From Candidatus Magasanikiibacteriota bacterium (GTDB lineage: Bacteria > Patescibacteriota > Patescibacteriia > Magasanikbacterales > UBA922): a stretch of DNA of 64,000 nt. Below, piece by piece: positions 1 through 64,000 of the stretch. The notes under the pieces are model-generated. The model was not told the origin of the DNA and ran no database searches. It was given only the letters and a program-made list of their open reading frames with translations. Position numbers and translations under genes: made by a program. How positions within the stretch are numbered: the stretch's first letter is position 1; each line of letters starts with the position of its first letter. The stretch lies in assembly GCA_018651085.1 (NCBI GenBank), contig JABIEQ010000011.1, positions 3,563-67,562 on the forward strand. Direction: 5' to 3'.

Positions 1-2
1 CT

Positions 3-434
3 GTGAAAACTATTATTAAAGAACTTAGTATTGATCTTCAAGGAAAGAAAGTGGCCGTTATTGGTGCCGGTGTACTAGTTGGAAAACCGCTTTCTATTAT
101 TCTTACAAACAAAGGAGCGACGGTAAATATTTGTAATGAATTCACTCCAGACATAAAAAAATATACCCTCGACGCTGATATTATTGTAAGTGGTGTCGGG
201 AAAAGACATGTCATTACAGAAGACATGGTCTCTCCCGGAACCATTGTCATTGATGCTGGAGTGAATTTTGAAAACAATCAAATGTTTGGGGATGTTGACT
301 TTGAAGCAGTTTCTAAAAAAGCATCTCACATTACTCCGACACCTGGAGGCATTGGCCCCATAACTGTCGCAAGACTTTTACATAATACAGCCATATGTGC
401 TGAACTTCTACACAATAATAAAAATACTGCCTAG
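3..434 (+). CDS. folD: Methylenetetrahydrofolate dehydrogenase/cyclohydrolase FolD, C-terminal part. The 5' end lies outside the window.
   Basis: Translation shows the Rossmann motif VAVIGAGVLVGKPL and the C-terminal TPTPGGIGPITVARLL typical of FolD. The ORF is open at the window edge. AT-rich codon usage. Confidence 0.7.
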   Translation: MKTIIKELSIDLQGKKVAVIGAGVLVGKPLSIILTNKGATVNICNEFTPDIKKYTLDADIIVSGVGKRHVITEDMVSPGTIVIDAGVNFENNQMFGDVDFEAVSKKASHITPTPGGIGPITVARLLHNTAICAELLHNNKNTA

Positions 435-445
435 GCAGTATTTTT

Positions 446-1414
446 TTATATGTTTTCTATTTCTTTAAGAATTTCTTCGAGTTCTTCGTAACTACTTACT
501 CGCACAAGCTTTCCTCTCCAAGCTTTAATCCCAGGGATTTCTCTTTTCATCTTATTGGTCTTAAAATACCATGAGAGATGCTTTCTAAAGGTTACGATTC
601 CTCTATCACCATATTGGGCAATATGATGCCTTGCATGATCTAATACAACGGTCACACGCTCTTTCATTGATACATCAAAGGACGGGTCTAGTGCTTGTTT
701 AAAAAACCAAGGATTTCCTAGAGCACCTCTCGCAATGAGTACTCCGTCAGCTCCTGTTTGCTCTAGAGCTTCTTGTACTTGTGTAGGGTCATGAATGTCT
801 CCATTTGCTAAAAGTGGTCCTTCTGCAATTTCTTTTGCTTCACGAATACGTTCCCAATCACTTTTTCCACTATATCCTTGTTTTTTTGTTCTTCCATGAA
901 TAGTGATAAGATCTGCCCCCGCTTCTTCTATAATTGGGATAAATGTTTTAAAGGTATCTTCATCATTCCAACCAAGACGAATCTTTACAGAAAGAGGCGT
1001 ATCCCCTATTGCTTGTTTCATTTCTTTTACAATGTTTGCCGCTCTTGTCGGTTCTTTCATGAGCGCTGCTCCATTAAAATTACTTGTAAGTTTATATACA
1101 GGGCACCCCATGTTGATATCTATCCCTTCTGGATTGGCGTGCTTCATAACAATTTCAGCAGCCTTTGCCATATTCTTTGCATCAGCTCCAAAAATCTGCT
1201 GGACAATTGGACGCTCAGATTCAACAAAATCAGTCATGCCTAATGTTTTCTCACTATTACGAATAATAGCTTCTGAACTTACCATTTCTCTAAACACAAT
1301 ATCCGCACCACCAATCCCACGAACAATCTGACAAAATGCTGAATCAGTCATGTCTGCCATTGGAGAAAGTGCTAGAATATGTTCTTTATTGTCTAATATA
1401 TCTTTAATCCACAT
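446..1414 (-). CDS. dus: tRNA-dihydrouridine synthase (Dus family, TIM-barrel flavoenzyme).
   Basis: 322 aa. Motifs LSPMADMTDSAFC, NMGCPV, KIRLGW and ITIHGRT are characteristic of DusA/B/C. Confidence 0.8.
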   Translation of the reverse strand: MWIKDILDNKEHILALSPMADMTDSAFCQIVRGIGGADIVFREMVSSEAIIRNSEKTLGMTDFVESERPIVQQIFGADAKNMAKAAEIVMKHANPEGIDINMGCPVYKLTSNFNGAALMKEPTRAANIVKEMKQAIGDTPLSVKIRLGWNDEDTFKTFIPIIEEAGADLITIHGRTKKQGYSGKSDWERIREAKEIAEGPLLANGDIHDPTQVQEALEQTGADGVLIARGALGNPWFFKQALDPSFDVSMKERVTVVLDHARHHIAQYGDRGIVTFRKHLSWYFKTNKMKREIPGIKAWRGKLVRVSSYEELEEILKEIENI

Positions 1415-1472
1415 AGTTTTAAGATGGTACAGTACTTTATCTAAAAAAGCAAAATCTCTATGATCTTACTTT

Positions 1473-2909
1473 TTATCCAAAATTTCCTTCTATACCATAG
1501 GCAATGTCCCCTGAATCCGTATCAAACCCATCTTTTTTTCCTTTTTCTTCCTTGAAAGCTATGGTAGAAGATGTTTCTTGTGTTTGTATTGGAACATTTT
1601 CAATAGGTAATCCAGCTGGTGGCTCAGCTCGTTTGGTTGCAGATTTTTGGATTAATGGTGTTTTTACATGAGAAAGTGGAAAATGCCAAACAGTAGCAAG
1701 TTCTTCTAAATTTAAAATAAATGACCGTGCTTTTTTATCCCAGGCTTTTACTCCTAAACTAGGAGACCTCTCTTTATATGCTTTCATAAAAGCTGCCTTC
1801 GTAGGATCTTTCGTTGTTGTAAATCCTGGAATGATACTGTTCGCCGTTGGAATGTTATATTGATTCATGGCTCCAATAAGTGCGTTCACCCCACGAGAAG
1901 GACGAAACACTTCTTTTCTTGCAATGTATAGCCCTCGAATTTTTGTATGAAAACCAAGCTTTGCAATTTTATCTTCCATTGCTTCTACAATCTTCTTTTT
2001 CCCCGGTGTCATAAAAGATAATTGATTGACTGGACCATTATCTTTATCTCCCCCAGCAGGAGAGGTGTCTTCTCGTCCAAATACTTGATCTCCAACAGAC
2101 TCAAGAAACTTAATTGGCATTGCCGCAACCTTATCTATAGCAGTATCTTTTGCTTTTACTTTTTCTCCTATGACCTCTTTGATTTTCAAAATAGCATCTT
2201 CTTTCCATTTACTTCCGGCAGGTTCTACAATCATCTGAAACCACATTTGTTCTCCAACATTAATCCGACTGAAACTTTCAAGAAATGTTCCCATGGAATC
2301 TTTTAACACAGTATCTTTTGAAATACTATGCTCAAAATCATGATACTGCCTAATTGGATACGCGTCATCTTCTTGAAGCGTAAAATCTCCTCCCCACATG
2401 TCATGTGTTTCATTTGGGTATTCACCGGGAATAGTATGAACATAATCCTCAATCTCAATTACTTCAGCTTCAGGGTACTGTGCATACAATGCAGCTTCCA
2501 AAAGATCTTGATATTTTTCTTCTGTTCTTACAACAAATTGAATGTATCCTTCAATACTTATAATTTCAAAACTAAACCATTCTTGTATGAATCCTTTAAA
2601 AATCCTATCAGCTAAAGAAGGATTTACTAAAATTCCAGCTAAATGAGAAAACATTTGCTCAACCGCTTTTGGTGTTTGAACGTTTAGTGCTGGAATATCA
2701 ATAGCTAACACTACCCATTTCCAATCTTTTGTATAATTAGCTTGTTTTCCTTTGACGTGTTTTTTTAATACCCATTTAAGAGATAAATAACTTATTGGGA
2801 TCCAAGTGATAAATATGATAGCCAAAAAACCAAGCACAATCGGGGAAGTACCATTAAAAAATGCACTAATAGCATCTATATTTATAACAAAAATACCGAT
2901 TTCAATCAT
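1473..2909 (-). CDS. Hypothetical protein with an N-terminal transmembrane anchor (478 aa).
   Basis: Long ORF with host-like AT-rich codon usage. Two predicted TM helices at the N-terminus. No recognisable catalytic motif. Confidence 0.5.
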   Translation of the reverse strand: MIEIGIFVINIDAISAFFNGTSPIVLGFLAIIFITWIPISYLSLKWVLKKHVKGKQANYTKDWKWVVLAIDIPALNVQTPKAVEQMFSHLAGILVNPSLADRIFKGFIQEWFSFEIISIEGYIQFVVRTEEKYQDLLEAALYAQYPEAEVIEIEDYVHTIPGEYPNETHDMWGGDFTLQEDDAYPIRQYHDFEHSISKDTVLKDSMGTFLESFSRINVGEQMWFQMIVEPAGSKWKEDAILKIKEVIGEKVKAKDTAIDKVAAMPIKFLESVGDQVFGREDTSPAGGDKDNGPVNQLSFMTPGKKKIVEAMEDKIAKLGFHTKIRGLYIARKEVFRPSRGVNALIGAMNQYNIPTANSIIPGFTTTKDPTKAAFMKAYKERSPSLGVKAWDKKARSFILNLEELATVWHFPLSHVKTPLIQKSATKRAEPPAGLPIENVPIQTQETSSTIAFKEEKGKKDGFDTDSGDIAYGIEGNFG

Positions 2910-2919
2910 ACCGGCTTGT

Positions 2920-3078
2920 TTACTTCAATATTTTATGTGCAAGTGGGAAAAAGATGATAATGGCAAACCCTGTCCACCACCACCCATAGACTCCTGAAAG
3001 ATATCCTATCACGTAGGAAAAAAGTAATACTATAACTAATAGTATAGCCATGACATTTCTTAGTGTACCGTCTGTCAT
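2920..3078 (-). CDS. Possible small membrane protein (52 aa, MTDGTLRNVMAILLVIVLLFSYVIGYLSGVYGWWWTGFAIIIFFPLAHKILK).
   Basis: Hand-translated from the minus strand. One or two TM helices. Ends 10 nt before the start of the 478-aa ORF. No clear SD. Below the length cutoff of the ORF track. Confidence 0.2.
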   Translation of the reverse strand: MTDGTLRNVMAILLVIVLLFSYVIGYLSGVYGWWWTGFAIIIFFPLAHKILK

Positions 3079-3121
3079 ATGTTTACATAGTAGTAAATAT
3101 GACTTAGTATACCATAGCTAT

Positions 3122-3151
3122 AAAAAAATCCCCATAGATTGGGGATTTTTT
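3122..3151. terminator. Bidirectional rho-independent terminator.
   Basis: Hairpin AAAAAAATCCCCATAGATTGGGGATTTTTT, directly downstream of the secF stop. Confidence 0.6.
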
Positions 3152-3167
3152 ATTTATTCTTTTACCA

Positions 3168-4079
3168 TTACTTTTTTCTTTCTCCCCAATTCTTCCAAAC
3201 AATAAGTAAGGGACTTGCTAAGAATATTGACGAATAGGTTCCGGCAATAATTCCGATAATAAGTGCTAGAGAAAAATACTTTACAGATACGGCTCCAAAT
3301 AAGAATAAGGCCAACAAGACAATAAGTGTTGTAACTGAGGTATTAATTGATCGTGTCAATGAATCATTCACCCCTTGATTTACACTATCTTCAAAACGTC
3401 CACTTTGTGTAAGAAGGTTTTCTCGTACACGGTCAAATACCACAATGGTATCGTTCACTGAGTATCCAAGGATTGTTAGAAGGGCTACAACAAACGGAAT
3501 GTCCACTTCTACTCCAGCGACATACCCTAGCACAGCATACACACCCATCACAATCACAACATCATGCACAAGTGCAATAATAGCTGTTATACCGTATTTC
3601 CATGATTTTACGGGACGAGACACCTTTCTAAAGGCATATCCCACGTATAAGACAATAGCGATCATTACTGCAATAGCAATTCCAATTGATTGACGACGAA
3701 GTTGAGAACTAATAGCTGGCCCAATCGTTTCTACTCGTTCTTCTAACACCCGTTGCGAATCTGTTTCAAAAGCAAGACGCACTGCAGTAAGAATTTCTTG
3801 ATGTTCGTCTTCTGTCGTAAACCGTGTTTTTATAAGATGACTATCTTCGTCAACTGGTTGTACGCTAAATGATCCTAATTCTGTTTCAATACTATTTACC
3901 ACTTCTTTTACTTCTTCAATTGACGGTCTGTTTTCTGAAAAAGAAAATTCAAACAATGACCCACCAGTAAAGTCTACTCCTGGTTTTAATCCAAATATTC
4001 CAATGAGTACAAGACTTCCTACAAATAGAATTGCTGAGAAGGTAAATGAAATGTTTCGTCGTTTAATAATTTGCAACAT
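3168..4079 (-). CDS. secF: Protein translocase subunit SecF.
   Basis: Multi-TM protein with SecF-like GVDFTGG and RND-type C-terminal helices. Start chosen at the ATG 4 nt after the secD stop (MLQIIKRR...); the longer ORF-track start would overlap secD. Confidence 0.75.
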   Translation of the reverse strand: MLQIIKRRNISFTFSAILFVGSLVLIGIFGLKPGVDFTGGSLFEFSFSENRPSIEEVKEVVNSIETELGSFSVQPVDEDSHLIKTRFTTEDEHQEILTAVRLAFETDSQRVLEERVETIGPAISSQLRRQSIGIAIAVMIAIVLYVGYAFRKVSRPVKSWKYGITAIIALVHDVVIVMGVYAVLGYVAGVEVDIPFVVALLTILGYSVNDTIVVFDRVRENLLTQSGRFEDSVNQGVNDSLTRSINTSVTTLIVLLALFLFGAVSVKYFSLALIIGIIAGTYSSIFLASPLLIVWKNWGERKK

Positions 4080-4083
4080 ATAC

Positions 4084-6144
4084 TTACTGTTTATCCGTAT
4101 ATCCGAGGAATAAATGATTTCCTTTTTCTTTAAACCAAGGAGAAACAAATCGTAAAAGCACCTTCGTTACGGTAATTGCTGAGAACATACTCATAAGAAC
4201 TCCGATCATTAGTGTCACGGCAAAGCTTTGTACAAAACTTGATCCAAACATGATAAGAAGAAGACAAGTAATGATTGTTGATACATTTCCGTCACGAATT
4301 GCTGACCACGCTCTTATAAATCCTTCTTCAATTGCGGTGTGTAGTGTTTTCTTTTTCTTTAATTCTTCTTTTAACCGTTCGAAAATAAGTACATTCGCGT
4401 CAACAGCCATTCCGATTGAAAGAATAATTCCAGCAATTCCAGCAAGTGTTAAGGTCGCCCCAATAAGCTTAAAGATTGCAAGAGTTAATGATAGGTATAG
4501 TGAAAGCGCAATAATTGCTAATGCACCAGGTAATCGATAATAGAGCAACATGAAAATCATCACAATCAATAATCCAACAGCACCTGCTTTGAGACTTTTT
4601 TCAAGTGATTCAGCACCTAGACTTGCTCCAATTGTTTGTTGTCCAATTAGTTCAATAGGTACGGGAAGTGCTCCGGCATTTAAACGTTGTGCAAGTAATT
4701 TTCCTGTTTCAAAGGTAAATCCACCACTAATCACTGTCTGTCCATCAGGGATAACGGCTCGAACGACAGGATCTGTGATAACTTGCCCATCAAGGAAAAT
4801 AGCAATTTGTTTTTCAAAATTTCTTTCTGTGATTTCTTTAAAAAGATCTTTTCCTTCTGAATCAAATGTTAACTGCACAATAATCTCTCCTGTTTGACCG
4901 TCTTGAAGTACTTCTGCTCTATCAAGCTGTTTTCCAGTCAACCCAGTATATTTCCATTGATCATTTGGCACAAAATCTGTTTCTATTTTTGTTTCAACAA
5001 GAATTCGTGAGAGCTCGTACTCTGGTCCTGGTTCTTCTCCTCTTTTGTAGATAACATGATATCCAAAGTCTGTTTCAACAGGCCCAATAATATCTCCTAC
5101 AGTAGCAGCGTATGCAGCGTCCTCGTATTCTTTAATTAATACGCCTCTTCCTAATGTCCCAAGGTCTCCACCAGTTTCGTCAGCACCGGGCTCTAATGAG
5201 AATGCCGTTGCAAGTTGTTCGAAATTTTCTGCATTTGCTTGTTCAAATAATTCTTGTGCTCTTGCTCTTGCCTCTTCATTTGTAGCAAATTCTTGTGTTG
5301 GACATCCTTCAAATTCAGCAGAACAAATAAGAATGTGACTTGTTGTTATAAGATTTCCACCATCTCTTTCAATACCTCTTTGAAAGATACTTAAACCATC
5401 TGGTGTTTCTATTGCTGTGTCACTTATATCACCTTCTTTTGCATTTTTTGCCCAAATATACGGATCAGACTCTGTTCCAAACCGTTTATTAATGAACCCA
5501 AGGTATCCATTGTTATTTTTACTATTCTCGTCAACTGAAACTTCTTTTGCAAGCTCACCAAACTCTTCTCCGGCTTGTAACCGTACAATTATGGCATTTG
5601 CTTGTCCTTCTGCTTCTTTATTAAAGGCATTTAGCTCTTCCCTTTCTTCAATAGTTAATTCCCGTGGCGGTTCATCTGTTCCTTCTTTAAATTCAAGAAT
5701 AGGTGTTTCTCCAATAAGTTCAATAGCACCGTTTACGTCTGTTACACCAGGAAGCTCTACAATAACACGGTAACTATCCCCTACTTTTGCCGTTTGGATT
5801 GTTGGATCAGTTACTCCAAATCCACCAGAAAGTCTTTTTTCTATAATATCTACCACACCATTTAATGCATCGTCTCGTTCTGCTTCGTCTACGTCAGTTA
5901 TGTCAGCTTCAAAGATAAGATATGCACCACCGGCAAGATCTAACCCTAAATTAAAAGGCTTTTCTGGAATAGTAGGAATCCCAATACCTACCTGATTTAC
6001 TTTATCAATTCCTTTATTAAAAAAAGATGGAGCATCAAAAAAGCTGGTAGCCAGTAATAACACTAAAACTCCAACGATTCCCCATCGTATTTTTGATCGT
6101 AGATCTTTTTTCTGCTTGTATTTACTCATAATATATCGTGCCAT
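4084..6144 (-). CDS. secD: Protein translocase subunit SecD carrying an embedded parvulin (PpiC-type) PPIase domain.
   Basis: 686 aa. SecD TM core (GIAGIILSIGMAVDANVLIFER). The periplasmic region holds a canonical parvulin segment (TSHILI ... GGDLG ... FGYHVIY) after a degenerate second one. Confidence 0.8.
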   Translation of the reverse strand: MARYIMSKYKQKKDLRSKIRWGIVGVLVLLLATSFFDAPSFFNKGIDKVNQVGIGIPTIPEKPFNLGLDLAGGAYLIFEADITDVDEAERDDALNGVVDIIEKRLSGGFGVTDPTIQTAKVGDSYRVIVELPGVTDVNGAIELIGETPILEFKEGTDEPPRELTIEEREELNAFNKEAEGQANAIIVRLQAGEEFGELAKEVSVDENSKNNNGYLGFINKRFGTESDPYIWAKNAKEGDISDTAIETPDGLSIFQRGIERDGGNLITTSHILICSAEFEGCPTQEFATNEEARARAQELFEQANAENFEQLATAFSLEPGADETGGDLGTLGRGVLIKEYEDAAYAATVGDIIGPVETDFGYHVIYKRGEEPGPEYELSRILVETKIETDFVPNDQWKYTGLTGKQLDRAEVLQDGQTGEIIVQLTFDSEGKDLFKEITERNFEKQIAIFLDGQVITDPVVRAVIPDGQTVISGGFTFETGKLLAQRLNAGALPVPIELIGQQTIGASLGAESLEKSLKAGAVGLLIVMIFMLLYYRLPGALAIIALSLYLSLTLAIFKLIGATLTLAGIAGIILSIGMAVDANVLIFERLKEELKKKKTLHTAIEEGFIRAWSAIRDGNVSTIITCLLLIMFGSSFVQSFAVTLMIGVLMSMFSAITVTKVLLRFVSPWFKEKGNHLFLGYTDKQ

Positions 6145-6380
6145 TAGTGTAGCGGTGTTCTCCTAAAAAGTCAATAATTGCTTATAGAACCAGGAGTCCC
6201 TACCAATAGGATAAAATCTGCTTAATCCTACCATATCGTTTTTAAAAACAAAAGCCCCCCATGGGTATATCCTGTGTAAGATATGCACATAGGGGGCTCG
6301 AGGGGGTGCAATACATGCCACCCCTCATAGCGCTTAGGCGAAAGCGCTTCCCGTACCCTCCGTGGGGACTCCTTTGTCCC

Positions 6381-6680
6381 TCACTTATTGATTGTCGGAT
6401 TTCTCATGACCGTCGCCTTCGGCCTTTCACTGAACCCTCCATCTCCGCCCTCAGAACGCTCCATGAGCGCCTGAAGGTGCTCGACTTGACCACTGAGATC
6501 TTCCGGGACCTCAGGCTCGAGAGGATTGTCGTCCTGACGTTCTCCCTCTTCAAGATCTTGTGGTCTAACCCCAGCAGAGAACGCAGCTCCTTCCCACGGA
6601 GCCATCCTCCTTGTGACCTCAGTTGCAGGTCCTTCAAGCTCTTTCTCTCGAGATTTCGTTTCGAAACCAACAGTGCTCAT
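6381..6680 (-). CDS. Hypothetical acidic protein (99 aa) in GC-rich cassette 1.
   Basis: GGGAGG SD 5 nt upstream of the ATG. G/C-ending codons. Lies in a GC-rich block of about 530 bp within the AT-rich host. Low-complexity, acidic sequence. It could instead be a chance ORF in GC-rich non-coding DNA. Confidence 0.35.
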   Translation of the reverse strand: MSTVGFETKSREKELEGPATEVTRRMAPWEGAAFSAGVRPQDLEEGERQDDNPLEPEVPEDLSGQVEHLQALMERSEGGDGGFSERPKATVMRNPTINK

Positions 6681-6747
6681 GTTCCTCCCTTTGCTCTCCT
6701 TTTTTAAAATAAAAGAAGGTCATCCCTGACCCCCTTATAAGGTATTC

Positions 6748-6776
6748 ACTCTACCATTTTTGGCTTTCACTGTCAA
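6748..6776 (-). promoter_or_regulatory. Sigma70-like promoter for cassette 1 (TTGACA-N17-TAGAGT on the minus strand).
   Basis: Read directly on the reverse complement. The -35 box abuts the stop codon of the amidase gene. Confidence 0.45.
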
Positions 6777-6780
6777 TCTA

Positions 6781-7356
6781 TTAAAGCTTATTTAATAGAT
6801 CTATAATTTGTCTTTTAATTGCTTCTTTTTCTTCGCTACTATTATCTTCTTTTTCTCTTTCTTTCCTTTGTACTCTTCTCATTACTTCTTGGTACCACTT
6901 TTCCATATCTGGCTTGTGTCTTGTAATATCTCTATGCGTTATAATGTGATCTTTATCAAGTGACATCTGATATTTTTTTCCAATCATTTTAACTAACTCA
7001 ACAAGAGCATCCATTTGTTTTGGTGTCCATGTTTCACCTGCTTTCGCTTCACACTCTATCCCTAGACTGTATAGATTTGGATTGATATAGCGCTGTCCTT
7101 GTTTTTTTAATAGCATTATTGCTCTATTTGATGGTTCAACAATTTTCCCAGCATGCCAGGCGGTGTGATTATCTCGAACCATTTGTACCACCCGTCCATC
7201 TTTTGCTACAAGATAATGAGAAGATACTTGTGAACGACGTTGTTTAAACCATTCAATAGTTCCTCCCATGCTTCCAAGCATAATATGAAGTACAATGACC
7301 TCTGGCTTTAAGCTTCCACGAGAAGAAAAGTTTGGTGAAGGGATAAATTGAATCAT
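6781..7356 (-). CDS. N-acetylmuramoyl-L-alanine amidase (Amidase_2 / PGRP family).
   Basis: 191 aa. SSHYLVAKDGRVVQMV...TAWHAG motif of Amidase_2. Lysine-rich C-terminal tail. Confidence 0.7.
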   Translation of the reverse strand: MIQFIPSPNFSSRGSLKPEVIVLHIMLGSMGGTIEWFKQRRSQVSSHYLVAKDGRVVQMVRDNHTAWHAGKIVEPSNRAIMLLKKQGQRYINPNLYSLGIECEAKAGETWTPKQMDALVELVKMIGKKYQMSLDKDHIITHRDITRHKPDMEKWYQEVMRRVQRKEREKEDNSSEEKEAIKRQIIDLLNKL

Positions 7357-7452
7357 AGGCCTCCTTTGTTATCAATAAAAAACGCTACACTTAGTGTAGC
7401 GAAAGAAAAATTTCTCGTAAAGTGTAAAAAACACCAAAAAGGGTGACGTTTT

Positions 7453-10326
7453 TTAGCTTCCATGGCATTTTTTGTACTTTTTTCCACTTCCACAAGGACA
7501 AGGATCGTTTCTTCCTACTTTTTTTCCTTCCTCGTCTCGGGCTCTTTCTATCACTTTACCATTTTGTGTACTCTTTTTTGCTCCTTGAAGTGTCATCTTA
7601 TCGTTTGCCATGATTGATGGAGCAACTTGAAGACCAATGCCTACTTTGAAAAATGAATATACTACTTCTTTTTGGATACTTGAAAGTAGTTCATTAAACA
7701 AATGAAATGTTTCTTTTTTATATTCAATTAATGGATCTCGTTGTCCATATCCGCGTAACCCAATCCCAGCACGAAGATGGTTAATAGCAACGAGATGATT
7801 TACCCATAGGGTGTCAATTGCTCGAAGAAGTACTCCCTTTTCTATCTGATAGACTACTTCATGAGCCTTTTCTTCTTCAAGTTCATTCTCCTTTGCGACT
7901 TGTTTTAAATGCTCTTCAAAAGCACTATATTGTGTTTGTGCTTTTTCAATCATCATTGAAACAATCTTTTCTCTTGCTTCTACTTGTGCCAATTTGGTTT
8001 CTCCTGGTTTTTCTATTGCAAGCAGTGTTTCTTTTTCTTCTTCGGTAAAAGGAAAAATGGTTTTCATTGTTTCAAGAATTTCTTTTGTGTTCCACCCATT
8101 TTCTGATTCATTTTTTTGATCTCCTACCATCTCTGTGGTGTGATATGACACGACAAATTCAATTTCTGATTCAATCATTTCTAAAATCATCTCTTTAAGA
8201 GAACTGTATATTTTTTCTTTTACAGGACCTTCTTTTCCTTCATTTTCAATTTGTGCTTTTTCTTGTGCTTCTTTTTGTTTTTTGAGCATTTCCAATTGCC
8301 CTTCTGCAAGTGCAAGAATTTGTCGACGTCTTCCATAAATAACAGCTCGTTGTCTATTTAATACTTCATCGTACTCAAGAACATGCTTACGTACATCAAA
8401 ATGATGTCCTTCAACTTTCTTTTGAGCACCTTCTAGCATTCGTGTAATAAGCCGTTGTTCAATTGGCATATCGTCTGGAACGTTCATTCTGTCCATTGCT
8501 GACTTTAGTCTGTCTCCAGCAAATACACGCATCAAATCATCATCAGTTGAAACGAAGAACTGTGTTTCTCCTGGATCTCCTTGTCGTGCTGACCGTCCTC
8601 GAAGCTGATTATCAATCCGACGAGATTCGTGCCGCTCTGATCCTAAGACAAACAACCCACCAGCATTCACTACTTTGTCGTAGGCTTCTTTTGACGCTGG
8701 AATTCCCCCTAACTTAATATCAACTCCACGACCAGCAATATTTGTTGCAAGGGTCACAGAACCTGATCTTCCAGCTTGTGCAATAATTTCTCCTTCACGT
8801 TCGTGGTTTTTCGCATTTAGTATTTCATGCTCTACCCCATTTTGGGTCAAATACATACCGAGTTCTTCATTTTTTTCAACGGAAATAGTACCAACAAGTA
8901 CAGGCTGTCCTTTTTCTCTTGCTTCATTAATTTTTTGTATGATTGCCTTATGCTTTCCTGTATCTGTTTTATAAATTCTGTCAGGATGATCTACCCTTTT
9001 ATCAATTTCATTTGTCGGGATAACAATGACATCAAGATCATAAATCTTTTGAAATTCTTCTTCTTCAGTCACGGCAGTACCAGTCATTCCTGCAAGCTTC
9101 CCGTACATGCGAAATAAATTTTGAAACGTAATGGTTGCAAGTGTTTTACTTTCTCTTTTAATGGGCATGCCTTCTTTTGCTTCAATGGCTTGGTGTAGTC
9201 CACCTGAGTATCGTCGACCTGGCATTTTTCGTCCAGTAAATGAATCGATGATAACTACGTCTTCGCCTTCAACTACGTAGTCTTTATCTCGTTTAAACAA
9301 TGTTTCCGCTTTTAATGCTTGTTCTACGTGATGCACCATTTGAATACCACCTTCAGCATAAATATTATCTACTCCAAGGGCTTGTTCAAACTTTCTAATT
9401 CCTTCTTCAGTAAGCGTTGCGCTTCGTAATTTTTCGTCAACATTATAATCAGTTGCCTCATCAAGCTGAGTTACTAATCTTGCATATCTATAATATTGAT
9501 CAGTTGCTTCTTCTGCTGGTGCTGAAATAATAAGTGGGGTTCTTGATTCATCAATTAAAATAGAATCGATTTCATCGATTACGGCAAAATGCGTTTCATC
9601 TCCACTTCTCATGACCATCTGTTCAATCTTTTGAACCATGTTATCTCGAAGATAATCAAACCCAAATTCATTATTTGTTCCGTAGGTAATGTCACATTCA
9701 TACGCTTCCTTTCTTTCTGATGGACGAAGGTATGCATCTTCTACTTTAAAACTTCCAAGTTCATCTCTTTTTTGATCGGCTTCTTCTCCCTCTCCTGTCT
9801 TTTCTTTAGAAAATGCAGGGTCATACACATAACTTACTCGTTGGTTTTGAATAATTCCAACACGTAATCCTAAAAAGTCATAAATTTGTCCCATCCATAC
9901 GGCATCTCTTTTTGCAAGATAATCGTTTACCGTAATAACATGAATTCCTTTTCCTTCAAGCGCATTAAGATACACAGGAAGTGTTGCCACCAATGTCTTT
10001 CCTTCTCCGGTTCTCATTTCTGCAATTTTTCCTTGATGAATAACGGTTCCTCCAATGAGTTGCACATCATAGTGACGCATGCCCATGATTCTTACAGCCA
10101 CTTCTCGTACTGTTGCAAAGGCATCAACAAGAATGTCGTCTAATGTTTCACCTTTTTCTAATCGTGCTTTGAATTCTGCTGTTTTTCCTTTGAGTTCTTC
10201 GTCTGATAATGCTTGCATGTCTTTTTCCTTTGCATTCACAGCATTAACAATAGCATCCATTTTTTTCAGGCTTTTTTCGTTCGGGTCACCGAACACTTTG
10301 TTATAGACTTTTTTGAGATTACTCAT
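7453..10326 (-). CDS. secA: Preprotein translocase ATPase SecA.
   Basis: 957 aa. Walker A MRTGEGKT, DEAD-like DEIDSILIDE, and the C-terminal zinc-binding CPCGSGKKYKKCHG. Confidence 0.9.
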   Translation of the reverse strand: MSNLKKVYNKVFGDPNEKSLKKMDAIVNAVNAKEKDMQALSDEELKGKTAEFKARLEKGETLDDILVDAFATVREVAVRIMGMRHYDVQLIGGTVIHQGKIAEMRTGEGKTLVATLPVYLNALEGKGIHVITVNDYLAKRDAVWMGQIYDFLGLRVGIIQNQRVSYVYDPAFSKEKTGEGEEADQKRDELGSFKVEDAYLRPSERKEAYECDITYGTNNEFGFDYLRDNMVQKIEQMVMRSGDETHFAVIDEIDSILIDESRTPLIISAPAEEATDQYYRYARLVTQLDEATDYNVDEKLRSATLTEEGIRKFEQALGVDNIYAEGGIQMVHHVEQALKAETLFKRDKDYVVEGEDVVIIDSFTGRKMPGRRYSGGLHQAIEAKEGMPIKRESKTLATITFQNLFRMYGKLAGMTGTAVTEEEEFQKIYDLDVIVIPTNEIDKRVDHPDRIYKTDTGKHKAIIQKINEAREKGQPVLVGTISVEKNEELGMYLTQNGVEHEILNAKNHEREGEIIAQAGRSGSVTLATNIAGRGVDIKLGGIPASKEAYDKVVNAGGLFVLGSERHESRRIDNQLRGRSARQGDPGETQFFVSTDDDLMRVFAGDRLKSAMDRMNVPDDMPIEQRLITRMLEGAQKKVEGHHFDVRKHVLEYDEVLNRQRAVIYGRRRQILALAEGQLEMLKKQKEAQEKAQIENEGKEGPVKEKIYSSLKEMILEMIESEIEFVVSYHTTEMVGDQKNESENGWNTKEILETMKTIFPFTEEEKETLLAIEKPGETKLAQVEAREKIVSMMIEKAQTQYSAFEEHLKQVAKENELEEEKAHEVVYQIEKGVLLRAIDTLWVNHLVAINHLRAGIGLRGYGQRDPLIEYKKETFHLFNELLSSIQKEVVYSFFKVGIGLQVAPSIMANDKMTLQGAKKSTQNGKVIERARDEEGKKVGRNDPCPCGSGKKYKKCHGS

Positions 10327-10386
10327 AGCTACATCTTGATATAAAACGGCTCTATTCTATCATAAGCCCCCTCTTATGTCTACCGT

Positions 10387-10416
10387 TTGCCTATTCTCTT
10401 TTTTTTAGGTTATACT
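10387..10416 (+). promoter_or_regulatory. Sigma70-like promoter (TTGCCT-N18-TATACT) upstream of the small peptide cassette.
   Basis: Read from the sequence. Sits about 25 nt upstream of an AAGGAGG SD. Confidence 0.35.
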
Positions 10417-10446
10417 CCTTTACGAACCCCCTAAGGAGGATTCACC

Positions 10447-10563
10447 GTGGACGATGAAGAACGTCAAAAAGCAGAGCAAGAGCTTAATGAAGTAGTGTGG
10501 TATCCTGCCGCCCTCATTTTGGCCATTGCGAGCCTTTTGTTCCTTCTTGAACTCTTCTGGTGA
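10447..10563 (+). CDS. Small hydrophobic peptide (38 aa, GTG start; VDDEERQKAEQELNEVVWYPAALILAIASLLFLLELFW).
   Basis: Perfect AAGGAGG SD 6 nt before an in-frame GTG. A single TM helix. Followed by two hairpins, the second being ACACCGCCAGAGAGGCGGTGT plus a T-tract. Moderately GC-enriched relative to the flanks. Confidence 0.35.
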   Translation: MDDEERQKAEQELNEVVWYPAALILAIASLLFLLELFW

Positions 10564-10641
10564 GTGGACGCCTTGAGGAAGCGTCCCCACCCAATAAACT
10601 ACATACACCGCCAGAGAGGCGGTGTATTTTTTATTTCTTGT

Positions 10642-13440
10642 TTAAGTATTCAATATATTTAAATTAGGGTATTTCTTTTGCAAGGATATTTTCTCTTCAT
10701 GAGGTAGACTACGAAGGTCAAGATTCTGACCAACATCTCCAAAGGTTACGCCTTCCAGGCTCGTTATACTACGAAGGTTAAGACTTCCACCAACATCTGA
10801 CAAGGTTACACCTTCCAGACTGGTTATACTACGAAGGTCAAGATTTCCACCAACATCTGGCAAGGTTACACCTTCTAGACTGGTTATACTGCCAAGGTAA
10901 AGATTTCCATCAACATCTGGCAAGGTTACACCTTCCAGGCTTGTTATGCTGTTAAGGTAAAGATCCCTACCAACATCTCCAAAAGTCACACCTTCCAGGC
11001 TCGTTATGCTGTTAAGGTAAAGACTTCCACCAACATCTGGCAAGGTTACACCTTCCAGACTGGTTATACTGTCAAGGTAAAGACTTCCACCAACACCTGG
11101 TAAGGTTACACCTTCGAGGCTTGTTATGCTGTTAAGGTAAAGATCCCTACCAACATTTCCAAAAGTCACACCTTCCAGACTGGTTATACTACGAAGGTTA
11201 AGATCCCTACCAACATCTGGCAAGGTTACGCCTTCCAGGCTCGTTATACTGCGAAGGTCAAGACTCCCACCAACATCTCCAAAGGTTACACCTTCCAGGC
11301 TCGTTATGCTGTTAAGGTAAAAATTTCCACCAACATCTGGCAAGGTTACACCTTCTAGGCTGGTTATACTACGAAGGTCAAGATTTCCACCAACATCTGG
11401 TAAGGTTACACCTTCCAGGCTTGTTATGCTGTTAAGGCTAAGATCCCCACCAACATTTCCAAAAGTCACACCTTCCAGACTGGTTATACTACGAAGGTTA
11501 AGATCCCTACCAACATCTGGCAAGGTTACGCCTTCCAGGCTGGTTATACTGCCAAGGTAAAGATTTCCACCAATATCTGGCAAGATTACACCTTCCAGGC
11601 TGGTTATACTGTTAAGGTAAAGATCCCCACCAACATCTGACAAGGTTACACCTTCTAGGCTGGTTATACTACGAAGGTCAAGATTTCCACCAACATCTGG
11701 CAAGGTTACACCTTCTAGACTGGTTATACTGCGAAGGTCAAGATTCCCATCAACATCTGGCAAGGTTACACCTTCTAGACTGGTTATACTGCGAAGGTCA
11801 AGATTCCCATAGTGAAATAATGTATCTCCATTAAGTGCTTCGTTGTGGGTCGTAGATATTTTATCTTTTGTCATTTCGGGATACTTGGTTTGCAAGGCAA
11901 AGGCTAAATCTTCTTTTATATCAATTCCTCTATCTCGTCTGTTATCAATTATTTCTTGGACACGTGAATCTCTTCCATAACCAAACCCTTGTACTTTTTC
12001 ATTAATCTCATAAAGAAAAGTAAGATCTTGTGGAGAAAGTGGCTCGGTTGCTTGATGTCGTTTATATATATCGGTCAATTGCTTCATATCAGCATCTTTC
12101 TTTTGATACACATCTCCATCTGGAAATTCAGTAAGTTTGTTTCCTAAAATAGCAGTCTTTGCCATGTACGAATCAATATTTTGCTTTACTGCGCGACCAC
12201 GAACCTCTGCAATATTATTACCTTTCATACGTATCGCTAAACGTGGAATAGTTGCTTCATTATTTTCGTCTTCAGAATAATATACATGAAAGTCACCTGC
12301 AGCAACTTGAGACGAAGCAAATCCTTCCCCAGCTGTACACCATCCAGTTCCTTTGCCTTGTAAAGAATCAACCAATTTCATATGATCAGATCCTTTGGGA
12401 TATGTTACCCAAGTACCTTTTGTAACTTGTAAAACAGACTCATCTATCTCAACTAATTGTTTAAAGGCTTCGTTATACAATGTACGAAAATCTGTATGAG
12501 AAAGGAGTTCCTCAATGTCTTCGAGAGGTTTGTCTATATCTTCATACCCAAGCATTTTCTTTTGCCTTTCTTCAAGTACCTCTAACTTTTGTGAAAATTT
12601 TTCTATTTCTTTATTACGATCACTTTCATCTTCTGGAAGACGTTCTAAAAGACGTCTGTCCTTACTAATACCTTTTTCTAGCGCTGCTTTTGTTTTGGTT
12701 TGTATCCCTTCTTTTTGTAGTAATCCTTCTTTTTTTGTAATACCACTGTTAATATTGTCATAGGAACGTAATCTATCTAATTGTCTTTTTACATCATTTT
12801 TCTCTTCAAGTAATGAAATATATTCTTTACTAAATTGTGATTGTAAAAGTTCCATAGCATAAACCAGAGCCTCTTGGTTTAACTCTGGATATGGAGCTAC
12901 AGTGTCTTTTGATCGAGGAATAAAAGTATCACTATTTTGTGCCTCAGGGTCTCCTGCATCAGGGTTTCGTCTTAATTTTTTCATCCCTTCAAAAGCCCAA
13001 TATTTGAGCCACACAGGGTACCCTTCTGCATCTGAAGAAGAAAAATAATTGATCCAATAATCTAAACTTGCACGCTGATCTCTTCCAATAACTTCTCCAG
13101 CTTGTGAACGCAATTCCGGAGTAATCTCTGGAATTTCTCTCCCCTCATTACGTGCTACTCGTTGTTGTTGAACAAAAAAACTATCAGGCACATCTTTTGC
13201 TTTCATAACATACAGCTCATGGGCTGCTTGTTTCATCCGTGTTACTACTTCTTGATCTGTTTTTGCATCTTCCAAAATATCTTGCCACATCTGTAACCAG
13301 CCCTCAATCTTTTTTCTTGGTTGTTCTTCCTTCTTTTCCTGTCGTTCTTCACGTTGCCATTGAAGATGTTCTATGATTGGCTCCTTATGAAGTGATGGAT
13401 CTTGCTGATGCAAAAAATGCTCTGGATTTCTTGGTCGCAT
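10642..13440 (-). CDS. Large putative surface protein (932 aa): N-terminal domain of unknown function plus about 18 tandem 20-aa leucine-rich repeats.
   Basis: The C-terminal half is made of near-identical NLDLRSITSLEGVTLPDVGG units, an LRR-like pattern LxxLxLxxIxxL. The N-terminal 550 aa has no recognisable motif. Confidence 0.7.
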   Translation of the reverse strand: MRPRNPEHFLHQQDPSLHKEPIIEHLQWQREERQEKKEEQPRKKIEGWLQMWQDILEDAKTDQEVVTRMKQAAHELYVMKAKDVPDSFFVQQQRVARNEGREIPEITPELRSQAGEVIGRDQRASLDYWINYFSSSDAEGYPVWLKYWAFEGMKKLRRNPDAGDPEAQNSDTFIPRSKDTVAPYPELNQEALVYAMELLQSQFSKEYISLLEEKNDVKRQLDRLRSYDNINSGITKKEGLLQKEGIQTKTKAALEKGISKDRRLLERLPEDESDRNKEIEKFSQKLEVLEERQKKMLGYEDIDKPLEDIEELLSHTDFRTLYNEAFKQLVEIDESVLQVTKGTWVTYPKGSDHMKLVDSLQGKGTGWCTAGEGFASSQVAAGDFHVYYSEDENNEATIPRLAIRMKGNNIAEVRGRAVKQNIDSYMAKTAILGNKLTEFPDGDVYQKKDADMKQLTDIYKRHQATEPLSPQDLTFLYEINEKVQGFGYGRDSRVQEIIDNRRDRGIDIKEDLAFALQTKYPEMTKDKISTTHNEALNGDTLFHYGNLDLRSITSLEGVTLPDVDGNLDLRSITSLEGVTLPDVGGNLDLRSITSLEGVTLSDVGGDLYLNSITSLEGVILPDIGGNLYLGSITSLEGVTLPDVGRDLNLRSITSLEGVTFGNVGGDLSLNSITSLEGVTLPDVGGNLDLRSITSLEGVTLPDVGGNFYLNSITSLEGVTFGDVGGSLDLRSITSLEGVTLPDVGRDLNLRSITSLEGVTFGNVGRDLYLNSITSLEGVTLPGVGGSLYLDSITSLEGVTLPDVGGSLYLNSITSLEGVTFGDVGRDLYLNSITSLEGVTLPDVDGNLYLGSITSLEGVTLPDVGGNLDLRSITSLEGVTLSDVGGSLNLRSITSLEGVTFGDVGQNLDLRSLPHEEKISLQKKYPNLNILNT
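10699..11808. repeat. About 18 tandem copies of a 60-bp coding repeat inside the LRR protein gene.
   Basis: The unit (plus strand, about 90% identical between copies) is ccaacatctggcaaggttacaccttccaggctggttatactacgaaggtcaagatttcca, seen directly in the sequence. Confidence 0.85.
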
Positions 13441-13470
13441 AAAACAAATATTATCTAACGTGTAAGACTC

Positions 13471-13986
13471 TTAACCTTTTCTATCTACGCCGTAATAATT
13501 TAGCGATAGTTCGTACCAGAGGGTTATACCAAGTAATGTGGGCGTTGCGACAAATCCTCCATGCCACAAATCTACAAACCATCCAATGACTAACGCAAGT
13601 AATACCTTTACCCAAATTTCTTTTGATATAAGAGGTCTTCTTTTTCCAACGAGGTCTTGTTCATTTTTTCCCATGATAAGAAATCCAATCATAAGTGTTC
13701 TATACACAGCCATTACTCCCTGTTGAGAAGCCACTACTCTTTTTTCTTTACTTGTAAATGATGGTACAAGAAAACGGATGACAATAAGACACACTACAAA
13801 AGCCACAAGAAGAATGAGCCATACTGGAAACACTCCACCGGGTCTTAAAAGAAACGTTACTAGTGTACTTTCACTAAATGGACCAATAAACAAATATAAT
13901 CCAAATGCTATACCAAACCAAGCTATAATAGTAACCACAAAAGAAAAAAGTGTCACACCAAGTGTTTCATTTGTCTTTGCATTCAT
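13471..13986 (-). CDS. Hypothetical integral membrane protein (about 170 aa).
   Basis: Four predicted TM helices. Start moved to the internal ATG (MNAKTNETL) to avoid a 41-nt overlap with hpf. Confidence 0.45.
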   Translation of the reverse strand: MNAKTNETLGVTLFSFVVTIIAWFGIAFGLYLFIGPFSESTLVTFLLRPGGVFPVWLILLVAFVVCLIVIRFLVPSFTSKEKRVVASQQGVMAVYRTLMIGFLIMGKNEQDLVGKRRPLISKEIWVKVLLALVIGWFVDLWHGGFVATPTLLGITLWYELSLNYYGVDRKG

Positions 13987-13987
13987 A

Positions 13988-14335
13988 TTACTCTGATTGG
14001 TACGCTTTTTGTTCTCTAATATTTTCACGCTCTTTGTGACGCATGTGTCCTTTCACTTTTTCAAATTCCACTTTTAGATGATCTCGTACTTTATCTATTG
14101 ATTTATACAAACTCTCGGCATCTTTTGACATGTATATTTTCTTTTTAGGAAGATGGACGTTTGCTTCTGTATAAAATATTTTCCCTTGTTTGTGATGGTT
14201 TGATCGCATTCCAACAGTTACATCTATTTGTGTAATATTATCAAAGTACTTTTCAAGACTACTCATTTTTTCTTCTGCATACTGTTTAATTGCATCTGTC
14301 ATATCTACACCTTTCGCTTGAATTGCAAGTATCAT
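13988..14335 (-). CDS. hpf: Ribosome hibernation promoting factor / RaiA family.
   Basis: 115 aa. MTDAIKQYAEEK...ITQIDVTV...FYTEANVHLP pattern of the ribosomal subunit interface protein. Confidence 0.7.
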   Translation of the reverse strand: MILAIQAKGVDMTDAIKQYAEEKMSSLEKYFDNITQIDVTVGMRSNHHKQGKIFYTEANVHLPKKKIYMSKDAESLYKSIDKVRDHLKVEFEKVKGHMRHKERENIREQKAYQSE

Positions 14336-14368
14336 ATAGTAAGTCTATAAGAATTAAATAACATGTTT

Positions 14369-15343
14369 TTATACTCGTTGTATCTCTTCTTCTAGAGAAA
14401 TACTATAGGTATCATACACCTTTTGTTTAATCTCATCAATAAGTTTTTCTACATCTTCTGCTCGTGCATTTCCAGTGTTCACAATAAAATTCCCATGACG
14501 TTCACTTACCTTTGCTCCTCCGATTTCTTTTCCTTTTAATCCCACTTTTTCTACTAACCACCCTGCTGGTATTTTTTTATTTTTAAGGAACTCTTCTGGA
14601 ACACCAAGATCTTTAAGCGCGTCATGTCTATCATCTTTCACTTCATGGTTTTTAAATATACATCCAGTTGAGGCATGCCCTTGTGGTTGCGTGCTATTTC
14701 TGTACGCAAGATACTCCATGGCTTGTTTTAATCCTGTCGCGTTCTCCCCTTTTTCTAGTGTTATTGTGACTCGTAAAATAACGTCACTATTATGTTTAAA
14801 AATAGTATCTCTATATTGAAAGGCAATGTCTTCTTTTTTTATGGTAGAGACTTCCCCATTTCTATACACCTCTACTGATTCCACGATATCTTTCATTTCT
14901 CCACCAGTAGCACCAGCGTTTCCTCGTACAGCACCACCAATTGATCCAGGAACCCCAACACCCCATTCAAACCCCGTAAGCCCTTCATCTATAGTCACTC
15001 GAGCAAGACCAACGGTTGTCATCCCCGCAGCGCTTGTTATGTGGTTACCTACGACAGTATGTGTTTTATCACTTATTTTTACAACGACTCCATCGAACCC
15101 TTCGTCAGCCACAAGCATGTTACTTCCTCCACCAAAAATCATATATGCTACCCCTTTTTCATCAAGGTACTGCAATAATTCAATAACCGCGTCTACTTTT
15201 TCGACGGTTATGAATATTTTTGCATTTCCACCAATTTTAAACGTAGTATGCTTTTGTAAAGGTTCATCTATTTTTACCTTTCCAAAGTGCTTTATTGTCT
15301 TATATATTTCTTCCATAATTATTGCATTATTCATATTCTTCAC
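14369..15343 (-). CDS. murB: UDP-N-acetylenolpyruvoylglucosamine reductase MurB.
   Basis: FAD-binding FKIGGNA and MIFGGGSNMLV motifs, plus the C-terminal MurB domain. Confidence 0.75.
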   Translation of the reverse strand: MKNMNNAIIMEEIYKTIKHFGKVKIDEPLQKHTTFKIGGNAKIFITVEKVDAVIELLQYLDEKGVAYMIFGGGSNMLVADEGFDGVVVKISDKTHTVVGNHITSAAGMTTVGLARVTIDEGLTGFEWGVGVPGSIGGAVRGNAGATGGEMKDIVESVEVYRNGEVSTIKKEDIAFQYRDTIFKHNSDVILRVTITLEKGENATGLKQAMEYLAYRNSTQPQGHASTGCIFKNHEVKDDRHDALKDLGVPEEFLKNKKIPAGWLVEKVGLKGKEIGGAKVSERHGNFIVNTGNARAEDVEKLIDEIKQKVYDTYSISLEEEIQRV

Positions 15344-15360
15344 GTATCATAACTGTGCTA

Positions 15361-16577
15361 TGAAACGTCTTTCTACTAAGCTTAATCAAACACCCGTTGT
15401 CTACGTTACCCGAGACATTGAACGGGCCCTTGGTCTTCCGGATACGGAAGGTTATTTTATTATCTCAAATGCAACCGAATTTGCCAAGGAGGTGGCTAAA
15501 AATAGAGCGCATATACTCCTTATTGAAGAAGAGACTATTCTTGATACTTGGCAGCTTCTTGAGCATGATAAGACCAATACATTCCTAAAGACTTTATCTT
15601 CTCAACGTATAGTTGTCTTTAAAAACACCCCACATATTGAACGTATTTGTGCTTCTAAACAATATAACCTTTTAAACCCAGCAGCAGATCTTGCTTTAAC
15701 TGTTGAAGCAAAAATTTCTCAAGTGTCTTGGCTTGGAGATCTTGCAACGTATCTTCCCCCATCTGAGATTCTTCTTGGAAAAGATCTTACGTATGCAGGT
15801 ACTCCTTTTATAGTACAATTTAATAGAACACACACTGGTGGCGGTACAATGCTGATTGAATCAGAAGATGATCTTATATCTATAAAGGAACGCTTTCCAA
15901 ATCGTGAGGTACGAAAAAGTACATATATTGAAGGGTACACTATTACTAGTAATAATGTTGTTTCAACATCTGATACCTTTATTGGAAACATTAGCTATCA
16001 AATCACCGGATTATCTCCATTTACTTCTCAACCATTTGCTACCATTGGAAATGATTGGGCCCTTCCACCTAACATTTTAACTGAAAAACAACTTGAACTT
16101 TATACTACTATGGTTAACGCTATAGGTATGAAACTCAAGGGTGCTGGCTGGAAAGGACTCTTTGGTGTTGATGCCCTTGTTTCTTCTAAAGATGGCGCTA
16201 TTTATCTTATTGAAATAAATGCACGTCAACCTGCCTCAACTACATTTGAAAGTGTGCTTCAAGAAGACTCTGGTTCTGTTACCATGTTTGCACTTCATTT
16301 AGCAGCATTACTTGATATTGATTCATCTTCTATGTCTCGAGCATCTCTTTCTTCTGGTGCTCAGATTATTTTAAGACAAAAAGAAGAACCTCTTTCCTCT
16401 GAAACTGTTATGCAGTATAAAGATACGCTTATTGAGGCCGGGTACACAGTCATGAGTTATCCTGGCACAAAGCCAGGGACAGATCTTTTACGGATTCAAA
16501 CAGAAACTTCTTTGATGGACGCACATAATGTCTTTTCACCTAAGGGAAACCAGATTATTGATATACTTTCTTTATGA
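15361..16577 (+). CDS. ATP-grasp domain protein (about 405 aa).
   Basis: GVDALV...GAIYLIEINARQPAS is an ATP-grasp signature. Start chosen at MKRLSTKL just after murB; the longer ORF-track N-terminus runs antisense through murB and is spurious. Confidence 0.6.
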
Positions 16578-17359
16578 CAGATAAAAAAACTTTAACACCT
16601 GAAGCACTTTCGATTATTGATGCCTATAAGGGTTTGTCTTTTGGTGGAACATGTACTGTTTCAACACCGTACATGAATAACAAACGTCAACAAGTGCGTG
16701 CAGCTCTTCGTGTGTTGATTGGTAAAGGCTCTTCAGAAGAAATTGTTGAAGAGGCTACTCTTATTGCCTTACGTGAGAATACGGATCTTACAAAAATGAA
16801 TGAGAAAGACCTACGTACATTTCTTATTGACCATAACTTAGGTATTGATTGTTCTGGACTTGTGTATCACGTCCTTACTGCTGAATATCGTACACGATAC
16901 AAAAAATCTCTTTCAACAATACTCTCGTTTGTGTACGCAAAAAATATTATACGAAAAATGCTTAGTCGTTTTCGTCCAATTGAAAACACTAATGTGTCTA
17001 CACTTGCACACGAGAAAAATAGCACTCCTATTTTATTAAAAGATATCTCTCCAGGAGATCTTATTGCGGCTATTGAAGCAAAAGGCTTTGGTACTCCAAA
17101 TCACATTCTTATTGTTCATGAAGTTACCTATGTAGATAATCTCCTTTCTTCTTTTTCCTATACACATTCACTTCGATGGAAAACAGATGATACGTTAACT
17201 CATGGTGTGCGACAAGGAACAGTGACAATTATTAATGAAGATAAGTCTATCCTTGAACAACGTTGGGAAGAACAAGGCCATGTTGGTGAAAAAAATCAGA
17301 CGTTAGCTCTTTTATTATCTTCTAACGCCGTTTCTCTCTTACGGCTAAAACAAAAATAA
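16574..17359 (+). CDS. Hypothetical protein with an NlpC/P60-like Cys-His signature.
   Basis: GIDCSGLVYHVL followed by HILIVHEV resembles a papain-like NlpC/P60 catalytic dyad. 4-nt overlap with the ATP-grasp gene. Confidence 0.4.
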   Translation: MTDKKTLTPEALSIIDAYKGLSFGGTCTVSTPYMNNKRQQVRAALRVLIGKGSSEEIVEEATLIALRENTDLTKMNEKDLRTFLIDHNLGIDCSGLVYHVLTAEYRTRYKKSLSTILSFVYAKNIIRKMLSRFRPIENTNVSTLAHEKNSTPILLKDISPGDLIAAIEAKGFGTPNHILIVHEVTYVDNLLSSFSYTHSLRWKTDDTLTHGVRQGTVTIINEDKSILEQRWEEQGHVGEKNQTLALLLSSNAVSLLRLKQK

Positions 17360-17460
17360 TCTTGGATATCCAAGATTATTTTTTACTCACAGTATTCCTA
17401 TACTAGAAATTCTATGGGTACTCTGGAGTTCGCGACAGCGAACCGTTACCCCCTCCCTTA

Positions 17461-17913
17461 TCAGCGGTTGTCCCTACCGAAGACCTGAGACATCATGCTC
17501 TCGACAGTGACCGTTCCTCGTCCGGGGTAAAAGGATCCCCGTAGGGTACCCATCCGAACGCTTTTTTGGGTTATAGTTTGGATCAGCTTCCGCAGATCCC
17601 CGGCCATTTCCTCACCCAAGATCCCTGCTTGATCTCTGTTCACTCCCCCGAGAACGATACTGATGGCCTTCTTGTTGAACCAAGCAGCTCCACCTGTAGG
17701 AGGCATCTTTCTGACTAGTTCATGAAGAATCCTCGTTCTCTGATCACTCGTGAAAAGTCCTCTTCTTGAGGGTGTAACCCCCACAAAAAGAAGGAGGAAG
17801 GGAGTTTGAATCTCCCTAGAGACATGGATCATTGCTTCAAGAGCTCGCAGGAACTGCTCTCGTGAGACAAACTCTGACCCAAACTGTAGACGCACTGATA
17901 TCTCCTTTTTCAT
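17461..17913 (-). CDS. Hypothetical protein (150 aa) in GC-enriched cassette 8.
   Basis: GGAGG SD then ATG. G/C-ending codons (CTG, GAG, CGC). The block 17420-17990 stands out as GC-enriched against AT-rich flanks. Confidence 0.45.
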   Translation of the reverse strand: MKKEISVRLQFGSEFVSREQFLRALEAMIHVSREIQTPFLLLFVGVTPSRRGLFTSDQRTRILHELVRKMPPTGGAAWFNKKAISIVLGGVNRDQAGILGEEMAGDLRKLIQTITQKSVRMGTLRGSFYPGRGTVTVESMMSQVFGRDNR

Positions 17914-17991
17914 ATAACCTCCACTCCCTTGGCTTTTAGTAACATAGCACCAGCCCCAACTGATGCTACCCTTATAACTTCCAAGATCTTA

Positions 17992-18020
17992 GATATAACA
18001 CTTCTTTTATAACATTGTCA
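17992..18020 (-). promoter_or_regulatory. Sigma70-like promoter for cassette 8 (TTGACA-N17-TTATAT on the minus strand).
   Basis: Read on the reverse complement, immediately beside the rpoD terminator hairpin. Confidence 0.45.
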
Positions 18021-18023
18021 ATT

Positions 18024-18055
18024 AAAAAACCATCAGTTTTCCTGATGGTTTTTTC
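18024..18055 (-). terminator. Rho-independent terminator of rpoD.
   Basis: AAAAAACCATCAGTTTTCCTGATGGTTTTTT hairpin directly after the rpoD stop. Confidence 0.6.
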
Positions 18056-18057
18056 TT

Positions 18058-19518
18058 TTAATAGTCTCGTAATTTTTTGATAACCCCGAACGTCTTAATC
18101 TTTTCTAAGGCTTTTGCCTCAATTTGTCGGATACGTTCACGAGTAACATCGAACTCTCTTCCCACTTCTTCTAATGTGTGGGTTACCCCATCTGTAAGTC
18201 CAAATCGCATTTCTAGAATCTTTTGTTCACGAGGAGAAAGATCTTCAATGGCTTCTTTAATGTAATCTTTCAAAAGAGATACCCCAGCTGAATGAGATGG
18301 ACTGACGTTTTTAACATCTTTAATAAAGTCAGCAAGTTGGGTGTCATCACTATCGTCATCCCCTACTGAAGTTTCAAGTGACACCGTATCTTGAGAAATC
18401 TTAATAATGTGTTTTACCTTATGAAGCTCTTGCCCCATTTCTGCTGCGAGTTCTTCTGGTGTTGGGTCTCGTCCAAGATCTTGAAGCAATCGTCTTTGTG
18501 TTTGCTTGAACCGATTAATGGTTTCTACCATGTGCACCGGAATACGAATTGTTCTTGACTGATCAGCAAGAGAACGAGTAATGGCTTGTCTAATCCACCA
18601 TGTTGCGTATGTTGAAAACTTATACCCTTTTCTATAATCAAATTTCTTTACCGCACGAAACAATCCGATGTTTCCTTCTTGGATAAGATCAGCTAAAGAC
18701 ATTCTTTTTCCAACAAACTTCTTTGCAATTGATACGACAAGACGAAGGTTTGCTTCGATCATTTGTCTTTCTCCTGATTTATCTCCTTTTTCATTTCTTT
18801 TTGAAAGAGATACTTCTTGATCTGCTGTTAGAAGTGGAATCTTTCCGATTTCTCGAAGGTACATTTGAATTGAATCTTGAGAAATACTTGCAAGATCAAA
18901 AGATCCACGAACATCTGGTTGATGGCCTTGGAAAGATTCTAAAATATTTTGTTTTTCTTGACGATTTCCAAGAAGTCCTCCCATTGTCTCAACAACAGTA
19001 ATACTGTGCTTATCAAGTTCATCTAAAAACCCTTCATACTCAGGGATGAATCTTTCAAGACGAGGAAATAAGTGAAAGAGTTCTATTTCTGTAATGAATC
19101 CACGGTTTCTCCCCTTTTTAATCAACCCAAGCATTTTCTGATCTTCTGGCGGAGTGATTGGACCTAATTCGATTGGAGGTTTTAATTTTACTTTTGGATT
19201 CTTTCTTTCCTTCTTCTTCTTTTTCACTACGTTCTTAGGTGATTTTTTCACCGGCTTCTTTTTTGTCTTTTTCAATACTTTTTTCACCGGCTTCTTTTTT
19301 GCTACTGCTTTTTTTGATGCTTTTTTCACTGGCTTCTTTTTTGCCGGTGTTTTTTTTGATGTCATCTTTTTTACAGTCTTCTTTACTGCCTTTTTTACCC
19401 GTGCCACTGTTTTTTTCGTAACCTTCTTCTTTTTTGCCCCTGCAGTTTTTTCACGAGTAATAATACTCGCCTTCTTAGCAGTGCTTTTTTGGGTTGTCTT
19501 CTTTTTCTTTGCTGGCAT
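18058..19518 (-). CDS. rpoD: RNA polymerase sigma factor RpoD with a lysine/proline-rich N-terminal extension of about 120 aa.
   Basis: Sigma70 regions 1.2-4 ([26 protein letters not shown]). The N-terminus consists of KKPVKK repeats. Confidence 0.85.
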
Positions 19519-19527
19519 GGTAGCAGC

Positions 19528-21312
19528 TTAAATTGATTGAAATAACTCAAGGAGTGCTCGTATTTTTTCCTTATCACCACTAGCTTCTGCTTTAGAAATG
19601 GCATGCTCTAGCTGCTTTCGCTGTTGCTTTTTCCATTCTTCGTATATCTCTTTTGCAGAGGATTCTACTCTTTCTTTTGCTTTGTCTTTTTCAATACTAG
19701 AAAATTCCCACTCACTTTGCATGAGAAGGTTATCTATCTGTTCCTTTAAATTGGCTGTTTGTAGTTCATCACCATTAGGTAATTTTCCTTTACTATACTG
19801 TATTTTGACGTTTTCGTAAAGTGCCCCATATACTGAAGTAGAGAGAGGTTTATCAAGTATAGCCAATTTTTCATCCTTTGCCATATCTGGAAATCTATAC
19901 AATAACCCTAAAACTTGCTCTATTAAGAGATCCAATCTGCTCTTCTTTTTCGTAATTTGCTCCTTTTCTTCCTTTATTTCTTCTTTTTCTCTTGTTTTAA
20001 TCTTTTTTTCTTGCCCTTGTATCCTTTGAAGGTCTTCTCTTAATATACTTTGATCTACCCCAATTCTCCCGGCTAGTTGTCTCATCCAATGATCTCTTTC
20101 TACAGCGAAAGGAATTCTACTTATTTCTGGTAAAAGAATGTCTACAATATTTTGTTTTTCTCTTGGGTTTTCTAAATCTTTCCCACTAAAATGAATCTCA
20201 AAGTACCAGCCCATGACTTCCTTGGCTTTTTCTACTGATTCAAACCACACTTCTTTATTCTTTTTAATACATTCGTCAGGATCTTTTCCTTTTCCTTCTG
20301 GAATTAAAATAACTCGAATATGCATTCCTTGCTGAAGTGCAAGATCTATCCCTCGTTTTGCAGCAACCTTTCCAGCGTCATCTCCATCAAATGCCATGTA
20401 AAAATTTTCTGAATATCGTTTTAATATTTTTATTTGTTCTTCGGTAAGGGCTGTTCCACTTGTTGCTACTACATTTTTCATTCCAGCTTGATGACAAGCA
20501 ATGACATCCATTTGTCCTTCAACCATGACAATGTAGCCTTTTTTTCTAATCTCTTGCTTGGCCTTATCTAATCCAAAGACTACCCGTGATTTGTCATACA
20601 CAATTGTTTGCGGAGTGTTTACGTATTTGCCGCCAGTATGTTCTCCTTCAACAAGTACTCTTCCAGTGAAGCCAACAACTGTTCCATGCACATCTTTTAT
20701 TGGGAACATAACTCTTCCTCGAAAACGATCATAAAATCCTTTTCCAGTTTCTGGATTAGCGTTATCTCTTTTTATGGTCATGCCTGATGCGACAAGATCA
20801 TCAATACCATACCCTTTTTTCAAAAGATATCTCGTTAAAAGATCCCATTGTTCTGGAATGAATCCAATCTGCCATTCTTCTATAGTGGCGTCTTCTACAC
20901 CGCGTTCTTTTACATATGCTCTGGCTTCTTTTGCTACATCCATTTGCATGAGCACATTGTGAAAGAAAAGTGCCGCAGCAGCATTGATGTCTTTTATTCT
21001 ATTTTTTTGATTTTTATTTACATCGTTAGCTTGTCTAGTCAATGTTACTCCAGCTTTATCTGCAAGAGTCTTTAAAGCATCCACAAATTCAACACCTTCA
21101 ATCTCTTGAAAAAAAGTAAAAATATCTCCACCTTTATTACAACCAAAACATTTAAAACTTTGGCGTTCTCTGTTTACCATAAAAGACGGGCTCTTCTCAT
21201 TATGAAATGGACAAAGCCCTTTATGATTACTTCCAGACGGCTTTAAACGGACGTATTCGCCAATGAAGTCAATGATATCTATATTTTCCTTAATCTTTTC
21301 CGTATCACTCAT
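19528..21312 (-). CDS. dnaG: DNA primase DnaG.
   Basis: Zinc ribbon CPFHNEKSPSF...CFGC, the TOPRIM domain (EGQMDVIA...DGDDAG). Confidence 0.85.
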   Translation of the reverse strand: MSDTEKIKENIDIIDFIGEYVRLKPSGSNHKGLCPFHNEKSPSFMVNRERQSFKCFGCNKGGDIFTFFQEIEGVEFVDALKTLADKAGVTLTRQANDVNKNQKNRIKDINAAAALFFHNVLMQMDVAKEARAYVKERGVEDATIEEWQIGFIPEQWDLLTRYLLKKGYGIDDLVASGMTIKRDNANPETGKGFYDRFRGRVMFPIKDVHGTVVGFTGRVLVEGEHTGGKYVNTPQTIVYDKSRVVFGLDKAKQEIRKKGYIVMVEGQMDVIACHQAGMKNVVATSGTALTEEQIKILKRYSENFYMAFDGDDAGKVAAKRGIDLALQQGMHIRVILIPEGKGKDPDECIKKNKEVWFESVEKAKEVMGWYFEIHFSGKDLENPREKQNIVDILLPEISRIPFAVERDHWMRQLAGRIGVDQSILREDLQRIQGQEKKIKTREKEEIKEEKEQITKKKSRLDLLIEQVLGLLYRFPDMAKDEKLAILDKPLSTSVYGALYENVKIQYSKGKLPNGDELQTANLKEQIDNLLMQSEWEFSSIEKDKAKERVESSAKEIYEEWKKQQRKQLEHAISKAEASGDKEKIRALLELFQSI

Positions 21313-21433
21313 ATATGATTAATCTACCAGATTTACTTTTTTAAGTAAACGGAAGCGCTTCCTTTACCCTGTTTTCCACCTATTTGTTTAATCTATACAA
21401 ATCCACATCATTTTGTGATGTGGATTCTTTAAC

Positions 21434-23338
21434 TTATTCAAGGATTGCTCGTATTCTTCTAATGCCAGCACTACTTGCCTTTTCTTTTTTTATTTTAAAT
21501 GTTCCAAGGGTCCCCGTTTTTTCTACATGTGGACCACCACAAAGTTCTCTACTAAATGTTTTTGCCCCTAGATGTGCTTGAGGTGCTCCATTTGGATCTC
21601 CTACAGTATAGACTTTCACCTTATCTCCATACTTATCTCCAAATAATCCAATGGCTCCTTTTTCCTTTGCTTCTTCTACAGTCATTTCTTTAAATGACAC
21701 ACTATAGTCTTCTTTAATTGCGGCATTCACAAGATCTTCTACCTTTTTCTTTTCTTCGTCAGTAAGCTTCTCCCCATGAACAAAATCAAAACGTAATCTT
21801 TCTGGTGTAATGTTACTTCCTTTTTGCGTTGCTTGAGGACCGAGTACTTCTAAAAGTGCAGCATGAAGTAAATGCGTCGCGGTATGATATTTCACACTCA
21901 TGTCTGAATGATCAGACATGCCACCTTTAAATTTTTGTGCGGCACCTTCACGAGACATGTTTTGATGTTTTTGCATCTCTTTTTTAAATGCCTCTTCATC
22001 AATAGTGAATCCACCTTCTTCAGCAAGTTCTTTCGTGATTTCAAAAGGAAATCCAAAACTTTGATACAAATCAAAGGCATCTTTTGTTTCTACCTTCTCA
22101 CCTGTTTTTAATGATGCCGTTATTTCAGTAAACTTTTTCATTCCAGCACTTAACGTCTTTCTGAATTTTTCTTCTTCTTTTTCTACAGCATTAAGAATTC
22201 TTTCTTTTTCTTCTTGTAATGCTGGGTACGCCTGTTTATACGTATCTATAACTTGTTTTATAACATCAGTACATTTTCCTGATTCTATTCCTAACGTATC
22301 AATAAAACGAATTGCTCGACGGAGCATTCTTCTTGTGAAATAGCCTTGATCTTTATTTGATGGTTCAGCACCATCAAGAATCATAAACGTTACGCCGCGA
22401 AGATGATCCATTATTACTCGAAATGCGTATACTTCTTTTTCTCCTTCTCCATATACTTTTCCTGATAGTTGTTCAAGCGTTGTTCGTATTGGAGTAAATA
22501 ACTCTGTCATGAATATATCAGGATTATGTATTTTGGCTGCGGCAATTCTTTCTAACCCACCACCAAAGTCTACATTCTTTTGAGATAGTGGTACAAATCC
22601 ATTTTCTGTTTTTTGATATTCCATGAATACATTATTCCCAATTTCAAGGAATCGTCCACAGTCACAATTTACGTGACATGGTTCATCCTTCCACTCAGAC
22701 ACCTTGTGCAATTCTAATGCTCCTCCAAAATCCCAGAACATTTCCGTATCTGGCCCACCAGGTTCTCCAACAGGCATGTTGTTTGGTACGCCTGCTCTAC
22801 TCCACCAATTTTTACTTTCGTCATAATAAAAAATACGTGCATCTTGCATGCCATTTTTTTCTGGAAAGTCTGCAATATTGGCTTCTACCCCTTTTTCTTC
22901 AAATAATTTTTTCCAGAGTTCTGCTGATTCAACATCCTTTGCAATCTGTAATTCTTCATTTCCTCTAAAACACGTAATATATAAATTCTTTGGGTCAAGA
23001 CCAACAATATTTGTCAAAAAATCAAACATCCAAGGAATTTGTTCTTGCTTGAAGTAATCACCAAGTGACCAGTTTCCAAGCATCTCAAAAAAAGTGGTGT
23101 GACGATTGTCCCCGACTTCTTCGATGTCTTGGGTTCTGATACATTTTTGTGAATCTGTAATTCGTGTTCCTCCTGGATGAGATTCACCTAAAAGATATGG
23201 CACCATTGGTTGCATGCCTGATCCTGTAAAAAGAGTCGTTGGATCGTTTTCTGGGAGAATTGATGCTGAAGGAACAATCTTATGCCCCTTATCTTTAAAA
23301 TAATTGAGATACAATTCTCTTATATCATGTGCATTCAT
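21434..23338 (-). CDS. alaS: Alanine--tRNA ligase, short form (634 aa, lacking the usual C-terminal domain).
   Basis: Class II motifs FFEMLGNWS. The editing-domain HxxxH...CGGPH motif (HTATHLLH ... CGGPHV). Confidence 0.85.
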   Translation of the reverse strand: MNAHDIRELYLNYFKDKGHKIVPSASILPENDPTTLFTGSGMQPMVPYLLGESHPGGTRITDSQKCIRTQDIEEVGDNRHTTFFEMLGNWSLGDYFKQEQIPWMFDFLTNIVGLDPKNLYITCFRGNEELQIAKDVESAELWKKLFEEKGVEANIADFPEKNGMQDARIFYYDESKNWWSRAGVPNNMPVGEPGGPDTEMFWDFGGALELHKVSEWKDEPCHVNCDCGRFLEIGNNVFMEYQKTENGFVPLSQKNVDFGGGLERIAAAKIHNPDIFMTELFTPIRTTLEQLSGKVYGEGEKEVYAFRVIMDHLRGVTFMILDGAEPSNKDQGYFTRRMLRRAIRFIDTLGIESGKCTDVIKQVIDTYKQAYPALQEEKERILNAVEKEEEKFRKTLSAGMKKFTEITASLKTGEKVETKDAFDLYQSFGFPFEITKELAEEGGFTIDEEAFKKEMQKHQNMSREGAAQKFKGGMSDHSDMSVKYHTATHLLHAALLEVLGPQATQKGSNITPERLRFDFVHGEKLTDEEKKKVEDLVNAAIKEDYSVSFKEMTVEEAKEKGAIGLFGDKYGDKVKVYTVGDPNGAPQAHLGAKTFSRELCGGPHVEKTGTLGTFKIKKEKASSAGIRRIRAILE

Positions 23339-23407
23339 ATAAATAGTCGTCTAGAAAATAATAATATAGCCTTACTGTAGCGATTTTTTCGCTATAAATC
23401 AAGTAGC

Positions 23408-24178
23408 TTAGATGGCGATTTCTAGAATGACTGGACAATGGTCTGATCCCATTTGATCATTATCATAGCTAATACTCTTCACTTTCTTTACATCTTCCTT
23501 ATCTACAAAAAAGTAATCAATGCGCCAACCAACATTTCTTGACCGCGCTTTTGAGATCATATGCCAATATGAATACATAACCTTATCTTTAAAGGTATGT
23601 CTAAAAATATCAATCCAATTATTCTTTATGCATTTCGTTATCCACGCCCGTTCTTTTGGATGAAAGCCGATCTTCCCATCATTATTTTTTGGTCGTGCAA
23701 TATCAATTTCTTCGTGCGCACAATTAATGTCTCCACACCATACAACCTTTCTTCCTTTTTTTCGTAGTGTGTTAATGTGCTTTAGAAACTTTTCATAAAA
23801 TACGAGTTTTCCTTCCCAAGCTTCGCTTGATTTTCCTCCATTTGGAAAATAATTACCAAAGAGCGTCCACTCACCGATGTCTACACTTATAATTCGTCCT
23901 TCGTTTTCTTTGAACCGTGGGATACCTCTATTAATAGTATAGTCGCCAAGACTTTTTTTAATCCAAATACTCGTACCAGAATATCCTTTCTTCTCTGCTG
24001 AATGGTAGTGTTGATCATACTCTTGGTATGCGTCAATGATTTTTTGTATCTGTTCTTCTTGAGATTTTGTTTCTTGGATAAACAAAATATCCGGGTTATG
24101 CTTTTTTATAAAAGCACCAAGATCTTCCTTTCTTTCTACCGCTCGAATACCGTTTACGTTCCATGAGATGATTTTCAT
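23408..24178 (-). CDS. xth: Exodeoxyribonuclease III (AP endonuclease).
   Basis: MKIISWNVNG ... FIQETK ... GDINCAHEEIDI ... SDHCPV are the ExoIII family motifs. Confidence 0.85.
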   Translation of the reverse strand: MKIISWNVNGIRAVERKEDLGAFIKKHNPDILFIQETKSQEEQIQKIIDAYQEYDQHYHSAEKKGYSGTSIWIKKSLGDYTINRGIPRFKENEGRIISVDIGEWTLFGNYFPNGGKSSEAWEGKLVFYEKFLKHINTLRKKGRKVVWCGDINCAHEEIDIARPKNNDGKIGFHPKERAWITKCIKNNWIDIFRHTFKDKVMYSYWHMISKARSRNVGWRIDYFFVDKEDVKKVKSISYDNDQMGSDHCPVILEIAI

Positions 24179-25752
24179 AATGTTTCTTCTTTTTCAAGGT
24201 CTTTATCTGTAACTACAATACGCTGTTGATTTTCTTCTTTTAAAAGTGCACTGGCTTTTATCTTTTCTATGGCCATATGAAACTCTACTGTTTTTTCTCT
24301 TTTTTCAATGTACTTTTTTCCTTCATCTAATATTCTTTGCAAACTCATTTTATCTTTTAAGGATAAGTCTTCTATTCTGCCTTCTTCAAACAATGAATCT
24401 AACTCGGGAATAACATCAACTGATAATCTACTTAAGTATCTAAGATCTAATTCTTTTCCCTCTTCTGTAAATCTATACACATTTTTTTCAGCTATTACTC
24501 TATCAACATTAATTGCTGAAACAATACTCAATGCAACAGCTCCGAGGATAAGGCTAGAATGGAAAAACTTTCTAAATGATAATTTCCCAATAAGGCTTGC
24601 CCCAGAAAAAACTAATAGTAAAAATACTAAATAGATGAACCATTCAACATATAATCGTAACACTGTGAACCCAAATGCATCTTGATATAGGTTCATCCGT
24701 TTAAGCGCTGAAGCAGCGACCACTCCTACCTGAATAATTAACAATGTTTGAAGCACATTGATAACTTTATGCGATCCGTGACGAACAAAAGCTCTGTATG
24801 AGATAAGAAGTAATATTGCAGCAAATATAATCACCCACACAAGTTCAAAAAATCCTTTTCTGGCATATTCTGCAAAGGTAAGGCCATTTTCTAATACAAA
24901 GTCAGAGGTGCCAAACAAATGACGAAACTGTACGGCCACAAATGCAAGAAATAATACATTTACCAGTCCTAACACAATCCCTGCAATGACACCATCTATC
25001 TTTCTTACTTTTTCATTCTTTTTTTCAAGGACATACTCTTTTGCAACGACAACATAAAATAGTCCACCAAGCCATAAGGTGATAATTCCTGTTCTAAATA
25101 CACGCCAAGCAAGTTCTAAGTCCACGTCAACAAATACAAGTTTTTGTACCCACTCAGCAAAAATCGGATCTGCTTTTGAAAATAACCATGTAAATAACCC
25201 TAAAATTGGAACAGCAATAACAAACCCGAGCAATATTTTTCGTAAAATATCTTTATTCATGTCTTGTTTCCAAATAAAAACATCTTTTATCATGAGCCAC
25301 CATTTACGAAACAACAAATCAATGTCGCTAAACAATGGTATTTTGCTTAAAGAAAATAAATATTTTTGTGGATTTTGTAATGGCAAAAAAGCTGTATATA
25401 AAACTGAAAGAATTAATATAAATACTGGTATTCCCCCACTTCTTAATTCATTGTTGAGTGTTACTACTGATACTCCCATGATACAAATAGGTATAAGCAA
25501 TGTTAATGCCCAAGGTTGACGAAACTTTTTCAATGCTAATGTAATGATTGTAAACCCTACGAGATATACTAATATAAAAAAGAGGAAGTTTATTCCTATT
25601 TCTTTTTCCCAAAAAAATATGTCATATACAATTCCTATTCCTAATCCGAATGTAATAAAAAGAAGTCTATGCCAACGTTCCTTTGGTTGAGTTCCTACAA
25701 GTTTATTCATATTGATGTAGTTAATGTTCTTTTTACTATACCAAAACACCAC
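24175..25752 (-). CDS. Hypothetical polytopic membrane protein with a charged, coiled C-terminal cytoplasmic region.
   Basis: At least 10 predicted TM helices. No catalytic motif recognised. The true start may be the internal MNKLVGT. Confidence 0.45.
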   Translation of the reverse strand: MVFWYSKKNINYINMNKLVGTQPKERWHRLLFITFGLGIGIVYDIFFWEKEIGINFLFFILVYLVGFTIITLALKKFRQPWALTLLIPICIMGVSVVTLNNELRSGGIPVFILILSVLYTAFLPLQNPQKYLFSLSKIPLFSDIDLLFRKWWLMIKDVFIWKQDMNKDILRKILLGFVIAVPILGLFTWLFSKADPIFAEWVQKLVFVDVDLELAWRVFRTGIITLWLGGLFYVVVAKEYVLEKKNEKVRKIDGVIAGIVLGLVNVLFLAFVAVQFRHLFGTSDFVLENGLTFAEYARKGFFELVWVIIFAAILLLISYRAFVRHGSHKVINVLQTLLIIQVGVVAASALKRMNLYQDAFGFTVLRLYVEWFIYLVFLLLVFSGASLIGKLSFRKFFHSSLILGAVALSIVSAINVDRVIAEKNVYRFTEEGKELDLRYLSRLSVDVIPELDSLFEEGRIEDLSLKDKMSLQRILDEGKKYIEKREKTVEFHMAIEKIKASALLKEENQQRIVVTDKDLEKEETL

Positions 25753-25781
25753 AATTAGTAAATAGTATATTTATAATAAAC

Positions 25782-25854
25782 AAAAGCAGCCTTTCATTAA
25801 AAGGCTGCTTTTGCACGAACCCGACGATCTCCCCCTCGAGATGCCGTCGGGTTC
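25782..25854 (-). terminator. Tandem hairpins: an AT-rich host-like terminator and a GC-rich cassette hairpin.
   Basis: AAAAGCAGCCTTTCATTAAAAGGCTGCTTTT, followed by GAACCCGACG-N18-CGTCGGGTTC which contains CTCGAGGGGG. Sits between the polytopic membrane gene and the cassette 2 ORF. Confidence 0.55.
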
Positions 25855-25881
25855 AGGTTGAAAGAACGTGGTGGCTTGGCC

Positions 25882-26769
25882 TCAGCCCTCGGCGAGGAGC
25901 AGACACATCATGGCGCAGATGACGTGTTGGCCGAGAAGGCTTTCTTTGGCGAGCCACAGGATGTCGGCGCGGGTGCACCACCGGTCCCCTTCGATGAGCT
26001 CCATGTCCTCTCGTCGTCCCGGGATCATGAAGCAGTCATCTTGCTTCCCGAGAAAGCGAGCTCCATCCTGTTGAACCGAAAGAGGGTCGGTGACGCTCTT
26101 CTGGTTGAACAACTCCGAGTAGGGCGGCTTGTTGCCACCATGGAGCTGGATAAAATTCGCCAACGAAGCATGGAGAGGACTCGTGACCACAACGTGACCA
26201 TCAAGGTTGCTGTTCCCAGGTTCGACTTTGGTTCGAAGGAGAATCAAGTCCTCCTCTTCGTCACGGATGATGACGATAGCGCCAGGGTGATTCCCGACCC
26301 TACGCACCATGGGCTGAACCCAGTCATGGACCTCTCGCCCCGCTGCGTGAACACCAACTCCCACGACTTCGAAGAAGCTGAGGCTGCTCTGGCCCTCTTG
26401 AGGAGGCCTCTGAGCCATGACCATGGTGTCTGCAGCCAAGAAGACGAGTCGCTCTTTCCCGGTCTTGACGTCTTGCCCGGTACTGAAGCTCTTGAAACCC
26501 GTGAAGGGCACGACTTCACTCGGAGTGCTCTCGAAACCTTCGAGGGCCGATTCTGGCCGACTGAAGTTCCAAGGCCCCTCGAAGGTCACCCGCATGAGGC
26601 TCTGACCAATTACCCAGCCAGAGAGTTTTCCTCGTCTATCACTGGGCTTGTTTGCCCACTCGAAGATCTCGGACCACCCCAAAAGGAGTTCTCCGAAACC
26701 GACCGCATTTGCGGCCATCTTAGACCGCTCCTGGGCCGCCTTGACCCAGTCTTGGACACTTTCGTCCAT
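25882..26769 (-). CDS. Hypothetical protein (295 aa) in GC-rich cassette 2.
   Basis: AGGAGGG SD 4 nt before the ATG. G/C-ending codons. A fully overlapping antisense ORF also exists. The minus strand is preferred because of the SD and the tandem downstream hairpins. Confidence 0.45.
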   Translation of the reverse strand: MDESVQDWVKAAQERSKMAANAVGFGELLLGWSEIFEWANKPSDRRGKLSGWVIGQSLMRVTFEGPWNFSRPESALEGFESTPSEVVPFTGFKSFSTGQDVKTGKERLVFLAADTMVMAQRPPQEGQSSLSFFEVVGVGVHAAGREVHDWVQPMVRRVGNHPGAIVIIRDEEEDLILLRTKVEPGNSNLDGHVVVTSPLHASLANFIQLHGGNKPPYSELFNQKSVTDPLSVQQDGARFLGKQDDCFMIPGRREDMELIEGDRWCTRADILWLAKESLLGQHVICAMMCLLLAEG

Positions 26770-26777
26770 CTTCCCTC

Positions 26778-26793
26778 CTATCCAATTGGATAG
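26778..26793. promoter_or_regulatory. Perfect 16-nt palindrome CTATCCAATTGGATAG abutting the cassette 2 SD; candidate operator.
   Basis: Seen in the sequence, immediately 5' of GGAGGGAAG-ATG on the minus strand. Confidence 0.3.
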
Positions 26794-26978
26794 CTTTTCG
26801 TCTTTCTACATCATCCCCCATGGATTCAGCAGTCTAACGACAATCTGTGACACCCCATATATTTCTATATAGTGAGATGTTTTTATCTATATATAATGTT
26901 TTATATACAAATAAAAAAGGAGGTATAGTGTACCTCCAATAGATGAATATATACTACTTTTCCTTTTTTGTCAATGAT

Positions 26979-27833
26979 TTATGTGAGATATGCCTGAAGC
27001 GCCTCTTGCCAAGAACGAAGAAGCTTTAATTTTGTATTATTAAGAGTAGAGTGCATTGGTCTTTTTGCTGGACGCGGAAATGCATCCCCTGAGACAGGTG
27101 CGGTGTTAACGGTTTCACCTGAAATTAAAAATACTTCTTTTGCAAATTCATACCAGGTACAAGCACCATCATTTGTTATGTGATAAATTCCAGACGGTGT
27201 ATCTTCTTCAATAAGTTCTTTTACGGCATTTGCTAAATCAGGTGCATAGGTTGGAGACCCAGTTTCTTCGTGTACAAGATTAAGGCTATCTTTTCCACCT
27301 TCTCTAACCAACCAAAGCATGGTGTCTACAAAACTTTTTTTAGATCCTTCCCCTGTTCCTGGTTGTCCAAATAATTTAGATAGCCGAATAATATAATACT
27401 TCTCTGCATTCTTTTGTACATTCTGCTCTCCAAGGTATTTTGTTTGTCCATATTTATTTACGGGGTTTGGCGTATCATCTTCCTTGTACCCTCTAATATT
27501 ATTACCGTCAAATACATAATCCGTAGAAAAGTGTACAAATAAAACATCTAATTCTTTACAGACTTTAGCTAAATACCCGGGGGCAACTCCATTTATTTCT
27601 TGTGCCTTTTTATAGGTATCTTCATTTTCTTCTACAGCGTCAACGGCGTTAAAAGCTGCAGCATTTATTACAATGTCTGGGGCACATTCTTTTAGCATTT
27701 TCTCGCACATGTCTTTATCTGTAATATCAAGATCATCTTTGTCCCATGCATGTACAGTATACGTATCAGAAAAGACTCGAACGAGTTCTTGCCCGAGCAT
27801 ACCATTTTTTCCGATGATGCAGATATTTTTCAT
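26979..27833 (-). CDS. rfbD: dTDP-4-dehydrorhamnose reductase RfbD/RmlD.
   Basis: N-terminal IIGKNGMLG Rossmann motif and the SDR-type YxxxK region. Downstream hairpin GGAGGTATAGTGTACCTCC plus a T-tract. Confidence 0.8.
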   Translation of the reverse strand: MKNICIIGKNGMLGQELVRVFSDTYTVHAWDKDDLDITDKDMCEKMLKECAPDIVINAAAFNAVDAVEENEDTYKKAQEINGVAPGYLAKVCKELDVLFVHFSTDYVFDGNNIRGYKEDDTPNPVNKYGQTKYLGEQNVQKNAEKYYIIRLSKLFGQPGTGEGSKKSFVDTMLWLVREGGKDSLNLVHEETGSPTYAPDLANAVKELIEEDTPSGIYHITNDGACTWYEFAKEVFLISGETVNTAPVSGDAFPRPAKRPMHSTLNNTKLKLLRSWQEALQAYLT

Positions 27834-27839
27834 ATACTG

Positions 27840-28265
27840 TTATGCTTTTAATTCTGCTAATTTCTCATCTCGTACTTTAAGATACTCATCATAATCTTCG
27901 ATGTAGTCGCTTCTATTTGGATTATAATTTGTTGAAGACAATGCCAAAAGCACTGATCCTTCTGAAAAATCTTTAAAGTGATGCCATACATAGTTTGCCA
28001 CATACAGACCACTTGTTGGCCCTTCCATCTTGAATTCTTCTAATCCATTCCCTTGATCAATCACTGCGGTACAGGTTCCATTTATAAGAATGAAAAATTC
28101 TTTTTCTTGTAAATGACAGTGAGATCCAGTGTCTGAATTAGGCTGAGTTATAAAATAGACTCGCTTTACGTCAAAATCAATGTACTCTTTAAGCTCAACC
28201 GGACTCATGATAAATTTTTCGGTAGGAATTTTTTTAATTTCTACCATTTCAAATGGAGGTTTCAT
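27840..28265 (-). CDS. FdtA/QdtA-like dTDP-4-keto-6-deoxyhexose 3,4-isomerase (WxcM-like cupin).
   Basis: KRVYFIT ... HCH ... LALSSTNYNPNRSDYI matches the FdtA pattern RVYYIF/HAH/LASDYYDETDYI. Confidence 0.6.
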   Translation of the reverse strand: MKPPFEMVEIKKIPTEKFIMSPVELKEYIDFDVKRVYFITQPNSDTGSHCHLQEKEFFILINGTCTAVIDQGNGLEEFKMEGPTSGLYVANYVWHHFKDFSEGSVLLALSSTNYNPNRSDYIEDYDEYLKVRDEKLAELKA

Positions 28266-28277
28266 ATAAAAAGTATA

Positions 28278-29336
28278 TTATGTTGTGGCTGAAGCCATTT
28301 CTTCTTTTGATCGATCAAGTTCTTCTTGAAATACGTTCATTTCACTTTTTTTCTTTTCCCATAACATTTCTACCCAGTCAGTGTTTTCTTTGTACCAGGT
28401 AATGGTTTCCTCTAACCCCTCTTTAAACTTTTCTCTTGTGTATTCTGGTTTCCATCCTAGTGCTTCTATCTTTGACGCATCAACAGCGTAGCGTCTATCG
28501 TGCCCAGGCCTGTCTGTTACAAATTCAATTTTATCTTCACCAAATCCCATGATATCTAGCATCATTTTTGTTATTTCCAGGTTGTTTCTTTCATTGTCTG
28601 CCCCAATATTATATACGTCTCCAGGAACTCCTTTATGAAGTAATAAATCTAACGCTCTGGCATGATCTTTTACATGAATCCAATCACGTACATTTAGTCC
28701 GTCTCCGTAGAGTGACACGTTTTCTCCTTTAAGGAGACGAAACACAAAAAATGGAATCACTTTTTCTGGAAATTGGTATGGCCCATAATTATTTGAACAA
28801 TGCGTTACAATCACCGGCGTTTTATGTGTGACAAAATACGCATTACACATAAGGTCCCCTCCAGCTTTTGCAGCAGCGTAGGGCATGTTTGGCATGACTG
28901 GTGTGTTTTCTGTAAAAAGATCATCACTATCTAGAGGTAACGATCCATATACTTCGTCAGTTGAAACGTTTACAAATTTGGTGATGTTATTTGTTTTTAC
29001 GGCGTCAAGAATCATTTGTGTTCCAAGCACGTTTGTAAGGACAAAGTCTTTACACCCACCATGGATTGATCTATCTACATGAGTTTCTGCAGCAAAATTA
29101 ATCACGTGTGTGATGTTATGTTTTTGCATTGTTTCATTTAATCTATCAAGATCAATAATATCCCCTTGTACAAATGTATACCGAGGATCGTTTTCTATGT
29201 GTGTATGATTTTCAACGTTCCCTGCGTAGGTAAGTTTGTCGTAATTGACGACGTTATATTCTTTATGTGTTTCAAGAATATGATGGATAAAATTTGATCC
29301 AATAAATCCGGCTCCCCCAGTCACTAAAATGTTCAT
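28278..29336 (-). CDS. rfbB: dTDP-glucose 4,6-dehydratase RfbB/RmlB.
   Basis: MNILVTGGAGFIGSNF, catalytic YAAAKAGGD, and the C-terminal extension typical of RmlB. Confidence 0.85.
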   Translation of the reverse strand: MNILVTGGAGFIGSNFIHHILETHKEYNVVNYDKLTYAGNVENHTHIENDPRYTFVQGDIIDLDRLNETMQKHNITHVINFAAETHVDRSIHGGCKDFVLTNVLGTQMILDAVKTNNITKFVNVSTDEVYGSLPLDSDDLFTENTPVMPNMPYAAAKAGGDLMCNAYFVTHKTPVIVTHCSNNYGPYQFPEKVIPFFVFRLLKGENVSLYGDGLNVRDWIHVKDHARALDLLLHKGVPGDVYNIGADNERNNLEITKMMLDIMGFGEDKIEFVTDRPGHDRRYAVDASKIEALGWKPEYTREKFKEGLEETITWYKENTDWVEMLWEKKKSEMNVFQEELDRSKEEMASATT

Positions 29337-29344
29337 AATGCTAC

Positions 29345-29737
29345 TTATTCTTCGTAAATAATAAATTCCTTATCGTCCTTTGATCGTAAAGGCTTGTCTG
29401 AAATCATAATAAGGACACTTTCTTTCACTCGTATATTTTTAAAACTAAAGGCAACGTACGGTGGAAGATGAATAATTCCATCCCCTGGTCCTACAACCAT
29501 TTCCTTTTCTTCTTCTGTTATCGCTTGCACAAACTTTGTTTTGATTTTTCCTTTTTCTACAAAAAAAACCACATCTGTTGAACGGTAATAAAGGTTTCCT
29601 ATAATTGCCTTATCCTTTAGTGTTAGTCGTGAAATATAAACATCCCCTACTTTTACCCAGTCAAGAAGTCGGCCTTTTCTTCTTCGATCTTGTTTAAACT
29701 GATATTCGGTAATAAATTGCTTTGCGTTTCTTGTCAT
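29345..29737 (-). CDS. Small cupin-fold protein, WxcM/FdtA-like paralogue 1.
   Basis: 130 aa. Shares NKPLRSKD and the overall pattern with the adjacent paralogue and with the FdtA-like gene. Confidence 0.4.
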   Translation of the reverse strand: MTRNAKQFITEYQFKQDRRRKGRLLDWVKVGDVYISRLTLKDKAIIGNLYYRSTDVVFFVEKGKIKTKFVQAITEEEKEMVVGPGDGIIHLPPYVAFSFKNIRVKESVLIMISDKPLRSKDDKEFIIYEE

Positions 29738-29746
29738 ATTGTTATA

Positions 29747-30145
29747 TTACAATACTCTATACGCTATATTATCTTTACTTCTCAATGGTTTATTACTAAA
29801 AAATACCACGACAGCTTTTTCTGTTCCAATATTTTTTGTAGCATGCGCAATATGTGTCGGAATATGTACGGCCTCGGTTCCTTTTTCAAAATAACATACC
29901 CGCTTCTTTTTGGTTTCAATATGCTCGAAGGCTGCCTGAATTCTCCCACTTTCTACATAAAACATGACTCTTGTATCTGTATGATAGACATTTCCTGTTA
30001 TAACCTTTGGCTCTATGGTTAATCGTGAAACATATACTCCCCCAATCTTTACACTTGAGAGTATTCGCCCCTTTTTACTTTCATCATCCTTAAAGCTAAA
30101 CAAACTAATGAAAGGTGATTGAGTTTTCCCTTCTTTATCCGCCAT
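29747..30145 (-). CDS. Small cupin-fold protein, WxcM/FdtA-like paralogue 2.
   Basis: 132 aa. A paralogue of the preceding ORF (VYVSRLTI / VYISRLTL; SNKPLRSKDN). Confidence 0.4.
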   Translation of the reverse strand: MADKEGKTQSPFISLFSFKDDESKKGRILSSVKIGGVYVSRLTIEPKVITGNVYHTDTRVMFYVESGRIQAAFEHIETKKKRVCYFEKGTEAVHIPTHIAHATKNIGTEKAVVVFFSNKPLRSKDNIAYRVL

Positions 30146-30246
30146 AGATATATAGACACCATGAAAGATCCCTTACAATGACAGGTTGGGTTTGATGTAT
30201 ATATAGTGTAACACTCTCTTCTCTCTTCTACAAGAAGCCTTTTTCC

Positions 30247-31248
30247 TTAGAACTCTCCTCTATGCCATGCGTATAATTCTTGAAATATACCCCGTAGATG
30301 CTCTTTTTTTTCTTCATCTACATTCTTATTAGGAATGTCTACTAATAATGACCCCAGAACTCTTTCTCCCATAAGCAAATGGAATCTTTTTTCAAACAAT
30401 GGATCTTTTGTACAACTTGTTTTTGTCTTATAGCTTTCTATCCAGGTTTGAAGATATGCTATCACTTGCTCTTTTTTTATTGACGTGTCGTCAATTGCAT
30501 TTATACCAGCCCACAGATGGAATGTCGTATCGTACCATTTAGGTCTATATCCCCAAAAAAGGTTAGACATTAATATATAGCTGTCTTTATCTTTAAAAAT
30601 ATCTTTATTTGTCAGATGTGCATGCATGAATACTGTTGACTCTTCTTTTATTTCCTTTTGATAGGTATCTAAAAAATCTGTGACCTCTTTTTGATATGCA
30701 TTATGTTCCTTTGACATCGCTATTTTTTGCCAGTGTACTATTCTTTTTTTCGTAAATTGATATGCTGAGGCTTCTTCTTTTTCTTTTTTAATAAATGGTT
30801 CACGAAGACATTTTGTTTGGTATTCTTCAAAAAAAGTACAAAAGTCATTCATCTCTTCTTTTGAAGAAAAAGGGGCTGTGTATATATTAGGAGCATCAAT
30901 ATACTCTGACAATAAAAATCCGTATCCTTTTTCTTTATCAAAATGTTCTTTTTGATAACACATGGGCACTCTAACATGCGTACTTTTATTTTGTGCATTA
31001 AATCTTTCTAGTATATCGGCTTCATCTATCTCAAGTTCTAAGCCTTGTATCTTTAACACGGCGGCTTTCCCTTGCCAGGTTCCTTTATAAATAAGGCTCC
31101 CAACTTTATCTGTATCATAAATATACCCTCGAAAGATTTCTTCTTGTGGGATGAATCCTGTTTTGTTACAAATTTCTTCTTTTAGTGCTTGGTCTTCTTT
31201 ACAAAGTCCTTTGTGGCTAAAATATTTTTCACTAATCTTATTTCCCAT
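30247..31248 (-). CDS. Putative phosphotransferase/kinase-like protein (APH-like fold).
   Basis: 333 aa. HAHLTNKDIF ... LFWGYRP resembles the HxDxxxxN catalytic loop of aminoglycoside/choline kinase-like enzymes. Weak evidence. Confidence 0.35.
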   Translation of the reverse strand: MGNKISEKYFSHKGLCKEDQALKEEICNKTGFIPQEEIFRGYIYDTDKVGSLIYKGTWQGKAAVLKIQGLELEIDEADILERFNAQNKSTHVRVPMCYQKEHFDKEKGYGFLLSEYIDAPNIYTAPFSSKEEMNDFCTFFEEYQTKCLREPFIKKEKEEASAYQFTKKRIVHWQKIAMSKEHNAYQKEVTDFLDTYQKEIKEESTVFMHAHLTNKDIFKDKDSYILMSNLFWGYRPKWYDTTFHLWAGINAIDDTSIKKEQVIAYLQTWIESYKTKTSCTKDPLFEKRFHLLMGERVLGSLLVDIPNKNVDEEKKEHLRGIFQELYAWHRGEF

Positions 31249-31254
31249 ATATCT

Positions 31255-31710
31255 CTACCTTTTTTTTCTTTTATCCATTATAGCCTTTACGTCTTTTATA
31301 TACTTTTTCATAGGAACCCTCGCAATTTCTTTCCCAATGACTTTGAGTGGAATATCTTCTACTTTCTTAAAACGAACACACCCTCTTCCCATGTTTAATT
31401 TTTTTCCTTCTTTTTCAAATGCTTTTTTAAATAATTCCCTTCTTTTTTCTGTTGCATATATGCACATGACATAAAGGGACATATGATTTTTCTGTGACGC
31501 TAATGCTGCATACATCAACGGTTTTTTATTATATGTATCTGGGTATTCTTTTAGTGGTACTTCATAGCTGATCATCCCCCAGTTCATTACTTCCTTATAT
31601 CCTTTTGGAAGGTTCTTTTTAATAACCGCACGAACTTTTTTTATTTGTTTTCGTCGGTCTTCTGGAAGTTCTTCAAGATATTCTTTTATTGTTTTGGCTT
31701 TGCTTTGCAT
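31255..31710 (-). CDS. DUF1801 (YdhG-like) domain protein.
   Basis: KTIKEYLEELPEDRRKQIKKVRAVIKKNLPKGYKEVMNWGMISYEVP is the DUF1801 pattern. Confidence 0.5.
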   Translation of the reverse strand: MQSKAKTIKEYLEELPEDRRKQIKKVRAVIKKNLPKGYKEVMNWGMISYEVPLKEYPDTYNKKPLMYAALASQKNHMSLYVMCIYATEKRRELFKKAFEKEGKKLNMGRGCVRFKKVEDIPLKVIGKEIARVPMKKYIKDVKAIMDKRKKR

Positions 31711-31712
31711 AC

Positions 31713-32312
31713 TTATCCAATAAATTGATCAATAACTCCTTTTAGTCCAGGCGCTTCTTGTTCTGTTACTTCTTTAAAAAAATGGTGACGTGCAAGCATC
31801 CAAGACGCGATAGTCATCCCACACCAGATGTCGTGCTGTTGGATCATTCGATCAATGTCTCCTGGGGTTCTATATAGAATCTCCATATCTTCTTCTGTCT
31901 TATCTCTAGAAGGAGGCTCTCTTTGCTCGGTCACTTGTACAATATATACGCTTGTCTTATTTTTCATTATTCCTCTTGATGGTTCAAACACTCCAATTTG
32001 TTTAAAGTCTTCAGTCAAACATCCTGTTTCTTCAAACAGTTCATTTTTTGCAGCTTCTATTGGTGCTTGTCCTTCTTTTACGCCACCTCCAGGAAATTCA
32101 ATACTTTGTTTATCCATTAAATATCTGTGCTGCAATACTAATACAATTCTTCCGTCTGGTAGGACTGGGATAATAATCGCTGTTCCTGGTAGTTCTGAAT
32201 AAAAATAATCTCCTGTTTCTCCATCTTTAAATTCAAAGACATCATGCTTTGCTTTCCACCAAGGATTTTCGTGAATCGTTTCTTCACTTATTTTTTTCAG
32301 TCGTTGTGGCAT
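31713..32312 (-). CDS. NUDIX hydrolase.
   Basis: Nudix box GGGVKEGQAPIEAAKNELFEETGC. Confidence 0.75.
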   Translation of the reverse strand: MPQRLKKISEETIHENPWWKAKHDVFEFKDGETGDYFYSELPGTAIIIPVLPDGRIVLVLQHRYLMDKQSIEFPGGGVKEGQAPIEAAKNELFEETGCLTEDFKQIGVFEPSRGIMKNKTSVYIVQVTEQREPPSRDKTEEDMEILYRTPGDIDRMIQQHDIWCGMTIASWMLARHHFFKEVTEQEAPGLKGVIDQFIG

Positions 32313-32315
32313 ATA

Positions 32316-32720
32316 TTAGATAAATTTTTTAGCCAGTTCTTCAACTGGTGTGTCGCTGTCTTTTTTAATAATACCGTGAAGTCCTTTTCCTCCATCTCCA
32401 TTAAACCTTGGAATAATGTGTACATGTACATGTGGCACACTTTGCCCGGCTACTTCGTGATGGTTCCATCCGATGTTAAAGCCATCTGGATTAAGTGCGT
32501 CTTGTATTTTTTTTGTTGTGTTTTTTACACCAACCATGAGCTTTTCTAATACGTGATCTTCAAGATCACATATGGTTTCCCCATGCACCTTTGGGATAAC
32601 AACGGTATGCCCTTTTGTCATTGGGAAAATATCAAGAAATGCGAGCACATGCTCGTCTTCATATACCGTATAATTTGGTATCTCTTTTTTTAAAATTTTA
32701 CAGAAAATACACGCATCCAT
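32316..32720 (-). CDS. HIT-family (histidine triad) protein.
   Basis: CIFCKI zinc-binding N-terminus and the HVHVHIIPR triad. Confidence 0.8.
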   Translation of the reverse strand: MDACIFCKILKKEIPNYTVYEDEHVLAFLDIFPMTKGHTVVIPKVHGETICDLEDHVLEKLMVGVKNTTKKIQDALNPDGFNIGWNHHEVAGQSVPHVHVHIIPRFNGDGGKGLHGIIKKDSDTPVEELAKKFI

Positions 32721-32740
32721 ATATATCTTTTTTATATGAG

Positions 32741-34423
32741 TTATTCGTTAATACTATGCAGGATAAATGGACGAAGTTCAAGATTATTTTCTAATGTCAA
32801 AATTGCTTCTTGGAGACGGTACCCTTTTTCTTCTCCATCCTTTTTCAACAAAGCCTCATGTTCTTTTGAAAGTGTTAGATCATACAGATACACTGGCACC
32901 CCTTTTTCTAAAAGAATAGGAATAGCTTTTCTTTGAATATCAAGAGTAAACCCTTTTATAACTTTTCTTTTAGGATATATATATTTATCTCCATATCTTG
33001 TAACAATCACGGCATTGTCTTCAGTGTGAGTAACAATATCTTTTTGATACTCGTAATACGAAGACACGGATTGCTTTACACCTAAAAGCCCATCAAAAGA
33101 CGAAAACACGAGCATGTAGCTTGTATACACGAGAGATAAAAGAAGAATACTAGCAAGAACCTTTCCTAAACGAATTCTTTTCCATATGAAATACAGTACT
33201 GAGGCTACGAGTGGAAGAGATAATATATAGAGCGGTAAGGTGTAGCGCACGTATGAGGTTCCAATTGAAGGAACTTCTGCAAGATTATCTGTAAAACCCC
33301 AAGAGCCATAGACAATCATAAGATATAGACTGACACCCAAAAGCATAAGCACATATCTTTTTTCTTTTGTATATGTTGCAATTGCTAGACTCTTCCATCG
33401 AATAAGAAAACATCCTAAAAATATAGCGGGTACCCAGAACCACATAGTAAATACTTTTGGTCCGTATTCAATAATGTGTTTTACAATTGCTCGCGCATTA
33501 AACCCAAATGGAAGCACAATACTTTTGATAATAGAATCATTTCCAAATAACCCTTCGGTGATTTGCCCGGCACTTCCAATCGAGGTAGGCGGTGCATACC
33601 CTGTCCCAAAAACATGGCCATAATAACTTAATTGCCCAAAGAAAAATAATAAGGCAATAAGAATAATACCAAGGATGCCACCTCGAATAACGTGCTTTGT
33701 GACATCTTTTTTATGTATGAGAAGAAACCCAAGGGCTATAGCACTTACCCACAATACTTCTGAGGGTCTTACAAAAAGAGCTAAACTTATACCAAGACCT
33801 GCTAATAAACCCCAGGTTATTTGTTTAGTTTCTTTTACGGCTTCTTTCATCTTTAGCGCTGCGTATGATCCAATGAGAAGAAGAGTCACAAATAAGATAG
33901 TGTGCTGAAGCGGTCTACTTGCGTAATACCACCAGCCTGGAAGGATATATACGAGTATGGCACTCATGATTCCAATGTGTTCTCCCCAAATTCTTCTTAT
34001 CACTCCATATAAAAACCATGGTGCAATAACGGCACAAAGTGGCGTCAGCGTGAGCAGAATAATATTAAAAAACTCTAGACCACTTATTGCGGTAAGTCCT
34101 TTTACAATGGCTCCAAATAATATGATGACACCAGGAAATCCTATAGGGGTGAGCGCTCCATTCACCACTGTAGTACTTCTTGGATGAACTTGATTCTCTG
34201 TAAGGTCTAATAATGGTTCTTGAATTTGTCTATTCCCTTCTAGGACGTATTCTCTTATGAATGCGTAATTAATACTTTCGTCTGGTTGATTAAATATGAG
34301 GTACGGCAACGCTTTATCCCCTACAAGTGGCACGCCGCCAATGTATAAAAATAAATATGTTACGAAAAAAATACTACTCATGGCGAGTAACATGATTTTT
34401 GTTTTCCCTTTTGGTGTACTCAT
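32741..34423 (-). CDS. Polytopic membrane protein, GT-C / GT39 (ArnT/PMT)-like glycosyltransferase.
   Basis: 560 aa with at least 11 TM helices and a soluble C-terminal domain, an architecture typical of dolichyl/undecaprenyl-phosphate-sugar transferases. 4-nt overlap with the upstream methyltransferase. Confidence 0.5.
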   Translation of the reverse strand: MSTPKGKTKIMLLAMSSIFFVTYLFLYIGGVPLVGDKALPYLIFNQPDESINYAFIREYVLEGNRQIQEPLLDLTENQVHPRSTTVVNGALTPIGFPGVIILFGAIVKGLTAISGLEFFNIILLTLTPLCAVIAPWFLYGVIRRIWGEHIGIMSAILVYILPGWWYYASRPLQHTILFVTLLLIGSYAALKMKEAVKETKQITWGLLAGLGISLALFVRPSEVLWVSAIALGFLLIHKKDVTKHVIRGGILGIILIALLFFFGQLSYYGHVFGTGYAPPTSIGSAGQITEGLFGNDSIIKSIVLPFGFNARAIVKHIIEYGPKVFTMWFWVPAIFLGCFLIRWKSLAIATYTKEKRYVLMLLGVSLYLMIVYGSWGFTDNLAEVPSIGTSYVRYTLPLYILSLPLVASVLYFIWKRIRLGKVLASILLLSLVYTSYMLVFSSFDGLLGVKQSVSSYYEYQKDIVTHTEDNAVIVTRYGDKYIYPKRKVIKGFTLDIQRKAIPILLEKGVPVYLYDLTLSKEHEALLKKDGEEKGYRLQEAILTLENNLELRPFILHSINE

Positions 34424-35190
34424 ACCTTATCCGTCTTTACTAACATAAGTGCGTAATCACTTAATAATTTAGCACTTAGTTTTGGTGCTACTTTATATAG
34501 TACAACACCAATACTATTGAATACTTTTGAAAATAACCCTTTTTCTGTTTTTAGTAGATATGGGTATACATTTGTTAATCCTTCTTTTATCACTATTCCT
34601 TTATCCCCTTCTACTTCTTTTTTCAAGCTCTGTTGATTATATACATTGATGTGCCCGACATATTCAATAAGTCGTTTTCTAAAGTTTCCTTTTGTAAGGC
34701 GATCCATGAGCTTATAATATACGGTATCTTCAAGTGGTACTTTATATAATGCGCACGTTGCGATTCTTTCTATTTCTTTTATAACTTTATCTGGTTCTTG
34801 GACATGTTCTAATACATCGATCATTAATACGAGATCAATTTCTTTATCAGAAAAAGGTGTCTCTCTAATATCTCCAGCAATAGCTTTTATAATATCTTGA
34901 TTATTTTTGGTTTGAATTTCAACCATACCTGGAGAAAGATCCAAGCAATACTTTATTACTTTTTTGTCATGGGTCTCTTGAAGATACTTCGCAATATTTT
35001 TTAAAATGATTCCTGCGCCACCTCCAACATCAAGAATACACACCTCTTTTTTGGGTGTTCTTTTTATAAACGCATCGATAAATGGCTTCATTTTTTCTAT
35101 TTTCCAGGCTGAATCCTCCTCATGGAGGGTTGGATGTCCTTTAATATATTCATCAGTTGTATAGAAGGCCTCAATGCTTTCACTACTCAT
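34420..35190 (-). CDS. Class I SAM-dependent methyltransferase.
   Basis: Motif I ILDVGGGAGIIL and the acidic post-I motif MIDVLEHV. Confidence 0.65.
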   Translation of the reverse strand: MSSESIEAFYTTDEYIKGHPTLHEEDSAWKIEKMKPFIDAFIKRTPKKEVCILDVGGGAGIILKNIAKYLQETHDKKVIKYCLDLSPGMVEIQTKNNQDIIKAIAGDIRETPFSDKEIDLVLMIDVLEHVQEPDKVIKEIERIATCALYKVPLEDTVYYKLMDRLTKGNFRKRLIEYVGHINVYNQQSLKKEVEGDKGIVIKEGLTNVYPYLLKTEKGLFSKVFNSIGVVLYKVAPKLSAKLLSDYALMLVKTDKV

Positions 35191-35222
35191 ATGGGTTTAC
35201 AGGTTCTCTTTTTATGCTATGA

Positions 35223-37430
35223 TTGTGCTATGTAGAGCTTTATTTTCTATTTATGCTCCAGCTCAAATATATCACACTCCCCCTTGTCTGCCTAGCCATG
35301 ATTGCTATTGGTTTATTTAGCCAAGATCACCTATTTACGAACACCCTAGGAACCCTAGGGCTTATTGGATTTATAGGAAGTTGTGGTGTGGTTATTGCTT
35401 CCACAAAAATGTTCTTTTCTTTCCCATTACGATACGTATGGTCAGTGTTAAGTGCCACCCTATTTACGATTATAACTCACGCTGTCTTATACTTCTTTTT
35501 TGTGAGTACCCCCCTTACGATTTTTCTTACCTTTATCTTTACTGGTATTGTCTCCCTTTGCTTTTTCTTCTTTTCTTCTCATGAAGTTCCCCCTCGCTTT
35601 ACGGTACGTCGAATGTTTCGTCGTATGCTCCCGTACTTTGTTAAGCCTGCTGGCATCTCATTATCTTCTTCCCTTCTTCTTGGAACGATTATATTCTTTC
35701 AGGCGCTTCTTTTTATCCGTATTATTACAAGAGTCACAACTGGTGTCTTGCAATCCCCCTGGCTAATCTTTGGGCCAAAGTTTTTTATTCTCTTTGCTAT
35801 TACCACTGCCTTATTATTGTTTTATCACCTTAGCGTAAAGCGAACGAAAGTTGGGTTTATTTCTCTTATCTTTCATTTCTTTTTAACGTTTAGTTTAGCC
35901 GCTATTATTTATAAGCTTGGGTATGGGTATGACCCCTTCCTTCATAGAGCGACTGAATCCTATATTTTTCAATTTGGGTTTGCTGAACCAAAGACACCTT
36001 TTTATATTGGGCAATTTGTAAGTGTAAACATATTAGCGCACATCACAGGTCTTTCAGTAAAGCTTATTGATATCTGGTTGGTACCAGTACTTGCAAGTAC
36101 TCTTCTTCCTTTATGTACCTATACAACCCTACGCTATGGGTTTCGTACCTATGAGAGATACGCTAGGGCAGGAACACTATTACTCCTCCTATACCCCTTA
36201 CAAACCATGATCGCAACGACTCCACATAACCTGGCGAACTTTTTCACCCTTTCTACGATTCTTATAAGTCCGCTTGTTTTTAAGCGAACACATTTCTTAT
36301 TCATAGTAGGTTTGGTCGCATCAGCTGCGGTTGTTACCCATCCACTTACAGGAATCTTTGCATTCTGGTTTTTCTTGGGTCTTTGCCTTTTACTGTTTTT
36401 TAGAAAACACTCTTTTTCTCGAAGTATTCGTTACGCTAGTTACGCTGTTTATAGTTTCATTGGAGCAATATTAACACCTCTTCTTTTAGGGTCTTTTCTT
36501 TTAAAGCAAGGAGTGGGACTTCAACCCCTTTCTTACATTCGAGATCATCTTTCAAACTTCACTGGACTCTTTACGGCACCGTACTATTTTTTTGATACAC
36601 CCGTACCATTTTTATATGACCTCATCTACACATACAGATGGGCAGTGATTTTACTTCTTATTGGTTTTGCTATTTATGGATACTTTAATATAAAAAAGAA
36701 AACACCGTACACGATCTTTATTGCCTTTCCACTCATCATTGTTCTCAATGCTTTTTTTGCAAGCACGTGGATCACGGTCCCGAACTTACAAGTGTATGAG
36801 CAACTTCAATATGCTGAACGCTTGATGCATGTCAGTATGTTTTTCATCATACCTTTAAGTCTCTTTGGGATGGTTACCCTTATCCGTTTTATTAGACGAC
36901 AGCAAAATATCCTTATCATCAGCACCTGCCTTATAACAGCCATCTTCCTTTCGACCTCATTCTATCTTACCTACCCACAAAAAAATCCCAAGGTAAATTA
37001 CAAGGGATTTAACGTCACAAAAGCGGACAGTTTGGGTGCACAGTATATTCATAAAAAGGCTCAAGATAAGCCTTATATTGTACTTAGTAACATTATGGGA
37101 GCCGCTGCAGCCATTGATCTGTATGGGTTCTTACATTACTACGATGTAAACGGTGATCCACTCTATTATTATAGTATTCCAACTGGTGGAGAACTCTATG
37201 ATGAGTACCTTCACATGTTGTATGAAGGACAAAAGCGTGAGTACATGTATGCGGCAATGGATGTTGCCGGTGTTGATACTGCGTACTTTGTCCTCAATAA
37301 ATATTGGATTGATTTCCCTACTATTTTAGAAGGGGCAATACATTCTTCTGACGAAGCGTTTGCAACAGAAAATGGAAACGTGTGGGTGTTTAGATATTCT
37401 CGGACACCTTCCCAACTTGATACAAATTAA
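35223..37430 (+). CDS. Large polytopic membrane protein (735 aa), possibly a polysaccharide polymerase or glycosyltransferase.
   Basis: More than 14 predicted TM helices. No soluble catalytic motif recognised. Neighbours are glycosyltransferases. Confidence 0.45.
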   Translation: MCYVELYFLFMLQLKYITLPLVCLAMIAIGLFSQDHLFTNTLGTLGLIGFIGSCGVVIASTKMFFSFPLRYVWSVLSATLFTIITHAVLYFFFVSTPLTIFLTFIFTGIVSLCFFFFSSHEVPPRFTVRRMFRRMLPYFVKPAGISLSSSLLLGTIIFFQALLFIRIITRVTTGVLQSPWLIFGPKFFILFAITTALLLFYHLSVKRTKVGFISLIFHFFLTFSLAAIIYKLGYGYDPFLHRATESYIFQFGFAEPKTPFYIGQFVSVNILAHITGLSVKLIDIWLVPVLASTLLPLCTYTTLRYGFRTYERYARAGTLLLLLYPLQTMIATTPHNLANFFTLSTILISPLVFKRTHFLFIVGLVASAAVVTHPLTGIFAFWFFLGLCLLLFFRKHSFSRSIRYASYAVYSFIGAILTPLLLGSFLLKQGVGLQPLSYIRDHLSNFTGLFTAPYYFFDTPVPFLYDLIYTYRWAVILLLIGFAIYGYFNIKKKTPYTIFIAFPLIIVLNAFFASTWITVPNLQVYEQLQYAERLMHVSMFFIIPLSLFGMVTLIRFIRRQQNILIISTCLITAIFLSTSFYLTYPQKNPKVNYKGFNVTKADSLGAQYIHKKAQDKPYIVLSNIMGAAAAIDLYGFLHYYDVNGDPLYYYSIPTGGELYDEYLHMLYEGQKREYMYAAMDVAGVDTAYFVLNKYWIDFPTILEGAIHSSDEAFATENGNVWVFRYSRTPSQLDTN

Positions 37431-38604
37431 TCATGTCATTAATATATTCTTTTTGATTTAAACGTAAGAGTGATACTCTTGTTTCTTTTGCCATCTCTTT
37501 TATTTCATTCTGATGTTCTACACACCACAATATTTTTTCTTTTAATGAATCAGAGTCTCCTGCATTAAAGGTAATACCATTCACTCCTTCTTCTACAAGC
37601 TCAGCAATTCCTTCGATGTCACTTGCTAGTACCGGGGTACTAAATGCAAGGCTTTCAAAAAAGACTGTCGGTGAATTTTCATAACAAAGAGACGGGATAA
37701 TGGTGACGTCGGTTTGCTTTAAAAGATCTGGAATATTTGCTCGATCAACTTTCCCAGAAAAGACGATTTTATCTTTATTTTTTACTGAACTTTTAATGTG
37801 TTCAAGAAGTGACCCACCGCCAACAACCTGCAATTTCAATTGAACACTGTTTGTATCCAATAGTTCATCGACTGCATGCACAAGAAAATCCACTCCTTTA
37901 TGTTGTTCAATTTGACCAAGATAGAGAAATTGGAAGACTCCACTTCCCTCCCCTTTTTCCACTTCTGCTTCCACTTCAAAAGTAATAGGATTTCTCACCA
38001 TCACTCTTTTTGACTTTGGAAAGAATCCACGTGATTCATAGAAGTTTAGTAAAAATTGAGATGGAGACACAACTACATCTGGTGAACCCATAAGGCGCTT
38101 CATAAGTGCGGTGTAGAGTGCGACATGTGGACCATGATATCTAAGGTTCTTTTCTTTTTGTTTTAAAATAATGCCACTTGGCTCAACTAGCTGTACATCG
38201 TGAACCGTATGAATATGTGGAAGTTTTAACGATCTAATGACTCGTGGTATTACAAATCCCACACCCATAAGATTATGGGTGTGCACGACATCTGGCTTTT
38301 CCTTTTCTAAAATTTCTTTTACGTATTCCCCTGCTCCAGTGTGGGCAATGTCTTGCATATGCCAAAGTAGTCGAGAAAAGATATTGTGCTTATGGGCTTC
38401 CGTATAAAAAAATAGGTTTCGTGGTTGAAACCGATAAATAGTGAGTTTTCCTTCCTTTATACACTCTTTGCCTTTCGGTGAGGTCGTTATAAGGACAACG
38501 TCATGTCCCTTTTCTATGAGCCCTTCTATGGTCTTTTTTACGACCTGCTCAGCTCCTCCCCTGGCATAGGGTGGATAAAGGTTATTGATAAGACAAATTT
38601 TCAT
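37390..38604 (-). CDS. Glycosyltransferase family 4 (GT-B fold).
   Basis: MKICLINNLYPPYARGGAEQVV N-terminus, and the C-terminal EGFGITVLEAMA-like region (FSTPVLASDIEGIAELVEEG). Confidence 0.7.
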   Translation of the reverse strand: MKICLINNLYPPYARGGAEQVVKKTIEGLIEKGHDVVLITTSPKGKECIKEGKLTIYRFQPRNLFFYTEAHKHNIFSRLLWHMQDIAHTGAGEYVKEILEKEKPDVVHTHNLMGVGFVIPRVIRSLKLPHIHTVHDVQLVEPSGIILKQKEKNLRYHGPHVALYTALMKRLMGSPDVVVSPSQFLLNFYESRGFFPKSKRVMVRNPITFEVEAEVEKGEGSGVFQFLYLGQIEQHKGVDFLVHAVDELLDTNSVQLKLQVVGGGSLLEHIKSSVKNKDKIVFSGKVDRANIPDLLKQTDVTIIPSLCYENSPTVFFESLAFSTPVLASDIEGIAELVEEGVNGITFNAGDSDSLKEKILWCVEHQNEIKEMAKETRVSLLRLNQKEYINDMINLYQVGKVSENI

Positions 38605-38633
38605 ATAGATACTATCACCATACACTAATTTAG

Positions 38634-38648
38634 AGGGTTAAATCAAAT
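38634..38648. repeat. 15-nt direct repeat AGGGTTAAATCAAAT, left copy flanking cassette 3.
   Basis: Identical 15-mer at 39593-39607. The two copies bracket the GC-rich cassette. Confidence 0.6.
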
Positions 38649-38659
38649 GCTCTACCCCA

Positions 38660-38688
38660 TTGACAAAACTCCCTCTTTTTACTATAGT
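38660..38688 (+). promoter_or_regulatory. Sigma70-like promoter for cassette 3 (TTGACA-N17-TATAGT).
   Basis: Consensus -35 with exact 17-nt spacing, about 115 nt upstream of the SD. Confidence 0.5.
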
Positions 38689-38805
38689 TTTTTATTGAAT
38701 GCGTTCTTTTATAAAGACCTTTTCCTTTTCTTGTTTCCTTACGTCTAGGTACTAGGAGAAGGAGAAGGTCGTTTTGACCTGAACTGAGGCTTCGCAATCA
38801 CCACA

Positions 38806-39357
38806 ATGAATCGCAACCGAGAGGACGTTATGAACGCTTCCATCGTACTGATCTTGAAGTTCTGGGAAAGCCTGGGCAACGCCATCGACGGAGACGAACT
38901 CTATCCTCATCTTTTCCTAGGTGACTCCCACACCTACGTGTCCTCCCAGGGCAATATGTGGGGGCCGAGCGATGGCCGTCACTACGTCGACAAGCTGCTG
39001 TGGAACACGTTGGGGAAACAGCAGCTTCCAGCCCCGACCTTACCCGGTCGTGCTTTCAGCGTCGTGACGTGGGCCGACCGCCCGGTGGAAGGACTCGATG
39101 AGATCTTCGGCCCAGCAGTTGATAACCCCGAGGCCCTTGATGAGATGCTCAAGAAGGGCTGCGGTGGTTGGTTTGAGTTCTCGGAGACCTCGAACAACTG
39201 GGATGTCCGCCATTACGGCTCTGTCTTCCTGCTTCCCACGGGAGCAAAGATCCTCGTCACCATCTGCTACGATCGCAACCAGTCTGCCACCGCTGAGGTG
39301 CTCGAGGCGGAACGCACGGCCCGGCGTGATAAAGCCCTCATCGGGCACTGGATGTGA
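38806..39357 (+). CDS. Hypothetical protein (183 aa) in GC-rich cassette 3.
   Basis: AGGAGAAGGAGAAGG SD region. G/C-ending codon usage. Downstream GC hairpin GCACGAACAACGTTCGTGC. No recognisable motif. Confidence 0.5.
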   Translation: MNRNREDVMNASIVLILKFWESLGNAIDGDELYPHLFLGDSHTYVSSQGNMWGPSDGRHYVDKLLWNTLGKQQLPAPTLPGRAFSVVTWADRPVEGLDEIFGPAVDNPEALDEMLKKGCGGWFEFSETSNNWDVRHYGSVFLLPTGAKILVTICYDRNQSATAEVLEAERTARRDKALIGHWM

Positions 39358-39592
39358 TCAGGTCAGAATACCCATGAAAGCCGCGGAATCGGCGTCGAGT
39401 TATTATGACGACTAGCACGAACAACGTTCGTGCCAAGAAGCTCATGTGACTCGGCGCCCCGCGGCTACCGACTATCTTTTTTACTTTATAGAAAGGATTG
39501 AGGAATAAAAAACACCTATATATAGGTGTTTTTTTGTTTCTTGATTTTATATACACATGTTCTACACACTCTATCACCAGAGCCCCATTTGA

Positions 39593-39607
39593 AGGGTTAA
39601 ATCAAAT
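39593..39607. repeat. 15-nt direct repeat AGGGTTAAATCAAAT, right copy, 20 nt upstream of the dnaB start.
   Basis: Identical to 38634-38648. Confidence 0.6.
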
Positions 39608-39626
39608 AGTATATGATGGGAATACT

Positions 39627-41030
39627 ATGAGTAAAAGTATCATTGATCTAGAAAAGATCCCCCCTCAGAACATTGAGGCTGAACAATCCCTTCTTGGGGC
39701 TGTTTTGCTTGATAAAGAAGCGATGCTTAAGATTGTTGACATTGTTGAACCTGGTGACTTTTATAAAAATACCCATAAATCTATCTTTGAGGTTATTCTT
39801 GAGCTTTATGGTAAGAATGAACCTATTGATGTTTTAACCCTTGGAAATAGATTAGAAGAAATTGAAAAGCTTAAAGGCATCGGTGGGCGAACCTATCTTA
39901 TTGCATTATCTAATGCTGTTCCGACCTCTGCGCATATTGTGCAGTATGCTGAGATTATCAAAAAGAAGTCTCTTCACAGAAAGCTCTTGATCGCAGCTGG
40001 GGAGATTACCAAGCTTGGGTATAGAGAACAAGAAGGAGATGTAAATAAAGTTCTTGATGAAGCACAACAGCTATTGTTTAGTGTGACACAAAAGCACATG
40101 AGACAAAACTTTGTACCGATTAGATCTGTGCTTGATAATGCCTTTGAAAGAATTGATAAGCTCCATCGTGAAAAAGGAAAGCTTCGAGGAATTCCTACTG
40201 GATTTCCTAAACTTGATAATCTGCTCGCTGGATTCCAGAAATCTGATCTTGTTATCTTAGCTGCTAGACCTGCCGTTGGAAAGACCTCTCTTGCTCTTGA
40301 TATTGCGCGTCACGCGGCTATCCGTGGACATGCGTCTGTGGGTCTCTTTTCTCTTGAGATGAGTAAAGAACAATTGGTTGATAGAATGCTTTGTGCTGAA
40401 GCTGGAGTTGATTTGTGGAAGCTTCGAACTGGTAACTTATCTGACAAACCGGATAGTGATGATTTTCCTCGTATTGGGCACGCTATGGGAAAGCTTTCTG
40501 AAGCTAAGATTTTTATTGATGACACGGCTGGAGCGAATGTCTTACAAATTAGAACCAAAGCAAGGCGTCTACAGGCTGAACACGGCCTTGATATGATTGT
40601 GATCGATTACTTGCAACTTATGAACCCTACGAGCTCTAAAGCAAACCAGGGACGGGTACAGGAAGTGGCTGAGATGAGTCGAGGGTTAAAGCTCCTTGCT
40701 CGTGAATTAGATATCCCTGTGCTTACCCTTTCACAGCTTTCTCGTGCAGTAGAGCAGACAAAACCAGCCATCCCTAAATTGTCACATCTCCGAGATTCTG
40801 GTAGTATTGAGCAAGACGCTGACATTGTGTTATTTATCTATAGAAAGGCTGCTGACGGAAACTACCGGTTAGAGGACATTCCACCTGATGAACGCCATAT
40901 TGGAGAAGTCCATATAGCAAAACATCGTAATGGACCTACTGGTGTCGTCAAAATCTTTTTTGATGAAACACGTGCAAGTTACCGTAGCCTTGATATGCAT
41001 CATGGTGAAAGTGCTCCAGCGGTACATTAA
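39627..41030 (+). CDS. dnaB: Replicative DNA helicase DnaB.
   Basis: N-terminal PPQNIEAEQSLLGAVLLD. Walker A ARPAVGKTS. Walker B MIVIDYLQLM. The H4 motif LSQLSR. Start set at MSKSIIDL. Confidence 0.9.
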   Translation: MSKSIIDLEKIPPQNIEAEQSLLGAVLLDKEAMLKIVDIVEPGDFYKNTHKSIFEVILELYGKNEPIDVLTLGNRLEEIEKLKGIGGRTYLIALSNAVPTSAHIVQYAEIIKKKSLHRKLLIAAGEITKLGYREQEGDVNKVLDEAQQLLFSVTQKHMRQNFVPIRSVLDNAFERIDKLHREKGKLRGIPTGFPKLDNLLAGFQKSDLVILAARPAVGKTSLALDIARHAAIRGHASVGLFSLEMSKEQLVDRMLCAEAGVDLWKLRTGNLSDKPDSDDFPRIGHAMGKLSEAKIFIDDTAGANVLQIRTKARRLQAEHGLDMIVIDYLQLMNPTSSKANQGRVQEVAEMSRGLKLLARELDIPVLTLSQLSRAVEQTKPAIPKLSHLRDSGSIEQDADIVLFIYRKAADGNYRLEDIPPDERHIGEVHIAKHRNGPTGVVKIFFDETRASYRSLDMHHGESAPAVH

Positions 41031-41075
41031 GTCGCATCCCCACATAGGTAAACTTATTTATATATATACACTTCT

Positions 41076-41372
41076 ATGTTTAATAAACTCAAACAGTTTA
41101 AAGACCTTCGAGATCAAGCGAAGACCATGCAAGATGCATTAGGGAAAGAATCAATCTCAGTTGACGACGATGGGATTGTGATGACTCTTGATGGGAATCT
41201 TCAGATGACTGGTCTTGCAATTGACGAATCATGGCTTACGCCAAGTAAAAAAGAGAAGCTTGAAAAAACAATTAAGCAGCTTCATGAAAAAGGACTTAAA
41301 AAGATGCAACGCATCATGGCGATGAAGATGAAAGAAATGGGTGGCCTCCCAAACATTCCTGGCCTTTCTTAA
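41076..41372 (+). CDS. ybaB: Nucleoid-associated protein YbaB/EbfC.
   Basis: 98 aa, MFNKLKQFKDLRDQAKTMQ... Confidence 0.8.
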   Translation: MFNKLKQFKDLRDQAKTMQDALGKESISVDDDGIVMTLDGNLQMTGLAIDESWLTPSKKEKLEKTIKQLHEKGLKKMQRIMAMKMKEMGGLPNIPGLS

Positions 41373-41415
41373 ACATACTAAACATTTCTCCCTCTTTTTG
41401 AGGGAGTTTTGCTCT

Positions 41416-42024
41416 ATGGCATACCCAGACCCAATTCGACAACTTATAACCTCTTTTTCTCGGCTACCGAGTGTTGGAAGGCGTACTGCTGAACGATTTG
41501 TGTTTCATCTTCTTAATGCTGGGAAAAAAGATGTGGTGGAATTGAATAGATCTATTGAAGAACTGATTGCTTCAATCAGAAGTTGTCAGGCGTGCTGGGA
41601 TTTTTCTGAAACGTCTCCATGTTTCTATTGTTCTGACATGAAACGAGAAAGAAATATTCTTTGCATTGTTCACGAACCACAAGACGTGCAGGCGATTGAG
41701 AAGACTGGGAAATACAAGGGACGGTATCATGTGATTAGAAAGATGATTAAAGTGGACGAAGAAGATAGTTTAAATAAAACAAAAATACGAGAACTTTTTG
41801 TACGAATTGAGCAAAAGGATATAACTGAGGTGATCCTTGCTCTAAACCCAGATATGCCTGGGGAAACCACAATGTTATTTTTAGAAAAAAAGATCAAGGT
41901 GATTAGACCTGATCTTATTATTACGAGACTTGCAAGAGGTCTTCCTATGGGGAGTGATTTACAATACGCTGACGAGATTACGTTAGGGAGTGCTATTAGT
42001 CATAGGACTGGGGTTGGGAAATAA
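41416..42024 (+). CDS. recR: Recombination protein RecR.
   Basis: HhH region LITSFSRLPSVGRRTAERF, zinc finger CQACWDFSETSPCFYC, and the Toprim domain. Start set at MAYPDPI. Confidence 0.85.
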   Translation: MAYPDPIRQLITSFSRLPSVGRRTAERFVFHLLNAGKKDVVELNRSIEELIASIRSCQACWDFSETSPCFYCSDMKRERNILCIVHEPQDVQAIEKTGKYKGRYHVIRKMIKVDEEDSLNKTKIRELFVRIEQKDITEVILALNPDMPGETTMLFLEKKIKVIRPDLIITRLARGLPMGSDLQYADEITLGSAISHRTGVGK

Positions 42025-42032
42025 AAATGTTC

Positions 42033-43004
42033 TTATTTTTTACCATACATCAGATACCATTCCTTTGCATTTTCTAAATATTTATTATACGAATAATTTT
42101 CTATTAGAATTTTCTCTATTGTAGAAAACCATTTTTTACGAAAAACCACTTCGGGGCTTCCTGATCTCCACTTCTTTATTTCTGAGATAAATTTTATTTC
42201 ATAAGTATATGTAGTAAAATTTTGATGATCTGATGTTGGTATACCTAACATACTACCTATCTCGCCAGCTGACCTACTACCTTGTAATGACCTTACCCGT
42301 ATTTGAAACTTTCCTATTTTGTCTTCCATTGTAAGTGTGAATCTTCTTGGTTTAGAGGAAATTTTTAATTTTGAATTTTTAGGTATTTTCATATTTCCTC
42401 CTGGTGGAAAAATCAAATCGTTAGGTTTAAATTTCTCAAAGATTCTATAATCTGTTTGTTTGATAATATCATCCCAAGTAATCACATTATACGCCTTTTC
42501 TTCTCCATGATTTCCTCTTATTAAAGAACCTGTAGGAAGATCTATATATTCAACGTTAGATGTCCACGCATTTGAAAACTGGTTGAACATGTCAGTTAGT
42601 ATAGAGTAAGTTAATATATCTAAATATAATTGCAGATCTAATTTTTCCTTCTTTACATCAAACTCTTCTGGAAATTTTTGAAAATAAAACTGCTTTACTC
42701 GTAAATATTTATTACTGTATGGAATTGAGGGGAAATTCCTACCGTCTTTCAATGAATCATAGTAATCTATCTCTTGCAAATTTATATCATGCCTGTCATG
42801 TTGTACTGTAACTGAGGAAATAAAGCTCTTTTCATAGTATTGAGGCTTCAATATAAATGTCATCGAAAATAAAGCCGTACCTATACCTAAAACTATAGAA
42901 GTAGCAAATATTTCTACAATTTTTTCATGTCCTCTATTTAAAAAAGAAATATAAGAAACAAAACCAAAAAGGATTATTGCTATGATAAATAAGAGTGCTT
43001 TCAT
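42033..43004 (-). CDS. Hypothetical membrane-anchored protein (323 aa).
   Basis: Two N-terminal TM helices and an AT-rich host-like ORF. No recognisable motif. Confidence 0.45.
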   Translation of the reverse strand: MKALLFIIAIILFGFVSYISFLNRGHEKIVEIFATSIVLGIGTALFSMTFILKPQYYEKSFISSVTVQHDRHDINLQEIDYYDSLKDGRNFPSIPYSNKYLRVKQFYFQKFPEEFDVKKEKLDLQLYLDILTYSILTDMFNQFSNAWTSNVEYIDLPTGSLIRGNHGEEKAYNVITWDDIIKQTDYRIFEKFKPNDLIFPPGGNMKIPKNSKLKISSKPRRFTLTMEDKIGKFQIRVRSLQGSRSAGEIGSMLGIPTSDHQNFTTYTYEIKFISEIKKWRSGSPEVVFRKKWFSTIEKILIENYSYNKYLENAKEWYLMYGKK

Positions 43005-43013
43005 AATACTATT

Positions 43014-43796
43014 TTACTTCTTAAAGAATCTATTTATTTCATCTAATGAGAAAGCATATCCTATTCCTACGTTTGCAGATCTTTTTATTTCTTTTGAAAT
43101 AACCTGCATCTGCGCCTGCGTTGTCTTCATCGCCTGAAAATGATCGACTCCTCCCATACGTATGCTCCCTTTAAAACGAGAAAGGTGTCTAATATTTTGG
43201 TCAAAACTTTCTATTAATTCGTCAAAAAATTCACTAAGCCCTTTTGCGGCTCTTGTAACTATACCAATTACTTTACCAGTAGAGACATCCAACAAAGGCC
43301 CTCCCGAATTCCCTTGATTTACACTTGCATCAATCTGTATATATCTAACACTATTTTTAGAATAATGTGATGAAACCATGCCTGCATGCATTGATAAATT
43401 ACCTTGGCTAAATGCATAACCTAGCATTCCTACCTGCATCCCAATAGGAAAATCAACATTGTTGATTTGTAGTTCTAATGATGGAAAATCTTTCAAATCT
43501 TCTATTTCAATAATCGCGAAATCCCAATTACTCTCTGGTGATCCATCCTTTAGGGCGCTTACAAATTCATCTTTGGTAAATTCCTTTCTAAACCTTGATG
43601 TTGAACCATCTATTTCAACAAACTCAACTATCACGGTATCTGAGGGTGGACAAAAATATACATGATTATTTGTTACTAAATACCCATCAACGATGAAACC
43701 CGTCCCAGATGCTATTTTTTCTCCATCTTTCCAATGCCCTATCGAACATACAGACTGACAAGTTTTAGCCCACAATCCCGCGTACATGTTATACAT
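43014..43796 (-). CDS. Trypsin-like serine protease (S1 family).
   Basis: His motif VTNNHV, Asp DFAIIEI, and Ser GNSGGPLLD. Confidence 0.65.
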   Translation of the reverse strand: MYNMYAGLWAKTCQSVCSIGHWKDGEKIASGTGFIVDGYLVTNNHVYFCPPSDTVIVEFVEIDGSTSRFRKEFTKDEFVSALKDGSPESNWDFAIIEIEDLKDFPSLELQINNVDFPIGMQVGMLGYAFSQGNLSMHAGMVSSHYSKNSVRYIQIDASVNQGNSGGPLLDVSTGKVIGIVTRAAKGLSEFFDELIESFDQNIRHLSRFKGSIRMGGVDHFQAMKTTQAQMQVISKEIKRSANVGIGYAFSLDEINRFFKK

Positions 43797-43860
43797 ATTT
43801 ATTCTATCACCTTAAATTTTAAATAAATATAAAATAAAAAAACGGCACAAGGCCGTTCTT

Positions 43861-44169
43861 TTATTTGTTGTCTTTAACTTTAATCCGTGTGAAGTGTTGT
43901 CGGTGTCCTTGTACTTTCTTATACCGAACTTTTGGTTTGTATTTAATTACACGAAGTTTCTTGGTTCGTCCTTGTTCTTGGACTACTGCTTCAATCGTTA
44001 CGCCGTCTAGGTAAGGAGTTCCAATTTGTACATCAGTACCGTCATCATTTGCTAAAAGTAATACTTTATCAAAAATAACGTCCTTTTCACCTTCAACTTT
44101 TCCAATTTGTAGCGTTTGTCCTGATTCGATCAGGTGTTGTTTACCACCTGTTTCAATAACTGCGAACAT
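43861..44169 (-). CDS. rplU: 50S ribosomal protein L21.
   Basis: MFAVIETGGKQHLI...RVIKYKPKVRYKKVQGHRQHFTRIKV. Confidence 0.85.
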   Translation of the reverse strand: MFAVIETGGKQHLIESGQTLQIGKVEGEKDVIFDKVLLLANDDGTDVQIGTPYLDGVTIEAVVQEQGRTKKLRVIKYKPKVRYKKVQGHRQHFTRIKVKDNK

Positions 44170-44273
44170 ATTTGTATATTAAAATTTTTGTAGTAAATAC
44201 CTTCCCTACAGGTATTTATAACGGGAAACGTGCGTAGTATAGCCAAAAATGATATATCTGTCAATACCTAAGG

Positions 44274-44759
44274 CTACTCGTCTATAACGGTAAACTTGTC
44301 CCCTATCTTAAGGTCCTGCTCTTCGGCCCAGCCAGCAGCTAATTCTAGGATAAATTTGGCTTCCTTACGCGGATAATAGACCGTAAGGTCCTCTTCTTCC
44401 ACATTAGGCTCTACCTGCACAGAGGGGGCAATATCTACCACTTTCCCAAATACGTCTATCCATATGATATCTATTGGAAAGTGCATATTTCTCATGACTA
44501 TCCCCTGCCTGAGTTCTTTAGGGAATAGAAAGACCATACCATCGTAATCTCCAAGTGTTTCTCTTCCCCCAAGGCCTTTTTTAAGATGATAGTTGTTTTT
44601 TGCAACTAAAACGTGAAGAGGCTGTCCATCTAACTCAACTATGGCTGTAGACCAAAAAAACTTCCAGGCATTTATCCCGATAAGACAAAGCCCAAGGACG
44701 ATAATAAATATAATCTTGAATTTCTTTGATGCTTGTTTTTTGCTCTTTCTAAATAACAT
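44274..44759 (-). CDS. DUF192 domain protein with an N-terminal TM anchor.
   Basis: GLGGRETLGDYDGMVFLF...MHFPIDIIWID matches the DUF192 (COG1430) pattern. Confidence 0.5.
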   Translation of the reverse strand: MLFRKSKKQASKKFKIIFIIVLGLCLIGINAWKFFWSTAIVELDGQPLHVLVAKNNYHLKKGLGGRETLGDYDGMVFLFPKELRQGIVMRNMHFPIDIIWIDVFGKVVDIAPSVQVEPNVEEEDLTVYYPRKEAKFILELAAGWAEEQDLKIGDKFTVIDE

Positions 44760-44760
44760 A

Positions 44761-45816
44761 CTACTTCTTTTCTTTCCCAGAAAACCAAAGCCCCACTAAT
44801 ACCATGAGGATAAACAACAAGAGAAGTGCCATGATCTTTTGTTTGCTTTGTAAAAATAAGGTAGTCGCACCAAACAATAAAGAGATCAGATAAAAAAGAA
44901 GGACTGCTTGTTTTTGTGAAAGACCAGAATGAATCAACTTAAAATGTAGATGCTCATCGTCTGCTACAAGAATTGATTTTTTCTTTTGGATGCGTCTAAT
45001 CATGACGCGCACGACATCTAATACAGGGACAGCAATCACAAGGAGTGTGGTTGCTATTTTCCCGCCAGAAATAATAGCTAAAATCCCTAACATATACCCC
45101 GTAAATAGACTACCACCTTCTCCTAAAAATATTTTAGCTGGTTCAAAATTCCATACTAAAAATCCGGTACACGCTCCTGCCAAGATAATAGCAATAAGTG
45201 ACACTTCTGGTTGAAGCCAAGCAGGTTGTTGTGTGAGAAAAAATATCATTAACGCTCCAATGGCTACAATCCCTGATACTAATCCATCTAACCCATCTAG
45301 AAGCTTTGTGGTAAACATGGTTCCCATGAGCCAAAAGAATACTAAGATGTCTGCAAACACCACAATGTTTCCAAGTACTCCAACTGAAAGACTCAAGTCT
45401 CCTAAGTGTATAACTCCTCCAAAAGGATTGGTAATAATATGTGGACCAATCCCGAAAGCAATAATAGTAAGGGACGCTATAACGGGCGCTATCATCTGCT
45501 TTTTCGCTCCTAAGTTATATATATCATCAAGTAGGCCACCAACAATAAGGACTGCTCCTCCAATAAGTACCCCAATCAGTTGTCTGTGTGTTACTTCGTC
45601 TCCAAAGAAGCCTACGTACATACAATACACAAGACTAATAAGCACTGCACCAAAAATGGCAATGCCTCCCCCAAGGGGTGTTGCTCGTTTATGTTTTTTT
45701 CTTTCTTCAATATGTGGAATGTCCACAATACTAAAATGCCGCATGATTATGCGGACGATCCCAGTAAGAAGTACTGCAACCCCGGCGCTCAGAATGAAGT
45801 ACCACCAAAACATCAT
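44761..45816 (-). CDS. MraY/WecA-family polyprenol-phosphate N-acetylhexosamine-1-phosphate transferase (GT4 superfamily of membrane transferases).
   Basis: Ten TM helices and the DDxxN-like LDDIYNL and GLDGLVSG motifs typical of MraY/WecA. Confidence 0.6.
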   Translation of the reverse strand: MMFWWYFILSAGVAVLLTGIVRIIMRHFSIVDIPHIEERKKHKRATPLGGGIAIFGAVLISLVYCMYVGFFGDEVTHRQLIGVLIGGAVLIVGGLLDDIYNLGAKKQMIAPVIASLTIIAFGIGPHIITNPFGGVIHLGDLSLSVGVLGNIVVFADILVFFWLMGTMFTTKLLDGLDGLVSGIVAIGALMIFFLTQQPAWLQPEVSLIAIILAGACTGFLVWNFEPAKIFLGEGGSLFTGYMLGILAIISGGKIATTLLVIAVPVLDVVRVMIRRIQKKKSILVADDEHLHFKLIHSGLSQKQAVLLFYLISLLFGATTLFLQSKQKIMALLLLFILMVLVGLWFSGKEKK

Positions 45817-45825
45817 ACAACGGTC

Positions 45826-48567
45826 TTATTCAATAGAGATATTAATCCCCTCCCCAATGACAACGGTATTTCTTCGTTTGAGTTTTCCTTGCAAAATTAA
45901 ATCTGCAAGAGCATTTTCAACATGTTCTTGAATGGCTCGTCTCATTGGCCTTGCTCCAAACTCTGGATCAAACCCAGCATCAGCTAACGCTTCAAGCGCT
46001 GCGTCTTCTACTCGTAGTGCTACTCCACGCGCTTCGAGATCCTTTTCTACGCGTTTAAGCATGAGCCTCGCAATCTTTTTAATCTCTTCTTTTTCTAGTG
46101 CCTTAAAGAGCACAATACCATCAAATCTATTAAGGAACTCTGGTCTATAGTACTCTTTTAGTTTTCCACGGACAAGCTCTTGCCTAATGTCTTCCATTTT
46201 CACCCCTTCTTGGATCTTTTCTTGGACAAACCCTGTTCCTGCGTTTGAGGTGGCAATAATAATAGCATTTGTGAAATCAATCACTCGCCCCACACTATCT
46301 GTAAGCCGCCCATCGTCAAAAACCTGTAAGAATATATTTAATACGTCTTTATTAGCCTTTTCCATTTCATCAAGCAAAATAAGAGAGAATGGTTGTTGTC
46401 TTACTGATTCCGTTAATAGGCCTGTTCCTTGTTGCCCGGGTTGTCCGATAAGACGATAGATACTTCCTTTGTCTTGAAACTCACTCATGTCTATTCTAAT
46501 CATGCGTTCTTCTCCACCAAAGTAGACTGAAGAAATAGTTTTTGCAAGTTCTGTTTTTCCAACACCGGTTGGTCCCAGAAATAAAAAGTTTGCAATTGGT
46601 CTTTTGGTCGAACGAATTTCTGCTCGTGCGCGCCGAAGAGCATTTGATACAAGGATGACAGCTTCATCTTGCCCAATGATGCGCTTATGCATTTCTTCTT
46701 CAAGTCTTAAGAGTTTATCTGATTCGTCTTCAGAAATACTGGTGGTTGGGATACCTGTTTTATTACTAATGATTGAGGCAATGTCTTCTGCCGTAACAAG
46801 ATGACTTTCCCCCTTTTTATTTTTGGTGTAACTTGCTCCTTCTGCCATGATGTCTATCGCACTTTCTGGAAGTTGTTGATCATGTAGGAACTTTTCTGCA
46901 AACTTAACCGATGCTGCGATAGCGTCATATGAGAAAAATACTTTTTGTTTATATTCTACGCCTCCAACTTTTGATTCTAATACCTGAATTGCTTGATTGT
47001 GATTCATTTCTTTAATGTTCACACGAGAAAGCACTGTACCAAGTTGGGTATTTGTTATGTGTTTATTGTACCCTTCTGTTGTTGTTGACGTAATAGTAAG
47101 GAATCTTCCAGGTCCAAGGAACTCTGCTAACACTTCTGATACATCTAACCCTTCTGTTTCTCCACCGACGGTCACCAGATCGTGAATGTTATTGATAAAC
47201 AAAATAATGTTGCCAGCTTTAGATATCTCGTGCATCATGCGCCGAAGTCTTTCAATCGCCCCATTCATCGTTGTTCCAGACAAGAGTGCTGAGGTAGAAA
47301 GTTGTACAAGTCTTTTGTCGTGAAGCCTTTTTGGCACACGCTCTTCAACCATTAACTGGGCAATCCCTTCAACAATACTCATTTTCCCAACGCCGTGTTC
47401 TCCAACGAGCGCTATACTTTGTCTTCCCCCTTCAATAATTCTAAATATTTCTTCAATCTCTTTGTCTCTTGCAACACAAGCACCAAGATGCCCATACTTT
47501 GCAGCAAGCGTTATGTCTTGGCTAAATTTATTTAAATACGGTGTTGCAACGGCGGTCATTGCTCTATCTATACCGTGTTTACTTCTGTGTGCTCCTGCTT
47601 TATGGATTGCGAGGTATTGTTCTCGCAGTTTTTCTCGAATACGTACCCAGGCAACCACATTTTCTAATTTCTCTTTATCTACTTTAAGGTCATAGAGTAG
47701 TTCTTGTAAGGGTTCTGATTCAAAAACTGCTGCAACTAATAGATTTGTTGAACGTACCTGTGATTCTTTTCTGTCGTACGCTTGCTCATACGATCTAAAC
47801 ATGATGTCTTTTACTTCATGTGAGAGAAGTGGGTTTCTTGGAATATTTCTTTTTGTGAAGAGTTTTGCAATACTTGCTTGCAACACACTCATTGAAATAC
47901 CCAGACGTAAAAAGACTGAGGCAATGTTTGGCACCATGATAAGGGCATAAAAAACATGGGCTGGTGAAACATCTTCGCTCTGATATCTATCTGCCACATT
48001 GTACGCTTCCTCTAGTACTTTTTTTGCTTCAACCGTAAAGACTTCTGAGATATCTAATCTTTTCTTGCTTGGAATATTTTTTCTGATTTCTTCAAATGAA
48101 CCAGGACCTTGTTCTTCCTCAATGCGTGGTTCCTTTTGTTCTTGCTTGTAGTTTATTTCTTTAAGAGGCCGCCTATGAATAATGCCTCTATATACAAGGT
48201 AAGAAAATGAAATAATAGAAAACCATAAAAAGAGTGCTACATAGTTTGGAGAACTTTCCCAAAAAGAACCTTTTACGAGATCTAAAATGAGCTCTTGAGT
48301 GTAGACGCTATACATGAACAATGCGAGAAACCCGATCCCAAAGATTACCGCTCCAATGACTCTAAATTTTTCAAGCTGTCGTCTCCCCTTTCTTGTTGCG
48401 ATGTGATATCTATTTAGTGGTGTTCCCCAATATAAAAAGGTACCGTTCACCATTCTACCAACACTCATGCCGTGACACACCTTACAATGAGAGAATCCAA
48501 CAAACCCTGTACTTTTACAGGTTTCGCAAGATATGAGTGATAATTTTTCTTGAGGTTCAAATAACAT
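45826..48567 (-). CDS. ClpB/ClpC-like double AAA+ ATPase with an N-terminal zinc ribbon and two TM helices.
   Basis: CETCKSTGF...CKVCHG, then TM helices, then two AAA+ modules (GEHGVGKMSIVEG; FLFLGPTGVGKTELAK; sensor and arginine fingers). Confidence 0.75.
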   Translation of the reverse strand: MLFEPQEKLSLISCETCKSTGFVGFSHCKVCHGMSVGRMVNGTFLYWGTPLNRYHIATRKGRRQLEKFRVIGAVIFGIGFLALFMYSVYTQELILDLVKGSFWESSPNYVALFLWFSIISFSYLVYRGIIHRRPLKEINYKQEQKEPRIEEEQGPGSFEEIRKNIPSKKRLDISEVFTVEAKKVLEEAYNVADRYQSEDVSPAHVFYALIMVPNIASVFLRLGISMSVLQASIAKLFTKRNIPRNPLLSHEVKDIMFRSYEQAYDRKESQVRSTNLLVAAVFESEPLQELLYDLKVDKEKLENVVAWVRIREKLREQYLAIHKAGAHRSKHGIDRAMTAVATPYLNKFSQDITLAAKYGHLGACVARDKEIEEIFRIIEGGRQSIALVGEHGVGKMSIVEGIAQLMVEERVPKRLHDKRLVQLSTSALLSGTTMNGAIERLRRMMHEISKAGNIILFINNIHDLVTVGGETEGLDVSEVLAEFLGPGRFLTITSTTTEGYNKHITNTQLGTVLSRVNIKEMNHNQAIQVLESKVGGVEYKQKVFFSYDAIAASVKFAEKFLHDQQLPESAIDIMAEGASYTKNKKGESHLVTAEDIASIISNKTGIPTTSISEDESDKLLRLEEEMHKRIIGQDEAVILVSNALRRARAEIRSTKRPIANFLFLGPTGVGKTELAKTISSVYFGGEERMIRIDMSEFQDKGSIYRLIGQPGQQGTGLLTESVRQQPFSLILLDEMEKANKDVLNIFLQVFDDGRLTDSVGRVIDFTNAIIIATSNAGTGFVQEKIQEGVKMEDIRQELVRGKLKEYYRPEFLNRFDGIVLFKALEKEEIKKIARLMLKRVEKDLEARGVALRVEDAALEALADAGFDPEFGARPMRRAIQEHVENALADLILQGKLKRRNTVVIGEGINISIE

Positions 48568-48570
48568 ATG

Positions 48571-48924
48571 CTAGATAATAGCTCGAAGAAGCATGGTGAA
48601 AATAAATATAGGAAAGGCAATCCAGATCATCACAATGATTGCTTGCACAAATAACCAAAGGAGCATGAGAAATGATCTAATAACCACATTCATGAACCGT
48701 ACAAAAAAACTCACAATTCTTCCTTGCCAATCATATTGCCCAAACATAGGAACAAAAATATACCGGGCCCATAGTCCTGGTACTAACCATGCATTTGCTG
48801 ATGCAAGAAGATTTCTACAATAGCCTAAAATAAATCGTATGCCCCCGGTAAACCACCATAGTGGAAAATAAAGGATATCAAGAATAAACTCGATGGCCAT
48901 ACGTTGTAAGATAAGAATCCACAT
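48571..48924 (-). CDS. Small integral membrane protein (117 aa).
   Basis: Three or four TM helices. No motif. Confidence 0.35.
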   Translation of the reverse strand: MWILILQRMAIEFILDILYFPLWWFTGGIRFILGYCRNLLASANAWLVPGLWARYIFVPMFGQYDWQGRIVSFFVRFMNVVIRSFLMLLWLFVQAIIVMIWIAFPIFIFTMLLRAII

Positions 48925-49005
48925 ACATTACTTTTATGTTCTTATTTTACCATAAATAGAAAGAAACTCCCATGGAGTTTCTTTGTGGTTTCTTTTTATA
49001 TTTTT

Positions 49006-49362
49006 CTAGCGAACGGCAACGGTTGTTCCCGGAAGGTTTATATACGCAAGATCGCTTCCAACTGGTACCATTTCTATGTTTTCTGATTTTAGTCGCTCTT
49101 GAATACGAATGATTGATCCTTCTTCTGCAATTTCTACTTCGATCTTTTGAATTTCTCTATCAAGACCACTTATGTCTCGACGAAGATCTCCCATATCATA
49201 TCCTCCGGTTGAAAGAGATCCTGTAATTTGCGTCACATTTAAAAACCCAAACGTTGCCACAATAGCAATAAGAGCAAACCGTGAAGTGTTGCTTAAAAAT
49301 ATGCGTGTTACCGCTTGCTTTCGTTGTCTCATGGTTTGTTTTTTGCGACGAAATTGTCTCAT
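49006..49362 (-). CDS. ftsL: FtsL-like cell division protein.
   Basis: Basic N-terminus, a single TM helix, a coiled segment, and its position directly downstream of rsmH in the dcw cluster. Confidence 0.45.
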   Translation of the reverse strand: MRQFRRKKQTMRQRKQAVTRIFLSNTSRFALIAIVATFGFLNVTQITGSLSTGGYDMGDLRRDISGLDREIQKIEVEIAEEGSIIRIQERLKSENIEMVPVGSDLAYINLPGTTVAVR

Positions 49363-49364
49363 AT

Positions 49365-50282
49365 TTATATTTTTTCTATAACGCGTAGTTTTGCTGAACG
49401 TGCTCGTGGATTTTCTTTTGCCTCAGCATTACTACACACGATAGGTTTTTTGGTAATAATATGTATTGATTTGTCTTTTATGCTTTTGAAAAAATGCTTT
49501 ACAATCCTATCTTCTAGAGAGTGAAACGTGATAACCGCGAGTCGTCCCCCTGACTGCAACACCTCTACTGCTTGAGGTAATACATCTTCTATTACACCTA
49601 ATTCATTGTTTACCGCAATTCTTATTGATTGAAAAATTCTCGTTGCTGGATGTATTCCTCCAATCCAAGGTATTTCTTTTTCTGTATTGAGTTTTTTTCT
49701 ATAGACTTCCAAAATGAGGTCTACAAGTTGCTTGGTCGTACTAATCTTTTCTTTTTTTCTCTTTTCCCCAATCTGCCAAGCTACTTCATTTGCGAATCGT
49801 TCTTCTCCATAGGTTGCAAAGACTCTTTCAATTTCTTCTATTGATTCATTGTTTATAAAGTCTTCTGCACTTTGCTTGTTATCTTTTCCAGCAGCGTAGC
49901 GCATGTCGAGAGGTTCATCTCCTTCGAAACTAAATCCTCTATTTCTTTCACTAAACTGTGGACTAGACCACCCAAAATCCATAAGTACTCCATGAATTGA
50001 TCCAATAGGATGTTCCTTTACAATCTCTTCGAGTTTTTCAAAGTTTTCTCGTACAAATGTCACTCTTCCATCAAATGGATAGAGTCGTTGTTTTGAACGA
50101 AGAAGTGATTCTGGATCTGCATCAATTGCAATGAGCCTTCCTTCTGGAGTAGTTGCTTCTAGTATTTTTTCTGAATGTCCCCCATCCCCTACGGTGCAAT
50201 CAATAACATGTGCTCCGGGGTAGAGTTTGAGTGACTCAATGACTTCATCAAGAAGTACAGGTACATGTCTTTTTGGTCCCAT
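49365..50282 (-). CDS. rsmH: 16S rRNA (cytosine1402-N4)-methyltransferase RsmH.
   Basis: HVPVLLDEV, DCTVGDGGHS, FHSLEDR motifs. Confidence 0.9.
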   Translation of the reverse strand: MGPKRHVPVLLDEVIESLKLYPGAHVIDCTVGDGGHSEKILEATTPEGRLIAIDADPESLLRSKQRLYPFDGRVTFVRENFEKLEEIVKEHPIGSIHGVLMDFGWSSPQFSERNRGFSFEGDEPLDMRYAAGKDNKQSAEDFINNESIEEIERVFATYGEERFANEVAWQIGEKRKKEKISTTKQLVDLILEVYRKKLNTEKEIPWIGGIHPATRIFQSIRIAVNNELGVIEDVLPQAVEVLQSGGRLAVITFHSLEDRIVKHFFKSIKDKSIHIITKKPIVCSNAEAKENPRARSAKLRVIEKI

Positions 50283-50283
50283 A

Positions 50284-50715
50284 CTATATTCCTAATTCCG
50301 CCATCTGTTCAGCGATTTCACAACTTTTTGCTTCTGTTTTTTTCTTATACTCTTCCCACTTTTTCTGATCCCAAATTTCTAGACGGTTGTATAGACCGGC
50401 TACAGTGATCTCTTTTTTGAGACCAGCAAAAGCGCGAAGGTAATCTGGTAGCATGACTCGACCTTGTTTATCTATCTTTACATCCATGGCCCCTGCGAGC
50501 ATTAACCGAGCGAATGCTCGAGTGTTTGCTTGCGCGAATGGAAGACTAGCAAGTTTTTCTGCCAGCTTTGCCCATTCCTTTTTGGTATAAAGAAACAGAC
50601 AATCATCTAGACCACGTGTAACAACAACACCGCTTGCAAGTGCTTGGCGGAATTTCTTTGGGACGGCAATCCGACCCTTTTCGTCTACGTTGTGTGAGTA
50701 TTCACCGATGAACAT
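50284..50715 (-). CDS. mraZ: Transcriptional regulator MraZ.
   Basis: Duplicated DxxxR-containing halves (MFIGEYSHNVDEKGRIAVPKKFR ... IDKQGRVMLPDYLR). Start set at MFIGEY; the longer GTG-start form is unsupported. Confidence 0.8.
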   Translation of the reverse strand: MFIGEYSHNVDEKGRIAVPKKFRQALASGVVVTRGLDDCLFLYTKKEWAKLAEKLASLPFAQANTRAFARLMLAGAMDVKIDKQGRVMLPDYLRAFAGLKKEITVAGLYNRLEIWDQKKWEEYKKKTEAKSCEIAEQMAELGI

Positions 50716-50881
50716 AGCGTTTTTATCGTAAGTAGGAAGACAAGCATTTTCCCCACTTTTCCCCACGTGAATCCATTATATCCCACTTTTATGGTTTTTC
50801 CAACTCTTTTTAGGAATATTTGTCCACTTTTTGGGGATAACCTGAAAATAAGCCCCCGGTTTCTATTTCTCTTTGACTGTA

Positions 50882-50910
50882 TTGACGATATGATCGTTTT
50901 GTGGTATATT
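50882..50910 (+). promoter_or_regulatory. Sigma70-like promoter for cassette 4 (TTGACG-N17-TATATT).
   Basis: Read from the sequence, about 100 nt upstream of the SD. Confidence 0.45.
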
Positions 50911-50930
50911 TTTTTGTCGAGGGTTGTTTT

Positions 50931-50972
50931 CTTGCAGAAAGTACATATGTCCCTTTGTGTTTTTTCTGCAAG
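50931..50972 (+). promoter_or_regulatory. 10-bp stem hairpin (CTTGCAGAAA ... TTTCTGCAAG) in the predicted 5' UTR of the cassette 4 gene.
   Basis: Perfect inverted repeat with a 22-nt loop, located between the predicted -10 box and the SD. Confidence 0.4.
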
Positions 50973-51014
50973 AAAGCCGCTTGTGGCTAAATACTCACAC
51001 CAAGGAGGGACGAG

Positions 51015-51371
51015 ATGAAGATCCGGCTGAAGATCAATCGGGAAGAGATTGTACCCAAAGAGAAAGGGATCCTGACGGGTCTTCTCGAGTACTTTGGGAA
51101 AGGACTTGAAGTTGCCAATAGCCAGATGGTGCTGACCTTTGAGGTCACATGCCATCTCACCGGACCTCAAGGCCCGGAAGACATTATGACCATCTGGATG
51201 AACAAAGAAGAAGCCCAAGAGCTCTCTGACGCAGGGGTCCCCCTTCTCACCGTGATGGCGCCTCGGTCAATGCTTCAAAACCGCAGAGGGCTCACCTACG
51301 ACGCCCCATGGCAAGACATCGAGGTCCTCGAAGAGGACCAGCCACCACCCCCGCCGCTCTCGGCAGCCTGA
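51015..51371 (+). CDS. Hypothetical protein (118 aa) in GC-rich cassette 4; ends ...EEDQPPPPPLSAA.
   Basis: AAGGAGGG SD 6 nt before the ATG. G/C-ending codons. Followed by a GC hairpin and then the AT-rich terminator at 51476-51504. Confidence 0.5.
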   Translation: MKIRLKINREEIVPKEKGILTGLLEYFGKGLEVANSQMVLTFEVTCHLTGPQGPEDIMTIWMNKEEAQELSDAGVPLLTVMAPRSMLQNRRGLTYDAPWQDIEVLEEDQPPPPPLSAA

Positions 51372-51475
51372 CAACCAACAAGGAGAAGAAATGGCACGCG
51401 CACCACCCTAAAAAAAGGGATGAGCACCGTGCCATCCCGACCTATGTGTTTGATATCTCAAATCTATAGGTTTAT

Positions 51476-51504
51476 AAAAAACTGCTACATATAGCAGTTT
51501 TTTG
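51476..51504 (+). terminator. Rho-independent terminator between cassettes 4 and 5.
   Basis: AAAAACTGCTACATATAGCAGTTTTTT. Confidence 0.6.
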
Positions 51505-51525
51505 TTTTCACTTTTCACTCTACCC

Positions 51526-51554
51526 TTGACATCTCCTAGTTATTATGGTTAGAT
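51526..51554 (+). promoter_or_regulatory. Sigma70-like promoter for cassette 5 (TTGACA-N17-TTAGAT).
   Basis: Read from the sequence, about 50 nt upstream of the AGGGAGG SD. Confidence 0.4.
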
Positions 51555-51604
51555 TGTCTGTTTTGGGTACAGATAGATAACGAAACCTTAGACAAGGGAG
51601 GACA

Positions 51605-51859
51605 ATGGTCACTATTCGAAACCTCCTAGAGGTTTACCACGAAGAACGGCTCCTGTGGGATTTACTTGGAGTCACTCCAAAACGCCAGAACGGTTTCTAT
51701 GAAATCGCCTGGTCTATTACGGTGGCACTGAGCTGGGAATACTCAATCCCAACATGGCAAGTCTCGAGACTTCCACAGGAGTACCTTCTTGGGTCAGAGT
51801 CCACCCGTTACTACTACAGGCTGTGTCTGTTTGTAGAAAACGGGAAGGCTCAACCCTGA
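51605..51859 (+). CDS. Hypothetical protein (84 aa) in GC-rich cassette 5.
   Basis: AGGGAGG SD. G/C-ending codons. Followed by a perfect 13-bp hairpin terminator. Confidence 0.5.
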   Translation: MVTIRNLLEVYHEERLLWDLLGVTPKRQNGFYEIAWSITVALSWEYSIPTWQVSRLPQEYLLGSESTRYYYRLCLFVENGKAQP

Positions 51860-51873
51860 AGAGAGACCACAAA

Positions 51874-51915
51874 GACCCGCCAAGCAGTTGCTTGGCGGGT
51901 CTTCACATTTATATT
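51874..51915 (+). terminator. Rho-independent terminator of cassette 5.
   Basis: GACCCGCCAAGCA-GT-TGCTTGGCGGGTC followed by a T-rich tract. Confidence 0.65.
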
Positions 51916-52100
51916 ACTAACTAAAGCGATATACTTAACAAAATATGATATATTTGTCAATATGCACCATCGTCCTTATCACACTATGGGGAACAAGAAT
52001 ATGACACTTCGTATGTTTGCTCCCCTAAATACCTGTTCAGTTTGGTGCTCGTGGGGAGGCACAACACAAACTGAATTCAATAGTGTGGAGGAAACGAACG

Positions 52101-52622
52101 ATGAGCACTGGCAACAAGGGTGGCGAGCTGCTGCCGCGCCTCAAGTACGAGTGGATCCCGGACCAAGGGGCCTTCCGGGTGACCCAGGAGGTCAGGCACT
52201 CCTCGAAGGAGTCGGCGATGCGTGCCCTGTGGGGTGTGTTTCGCGAAGGCTGGATCACGCGGGACAACTTCCTGACGATGCGCAGCCGCCTGATGGAGTC
52301 GAGACTGCCCGAAGGACAGATCGACCCGATCGTCAAGCGCTGCGAAACTGGGAAGGGGATCCGGCTCATGACCTACGCTGGTCCCTGGACCCAGTTCATC
52401 TACTCCCAGGCGGCACTCCGTCAGATCATGGAAAACTGCGTCGGACAGCTTCTGCTGACCCAGTACCAGTCTGAGGAACTCCTGAAGGAAGCCCTCGAAG
52501 AGTTCGAGGATCTTCCTGAAGAGCGCCAGCCGCTTGATGACATCCCGACCTCTGGTCTCCTCGAGATCCACATCATCGTGGGCGCCGGCCGGAAAGCCTC
52601 TCCGTCGCCAGACACTCATTAG
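52101..52622 (+). CDS. Hypothetical protein (173 aa) in GC-rich cassette 6.
   Basis: GGAGGAAACGAACG-ATG start. Strongly G/C-ending codons (CTG, GAG, CGC, GAC). Downstream GC hairpin GCCCACACCTTCGGCGTGGGC. Confidence 0.5.
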   Translation: MSTGNKGGELLPRLKYEWIPDQGAFRVTQEVRHSSKESAMRALWGVFREGWITRDNFLTMRSRLMESRLPEGQIDPIVKRCETGKGIRLMTYAGPWTQFIYSQAALRQIMENCVGQLLLTQYQSEELLKEALEEFEDLPEERQPLDDIPTSGLLEIHIIVGAGRKASPSPDTH

Positions 52623-52758
52623 CCCACACCTTCGGCGTGGGCACAGGCTCACGTCTGGAGGGACGTGATGAAGGTGGGACGGCGTTTCGCTCACGCGATA
52701 CGCCGACCCTGCAGTGCACTTTATGTATATAAAGTTCAGTGCAGGAAAAAATGTACAT

Positions 52759-52797
52759 AAAAATACACCAATTTAGTTGGTGTATTTTTATTTTTTA
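52759..52797. terminator. Bidirectional terminator shared by cassette 6 and uvrC.
   Basis: AAATACACCAATTTAGTTGGTGTATTT followed by a T-tract, immediately after the uvrC stop. Confidence 0.6.
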
Positions 52798-54050
52798 ATC
52801 TTTCGTCTTTTCCTTTGGAATGCAATGGCGAACCTATGAGCTTCATCTCGTACGTTTACAAGCATGTCCTGATTCATTTTTACCCATTTAATTAATACCC
52901 TATTTGCATCAGGAATAATAAATTCATTTTTCTTTCTCGCAGCTCCCTTTGCGATACCCACAATTGGCCTATCTACTCCAGCGAGTGCTAACACTTTTTT
53001 GGCGGTATTTACTTGTGGCTTTCCGCCATCAATTAAGAAAAGATCTGGTAATGGCCATTCTTTATGTTTTAAGCGTCTTTCTAACACTTCTTTCAAACAA
53101 GCCACATCACTTTGTCCTTCGACTGTTTTTATTTTAAATTTTCTATATTGTCTTTTATCTGGGCCCCCATGAGTAAAGACAACCATTGAACCAACTTTAT
53201 TTGAACTTCCTAAATTTGAAATATCATACCCTTCTACTTTTTGGATTTGACCTTCAACATAAAGGCTGTCCTCAACAAAACTTTTATTGATAAGTGTAAT
53301 GTCTTGAATCTTTGTAAGATTTTGTACTTGATCTCGCAGTCTTGCCGCTTCTTCAAAGGCGTATGCTTTGGCCGCTTTTTTCATGTCTTTTTCAAAAGTC
53401 TTTATCAACCGTTTTTTTCCACCTTTTAAAAATGTAACAAGTGGTGCAATGACTTTTTTCTTATAATCTTCCTTGGTAATCTCTTTTGTACACACTCCAA
53501 GACATTGTCCCATTTGATAATACAAACAAGGTTTATCTCCATCCTTTTTTCTTCTTTTCTTTTGACAGGTTGAAAGATGAAATAATCTTGTAAGAATTTT
53601 AATGGCAGCTTTTGTATTTAACCCAGGATATGGTCCAAAAATATATCGATACTGTTTTTTCATCTCATCTGTTTCTATTTGCATGAGATCATGTTCACGA
53701 GCAGTTTCTAATATTGGGTACCCTGATCTACTTATTGTAATGTAATTCCAACTTTTATTATCTTTCCCAATAACATTATATTTTGGCTGATACTTTTTAA
53801 TGGCATTTGCCTCAAGCACAATAGCTTCAAGTACTGATTCAGTTGATTGTGTTTTTATACTTTGTACTTCATGGATCATTCTTTCAATTGGTCGAGAGGT
53901 TCTTTTTCCTACAAAGTAACTCGTTACACGGCTTTTTAATGATGTTGCCTTTCCAACATAGATAATATCTTTCTCTTGGTTAAAAAAAAGATATATCCCC
54001 GGACTATCTGGGAGTCTTTTCGCTTTCTTTTTCCCTTTGTCGTTATCCAT
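52788..54050 (-). CDS. uvrC: Excinuclease ABC subunit C, short form (420 aa; GIY-YIG plus the UvrC family domain, no C-terminal HhH module).
   Basis: GIY-YIG GIYLFFNQEKDIIYVGKATSL. The Cys-rich QCLGVCT region. Confidence 0.65.
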   Translation of the reverse strand: MDNDKGKKKAKRLPDSPGIYLFFNQEKDIIYVGKATSLKSRVTSYFVGKRTSRPIERMIHEVQSIKTQSTESVLEAIVLEANAIKKYQPKYNVIGKDNKSWNYITISRSGYPILETAREHDLMQIETDEMKKQYRYIFGPYPGLNTKAAIKILTRLFHLSTCQKKRRKKDGDKPCLYYQMGQCLGVCTKEITKEDYKKKVIAPLVTFLKGGKKRLIKTFEKDMKKAAKAYAFEEAARLRDQVQNLTKIQDITLINKSFVEDSLYVEGQIQKVEGYDISNLGSSNKVGSMVVFTHGGPDKRQYRKFKIKTVEGQSDVACLKEVLERRLKHKEWPLPDLFLIDGGKPQVNTAKKVLALAGVDRPIVGIAKGAARKKNEFIIPDANRVLIKWVKMNQDMLVNVRDEAHRFAIAFQRKRRKIKK

Positions 54051-54052
54051 GC

Positions 54053-56626
54053 TTAATCCTTTAGTAATCTTTTCAGATATTGCCCTGTGTAACTTTTTGC
54101 AGTCATGGCGACTTGCTCTGGGGTTCCAACGGTGACTACTTCCCCACCTCTATCTCCTCCATCTGGCCCAAGATCAATGACCCAGTCAGCACACTTAATC
54201 AAATCAAGATTGTGTTCAATAATCATGACGGTGTTTCCTTGAGATACGAGACGTTGGAGCACATCAATAAGCTTTTTTACGTCATCATAATGCAACCCTG
54301 TAGTTGGTTCATCAAGAAGATATAGCGTCTTTGTGGTATTTCTTTTCGCAAGCTCACGAGAGAGTTTAATGCGTTGCGCTTCCCCACCTGAGAGAGTTGT
54401 TGCAGATTGACCAAGGGTTAAATAATCAAGTCCTACATCATGGAGTACTTTTAATTTATCATATATCCCTGGAATATCTACAAAAAAGTCTTTAGCATCT
54501 TCTACCGTCATGTTTAACACTTCAGCAATATTTTTTCCATTGAAGTGTACTTCTAATGTTTCCCTATCAAATCGTGCTCCCTTACATATATCACAAAGGA
54601 TTTTTACACTTGGTAAAAAATGCATTTCAATAGTAAGCATTCCTTTTCCTTCACAATGTCCACATCGTCCACCTGGTCTATTAAAACTAAACCGTCCCTT
54701 TTTATACCCTCGAATACGGGCTTCTGGTGTCATAGCAAAAAGATCCCGAATGTGATCATATGCCTTTGTGTATGTTGCAGGGTTACTTCGTGGTGTTCTT
54801 CCAATAGGTTTTTGATCGATTTTAATGATCTTATCAATATACTCTGTCCCAGTGATACTTTTATGCTTCCCAATCCTTTTATCAACATGGTGCAGTCTAT
54901 TTGCTACGGCACGATGCAAAATCCTATGCATGAGGGTAGACTTTCCTGATCCAGACACTCCAGTAAGACAGACAAACCGTCTTAGTGGTATTTCTACTTT
55001 AATATTTTTAAGGTTATTCTCTTCGGCTCCTGTTATCTTAATCTTTGGTGAATATTTATCCACTTTTCTTCTCTTTTTTGGTATGTCTATTTTGAGTTCA
55101 GATCGTAAATACTTTCCAGTAATAGAATCTTTTGGTTTTCCAATAATGGCACAGTCAAACTCTTTTTCTTTTATCTTTCCTGCTTTATTTTTTAAAAGTA
55201 TTTCAAGTGGCCCAGAGAAAACAACCTCTCCACCGTGCTTCCCAGCTCCTGGTCCAATATCAACTACCCAGTCACTTACAAGGATGGTGTCTTCATCATG
55301 CTCTACCACGATTATGGTATTTCCTATATCACAGAGATTTCTAAGTGTTGAAACTAATTGATCATTATCTCTTTGATGCAATCCAATGGTGGGTTCATCA
55401 AGCACATACAGTGCACCTACCAGTTGTTGCCCCACTTGAGACGCTAATCTAATTCGTTGCGCTTCTCCACCAGAAAGTGTTCCTGCACGTCTATTCATGG
55501 TGAGATAATGCAATCCAACATTGAACATAAATTGTAGTCGGTTGGTAATCTCTCTAAGTGCTGGTGCAGATATCTCTTGTTCATGTTCTTTCAGATGATC
55601 ATGAAGTTCTATGAAAAATTCTATAGCATCAACGATGGTCATGGCAGTTATTTCCCAGATGTTCTTTTCTGCTATTTTAACGCTTAATGCGTTATCATTT
55701 AGCCGTTTCCCTTCGCACGTTGTACATGTTTCTTCACTAAAGAGTGCTGCAGTTCCAAGACCAGTACAGGCTTTACATTGTCCATAAGGACTATTGAAAC
55801 TAAACAGACGTGGTTCAATTTCAGGAAAACTATACCCATCATTTGGACAAGCATACTCTGTACTAAAAATGTGTTCAGAGCTAGATGGATAAATAACACC
55901 ACATAATCCGTTTGATAAATCGACAGCAGTTTCTACTGCTTCTGCTAATCTTGTCTTATCAATCTTTGCTGTTGGTATTTTATCGATCACTATTTCAATG
56001 GTATGCTTTTTGTTTTTTGATAGATTAATTCTATTTCTTAAACTCTTTATTTTTCCATCAATTCTCACTTCTAGAAACCCGCTATTGTACATATCATAAA
56101 GCATTTGATAGTACTCCCCTTTTCTTCCACGAACGACTGGAGACAAGATTATAATCCCTTCGTCTTGTTTTACTTTTTCTTTTTTCTGTTTTTTGAACCC
56201 ACTAAAAATCTGATCCACCATTTGATCAGTCGTCATCTTTTCTATCTTGGTACCACAAGCTGGACAATATGGGTTTCCAATACGCGCAAACAATACCCGA
56301 AGATAATCATAGATTTCTGTAATTGTCGCAACGGTAGAACGAGGGTTTGCGCTGTGCGCCTTTTGATCAATAGAAATTGCAGGAGAAAGTCCCTGAATCT
56401 CATCGACATCAGGTTTTTGCATGTTCCCTAAAAATTGTCTTGCATAAGCAGAAAGACTCTCAACGTACCGTCTTTGTCCTTCTGCAAAAATGGTATCAAA
56501 GGCAAGACTACTCTTTCCTGATCCAGAGAGTCCTGTAAATACAATCATTTTATTTCGCGGCAGCTCAACACTAATATTTTTAAGGTTGTGCTCCCTTGCT
56601 CCTTTTATACTAATTTTTTCTTGTTT
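54053..56626 (-). CDS. uvrA: Excinuclease ABC subunit A.
   Basis: Two ABC modules (GLSGSGKSSLAF; GVSGSGKSTLM) and zinc fingers (CPACG..., CGHCEGKG). Start set at MKQEKISIKGAREHNLKN. Confidence 0.9.
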   Translation of the reverse strand, partial: KQEKISIKGAREHNLKNISVELPRNKMIVFTGLSGSGKSSLAFDTIFAEGQRRYVESLSAYARQFLGNMQKPDVDEIQGLSPAISIDQKAHSANPRSTVATITEIYDYLRVLFARIGNPYCPACGTKIEKMTTDQMVDQIFSGFKKQKKEKVKQDEGIIILSPVVRGRKGEYYQMLYDMYNSGFLEVRIDGKIKSLRNRINLSKNKKHTIEIVIDKIPTAKIDKTRLAEAVETAVDLSNGLCGVIYPSSSEHIFSTEYACPNDGYSFPEIEPRLFSFNSPYGQCKACTGLGTAALFSEETCTTCEGKRLNDNALSVKIAEKNIWEITAMTIVDAIEFFIELHDHLKEHEQEISAPALREITNRLQFMFNVGLHYLTMNRRAGTLSGGEAQRIRLASQVGQQLVGALYVLDEPTIGLHQRDNDQLVSTLRNLCDIGNTIIVVEHDEDTILVSDWVVDIGPGAGKHGGEVVFSGPLEILLKNKAGKIKEKEFDCAIIGKPKDSITGKYLRSELKIDIPKKRRKVDKYSPKIKITGAEENNLKNIKVEIPLRRFVCLTGVSGSGKSTLMHRILHRAVANRLHHVDKRIGKHKSITGTEYIDKIIKIDQKPIGRTPRSNPATYTKAYDHIRDLFAMTPEARIRGYKKGRFSFNRPGGRCGHCEGKGMLTIEMHFLPSVKILCDICKGARFDRETLEVHFNGKNIAEVLNMTVEDAKDFFVDIPGIYDKLKVLHDVGLDYLTLGQSATTLSGGEAQRIKLSRELAKRNTTKTLYLLDEPTTGLHYDDVKKLIDVLQRLVSQGNTVMIIEHNLDLIKCADWVIDLGPDGGDRGGEVVTVGTPEQVAMTAKSYTGQYLKRLLKD

Positions 56627-56784
56627 CATACGACAAAAAGACCCGAAAACCACGCGTATGGTGGGGGTCTTTGCTTATAGTTATTTCAATGAACAATGGC
56701 TATTATCTGCTAATTTAGGGCATTTGTCAATTCTTTGCCCCTTCGTTATACTACTCATAAGTATTTTACTCTTAAATATATACT

Positions 56785-57267
56785 ATGAAACGATACATCC
56801 TTGGTTTTGGTGGTCTTTTATGTGCAGTGGTCCTTATTGGCGCAGGTTGTGCCCCTGAGTACGATTATTCAGAGACTGACTCACCTATAGAATACGAATC
56901 AGGAGAACAAAAAGGAACAGGACAATATATTAATAGAACAGAAGGAGCAGCCAACGATGTAATTATTGATGGCCCAGTATCTTCTTTAACTCTCGGAGCA
57001 GCAGTTCAAGAGAATGGAAATGTGGCTTTTTCTTGGAAAGCTCCAGAAGACCTAGAGCTTCCAGAAAAACTTCGCTTAATTGCAAGCCCAGATGAAGAGC
57101 CAAGCTTAGAGGGGACGTACCAATGGCAACAGTACCCAAATACAACTACTGATGCGGTATGGGATGAATTTCCTCAAGAAATGACCCATGTACGCCTTTG
57201 TTTATTTGATACTGAAAAAGAAACTTGCATTGGGTACAGTAATGAGCTCACTCTTTCATTTGAATAA
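56785..57267 (+). CDS. Putative lipoprotein (160 aa).
   Basis: Signal peptide with lipobox LIGAGC. Preceded by a TTGTCA-N17-TATACT promoter-like element. Confidence 0.5.
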   Translation: MKRYILGFGGLLCAVVLIGAGCAPEYDYSETDSPIEYESGEQKGTGQYINRTEGAANDVIIDGPVSSLTLGAAVQENGNVAFSWKAPEDLELPEKLRLIASPDEEPSLEGTYQWQQYPNTTTDAVWDEFPQEMTHVRLCLFDTEKETCIGYSNELTLSFE

Positions 57268-57300
57268 TCTCATCACCATAAAAAAACATGACCCACAAGG

Positions 57301-57918
57301 TCATGTTTTTGGTTTTGTAATTGTTAGTTGCCACCAAGCTTTGGTCTTTGCAAGAAACTCTCTCATACCCATCCCCCATACTTTTCCAAATACACTTGAT
57401 CCTTCCTTATCGTCGGCAGCGAGTCCAATAGTATCTATTCCCTGCCCTTCACAAAAGAATCGTATGCGCGGAAGATGAAATTGCTGAGAAATAACAACGG
57501 TATCCGTTATTTGAAATTCTTCTTTTGCTCGTAAACAACTTAGGTAGGTTCTATACCCTTTCCCGTCTTTTTTAATGGCTTCAGGTGGAACACCAAGTTC
57601 TATTGCTAATTTTTCCATCGCATCAACCTCATTTTTTCCTCGAAATGATCCATCGTCTCCCGTCATGATAAGTGTTTCTACCTTTCCTGCTTTATATAAA
57701 TCTACGGCTGTTTCTACTCGCCTTCTTTGCATTTTAGACATGACGGTTTCGTAATCCATACCGCCACCAAAAACAAATGCTGTTGTTGATGTTGGAACTT
57801 CTTCTACCGTATCTACAATATTTGTATTAAATGTCTGTATCAGTGCAGGAGCACGAAAAAATATCCCTACAATAAAAAGGCCTATGAAAAAAATAATTGC
57901 TATGTATGTGTAACGCAT
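57301..57918 (-). CDS. SanA/YdcF-like (DUF218) membrane-anchored protein.
   Basis: N-terminal TM helix and the DUF218 core (FVFGGGMD ... LIMTGDDGSFRGKNEVDAM ... VISQQFHLPR). Confidence 0.5.
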   Translation of the reverse strand: MRYTYIAIIFFIGLFIVGIFFRAPALIQTFNTNIVDTVEEVPTSTTAFVFGGGMDYETVMSKMQRRRVETAVDLYKAGKVETLIMTGDDGSFRGKNEVDAMEKLAIELGVPPEAIKKDGKGYRTYLSCLRAKEEFQITDTVVISQQFHLPRIRFFCEGQGIDTIGLAADDKEGSSVFGKVWGMGMREFLAKTKAWWQLTITKPKT

Positions 57919-58128
57919 AGGTTAGTAGTGTATCACACGTTTTTTTGTATTAAAAAATATCTACACAACTAGGTAGATATTCTTTTCCTTTCGTCCTGTC
58001 ATAATCAGTCACATATGGACTCATCAGTTTCGGTCTCACCGAAAGAGGATGCCGATCTGTGATCGGCTTCCCTCCCTGTCCCCAATTTCATGGGGGTCTA
58101 TAGACCCGTTTCATGATCTCCCTCCTTG

Positions 58129-59649
58129 TCAGTATGCTCGATTCAGTTGTGCTACGTGTTCCCTCATGACCTGGATGAGGTCATATGGGCCGACAGGTCT
58201 CCCGAGGACATCCTCAACGAGTTGGAACCCTGTACTGACACCTCCCTTGCAGAAGATGTTCGTCTGCAACCATCGGTTGAGCCCCTCAAAGTTTCCCTTT
58301 CGGATCTCCACCTCGATGTTGGGGTGCACTCCTTCGATCTCTCGCCAGAACATGGCTGCAACCATGTTGCCGATGCCGTAGGTGCCGTAGTACCCGATCC
58401 CCATGAAGGGATGGGGGTCTCTCAGACACCCCAAGGCGTCACTCTCGGGCTCTACCCCGAGATAGTGCAGTGAGAGCTCGTTCCACCTGGCGGAGAAATC
58501 TTCCACCTCAAGGCGCCCCTCGATGAGCTCCTGGTAGATTCTCACTCGCAGGAGGATGTGTGAGTTGTAGGTCAGCTCGTCGGCTTGCACCCGCACCGTT
58601 TGACGGGTGCATCTGTTGAGTGCTGAGTAGAGCTTCTCTGGACTCCACTCCTTGAGTTCAGGGAACATGTCTCCCATCATATCGAGCATCAGCTCGAGGA
58701 AAGGTAGGCTTCTTCCCACCCGACACTCGTAGAACCGCGCGATACTCTCGTGAAGACCTGTCGACGCCGGTCTTGCACCAGGGGTGTACTTCCACTCAGG
58801 AAGAAACCCTTGCTCGTAGCGAGCGTGCGCGGCCTCGTGCAGTCCAGGAAGGAGCAGCCGCCACCACTTCTCGTACTCAAGTGGAATACTGATCCGAACG
58901 TCATCTGGCGCCGCAATGGGTGCACAGAAGGGATGACTGCTTTGAGCAATCTCGAGCTTGTCGACCTCCAATCCCATCCGGTTTAAGCACCCCATGGTGA
59001 AAAGCCTGAATGCATTGGCCTCATGGGGCTTGTTGAGTGCCGGAATCTCACCCAAATCAGGAAAGGCCACGGCTTCCTCCACGAGTGGTTGAAGATCTCT
59101 ATGGAGATCTTCGAGAATATCAAGGAGCCACTTCGTTGAGGGAAGTCCCGGCTCCTGCGTACGCGCAAGACCCGCGTAAGGATCATCTGGATCCGCGGCG
59201 AGCCCCTTCATACGCTGGAGCTCGACGATTTTCTTCAAATGCCCTCCAAGGTGCTCCATGGTTCGCCGACCGTCTTTTCCGGCTTCTTCCCAGGCACTCT
59301 GTCCCACCATGCCGGCGTGAACAGTCTGCCTCACCAATTTCATTGGCAAGGTTCTTGGCAGCTGGCTTTCTCTGAGTGTTGCCCTTATGATCCCCATTTG
59401 CATCTCGGAGAGATCCCCCGGATTGGCCAACAGCCTGAGGGCGTCCGCGCGAAATTCCTCAGAACGCCAGAGTACTTGCTGCCGTCCGGAAATTTCAGCC
59501 GTTTTGCTTGCGAAGTATTCACCAGGATGCTGGTGATCGGTCGTCGCCATCTGCCATTCGAGCTCCCCCTTGAGCCCCTCAAGACACCAGATCTGCTTGA
59601 CCGTTGCGAGCCACGCCACAAACGCTTGCTGCTGCTTACTCATCGTCAT
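58129..59649 (-). CDS. M32-family metallo-carboxypeptidase (carboxypeptidase Taq-like) in GC-rich cassette 7.
   Basis: HEXXH region LHEAAHARYEQG. RVQADELTYNSHILLR. YLGVEPESDALGCLRDPHPFMGIGYYGTYGIGNMVAAMF; all match the Taq carboxypeptidase signature blocks. G/C-ending codons. Start set at MTMSKQQQ. Confidence 0.7.
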   Translation of the reverse strand: MTMSKQQQAFVAWLATVKQIWCLEGLKGELEWQMATTDHQHPGEYFASKTAEISGRQQVLWRSEEFRADALRLLANPGDLSEMQMGIIRATLRESQLPRTLPMKLVRQTVHAGMVGQSAWEEAGKDGRRTMEHLGGHLKKIVELQRMKGLAADPDDPYAGLARTQEPGLPSTKWLLDILEDLHRDLQPLVEEAVAFPDLGEIPALNKPHEANAFRLFTMGCLNRMGLEVDKLEIAQSSHPFCAPIAAPDDVRISIPLEYEKWWRLLLPGLHEAAHARYEQGFLPEWKYTPGARPASTGLHESIARFYECRVGRSLPFLELMLDMMGDMFPELKEWSPEKLYSALNRCTRQTVRVQADELTYNSHILLRVRIYQELIEGRLEVEDFSARWNELSLHYLGVEPESDALGCLRDPHPFMGIGYYGTYGIGNMVAAMFWREIEGVHPNIEVEIRKGNFEGLNRWLQTNIFCKGGVSTGFQLVEDVLGRPVGPYDLIQVMREHVAQLNRAY

Positions 59650-59716
59650 TGCCCTGTCCTCTTGTCGCTGGTTTTTGCCACGTGTATACAGCATGTCTAC
59701 ACAACTTGCGTTCACT

Positions 59717-59745
59717 AACGTAATGGATATTTCCTTCTACGTCAA
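59717..59745 (-). promoter_or_regulatory. Possible promoter for cassette 7 (TTGACG-N17-TACGTT on the minus strand, weak -10).
   Basis: Read on the reverse complement, between the uvrB terminator and the M32 gene. Confidence 0.25.
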
Positions 59746-59756
59746 GCTTATTAATT

Positions 59757-59790
59757 AAAAAAGCTGAGAATATTCTCAGCTTTTATTTTT
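59757..59790 (-). terminator. Rho-independent terminator of uvrB.
   Basis: AAAAAAGCTGAGAATATTCTCAGCTTTT. Confidence 0.6.
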
Positions 59791-61828
59791 TCTTTTTTGT
59801 TACTTTTTCCCTGGCCTTTAGCTCTCGTATCTCATCTCGCAATATGGCGGCGAGTTCAAATTCAAGTTTTTGAGCGGCTTCTTTCATTTGTTCTTCTTTG
59901 TCTTTTAATATCTCTTTTAATGGACGATCGTCCCCTATGAGATCAAGATCGAGTACACTTACCTTCTTTTTCCCTCTTTTTTGTCTCTTTAATTTTTGTG
60001 ATTCTGGATCAATACCAAAGTCCTCTAAAATATTTCTAATACTCTTTTGTATTGTTTTTGGTGTAATGCCATGTTTTTTATTATATGCAAGTTGAATGTT
60101 TCTTCTTCTATCTGTTTCCTTTAATGCTCGTTCCATTGATCCTGTCATCCTATCAGCATAGAGTACCACTTTCCCATTAACGTTTCTTGCTGCCCGTCCG
60201 ATGGTTTGCACTAAACTTGTTTCACTTCTAAGGAACCCTTCTTTATCTGCATCTAAAATGGCAACAAAAGAAACTTCTGGGATATCTAACCCTTCACGAA
60301 GCAGGTTTACCCCAACAATGACATCAATTTCTCCTTTTCGTAGTTGGGTTATGATTTGAATTCTTTCAATGGTTTTAATATCACTATGAAGATACGATAC
60401 GCTAATCCCCTTTTCTTTTAAAAACTCAGTAAGATCTTCAGCCATTTTTTTAGTAAGCGTTGTAACAAGTGTTCTTTCTCCTTTTTTAATTTGCGCTTCA
60501 ATGCGTTCAATAACATCATCCACTTGAGACTTTTGCTTATCTTTTCCTGTCACAGGATGAATAATAACTTCTGGGTCAACTAATCCTGTTGGACGAACAA
60601 TTTGTTCTACGATTTGTTTCGCTTCTTCCTTTTCGTATTCATTTGGGGTAGCTGATACGTAAAGAATTCTTGGTGTTAATTTTTCAAATTCAGGATACTG
60701 AAGTGGTCTATTGTCTCTTGCACTTGGTAATCGAAAGCCATGCTCCACCAAGTTATCTTTTCTTGACCTATCTCCTTTATACATCCCTCGTACCTGCGGT
60801 AACGTTACGTGTGATTCATCAATCACAACCATAAATTCTCCAGCACCGTAGTGGAAGTAATCAATTAAGGTAAATGGTGGTTCTCCGGGTTGTCTTCCAT
60901 CAAAATGACGAGAATAGTTTTCTATCCCGTTGCAATACCCTACTTTTTCTATTAATTCAATATCATTTCTAATGCGCCGTTTTAATCGTTCATATTCAAG
61001 GATTTTTCCTTGCTTTTTAAAAAATGCTAATCGCTCTTTTAATTCTTCCGCTATACTTGTCTTTGCTCGTTTTCTTGCTTCAGGGTTAGCAACATAATGT
61101 TTCGCTGGGAAAAACCAGGCATCTTCTAATTCATGGATAACTGTGCTTCTTATAGGATCAATTAGTTCAATCCGTTCAATCGTGTCACTAATTTCAAAAC
61201 GATATACCCGTTCTTCGTTCACGGGCATAATATCAAAAATTTGCCCACGCATACGAAAACTTCCACGAGTTAAGTCAGCAGTGGTTCGTTCAAACTGCAT
61301 TTCAATCAACTGCTCTAGCATGCCTCGTCTATCAAGTTTTTGCCCTTTATTAAGGTGAAGTACGATCTTTTCATATTCTTTTGGTGACCCCAACCCATAA
61401 ATAGCAGAAACAGAGGCAACAATAATAACGTCTTTACGTGTTAAGAGTGCTTGCGTGCAGGCATGTCTCAATCGATCGATTTCATCATTAATTTGGGCTT
61501 CCTTTTCAATATAAGTATCACTTGCTGAAAGGTATGCCTCTGGTTGATAATAATCATAATAACTTACAAAGTACTCAACAGCATTCTCTGGGAAAAATTC
61601 ACGAAACTCATTACATAGTTGTGCTGCAAGTGTTTTATTGTGAGCAATCACCAACGTTGGAAGATTTGTCTGCTCAATCACATTTGCCACCGTAAAGGTT
61701 TTTCCAGATCCGGTAACACCAAGAAGCGTTTGTTTATCAAACCCTTTTTTAATACCTTCAACTAACCCCTTAATTGCTTGGGGTTGATCTCCTGCTGGTT
61801 TGTAATCTGAGTGTATCTTGAAGTCCAT
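59783..61828 (-). CDS. uvrB: Excinuclease ABC subunit B.
   Basis: Helicase motifs [21 protein letters not shown], and the C-terminal UVR domain ([17 protein letters not shown]). Confidence 0.9.
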
Positions 61829-61918
61829 ACTCTATAATAAAACGTATCCTACCCTAACACTGTTACCCTTAAAAAGCAACTGTTTGAGAGGAAAAAACCG
61901 GCACATGGCCGGTTCTTC

Positions 61919-63274
61919 TTATTCAACGTCTACTACTTCTTTGTACTCTGGTATATACGATTTTATTCCCATTTCGTCACGCATTTTGTGTCCTAATGTT
62001 TCTGCTGCATGTGGTTCACCATGCACAAAGTACACTTTTTTCGGCATTGTTGGAGCTGTTTTTACCCAATTCATGAGTTTACTTTGGTCTCCATGACCTG
62101 ACAATGCTCCAATTGCTTTAATCGTACACTTTACATCCACATAATGATTAAATATTTTTATCTTATCTGCTCCTTCATATAATCGTCTTCCTGTTGTTCC
62201 ATGTGCTTGGTACCCAACGATGATAAGTGTTGAATTAGGATCAGGGAGATATCGTTGTGCATGATGCAATATTCTTCCTCCGTTCATCATCCCTGCTCCT
62301 GCGATAATAAGCTTTGGTTTTGGTGAATTATTAATCTTTATTGATTCTTCTTTTGTTGGGGTAAGAGTCAAGTTTGGAAAATGTAAAAAATCTTCCCCTT
62401 TTGTATAATGCTTCGATGCTTCCTCATCATAATACTCTGGAAATTGTTTAAATACTTTACTCACATTAATAGCAAGTGGACTGTCTACATACATTGGAAT
62501 CTGTGGAAGTATTTTATCGTCTACGGCAAGTTCATGCAAATGATATAAAATTTCCTGTGTTCGTTCAATAGAAAATGCGGGCATCATAATAACACCACCA
62601 CGCTTACATCCTTCTTTTATAAGATCTAATAAAATTTGGTCCCGTTCTTGTTTGGTTTCGTGAATTCTATCTCCGTAGGTTGATTCACATACAAGAAGGT
62701 CTACTTCTCCAAGTGGCTGTGTATCTCTTAAAATTGGCACATTATCGTTTCCAATGTCACCAGAAAATCCTATCCGTTTTCCGTCTGCTTCGAGTTCAAT
62801 AAAAGATGACCCAAATATGTGACCAGCATCTTTAAATAATACTTTAATTCCATCACCAATGTCTGTGTTTTTATTATAATCAACACCCGTTACAAGTTTC
62901 ATGGTCGCTTCAATGTCTTCTGCACGATATAACACTGGGTATTGAAACTTTCTATGATTATATTTCATGATCTTTGCAGCATCCGTCATCACAAGCTCCA
63001 TAATCTTAATGGTTGCCTTTGTTGCTATGATTTTTCCATTGAATCCTTCTTTAATAAGTTTTGGAATTCGTCCAACGTGATCAAGGTGACCATGTGTGAC
63101 AAGCAATATATCGATTTCTTTTGGATCAAATGGAAACTCATCAAAGTTTTTCACTTCATTATATTGTCCACCTTGAAACATTCCACAATCAACAAGAATC
63201 TTCTTTTGGCTTGTTTGAAGAAAATGGCATGACCCAGTTACTTCATGGTTTGCTCCACAAAATTGTATTTTCAT
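61919..63274 (-). CDS. MBL-fold beta-CASP ribonuclease (RNase J/CPSF-like).
   Basis: HxHxDH motif VTHGHLDHVG. Beta-CASP motifs. C-terminal HGE. Start set at MKIQFCGANHEVTGS. Confidence 0.7.
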   Translation of the reverse strand: MKIQFCGANHEVTGSCHFLQTSQKKILVDCGMFQGGQYNEVKNFDEFPFDPKEIDILLVTHGHLDHVGRIPKLIKEGFNGKIIATKATIKIMELVMTDAAKIMKYNHRKFQYPVLYRAEDIEATMKLVTGVDYNKNTDIGDGIKVLFKDAGHIFGSSFIELEADGKRIGFSGDIGNDNVPILRDTQPLGEVDLLVCESTYGDRIHETKQERDQILLDLIKEGCKRGGVIMMPAFSIERTQEILYHLHELAVDDKILPQIPMYVDSPLAINVSKVFKQFPEYYDEEASKHYTKGEDFLHFPNLTLTPTKEESIKINNSPKPKLIIAGAGMMNGGRILHHAQRYLPDPNSTLIIVGYQAHGTTGRRLYEGADKIKIFNHYVDVKCTIKAIGALSGHGDQSKLMNWVKTAPTMPKKVYFVHGEPHAAETLGHKMRDEMGIKSYIPEYKEVVDVE

Positions 63275-63391
63275 AGATATAGAGTTTATAGTATTGATTG
63301 ATTTGTAGTGTACCAAATTCTTTTCCTTTTGATAATACTATACACTAATTTGTGTACATGCTCCCTTTTTTTTGATATTATAGCTCTACAT

Positions 63392-64000
63392 ATGAGCTAC
63401 CGGAATGAATCTATTGAAATAAAGGAGCCCCCAGTACGTAGACTTCGCAAAAGACGGTCATGTGTGCGACGCACATGTCTGACAAGTTGTGGCTGTCTAC
63501 TCTTTTTTCTTATCATTTCTATTGTTCTTTTGAAATTTAGTACAACACCACGTTCGGTGACACTTCGTGATGTCCCAAATATTGTGAAAAACAATGTTCC
63601 TCTTTATGAACCAAATCATATTGATAGCATTCGAGTACTTCGTAGTGAAGAGCAATCACGTTTTGGTGCTGCGGCTTTTTTACCAAAAGCTGTGTTATAT
63701 CCGATTCTTTTAGCAACGGACGACACCTCTCTTCCAGCGAGTTCTTCAACCTGGTCAGGATTCTTTTCATATATTCAAACACCATTATATGAAAAGAATC
63801 ATGAACAGATTACGATTTCCTGGGAGCATTTGCCTGTGTCTCCTTCATTTTTATATGCGTACTATTTAGAGCAATTACAAGCACGTGGTTTTACTATTGT
63901 GAAACAACAGCCTACGAAGATCTTGTTTGAAAGTAATACTATTCTTGGGACACTGTCTATTGATGATACACCTCAAACAGCTGCTACTGATCTTCTTTTA
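63392..64000 (+). CDS. Hypothetical membrane-anchored protein, N-terminal 203 codons. The 3' end lies outside the window.
   Basis: ATG at 63392 followed by an open frame with no stop to the window end. Basic N-terminus plus one TM helix. Absent from the ORF track because no stop falls inside the window. Confidence 0.4.
   Translation, partial: MSYRNESIEIKEPPVRRLRKRRSCVRRTCLTSCGCLLFFLIISIVLLKFSTTPRSVTLRDVPNIVKNNVPLYEPNHIDSIRVLRSEEQSRFGAAAFLPKAVLYPILLATDDTSLPASSSTWSGFFSYIQTPLYEKNHEQITISWEHLPVSPSFLYAYYLEQLQARGFTIVKQQPTKILFESNTILGTLSIDDTPQTAATDLLL

Follow-up and report, generated by a model that had tools for sequence, protein, structure and literature searches.

The 64,000-nt stretch of DNA analysed here (the window) comes from an uncultured marine member of the Magasanikbacteria (CPR) with an AT-rich genome. 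It contains eight GC-rich blocks, each with an ORF led by a strong Shine-Dalgarno (SD) site. We consider it probable that these cassettes are moron-like, laterally acquired, monocistronic accessory units located at the operon boundaries of a streamlined CPR chromosome, and that their GC-rich state is maintained.

Composition and layout of the cassettes

The blocks are 0.3-1.8 kb long, have a GC content of 0.51-0.62 in comparison to 0.27-0.36 in the flanking DNA, and occupy 6007 of the 64,000 nt (9.4% of the window). Sharp GC steps were located at 6254-6770, 17416-17971, 25803-26856, 38730-39472, 50976-51442, 51591-51904, 52118-52717 and 57992-59747, and a weak ninth block at about 10414-10632 corresponds to an SD-led ORF of 38 aa. 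The GC3 of the block ORFs was 0.48-0.79, that of the native ORFs 0.21-0.36, and the codon-position GC was bimodal. The two groups also differed in codon usage (cassettes vs native: ATC 76% vs 16%, CTC 41% vs 10%, GAG 62% vs 18%), and the pooled cassette usage correlated with that of ordinary bacteria of 60-64% GC (r about 0.9). Moreover, the codon-position GC of the cassettes (0.604/0.419/0.658) falls on the cross-genome regression, which implies that there is no amelioration signature, and the cassettes resemble a true GC-rich proteome in the shift of their amino-acid composition, GC1 and GC2. Thus, the GC steps, GC3 and codon usage confirmed the sharply bounded GC-rich blocks that an earlier note on this DNA had described, and its view of them as compositionally foreign units with a self-contained promoter-SD-ORF-hairpin layout in intergenic spacers was supported. 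However, its statement that each block contains exactly one ORF is true only if SD-led ORFs alone are counted, because GC-rich DNA has several long overlapping ORFs. In addition, we corrected the earlier reading by placing the genes of blocks 1, 2, 3 and 8 on the minus strand. The predicted parts of the eight cassettes (c1-c8) and of the weak ninth unit (c9) are given below (DR, direct repeat).

c1, 6254-6776, minus strand: TTGACA (6776-6771), 17-nt spacer, TAGAGT (6753-6748); 5' stem-loop; SD GGGAGG; ORF 6381-6680; 3' hairpins 6254-6349 with a U-run at the end
c9, about 10414-10632, plus strand: SD AAGGAGG; GTG-start ORF 10447-10563; terminator hairpin 10607-10632
c2, 17416-18021, minus strand: TTGACA (18021-18016), poor -10 TTATAT; 5'UTR of about 85 nt; SD GGAGTGGAGG; ORF 17461-17913; small 3' hairpin near 17425-17445
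c3, 25803-26856, minus strand: SD AGGAGGG; ORF 25882-26769; GC-rich 3' hairpin at about 25818-25857, followed by an AT-rich terminator of native type
c4, 38612-39607, plus strand: DR 38612-38648; TTGACA (38660), 17-nt spacer, TATAGT (38688); long 5'UTR; SD GAGAGGA; ORF 38830-39357
c4, 3' end, plus strand: long GC-rich hairpin 39379-39466, then a U-run; second, AT-rich terminator 39509-39536
c4, right DR, 39571-39607: overlaps the DnaB promoter
c5, 50882-51505, plus strand: TTGACG (50882), 17-nt spacer, TATATT (50910); 5' stem-loop 50933-50975; SD AAGGAGGG; ORF 51015-51371; 3' hairpin 51391-51438; AT-rich terminator 51474-51505
c6, 51526-51905, plus strand: TTGACA (51526), 18-nt spacer, TAGATT (51555); SD AAGGGAGGA; ORF 51605-51859; GC-rich hairpin 51872-51903, perfect 14 bp
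c7, 51935-52791, plus strand: TTAACA (51935), 17-nt spacer, CAATAT (51963); 5' stem-loop; SD GGAGGAAA; ORF 52101-52622; conserved three-hairpin 3'UTR element 52640-52745; bidirectional terminator 52757-52791, common to c7 and UvrC
c8, 57957-59745, minus strand: TTGACG (59745-59740), 17-nt spacer, TACGTT (59722-59717); SD AAGAGGA; ORF 58129-59652; GC-rich 3'UTR hairpins 57992-58128

The SD site expected ahead of each cassette ORF was present in all eight, whereas only 2 of 49 native genes had a strong one (Fisher p = 2.7e-8); in the native genes of relatives, the count was 19 of 411. A near-consensus -35 box with an exact 17-nt spacer and a TAnnnT -10 box, which had been claimed for at least six blocks, was found in c1, c4, c5 and c8 and also in c3, where these elements are located upstream of the preceding gene's terminator; the spacer of c6 is 18 nt, and the -10 boxes of c2 and c7 are poorer. 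Since promoters of equal quality lie ahead of the native genes for UvrA, L21 and SecD, it is the SD site and not the promoter that sets the cassettes apart. As claimed, GC-rich hairpins are present at the block ends. Six cassettes had folding z values of -3.1 to -7.5 (3'UTR of c1, -4.3, and of c4, -7.5; c6, -7.0; c7, -6.05), and folding was weaker in c2 (-1.1) and c8 (-2.3). Measured against shuffled controls, the mean z of mRNA folding was about -2.8 for the window cassettes and about -2.4 for cassettes at related loci, in comparison to -0.03 for native CDS and -0.64 for GC-rich housekeeping CDS of other bacteria.

Thus, c1 and c4-c8 each appear, as predicted from the sequence, to surround a single gene with its own promoter, SD site and hairpins or terminators, and the same promoter-SD-ORF-hairpin layout was seen in three relatives (L009, L010 and L085). 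Transcription would start from a sigma-70-consensus promoter in the AT-rich margin of the unit, and a stem-loop would often open the 5'UTR. The strong SD site may drive initiation on the heavily folded GC-rich cassette mRNA, whereas the native mRNAs are predicted to be AT-rich and unfolded and to use SD sites almost never. Behind the GC-rich ORF, GC-rich 3' stem-loops, some with a U-run, would usually be backed by a native-type AT-rich terminator.

Abrupt composition steps, the only observation in favour of an artefact, could suggest an assembly chimera, contamination or an engineered construct. However, the junctions were 100% identical across different projects and assemblers (GCA_018701095.1, GCA_018647845.1, a 452-kb JGI contig and ENA assemblies), and Logan lists the cassette proteins on up to 31 contigs as well as on one of 863 kb. 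Because several public assemblies, made independently from one Candidatus Magasanikbacteria population, contain the same DNA, the chimera or synthetic construct considered in the earlier note had to be dismissed. The same kind of unit occurs in related wild genomes as well, and the probability of an artefact is practically negligible. The cassettes are real and fixed in the population.

Cassette products

The earlier note had recognised a known family only in the M32 peptidase. The other products did prove to be orphans, except that of c3, which also matched a family. Judged from its translation, c8 (507 aa counted from the SD-led ATG) is an M32 carboxypeptidase: it matched Pfam PF02074 over nearly the full profile (3e-87, positions 5-487 of 489) and contains HEAAH, the HExxH zinc motif of this family. 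In comparison to Taq-type M32 carboxypeptidases it is, however, very divergent, the best non-self homolog being 34% identical and plasmid matches at most 29%. Likewise, the sequence matches identify c3 (295 aa) as a one-domain EvaA-like NDP-hexose 2,3-dehydratase. It shares with EvaA-type enzymes the Hexose_dehydrat domain (PF03559, 3.5e-17) and the match to EvaA itself (PDB 4j7g, 8e-12), but lacks their full-length architecture: a single domain was matched (residues 129-276, aligned to EvaA residues 96-231), whereas the homologs are about 1.6 times longer (EvaA chain 471 aa, twice the 203-position Pfam domain; database matches 451-473 aa). The best non-self homologs of c3 were 32-40% identical and covered half its length. 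Among 5.8 billion proteins, nothing exceeding 40% identity was found for c3 or c8 (at most 34-40%).

The remaining cassette products are lineage-restricted orphans. The exhaustive search with c7 (173 aa; 1.84 billion representatives) returned a single homolog, P0063, encoded by another cassette in this genome; the two proteins are only 27% identical, both genes are GC-rich, and their UTRs are conserved better than the CDS. Thus, for none of the three cassettes searched in this way (c3, c7 and c8) was a donor-like homolog above 40% identity found. The c2 product (150 aa) had no match in Pfam, PHROGs, NCBIfam, PDB sequences or viral contigs and only a weak one in PADLOC (E 0.038); its structure model was poor. 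Viral contigs contained no relatives of c4, c7 or c8 either. The exact c4 protein (175 aa) is present in public records; the c5 and c6 products have 118 and 84 aa. The c1 product (99 aa) is acidic and probably disordered. Its coding status is less certain than that of the other cassettes because its GC3 is only 0.48; the JGI contig has a 99-aa gene call at the corresponding place, and both NCBI and JGI sources list the protein. The 38-aa product of c9, with a hydrophobic C-terminal stretch, is also called in the JGI contig.

Insertion sites, origin and maintenance

In sister genomes the backbone synteny is kept, and the junctions are either empty or occupied by unrelated GC-rich genes. The UvrB-DUF218 spacer measures 1864 nt here vs -2 to 23 nt in L006, L008 and L116 and 648 nt in L091, and the UvrC-MraZ spacer 2021 nt vs 105-262 nt in L006, L008, L091 and L092; at the latter site, L093, L095 and L116 carry other GC-rich DNA (GC 0.54-0.56), and L010 and L105 have longer inserts. 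The question raised earlier, whether related genomes are empty at the same loci, was thus answered positively for both comparable spacers, and the window's own cassettes were absent from every relative examined. The cassettes are dispersed among housekeeping operons (uvrABC, mraZ, dnaB, rpoD, secA/DF), and c3 directly follows a native operon of deoxysugar and glycosylation genes. No tRNA genes were found in the window, nor was any integrase, transposase or reverse transcriptase among its ORFs. Direct repeats were clear around only two cassettes and differed in length: 37 nt at c4 (81% identical with perfect ends; an exact 14-mer is found at both flanks and nowhere else) and 14 nt at c8 (57957-57970 and 59693-59706; one mismatch, p about 0.02). 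For a target duplication, 81% identity with perfect ends is odd.

Retention of G/C was evaluated in two orthologous cassette pairs of relatives, not in the window's own cassettes. The L093/L095 pair retained 39 of 43 four-fold G/C sites (0.91) vs 289 of 466 native ones (0.62, p = 8e-5), and the L009/L010 pair 14 of 21 (0.67) vs 79 of 229 (0.34, p = 0.008); native four-fold G/C was lost partly in the former and down to background in the latter. The GC3 of the orthologs was 0.90/0.90 and 0.78/0.68, respectively, and their synonymous sites had not drifted to the host composition at a neutral rate. At the same time, the cassette proteins were 45-53% identical in comparison to 78-94% for UvrA, UvrC and most native neighbours. 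GC-rich synonymous sites were thus kept in both pairs while native sites decayed, which implies that the composition appears to be maintained. In the sister genomes, resident cassettes evolve fast at the protein level while keeping GC-rich third positions and structured UTRs. The collections examined contained no species of intermediate relatedness. MraZ adjoining the L093/L095 cassette is almost identical in both species, a hint of recent recombination at this cassette.

Because of this apparent maintenance, plain recent horizontal transfers, too recent to ameliorate and with nothing maintaining their composition, do not explain the cassettes, and we consider them unlikely. Such transfers would fit the codon-position GC, which agrees with the equilibrium line for donors of 50-65% GC, the donor-type SD sites, the absence of the window cassettes from relatives and the single-base difference between the c8 repeats. 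However, very large databases, which hold this organism's assemblies, gave no even moderately similar donor gene for c3, c7 or c8; the orthologs of both pairs predate speciation, with GC3 still high; and c7 and P0063 are both GC-rich despite their low identity. The recent transfer from a high-GC donor proposed in the earlier note is supported only in part. The lack of a donor for the three cassettes searched, unexpected for a recent transfer, leaves room for an endogenous gene class, created or diversified within the lineage through gene duplication or de novo birth and with no foreign donor, its GC driven by selection for folded, stable, SD-dependent mRNAs or by a local GC-biased process (e.g., biased gene conversion at recombination hot spots). 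The lineage-restricted orphans, the sole c7 homolog in a cassette of the same genome, the better conserved UTRs, the maintained GC3, the excess mRNA structure and the near-identical MraZ all point in this direction. Yet c8 and c3 come from widespread enzyme families that relatives lack at these sites, consistent with acquisition from outside; the amino-acid composition, GC1 and GC2 are those of a real GC-rich proteome, the SD use is foreign to the host, and no mechanism is known to raise GC in single transcription units. An endogenous origin is improbable. It is likewise doubtful that the GC-rich, SD-led, folded units form a distinct genome compartment maintained by selection rather than decaying foreign DNA. 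If they did, a second expression regime of stable structured mRNAs and SD pairing would exist beside the SD-independent AT-rich core, and the products, which evolve fast, may have a role where the bacterium meets its host cell.

The stereotyped layout, the 3' ends loosely resembling attC, the tandem of c5, c6 and c7 and the repeats around c4 and c8 could also suggest one family of mobile promoter-gene cassettes, integron-like or small non-autonomous elements served by a dedicated recombinase. This proposal of the earlier note did not hold and is very unlikely: apart from one paralogous pair, the cassettes have no terminal sequence or UTR motif in common, they carry individual promoters and lie scattered among housekeeping genes, the window encodes no recombinase, and most cassettes lack repeats. 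Under the preferred explanation of laterally acquired, maintained units, the source would be SD-using bacteria with a GC content of roughly 50-65%, or mobile elements of such bacteria. Integration probably occurred by illegitimate or microhomology-mediated recombination at permissive operon junctions, which may act as recurrent hot spots within the clade, and c3 may have been recruited beside the deoxysugar operon. The GC-rich state would then be preserved by selection, for which mRNA folding or stability, or codon choice, is the most plausible target, or by a GC-biased process, and would not simply reflect a lack of amelioration.

Comparison with known systems

Atypical composition in genomic islands and islets is interpreted within the Lawrence-Ochman amelioration framework. 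The cassettes combine such composition with variable presence among relatives, an island trait, and resemble islands in GC, codon usage, translation signals and recurrent insertion sites. However, they contain one gene each within 0.3-1.8 kb, are not associated with tRNA, integrase or IS, had no identifiable donors where searched, and do not ameliorate in sister-species orthologs. A classical genomic island was rejected, the window having no mobility genes or tRNA site and flanking repeats only at c4 and c8.

Integron cassettes are promoterless, arrayed next to intI/attI and built on a common attC architecture. Those described here are similarly small one-ORF units with imperfect inverted-repeat 3' structures, often orphans, and three stand in tandem, but they have their own promoters and are dispersed, and the window contains no intI. 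Their 3' hairpins, compared by sequence rather than by attC cores, have no sequence common to different cassettes. An integron array was rejected because of the promoter of each unit, the dispersal and the lack of an integrase domain among the window ORFs.

Phage morons of the HK97/HK022 type are single genes with their own promoter and terminator and a GC content different from that of the flanks, inserted between two genes that relatives carry side by side (PMC3594210). The cassettes, as far as the DNA itself tells, are likewise single-gene autonomous units that differ in GC from their surroundings and are evident additions in comparison to relatives. Residence in a phage or prophage was rejected, since the neighbours are housekeeping genes and neither PHROG matches nor phage genes were found. 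Unlike morons, the cassettes thus reside in a bacterial chromosome, at a high density (8-9 in 64 kb), and their GC-rich state appears to be maintained.

Composition and authenticity of the GC-rich blocks

The composition profiles revealed that the background GC content of the window, about 0.36, is interrupted by GC-rich blocks with sharp edges. The occurrence of such blocks in an AT-rich genome, proposed in the earlier note, was confirmed and extended by the change-point scan, which delimited blocks 1-8 with the single-gene cassettes c1-c8, and by GC3 and codon usage.

GC-rich blocks of the window (limits of blocks 1-8 from the change-point scan)
Block 1 (c1): 6254-6770, gene on the minus strand
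Block 2 (c2): 17416-17971, gene on the minus strand
Block 3 (c3): 25803-26856, gene on the minus strand
Block 4 (c4): 38730-39472
Block 5 (c5): 50976-51442
Block 6 (c6): 51591-51904
Block 7 (c7): 52118-52717
Block 8 (c8): 57992-59747, gene on the minus strand
Weaker ninth block (c9): 10414-10631, contains a 38-aa ORF

The GC content was 0.51-0.62 within the blocks and 0.27-0.36 in their flanks, and blocks 1-8 combined made up 9.4% of the window. The GC3 of the cassette ORFs led by a Shine-Dalgarno (SD) sequence was 0.48-0.79, whereas that of the native, AT-rich host ORFs was 0.21-0.36. Codon usage differed as well (ATC 76% in cassettes versus 16% in native genes, CTC 41% versus 10%, GAG 62% versus 18%), and the cassette proteins contained less F/Y/M/I/N/K and more G/A/R/P. 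The pooled codon-position GC of the cassettes (0.604/0.419/0.658) fell on the GC1/GC2-versus-GC3 regression built from 95 unrelated loci, thus giving no sign of amelioration, and their pooled codon usage correlated best (r ~0.9) with that of ordinary bacteria of 60-64% GC. Both features of this foreign signature are compatible with a recent arrival of the window cassettes.

In addition, the cassettes differed in mRNA folding. The z-scores, computed against dinucleotide-preserving shuffles, averaged -2.8 in the window cassette CDS (11 segments) and about -2.4 in the cassettes of L085 (a locus elsewhere in the same genome) and related loci (9 segments), whereas the means were -0.03 in native CDS (8 segments) and -0.64 in the UvrA CDS of ordinary GC-rich bacteria (20 segments).

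The native genes of the window are housekeeping genes, among them secA, secDF, murB, rpoD, dnaG, alaS, dnaB, recR, clpB, mraZ/W, mraY-like, uvrABC, RNase J-like and L21 genes and a deoxysugar/glycosylation operon, and exact-protein look-ups led to one Candidatus Magasanikbacteria (CPR/Patescibacteria) population, whose samples appear to be marine and of the Saanich Inlet type. An assembly chimera or a synthetic construct had also been considered as the source of the blocks. However, the DNA of GCA_018701095.1 and GCA_018647845.1 was 100% identical to the window, including the spanned cassette junctions, ENA contigs were 99.99% identical, the gene order of a 452-kb JGI contig was called the same, and records of the cassette proteins came from up to 31 contigs, of which the largest measures 863 kb. 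We rejected chimera, contamination and engineering because identical DNA and junctions and the same order recur in multiple assemblies. The assemblies differed at few positions (window 17642, 25884 and 25977 versus ENA contigs L003 and L004; 3/4 within cassettes); these differences were of the A/C (T/G) type and are probably sequencing errors. Most single-residue variants of the cassette proteins in low-coverage ENA contigs were likewise T>G or A>C, a pattern taken here to be sequencing error, and they were dropped as evidence of hypermutation.

Two repeat regions were also seen. About 18 head-to-tail 60-nt units at 10585-11904, corresponding to 20-aa repeats of 80-89% identity, lie within a 932-aa ORF (10642-13440, minus strand) whose protein has no Pfam family; the public contig JABGSG010000024.1 terminates inside this array. 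The rpoD ORF (18058-19518, minus strand) contains, in its 5' part (19202-19450; N-terminal region of sigma-70), short tandem repeats of 36-42 nt that are imperfect (TTTTTTCACCGGCTTCTTTTTTG, plus strand).

Cassette anatomy, translation signals and products

In the transcribed orientation, each block consists of a promoter, a 5'UTR, a strong SD, one ORF and GC-rich 3' hairpins. With this layout and their composition, the cassettes are indeed foreign-like and autonomous, as initially described. The sigma-70-like promoters are placed in the AT-rich edge of the block, and the 5'UTR of 45-140 nt often starts with a stem-loop. A U-run follows the GC-rich hairpins in c1 and c4, the tail of c6 being only weakly T-rich, and a second, AT-rich terminator of the native type is often present behind the cassettes. 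The claimed TTGACA-type promoter with a spacer of exactly 17 nt and a TAnnnT box was found in c1, c4, c5, c8 and c3 (in the last upstream of the preceding gene's terminator), but not in c6, where the spacer is 18 nt, or in c2 and c7, where the promoters are weaker. Moreover, the promoters before native genes were equally good, which implies that the promoter is not the distinguishing feature of the cassettes.

A strong SD preceded all cassette ORFs (8/8) but only 2/49 native genes (Fisher p = 2.7e-8), any start codon among the first 40 codons being allowed. The relatives were likewise SD-poor, with an SD upstream of 19/411 native ORFs. Several native genes have a TATAAT-like box a few bases 5' of the start codon; SD-less examples are MraZ (50284-50766), L21 (43861-44169) and the gene at 29345-29737. 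The near-absence of native SDs and the close TATAAT-like boxes suggest that this organism initiates translation leaderlessly or independently of SDs. The 16S rRNA 3' end was sought for the anti-SD, and no rRNA gene was present in any locus examined. The Amidase_2 gene adjoining c1 (6781-7356, minus strand) has a strong SD (AAAGGAGG), as just one other AT-rich native gene does, and may be an older acquisition that has already been ameliorated. The smallest units, c1, c6 and c9, are putatively coding, as judged from SD-start geometry and public gene calls only.

The M32 peptidase had been regarded as the only recognisable product. This was true of c8, a full-length M32 carboxypeptidase (Pfam 3e-87) with the HEAAH motif, and of the orphans c1, c2 and c4-c7, which matched no Pfam family, but not of c3, a single-domain protein related to NDP-hexose 2,3-dehydratases of the EvaA type, whose gene directly follows native genes for RmlD-like, FdtA and epimerase proteins. 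Both enzymes are distant from all known proteins: among 5.8 billion sequences, the best non-self match of c8 was 34% identical, and the best ones of c3 were 32-40% identical across half of its length; in tblastn against plasmids the best matches of c8 were 29% identical. None of the cassette proteins matched PHROGs or NCBIfam, and the viral-contig scans yielded no relatives of c2, c4, c7, c8 or the cassette of L093 (a related genome). A PADLOC match of c2 to Cas8f was at chance level only and was rejected. Single-sequence AlphaFold models were unusable (pLDDT 40 for c4 and 39 for c2). Rfam gave no matches at gathering thresholds in the window and seven relatives, those with E up to 1 being at chance level, and the tRNA search found none.

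An exhaustive HMMER pass over 1.84 billion representatives detected a single homolog of c7, P0063 (27% identity). Its gene lies at another site of this genome, in a GC-rich island with a tandem pair of cassettes that follow the layout described above. This pair (L085 9845-11135, outside the window) lies between recQ and the L10/L12 genes, and its second cassette has a 67-aa ORF (10838-11041) preceded by a perfect promoter (TTGACA-17-TATAGT) and the SD AAGGAG. The CDS of the c7 and P0063 cassettes were less conserved than their promoter/5'UTR and their three-hairpin 3'UTR. A reading of the conserved c7 3'UTR as a 32-codon ORF was rejected: only 1/5 differences from the paralog was synonymous, and hairpin 1 carries a compensatory change (CACGUC/GACGUG versus CACGCU/AGCGUG). 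We therefore read it as an RNA structure.

Insertion and GC maintenance in related genomes

Species-representative genomes were scanned with UvrA and metagenomes with UvrC, which yielded about 35 related loci (L-numbers), with UvrA 73-77% and UvrC 53-64% identical to the window; no species with a UvrC identity between 64% and 100% turned up in the metagenomes. The gene order UvrB-DUF218-UvrA-UvrC-MraZ-MraW-ClpB is conserved in the relatives, whereas its junctions show insertion polymorphism.

Junctions in the window and in relatives
UvrB/DUF218: 1864 nt in the window (contains c8); adjacent/overlapping in L006, L008 and L116; 648 nt in L091
UvrC/MraZ: 2021 nt in the window (contains c5-c7); 105-262 nt in L006, L008, L091 and L092; filled with 766-1789 nt of different DNA in L093, L095, L116, L010 and L105 (insert GC 0.54-0.56 in L093, L095 and L116)

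The window cassette proteins had no tblastn matches across 2.4 Mb of related loci. The variable filling of the junctions and the lack of shared cassette proteins imply that these junctions are hot spots where insertions recur and turn over rapidly.

A single mobile cassette family, as the earlier note had envisaged, was unsupported: blastn-short of all UTRs found no common cassette-end motif, and the window contains no integrase, transposase, reverse transcriptase or phage gene. Scored against a null of random window pairs, the flanking direct repeats exceeded expectation only for c8 (14 nt, 13/14 matching), for the distant pair around c4 (37 nt, 81% identical, perfect 9-nt and 14-nt ends) and for the c5-c7 array; the c4 and c8 repeats each occur only at their own two flanks. 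These sequence features fit, but do not prove, an illegitimate or microhomology-mediated integration. The array is bracketed by a 17-nt near-repeat, GGAGGGACG[A/T]GATGAAG, at 51004-51020 (SD and start of c5) and at 52657-52673, inside the conserved c7 3'UTR hairpin (p about 0.007 before multiple-test correction).

Two sister-genome pairs have orthologous cassettes at a shared junction, and the promoter and UTR sequences of these orthologs are conserved.

Orthologous cassettes (values for L093/L095; L009/L010)
Coordinates: L093 9482-10102, L095 11506-11979; L009 4773-5075, L010 12741-13043
Cassette amino acid identity: 45%; 53%
Cassette GC3: 0.90 and 0.90; 0.78 and 0.68
Native 4-fold sites differing: 39-71%; 62-67% (saturated)
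G/C kept, native 4-fold sites: 62% (289/466); 34% (79/229, equal to background)
G/C kept, cassette 4-fold sites: 91% (39/43); 67% (14/21)
Fisher p, cassette versus native retention: 8e-5; 0.008

This retention indicates that cassettes can be old and their proteins fast-evolving while the third positions stay GC-rich; such cassettes do not follow neutral amelioration. A perfect DnaA-box consensus (TTATCCACA) precedes the ortholog-cassette promoter in L093 (~10160-10185) and L095 (~12040-12060), on the minus strand in both. The adjacent mraZ is nearly identical between L093 and L095 (4-fold difference 0.03, versus 0.26-0.71 in the other native genes listed). Elsewhere in the clade, GC-rich genes at L097 4300-5502 and L106 15710-16999 (GC3 0.91 and 0.74) encode 400-430-aa multi-pass membrane proteins, 35% identical to each other and NhaA-type antiporter-like by eye, showing that GC-rich additions are not confined to small orphans.

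Origin and meaning of the cassettes

Recent transfer, which had been offered as one explanation, agrees with the codon-position GC and codon usage of the window cassettes, but it is insufficient, as the orthologs in relatives keep their GC. No donor was found for c3, c7 and c8, the three cassettes searched, and the orphan cassettes, at least, may therefore be of endogenous origin instead. Under lateral acquisition, selection or a biased process would retain the GC-rich, structured, SD-dependent mRNA design. The data establish the blocks themselves, their foreign signature, the insertion polymorphism, the contrasts in SD use and folding, and the upkeep of GC in relatives; donor type, integration mechanism, cassette expression and the reason for maintenance are what we infer here.

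CPR bacteria combine tiny genomes with unknown host dependencies, and their accessory genes are the obvious candidates for lineage-specific biology. About one tenth of this 64-kb stretch of core chromosome consists of single-gene units unlike the host in composition, codons, initiation signal and mRNA folding, and in sister species such units resist mutational drift to AT. If confirmed, this would provide a simple sequence rule for finding the accessory/effector repertoire of these organisms (GC richness plus an SD where SDs are otherwise scarce), a natural system for testing what keeps composition and mRNA structure under selection, and mapped hot spots (e.g., UvrC|MraZ) for studying gene uptake by reduced genomes without mobile-element machinery. 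According to the best-supported reading, the cassettes are laterally acquired accessory transcription units inserted at the boundaries between operons in a CPR chromosome that is AT-rich and SD-independent, and they are moron-like in the sense of the definition followed here (PMC3594210).

Follow-up and report, generated by a model that had tools for sequence, protein, structure and literature searches.

A GC-rich gene for a single-repeat NDP-hexose 2,3-dehydratase-like protein at the end of a dTDP-sugar cluster in a Candidatus Magasanikiibacteriota genome

The locus lies in a 64,000-nucleotide stretch (hereafter the window) of contig JABIEQ010000011.1 from a Candidatus Magasanikiibacteriota bacterium. 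As claimed in the earlier note on this DNA, a minus-strand open reading frame (ORF) of 295 amino acids (aa) is present, starting with ATG at 26767-26769 and ending with TGA at 25882-25884 (Table 1). The gene directly follows RmlB-, FdtA- and RmlD-like genes, its likely partners, with the RmlB-like gene approximately 1.5 kb upstream. Neither RmlA nor the 3-ketoreductase of the usual 2,6-dideoxy pathway was found within 10 kb, and Rfam and tRNA scans of the window returned nothing. The spacing between the Shine-Dalgarno (SD) sequence and the start codon is three nucleotides, not the four reported in the earlier note.

Table 1. Features of the 295-aa gene and its surroundings (positions in the window)
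Feature	Position	Strand	Basis or remark
AT-rich intrinsic terminator GCAAAAGCAGCCTTTTAATGAAAGGCTGCTTTTGT with T-rich tail, core CAGCC/GGCTG	25768-25814	-	
GC-rich 3'-UTR hairpin, 12-bp outer and 4-bp inner stem, -25.5 kcal/mol, no U-run, contains CTCGAGGGGG	25816-25855	-	
Antisense ORF, 311 aa, not a gene	25858-26793	+	no Pfam/NCBIfam match; codon pattern
CDS, 295 aa, single-repeat (half-size) NDP-hexose 2,3-dehydratase-like	25882-26769	-	PF03559, EvaA 4J7G, subfamily alignment
5' leader, intermediate GC 47%	26770-26856	-	vs 22% in AT-rich spacer 26857-26978
Shine-Dalgarno AGGAGGG, AAG (3 nt) then ATG	26773-26779	-	read from sequence
Perfect 16-nt palindrome CTATCCAATTGGATAG; 5'-UTR hairpin, 6 bp, 4-nt loop, -6.1 kcal/mol, abuts SD	26778-26793	.	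fold
Hairpin GGAGGTACACTATACCTCC + T6, terminator of upstream RmlD-like gene	26907-26937	-	separates RmlD-like gene from 295-aa gene
Promoter-like TTGACA-17-TATATT, 11/12	26946-26974	-	upstream of RmlD-like gene's terminator hairpin; function uncertain
RmlD-like reductase	26979-27833	-	Pfam families listed for identical contig; L174 orthologue 52% identity
FdtA-type cupin	27840-28265	-	Pfam families listed for identical contig; L174 orthologue 71%
RmlB-like 4,6-dehydratase	28278-29336	-	Pfam families listed for identical contig; L174 orthologue 75%

A protein 100% identical to the 295-aa product is annotated as hypothetical in Candidatus Magasanikbacteria metagenome-assembled genomes (MAGs). 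Identical DNA crosses the locus junctions in at least eight contigs from several assemblers, so the junctions are real. DNA identity among the contigs with the gene is 100% throughout, and one variant protein, different at 1 residue, comes from a low-coverage contig. An alternative 3' end in MAG contig L170 was judged to be a chimeric contig end. Some MAG annotations place the start at M18; we favour the ATG at 26767-26769 because the N-terminal helix that it includes (W.DW..AQ...S.M) aligns with homologues.

The earlier note called the protein an orphan, a description that must be abandoned: it matches Pfam PF03559 with E=3.5e-17 (62.9 bits against a gathering cutoff of 25) and EvaA (4J7G) with E=8e-12, and an exhaustive search yields 437 relatives at E≤1e-3, some of them full-length (P0020 over residues 5-292 and P0022 over 3-289). 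The known counterparts, which we take to be the EvaA-type NDP-hexose 2,3-dehydratases (EvaA, TylX3, OleV, Gra-orf27 and SpnO; PF03559; PDB 4J7G), share with it the core motifs FF..G, W.QP, KxEPGN, HGG..P and GxRF, as well as linkage to the gene for a dTDP-glucose 4,6-dehydratase, the maker of the substrate. In contrast to these enzymes, which have two repeats (about 450-490 aa), the 295-aa protein has one; it also carries an insertion of approximately 85 aa after the N-terminal helix and a distinct C-terminal helix motif, and belongs to a glycan cluster of a CPR bacterium rather than to an antibiotic cluster. Its PF03559 core (residues 129-276) scores 44-64 bits on repeat 1 of two-repeat homologues and 10-21 bits on repeat 2, and the chain ends where repeat 1 ends. 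By these alignments, the protein is one EvaA repeat, closest to the catalytic N-terminal half.

It is not the only protein of this size. Of the 149 highest-ranking cluster representatives, 48 do not exceed 320 aa. The single-repeat proteins form a populous, unnamed PF03559 subfamily of about 200-310 aa, whose profile covers EvaA twice (E=2e-52) and matches the 295-aa ORF with E=4e-59. The protein resembles members such as P0020-P0027 (about 205-310 aa) in architecture, in the N-terminal helix and in the invariant W, G, PG, S..N, H and D; in an alignment of 30 members, all of W38, G163, P184, G185, S202, N205, H210 and D235 (invariant) and E183 (near-invariant) are kept. Unlike most members it carries the insertion, which is found in a minority (this protein, P0020, P0022 and P0033), and its identity to any of them is about 25-33%. 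In EvaA, E139 and E190 are essential and the active site is pocket A (PMC8987622). The first of these glutamates is retained as E183 within KVEPGN (xEPGN holding the catalytic Glu). At the E190 position the protein has Gln233, with the invariant Asp (D235) two residues on, in the QDG(G/A)RF motif found throughout the single-repeat subfamily. AlphaFold2 models were of low confidence, with pLDDT values of 35 (single sequence) and 42 (19-sequence alignment); from sequence, we infer a Nudix fold, a dimer and a pocket. A profile search of a word-indexed database returned almost exclusively two-repeat enzymes and yielded no taxonomic information on the single-repeat proteins. NCBIfam holds no model for the subfamily and, like PHROGs and PADLOC, no match for the 295-aa protein or the proteins of the window's other GC-rich islands (discussed below). 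We found no description of single-repeat PF03559 proteins in the literature searched.

Genes of this subfamily lie beside dTDP-sugar genes in six of eight independent contexts, this window included, and RmlA, RmlB, RmlD or FdtA genes are frequent neighbours. If the subfamily gene is labelled HexD, the order on the P0020 contig is HIT-RmlB-RmlD-like-HexD, and that of the orthologous cluster at locus L174 is RmlB-x-FdtA-RmlD-x-HexD (31% identity for HexD). At L173, L178 and L179 the subfamily gene adjoins NTP-transferase, RmlB and RmlD genes. In a profile search, none of 160 further loci with RmlD had a PF03559 gene beside it, suggesting that the half-size dehydratase gene serves an accessory rather than a core step. 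When genome and metagenome contigs were scanned with the RmlD-like protein, nothing closer than 55% identity was found, so these collections offered no sister genome in which an occupied or empty site could be compared.

The 295-aa gene is bounded by putative transcription signals on both sides. Near-consensus TTGACA-17-TATAxx sites like the one in Table 1 also precede the homologues at L172 and L174 and other GC-rich islands. The tandem 3' structures described in the earlier note, a GC hairpin followed by an AT terminator, are present in that order, though the stem of the former is composed of outer and inner parts rather than being a single 10-bp helix. Together they fold with -51.5 kcal/mol (z=-6.2), and none of 200 shuffled sequences reaches such stability. 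The AT hairpin (25780-25814) and its T-rich tail have the form of an intrinsic terminator; the GC hairpin alone does not, as it has no U-run. The downstream AT hairpin is the probable site of termination. Analogous GC hairpins stand just ahead of the terminator at L172 and L175, where the transcription-unit layout is the same as here, and the CAGCC/GGCTG terminator core is conserved downstream of homologues at L172 and L174/175/176. These loci account for three of only four independent matches to the terminator-core pattern in 1.58 Mb.

The decamer CTCGAGGGGG in the GC hairpin occurs at 25831-25840 (-) and at 6297-6306 (+), the latter in what the earlier note termed cassette 1, and these are indeed its only two copies in the window. 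Its interpretation as a terminator motif common to cassettes is not borne out: the decamer belongs to a set of 46 ten-mers that recur from one to another of the seven GC-rich islands, a chance-level number given a mean of 34.6 and a maximum of 52 in shuffled islands, and in cassette 1 the copy points the other way with respect to the probable gene (6381-6680, -). We also considered and rejected an integron attC site. These sites are imperfect palindromes of 57-141 nt with cores RYYYAAC and GTTRRRY. The arrangement here, one ORF and then an imperfect palindrome, recalls an integron cassette, but the hairpin is 40 nt long, its flanks (CCTGAAC and GTTCGTG) do not fit the cores, no integrase or other recombinase is present among the Pfam-annotated genes within 10 kb, and the units are scattered with their own promoter-like sites rather than arrayed. 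U-less ("I-shaped") hairpins are known elsewhere, as are 5' and 3' stem-loops that stabilise mRNA. The GC-rich stem-loop without a U-tract in the 3' UTR and the small stem-loops in the 5' leader are similar to these, and the position of the 3' hairpin hints at such a role.

The composition of the gene differs markedly from that of its surroundings: GC content is 57% compared to 36% for neighbouring genes, GC3 is 0.68 compared to 0.25, and the deviation reaches into both UTRs. Its codon usage correlates with that of islands 4-7 of the window (r=0.5-0.65) and is anticorrelated with that of the host. With its own strong SD and two-hairpin 3' end, the gene is a self-contained and compositionally foreign-looking unit, in keeping with the name cassette in the earlier note. 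Single-gene GC islands of this kind make up 8.2% of the window (8-10% as a range), whereas in 922 kb of AT-rich loci elsewhere they account for 0.2%. The subfamily gene exceeds its neighbours in GC content in each of the eight genomes examined. The literature searched made no mention of GC-rich islands in Magasanikbacteria.

Several other readings of the locus were weighed. The earlier note pointed out that a complete antisense ORF of 311 aa covers the same span and that the strand assignment needed confirmation by coding periodicity and by homology of both translations. The antisense ORF is present and complete, with a TTG start, and compositional periodicity alone did not clearly separate the two strands. 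Homology did: PF03559 and 437 relatives support the minus strand, and no family or homologue was found for the plus-strand translation. The plus-strand ORF has no SD, its second codon positions fall on those of the minus-strand gene, and its GC1 exceeds its GC3. The gene callers of the source collections choose the minus-strand gene on every contig spanning the entire ORF; on the truncated contig L168, the cut antisense ORF is called instead. The 311-aa ORF is a by-product of GC-rich coding on the opposite strand, and the chance that it is the real gene is negligible. A decaying remnant, in which the N-terminal half of a two-repeat 2,3-dehydratase has survived with loss of function, would fit the half size, the best alignment to repeat 1, the Gln at the E190 position and a divergence far above that of the neighbours (31% compared to 52-75% identity). 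We regard this as very improbable: the single-repeat size is common to dozens of cluster representatives, which also share a C-terminal motif that is absent from two-repeat enzymes, every subfamily-invariant residue is retained, the reading frame is unbroken and preceded by a strong SD, and nothing resembling repeat 2 lies beyond the stop codon, from which it is just approximately 70 nt to the terminator. The third question concerns the palindrome, which the earlier note placed immediately before the SD (it overlaps the first two SD nucleotides) and interpreted as a repressor operator or SD-sequestering stem. A perfect 16-nt dyad abutting the SD would suit binding by a dimeric repressor or the switching of translation, and small hairpins are also present in the L172 and L174 leaders. 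Against this, GGAGGG is unpaired in the minimum free energy fold, just two SD nucleotides being paired, the leader fold is unremarkable (z=-1.4), no regulator gene is adjacent, and neither the sequence nor the position of the palindrome is conserved at homologous loci (it is absent from two related ones). The earlier note had also asked whether the palindrome is common background in this genome; CTATCCAATTGGATAG occurs once in the 64 kb, also when up to 3 mismatches are tolerated, and palindromes of that size occur at chance frequency. The window has six perfect palindromes of 16 nt or more against 1.28 expected, with at least one in 67% of simulated sequences; four of the six are A-tract/T-tract bidirectional terminators, and the other two are at chance level. 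A regulatory role for the palindrome is therefore improbable.

Two scenarios concern the history of the GC-rich unit. One is recent horizontal acquisition of a single gene, in which a GC-rich leader, the coding sequence and the donor's U-less hairpin came from an unsampled GC-rich donor and, like the genome's other GC islands, stand unameliorated between host signals. The base composition, the codon usage and the density of islands described above all favour it, as does the report that horizontally acquired DNA makes up as much as 13% in Patescibacteria (PMC12455944). The locus is like the transferred genes and small islands of that study in being a single-gene deviant unit in a streamlined CPR genome, and 8-10% is within the reported range; it differs in that no donor is identifiable, mobility genes are missing and a distant relative has the homologous unit in that slot. 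Among non-self relatives, identity reaches about 30% at best, and the corresponding maximum for the M32 peptidase of island 7 is 31%. No flanking direct or terminal inverted repeats were observed (weak AT-rich 11-nt arms apart), nor was a transposase or integrase within 10 kb, or any relative on viral contigs. In the distant relative, a homologue with the same AT terminator core is present at the same end of the orthologous cluster, suggesting that the unit has long resided in AT-rich genomes. The idea of a cassette in the earlier note thus stands as a description of a self-contained unit and is weakened as a claim of recent insertion, since an equal arrangement of gene, hairpin and terminator also ends the orthologous dTDP-sugar cluster of that relative. 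We consider recent acquisition possible but rather doubtful. Still more tentatively, and with lower probability, GC-richness may be a persistent, locus-specific property rather than a transient mark of recent transfer: in related lineages the end-of-cluster gene is approximately 30% identical and 14-21 GC points above its neighbours, synonymous sites included, compared to 52-75% identity for the flanking enzymes. If this were true, a process acting on particular transcription units in AT-rich CPR genomes would both accelerate their evolution and keep their GC content high, candidates being recurrent allelic replacement via conserved flanks and GC-biased gene conversion at recombination hot spots, and the window's other six GC islands would be further examples.

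Our preferred interpretation, which we hold to be somewhat more probable than the alternatives taken together, is that the locus is one monocistronic minus-strand gene for a stand-alone, single-repeat member of the PF03559 (Nudix-fold) superfamily that modifies a sugar, and that it is a GC-rich xenologue or replaced allele. The gene would be transcribed as its own unit, and its expression and mRNA stability would be favoured by the strong SD together with two hairpins, a small one in the 5' leader and the GC-rich one within the 3' UTR. The protein probably forms a homodimer that mimics a two-repeat enzyme. Its predicted substrate is the dTDP-4-keto-6-deoxyhexose made by the neighbouring RmlB. 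The predicted product is a surface-glycan sugar that has been 2-deoxygenated or modified in another way. The GC-rich make-up may mark the gene as a xenologue or repeatedly replaced allele at the conserved end position of the sugar cluster.

Dense, fast-diverging, GC-rich and individually transcribed genes in a streamlined genome of 37% GC constitute a compositional puzzle, to which the recurrence of the trait for one gene family in eight genomes adds, and which bears on the interplay of gene transfer, recombination and base-composition drift in reduced genomes. To our knowledge, every sugar 2,3-dehydratase described so far has two repeats, one of them a defunct leftover of a duplication. If the preferred interpretation is correct, a widespread, dTDP-sugar-linked stand-alone form would be a present-day counterpart of the enzyme as it was before duplication, and would offer a simple model of active-site construction in sugar 2,3-dehydratases. 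Its existence would further suggest that CPR bacteria, whose lifestyle depends on attachment to host cells, carry 2-deoxy or otherwise unusual sugars on their surfaces.

The minus-strand ORF at 25882-26769 is a real gene, and its 295-aa product is not the orphan that the earlier note had described: it matches Pfam PF03559 (NDP-hexose 2,3-dehydratase; E=3.5e-17, 62.9 bits vs a cutoff of 25), and an exhaustive HMMER search with it recovered 437 relatives. Homology supports the minus strand, and the product of the antisense plus-strand ORF has no match in the same family searches; codon-position composition, checked on both strands, did not convincingly separate the frames. The two ORFs share codon position 2, and the antisense ORF stays open because stop codons are AT-rich. 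The protein is 100% identical to HN726_03115, a "hypothetical protein" of a Candidatus Magasanikbacteria (CPR/Patescibacteria) MAG, and is found on contigs of up to 863 kb.

The gene occupies one of seven sharp GC-rich islands (25751-26850) in a window of approximately 39% GC overall (36–37% in the background outside the islands), in which the minus strand carries nearly all genes. The junctions of this island with its AT-rich flanks show 100% DNA identity in every retrieved contig; because they recur identically across several samples and assemblers, the island is not an assembly chimera. One retrieved contig, L170 (GCA_018647845.1, JABGSG010000012.1), matches the window exactly up to 25896, 14 nt short of the stop, and then continues to its end (10824-11228) with 405 bp of unrelated 60% GC sequence containing a Glyco_transf_9 fragment. 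The 322-aa variant protein encoded there most likely reflects chimerism at the end of that contig. GC skew is negative over the entire window (1-64000), so no replication origin or terminus lies within it, and no tRNA, rRNA or Rfam family was found across the 64 kb. A local GC rise (14851-15100) was seen where two long opposite-strand ORFs, 14369-15343 (-) and 14826-16577 (+), overlap by approximately 500 bp; one of the two is probably not a gene.

The sole solved relative is EvaA (PDB 4J7G), a two-repeat NDP-hexose 2,3-dehydratase. The 295-aa protein aligns with both EvaA repeats, and the subfamily profile matches EvaA twice (residues 39-234 and 262-450, E=2e-52). Against two-repeat homologues, residues 129-276 score 44–64 bits on repeat 1 and 10–21 bits on repeat 2. 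EvaA has its active site in pocket A and depends on both E139 and E190, whereas pocket B has no activity and is what a gene duplication left behind (nucleotide-sugar dehydratase review, PMC8987622). The E139 equivalent is retained (E183 in KVEPGN), and Gln233 aligns with E190. D235 lies in a QDG(G/A)RF motif occupying the place of EvaA AEQG; the second acid therefore appears to have moved rather than been lost. Single-repeat proteins of at most 320 aa make up 48 of the best 149 cluster representatives, and some relatives match end to end, among them the representatives P0020 (283 aa), P0022 (270 aa) and P0033 (308 aa). In an alignment of 30 single-repeat proteins, W38, G163, P184, G185, S202, N205, H210 and D235 are invariant and E183 and others nearly so, and the query keeps them all. 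An insertion of approximately 85 aa follows the N-terminal helix in the query and three other members; conservation of this helix throughout the subfamily favours the start that gives 295 aa rather than M18, which some MAG annotations use. No NCBIfam model names the single-repeat subfamily, and two structure predictions were too low in confidence for use.

RmlB-like, FdtA-type and RmlD-like genes (dTDP-sugar enzymes) lie directly upstream on the same strand, and NDP-sugar genes adjoin a subfamily member in six of eight independent contexts. The cluster in L174 is orthologous to that of the window, with identities of 75% for RmlB, 71% for FdtA and 52% for RmlD but only 31% for HexD (the gene under study and its homologues). 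HexD does not always accompany RmlD: a profile search of 160 other RmlD loci turned up no PF03559 gene of this kind. Sequence and context mark the protein as a single-repeat form, so far uncharacterised, of a known enzyme family, with metabolic neighbours that suit it. Within the sugar cluster, two adjacent short ORFs (130 and 132 aa) at 29345-30145 (-), one consisting only of a C-terminal Polysacc_synt_C flippase domain, may represent a split or decayed Wzx-type gene.

Neighbours and GC content of subfamily genes in the window and at other loci
Context	NDP-sugar neighbours	Gene GC	Surrounding GC
Window	RmlB-, FdtA-, RmlD-like	0.57	0.36
P0020 contig	HIT-RmlB-RmlD-like-HexD		
L171	not adjacent	0.67	0.59
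L172		0.55	0.40
L173	NTP-transferase, RmlB-/RmlD-like epimerases	0.45	0.40
L174	RmlB-x-FdtA-RmlD-x-HexD	0.47	0.33
L177	not adjacent	0.51	0.46
L178	NTP-transferase, RmlD-like, RmlB-RmlC fusion	0.48	0.39
L179	RmlB-like, NTP-transferase	0.40	0.32

The sequence does contain the ORF with its start and stop, the SD, the palindrome, the decamer, the antisense ORF and both 3' hairpins, with three details amended: AGGAGGG is followed by 3 nt rather than 4, the palindrome shares 2 nt with the SD instead of preceding it, and the GC hairpin is built not of a 10-bp stem but of an outer stem of 12 bp and an inner one of 4 bp. Neither the palindrome nor the shared decamer holds up as a regulatory or cassette motif, and neither goes beyond chance. 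The hairpin formed by the palindrome (-6.1 kcal/mol) leaves GGAGGG unpaired and does not sequester the SD; the fold of the leader shows nothing out of the ordinary (z=-1.4). The window contains six perfect palindromes of at least 16 nt where 1.28 are expected; four are A-tract/T-tract bidirectional terminators, which explain most of the excess, and the other two match the chance prediction. The decamer CTCGAGGGGG, which the earlier note also placed in the hairpin region of its cassette 1, is one of 46 ten-mers that recur between the seven islands (shuffled islands: 34.6, maximum 52), and its orientation is opposite relative to the probable gene 6381-6680 (-) of that unit.

The tandem arrangement at the 3' end, by contrast, is confirmed and conserved. 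The 3' region folds at -51.5 kcal/mol, far better than shuffles (z=-6.2), and in the window, L172 and L175 a U-less GC hairpin is followed after 1–6 nt by an A-tract/T-tract terminator. Homologous genes share the terminator core AAAA(G/A)CAGC(C/T)...(A/G)GCTG(C)TTTT; the CAGC(C/T)...(A/G)GCTG pattern has four independent matches in 1.58 Mb, three of them after HexD-type genes. Because the core recurs mainly after these genes, the AT terminator is not merely "host-like" but belongs to the conserved unit. The proteins of L172, L174 and the window are only 28–31% identical, so that the terminator is, oddly, more conserved than the protein.

At the 5' side, a near-consensus TTGACA-17-TATATT lies directly upstream of the terminator hairpin of the RmlD-like gene, in whose longer fold the A-tract pairs with the T-tract. 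In L172 and L174, where near-consensus promoters precede it, the leader also carries a small hairpin near its predicted 5' end, which differs from that of the window in sequence and position; such hairpins are possible 5' stabilisers. At L174 5210-5260, the terminator hairpin of the upstream gene (AAATTTACC-TTGACAAA-AGGTAAATTT) has as its loop the -35 TTGACA of the homologue's promoter, a compact terminator-promoter overlap, whereas in the window the promoter-like site precedes the hairpin.

Terminators, palindromes, islands and the island 7 gene
Feature	Positions	Remark
Terminator of RmlD-like gene	26907-26937	hairpin + T6
Core terminator, window	25782-25812	
Core terminator, L172	1405-1433	
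Core terminator, L174	6003-6029	
Bidirectional terminators	420-445, 17352-17383, 39507-39534, 59759-59784	perfect palindromes A5-6...T5-6, 26-32 nt, intrinsic
Islands 1–7	6201-6750, 17351-17900, 25751-26850, 38701-39500, 50951-51500, 51951-52800, 58001-59750	
Island 7 gene (-)	58129-59715	M32 (Taq-type) carboxypeptidase, Pfam 3e-87

In each of the eight contexts with GC values, the subfamily gene exceeds its surroundings in GC, and the excess is seen in GC3 as well (0.68 vs 0.25 in the window and 0.41 vs 0.21 in L174, for instance). In the window the excess reaches into both UTRs and ends at the AT terminator. In L177 the gene just upstream of the homologue (3-881), which by eye looks like a polysaccharide deacetylase, is also GC-rich (55% vs 40% downstream), and GC-rich units there may come as glycan-related pairs. 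Patescibacteria reportedly often acquire genes one at a time (PMC12455944). The searches gave neither flanking repeats nor viral relatives, and no mobility gene within 10 kb. That slot and terminator are conserved in a distant relative speaks for a long residence of the unit in AT-rich genomes. Our preferred guess for the GC excess is recurrent xenologous replacement via conserved flanks.

The seven islands (50–61% GC in a background of approximately 37%) each contain one ORF with a GGAGG-type SD, an upstream near-consensus TTGACA-17-TATAxT, and a 3' UTR with at least one GC hairpin followed by an AT-rich A-tract/T-tract terminator. They make up 8–10% of the window; under one fixed criterion applied to both, the figures are 8.2% for the window and 0.2% for 922 kb of other AT-rich loci. 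Islands 3–7 share a codon regime anticorrelated with that of the host, and only two of the seven products match anything in Pfam, NCBIfam, PHROG or PADLOC. The M32 peptidase of island 7, for which the GTG given as start probably lies too far upstream, has diverged strongly, as has the gene under study: neither has a relative above approximately 31% identity, and a comparison of the peptidase with 5.8 billion proteins gave 31% for its closest non-self match. What stands out most is that this gene family diverges fast while keeping its GC excess, and that similar islands are unusually dense in the genome.

Follow-up and report, generated by a model that had tools for sequence, protein, structure and literature searches.

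A GC-rich unit of about 0.9 kb, foreign by its appearance and carrying a single gene, was found inserted in the promoter region shared by two core genes, those of a GT4 glycosyltransferase and of the replicative helicase dnaB. It is bracketed by a 37-nt imperfect direct repeat, which reads as duplicated native promoter DNA and not as element ends or a genome-wide motif. Most probably, the repeat is the trace of a single insertion event rather than the hallmark of a novel mobile element. With slightly less than even confidence, the stretch of about 37 bp from the GT4/dnaB promoters is proposed to have been duplicated in one event, at the insertion of the unit by repair-type integration.

Despite their very small size and dense gene content, CPR/Patescibacteria genomes acquire foreign genes. 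The entry of single genes without mobility genes is poorly documented, and this locus offers one concrete junction. A promoter stretch on both sides of the inserted gene would be a plausible route to the tolerance of such an insertion. Taken alone, the repeat is one footprint of ordinary appearance, from which no new mobile element can be established. The surrounding pattern is more notable, with at least eight SD-bearing, GC-rich, foreign-looking genes in 64 kb of an SD-poor CPR genome; the other notable by-product is that GT4|dnaB is a hotspot for insertions across the family.

The direct repeat and the cassette between its copies

The features of the locus are listed in Table 1, in coordinates of the window, i.e., the whole 64-kb stretch of DNA analysed.

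Table 1. Features of the GT4-dnaB locus and of the cassette inserted in it
Feature	Positions	Strand	Remarks
GT4 glycosyltransferase, native	37390..38604	-	ATG at 38604, 404 aa; stop codon 37390-37392
Candidate GT4 extended -10, TGATAGTAT	38609..38617	-	4 nt before ATG; putative, read from the sequence
Left repeat copy	38612..38648	.	CTATCACCA + TACACTAATTTAG + exact 15-mer at 38634-38648
Predicted cassette promoter, TTGACA-17-TATAGT	38660..38688	+	consensus scan; 11/12 consensus positions
Putatively foreign GC-rich core (5' leader with SD, ORF, 3' hairpin)	38741..39470	+	56-60% GC vs ~37% in the genome
Orphan ORF, 175 aa	38830..39357	+	GC3 0.73; GAGAGGA 4 nt upstream of ATG
GC-rich imperfect hairpin, 88 nt, 3' of the ORF	39379..39466	+	whole 136-nt fold -54 kcal/mol, z = -6.8
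AT-rich host-style terminator hairpin	39507..39534	+	A-run, 12-bp stem, T-run; consensus scan
Right repeat copy	39571..39607	.	CTATCACCA + GAGCCCCATTTGA + exact 15-mer at 39593-39607; inside candidate dnaB promoter
Candidate dnaB promoter, TTGAAG-17-TATGAT	39589..39617	+	consensus scan; -10 ends 9 nt before dnaB ATG
dnaB replicative helicase, native	39627..41030	+	gene table

The exact 15-mer AGGGTTAAATCAAAT occurred twice in the window, at the two places where the sequence-only reading had located it, and no further match with up to 2 mismatches was present in the 64 kb. At 3-4 mismatches, only chance matches spread over the window were obtained. The repeat proved longer than the 15 bp first reported: its full form is CTATCACCA-N13-AGGGTTAAATCAAAT, an imperfect direct repeat with 30 of 37 positions identical and a spacing of 959. 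Local alignment of flank against flank gave a score of 39-40, which was reached by none of the shuffles in two runs (0/2000 and 0/500). No similarity between the flanks was detected beyond the 37 nt. A longer duplication was considered and rejected, with p = 0.79 for an extension through the dnaB start and p = 0.06 for an extension leftwards.

All seven mismatches of the 37-mer lay in its central 13 nt and the 24 flanking positions were perfect; under random placement, such clustering has a probability of C(13,7)/C(37,7) = 1.7e-4. The repeat sequence was not palindromic. Its copies were not flush with the compositional boundaries of the presumably foreign core, lying about 90 and 100 nt outside them. 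No third copy of the 37-mer was found in about 82 kb (the 64-kb window and about 18 kb of adjoining genome), in agreement with the view that the repeat is not a common genome-wide motif, and a search of viral contigs for the 37-mer pattern gave 0 matches.

A bare pair of identical 15-mers less than 3 kb apart is not rare in 64 kb of DNA. A rough calculation for DNA of such composition predicts about 0.5 exact pairs this close in 64 kb, and one other pair, the low-complexity D17, was observed. This background would be the argument for a chance match in AT-rich intergenic DNA. The repeat is nevertheless judged non-random because its copies bracket the cassette exactly and the 9-mer stands in register with the 15-mer; together with the shuffling result, these features effectively refuted a chance match, the probability of which is negligible.

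The cassette consisted of a single gene with its own predicted promoter and predicted terminator, both from the consensus scan. The promoter, ORF, hairpin and terminator described in the sequence-only reading were all present, but its length of 183 aa applied only to the mechanical ORF call (38806-39357), the databases placing the start at 38830 (175 aa). The cassette had 59% GC and a GC3 of 0.73, compared with about 37% GC in the genome and a GC3 of 0.21-0.36 in host genes. From its A-run/stem/T-run structure, the terminator at 39507-39534 could be active in both directions, and hairpins like it also bounded the other cassettes.

The ORF product had no match in Pfam, PHROG or PADLOC. Searches of 5.8 billion clustered proteins and of 1.8 billion representatives, an exhaustive HMMER search among them, revealed no homologue except a weak FG-GAP-like blade. 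Hypothetical proteins identical to the 175-aa product are encoded in MAGs of Candidatus Magasanikbacteria, and the ORF was present on at least 23 contigs of up to 863 kb. The five copies of the locus that were fetched (L001-L005) were 100% identical to the window. A single-sequence AlphaFold model of the product had a pLDDT of 40 and was unusable. No second copy of the cassette was found in the 82 kb, and the window contained no Rfam families or tRNAs.

The GT4-dnaB spacer in related genomes

GT4 and dnaB were divergent neighbours throughout the family, and the genes neighbouring the cassette were core cellular genes (GT4, dnaB, ybaB, recR, L21 and clpB). Genome and metagenome scans yielded 53 related GT4|dnaB loci. 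About 33 of these had a compact spacer of 92-350 bp without the cassette, and about 20 had an expanded spacer of 508-2246 bp with unrelated cargo. Since some 33 of the 53 loci were compact, the cassette is an insertion relative to everything sampled, and the comparison with related genomes thus yielded the empty sites that the sequence-only reading had suggested looking for.

The nearest sampled relatives had GT4-dnaB spacers of 116-260 bp without a cassette; for the nearest GT4 orthologues (59-61% identity), the spacers were 116-199 bp and held no gene. In L086, L087 and L088, the spacers measured 199, 151 and 116 bp by the uniform tblastn measure, and 202, 154 and 122 bp by called gene coordinates. 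The empty sites came only from distant relatives because the nearest GT4 orthologue was 61% identical; since the available copies within the species were all 100% identical and offered no polymorphism, the pre-insertion allele is lacking. The empty relatives shared the promoter layout and were too diverged to show an attB. No comparable internal repeat was found in the empty-site relatives, and no significant alignment was obtained between the AT-rich spacer parts of the window and the spacers of relatives.

The expectation that removal of one repeat copy and the intervening DNA (959 bp) would restore a typical compact spacer did not hold. Exact removal gives a spacer of 63 bp, compared with a minimum of 92 bp in the relatives, and a spacer of this length is implausibly short.

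In the candidate dnaB promoter, the right 15-mer covered the two final -35 bases and 13 bases of the spacer. The layout of this promoter recurred in relatives, being CATTTGAAG-N17-TATGAT in the window, CATTTGAAG-N17-TACTAT in L088 and TTGAAG-N17-TAAGAT in L086. Of 44 distinct relatives, 6 had the CATTTGA context of the -35 in front of dnaB, where about 0.5 would be expected by our own estimate, and an AAATCA-type sequence was seen repeatedly in the spacer of the relatives' dnaB promoters. The left copy abutted GT4 and lay upstream of the cassette -35. Its 9-mer overlapped the candidate GT4 -10, TGATAGTAT, which was not called by the consensus scan.

Both repeat copies therefore occupy promoter-like positions, and they look like native divergent-promoter DNA rather than the ends of an element. 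The overlap of the right copy with the dnaB -35 and spacer, and of the left copy with the candidate GT4 -10, supports the earlier suggestion that the repeat represents target DNA. This assignment was made at the level of motifs, because the spacers were too diverged for a significant alignment over their whole length. In addition, about 35 nt to the left of the right copy (TATACACATGTTCTACACAC) resembled the ACACA/CACATGTT boxes upstream of the dnaB -35 in L006, L007, L008 and L088, and part of the interval that the repeats enclose may thus be native or may come from a relative's spacer.

The cargo of the expanded spacers included a methyltransferase of native GC content (in several lineages), membrane proteins, and GC-rich SD-led orphan ORFs. 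Orphan ORFs of the latter kind were present at GT4|dnaB in at least four lineages (the window; L007/L103/L008; L010/L107/L110; L136), and those of the other lineages had no tblastn match to the window ORF at E <= 1e-8. As the expanded spacers carried differing cargo, GT4|dnaB is a recurrent insertion hotspot: the same core-gene interval was empty in some relatives and otherwise filled in others. A significant flank repeat was detected in 1 of the 16 other expanded spacers (L103/L007). It was rejected as a second target-site duplication (TSD), since tandem pairs of GGCTATGAACTA were also present in several further intergenic regions of L007, which makes it a dispersed motif.

Proposed origin of the duplicated promoter stretch

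According to the preferred explanation, the state before insertion would have been a compact back-to-back GT4/dnaB spacer with overlapping divergent promoters. The inserted unit would have comprised a promoter, the SD-led GC-rich orphan ORF, the GC hairpin and the AT-rich terminator. DNA that had been taken up would have been integrated illegitimately at a staggered or resected break, the overhang being filled in, and no dedicated transposase would have taken part. The left copy would thereby retain the candidate GT4 -10 region, and the right copy the spacer and -35 of dnaB, whose -10 follows shortly after the copy. The repeat, its significance and uniqueness, the insertion and the promoter-like surroundings are observed, while the coincidence of duplication and insertion in time, the repair mechanism and the functions of the promoters are inferred.

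An insertion into the overlapping promoters of two core genes would have been tolerable because each neighbour received a promoter-bearing copy. If only those events survived that duplicated the promoter stretch, a repeat would be expected at this cassette and none at the others; the absence of repeats at the other cassettes would also fit an untargeted, mechanism-poor insertion. Single-gene HGT and competence-based DNA uptake have already been reported in Patescibacteria, the transfer of single genes probably proceeding via competence (PMC12455944). No literature on such cassettes was found, the work retrieved being on HGT in Patescibacteria in general.

The distribution of the mismatches bears on how the repeat arose. 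Plain duplication followed by neutral decay, i.e., a decayed TSD, does not predict their clustering in the centre, and an additional role of selection or a composite origin has to be invoked. The main rival to the preferred explanation is a Campbell-type event through short homology, in which a circular DNA carrying the cassette and a related GT4/dnaB spacer would have entered the chromosomal spacer by a single crossover and left hybrid flanking copies, alike where the exchange took place and unlike in the middle. The donor would possibly have been a lineage with an occupied hotspot, for example another one of the Magasanikbacteria. Two homeologous sites would be expected to give perfect arms, here the 9-mer and the 15-mer, on either side of a divergent centre of 13 nt, and the short reconstructed spacer of 63 bp ceases to be a difficulty. 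At least four lineages have orphan genes of the GC-rich, SD-led kind in the GT4|dnaB spacer, in agreement with such a source. The AT-rich shell inside the repeats (38649-38740 and 39471-39570) also carries motifs typical of the dnaB-upstream DNA of relatives, namely ACACATGTT/ACACAC boxes ahead of the right copy and CTCTACCC ahead of the cassette -35, the latter as in L161 and L101.

These motif likenesses are weak, however, and the whole-spacer alignments were not significant. No donor is known, the ORF having no homologue beyond the weak FG-GAP-like blade, and the 37-mer pattern was missing from the viral contigs. An interrupted homology of 37 bp is, moreover, at the lower limit for RecA-type exchange. 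A Campbell-type origin is thus considered possible, if unlikely.

In another alternative, the two copies would be independent functional sites kept alike by selection and not a footprint of insertion, for example an operator or promoter module for a regulator of GT4 or the cassette on one side and of dnaB on the other; in a variant of this explanation, a promoter duplicated in tandem before the insertion would later have been split by it. Two perfect blocks at a fixed spacing with a free centre resemble a bipartite binding site or -35/-10 blocks, the AAATCA-type sequence recurred in the dnaB promoter spacer of relatives, and the flanking repeat of L007 proved to be a dispersed motif. On the other hand, the sequence is not palindromic and had no third copy in the 82 kb, the two copies are placed differently (the left one upstream of the cassette -35, the right one inside the dnaB spacer), and the empty-site relatives had no comparable internal repeat. 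Independent functional sites are accordingly rated as distinctly unlikely, and duplication of the promoter stretch at the time of insertion is retained as the preferred explanation.

GC-rich cassettes and known mobile elements

The genome has a GC content of about 37%, and the window contained eight sharply bounded single-gene islands of 49-61% GC; further GC-rich islands were present outside it. GC3 was 0.48-0.79 in all eight island genes, compared with 0.21-0.36 in 22 native genes. A GGAGG/GAGG box preceded the start of each of the eight island genes, and by eye an SD-like sequence was seen in at most 2 of the 22 host genes. These islands appear foreign by composition and translation signals, because GC, GC3 and SD set them apart from the native genes. 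Pfam domains were detected in two island genes (an M32 carboxypeptidase and an NDP-hexose dehydratase-like protein) and in none of the rest. For the M32 cassette, no donor could be named, as its best non-self homologues were only 28-33% identical.

The sequence-only reading had proposed that the cassettes are mobile insertions that duplicate their target. An insertion is borne out at the present cassette, with what looks like a duplication of target DNA, but the proposal does not extend to the other seven, at which no significant direct repeat was found by flank scoring, including the three tandem cassettes taken jointly. Inverted flank matches at these cassettes were likewise not significant: the smallest nominal p value, 0.04 for the three tandem cassettes, does not withstand correction for 18 tests. 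That the other cassettes have no clean repeats had been noted before and was confirmed. At the present cassette, no terminal inverted repeats were found, the best inverted flank match being the 10-mer GTTTTTTATT (p ~0.18). Comparison of the eight cassettes revealed no common end sequences; their promoters matched only trivially at the -35, and their 3' hairpins all differed. As had also been stated earlier, no transposase or integrase gene lies nearby, the gene table listing no transposase, integrase or recombinase gene within 10 kb on either side. The cassette proteins had no mobility-type match in Pfam, PHROG or PADLOC.

The explanation favoured by the sequence-only reading, a non-autonomous element whose movement depends on an unseen enzyme (transposase, integrase or reverse transcriptase) that acts in trans through long staggered cuts, would make the 15-mer or 37-mer a TSD. 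TSDs of IS elements and transposons are 2-14 bp long, those of casposons 14-15 bp and those of target-primed retroelements 7-20 bp. The direct repeat of native DNA around a complete promoter-gene-terminator unit agrees with such an element, as does the number of units, eight in 64 kb and more outside the window, and the TSDs of 14-20 bp known from casposons and target-primed retroelements offer a precedent. Set against this are the absence of a flank repeat at all seven other cassettes, of terminal inverted repeats and of any significant sequence common to the cassette ends or promoters. No second copy of the cassette was found in the 82 kb, its ±10-kb surroundings hold no recombinase gene in the gene table, and the cassette proteins lack mobility-type matches in the three databases. 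The clustered mismatches and the 63-bp reconstructed spacer also speak against a clean TSD. A trans-mobilised element is therefore rated as quite improbable.

A broader reading is that GC-rich SD-led orphan genes form a circulating pool of units in Magasanikbacteria and their relatives, which would integrate into promoter-rich spacers with target duplications of 15-37 bp. Such units would possibly move between hotspots, carrying a shell of spacer DNA with them, or travel through an unknown trans-acting enzyme or as reverse-transcribed foreign transcripts. This reading is very improbable; if it were true, no junction of such a system would have been seen in a CPR bacterium before this repeat.

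Comparison with known systems showed partial likenesses. As in systems that generate TSDs, a direct repeat, apparently of target DNA, flanks the insert, and the exact 15 bp fall within the range of casposons and retroelements. The cassette differs from these in having no transposase, Cas1 or reverse transcriptase gene, no terminal inverted repeats and no further copies, and also in that its repeat extends over 37 bp with a divergent centre and its sister cassettes have no repeats. An IS element or transposon was rejected, as no transposase gene was listed within 10 kb on either side, no terminal inverted repeats were found and no further copy was present in the 82 kb.

The attL/attR sites of prophages, ICEs and integrative mobilisable elements are similar in that an identical block, here of 15 bp, flanks the insert with less similar sequence beside it. 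Unlike these elements, the cassette has no integrase and no tRNA or classic att target, and it is a single gene of less than 1 kb. The repeat has its identical blocks at the ends and its divergent block between them, the opposite of a tyrosine-recombinase core. An integrase-driven element was rejected because of the reversed core pattern and because no integrase gene was listed within 10 kb on either side.

The single ORF followed by a long imperfect hairpin resembles an integron cassette. The present cassette, however, has its own promoter and no array, intI or attI, no GTTRRRY/RYYYAAC cores were seen in it by eye, and integron insertion makes no duplication. An integron cassette was rejected because the unit has its own predicted promoter, no intI was listed within 10 kb on either side and no attC cores were seen by eye.

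Phage morons were reportedly described by Hendrix and colleagues as independent promoter-gene-terminator units of atypical base composition that are inserted between genes. The cassette resembles them in its predicted sigma-70-type promoter, single gene, own terminator, deviant composition and position between conserved genes; it differs in residing in a CPR chromosome that shows no prophage features and gave no PHROG matches, and morons are not defined by flanking repeats. Oliveira, Touchon and Rocha are said to have described, in 2017, chromosomal HGT hotspots and islets between conserved core genes. GT4|dnaB is like these in holding differing accessory genes in each lineage with no mobility genes nearby, and unlike them in being a divergent promoter spacer of only about 100-250 bp, of which one occupant has a promoter-duplicating footprint. 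In its anatomy the cassette is moron-like, and it lies in a chromosomal HGT hotspot.

The GT4|dnaB spacer and its cargo

Comparison of related loci (L006-L010 and L086-L168) showed that the spacer between the divergent genes GT4 and dnaB is a family-wide insertion hotspot. Of the 53 loci, about 33 had a compact spacer of 92-350 bp and about 20 an expanded one of 0.5-2.2 kb with unrelated cargo; GC-rich orphan ORFs led by a Shine-Dalgarno (SD) box were part of this cargo in at least four lineages. In the related genome L007, several intergenic sites carried a 14-nt motif (TAGTTCATAGCCA / GGCTATGAACTA), both as tandem pairs and as inverted copies. The motif also flanked L007's own GC-rich insert, and its presence on both sides therefore mimicked a target-site duplication.

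Homology of the orphan ORF in the spacer of the window was limited to individual blades of proteins with FG-GAP/VCBS-type repeats, at residues ~48-102 (E = 6e-5, searched against 1.8 billion representatives). The ORF may be what is left of a larger repeat protein of foreign origin.

Coordinates of the features (window positions, except the L007 sites)
Feature	Position	Remark
GC-rich island gene	6381-6680	
GC-rich island gene	17461-17913	
GC-rich island gene	25882-26769	
GC-rich island gene	38830-39357	orphan ORF
GC-rich island gene	51015-51371	
GC-rich island gene	51605-51859	
GC-rich island gene	52101-52622	
GC-rich island gene	58129-59652	
Interval with three GC-rich units	50990-52720	
GT4 candidate -10 and start	38604-38620	
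ACACA-type boxes	39545-39570	TATACACATGTTCTACACAC
dnaB candidate -10 and start	39612-39629	
AT-rich gene pair	42033-43796	323-aa unknown, 29% GC; trypsin-like, 260 aa
Tandem 60-nt units	10585-11904	20-aa period
ORF holding the tandem units	10642-13440	932 aa
14-nt motif, L007	5108-5135	
14-nt motif, L007	5871-5951	
14-nt motif, L007	8204-8231	
14-nt motif, L007	10048-10075	

Translation signals of island and native genes

A strong SD box (GGAGG/GAGG) lay 4-10 nt upstream of the start in all eight GC-rich island genes, whereas essentially none was seen among the 22 native genes inspected. The GC content at third codon positions was 0.48-0.79 across the island genes and 0.21-0.36 in the native ones. 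In both translation signals and composition, these foreign genes were thus unlike the host. Three of the single-gene units (118, 84, and 173 aa) followed one another head to tail within a single intergenic interval, and each had its own TTGACA-type promoter and hairpins. More GC-rich islands were present immediately beyond the window.

In GT4 and dnaB, the candidate -10 element ended only 4 and 9 nt, respectively, upstream of the start codon, and both genes lacked an SD box, which suggests that the mRNAs of native genes are leaderless or near-leaderless. Upstream of the dnaB promoter lay a pair of ACACA-type boxes, spaced by about one turn of the helix, and similar boxes recurred 5' of dnaB in four relatives (L006, L007, L008, and L088). 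Some of them were near the DnaA-box consensus TTATCCACA, and the boxes may mark dnaB regulation.

Other features of the window and its source population

Two AT-rich genes lay between recR and the L21 gene, which adjoin each other in relatives L086-L088; the pair is a second, AT-rich type of insertion.

Contigs of the same species (L001-L005), which with L169 and L170 were drawn from several ENA, NCBI, and Logan assemblies, were compared with the window. All five were 100% identical to it over up to 20 kb; the source population is strikingly clonal.

The 932-aa ORF contained about 22 tandem units, a figure inferred from 18 overlapping 300-nt copies at 60-nt spacing, and the identity of the copies to the reference copy was 61-89%.
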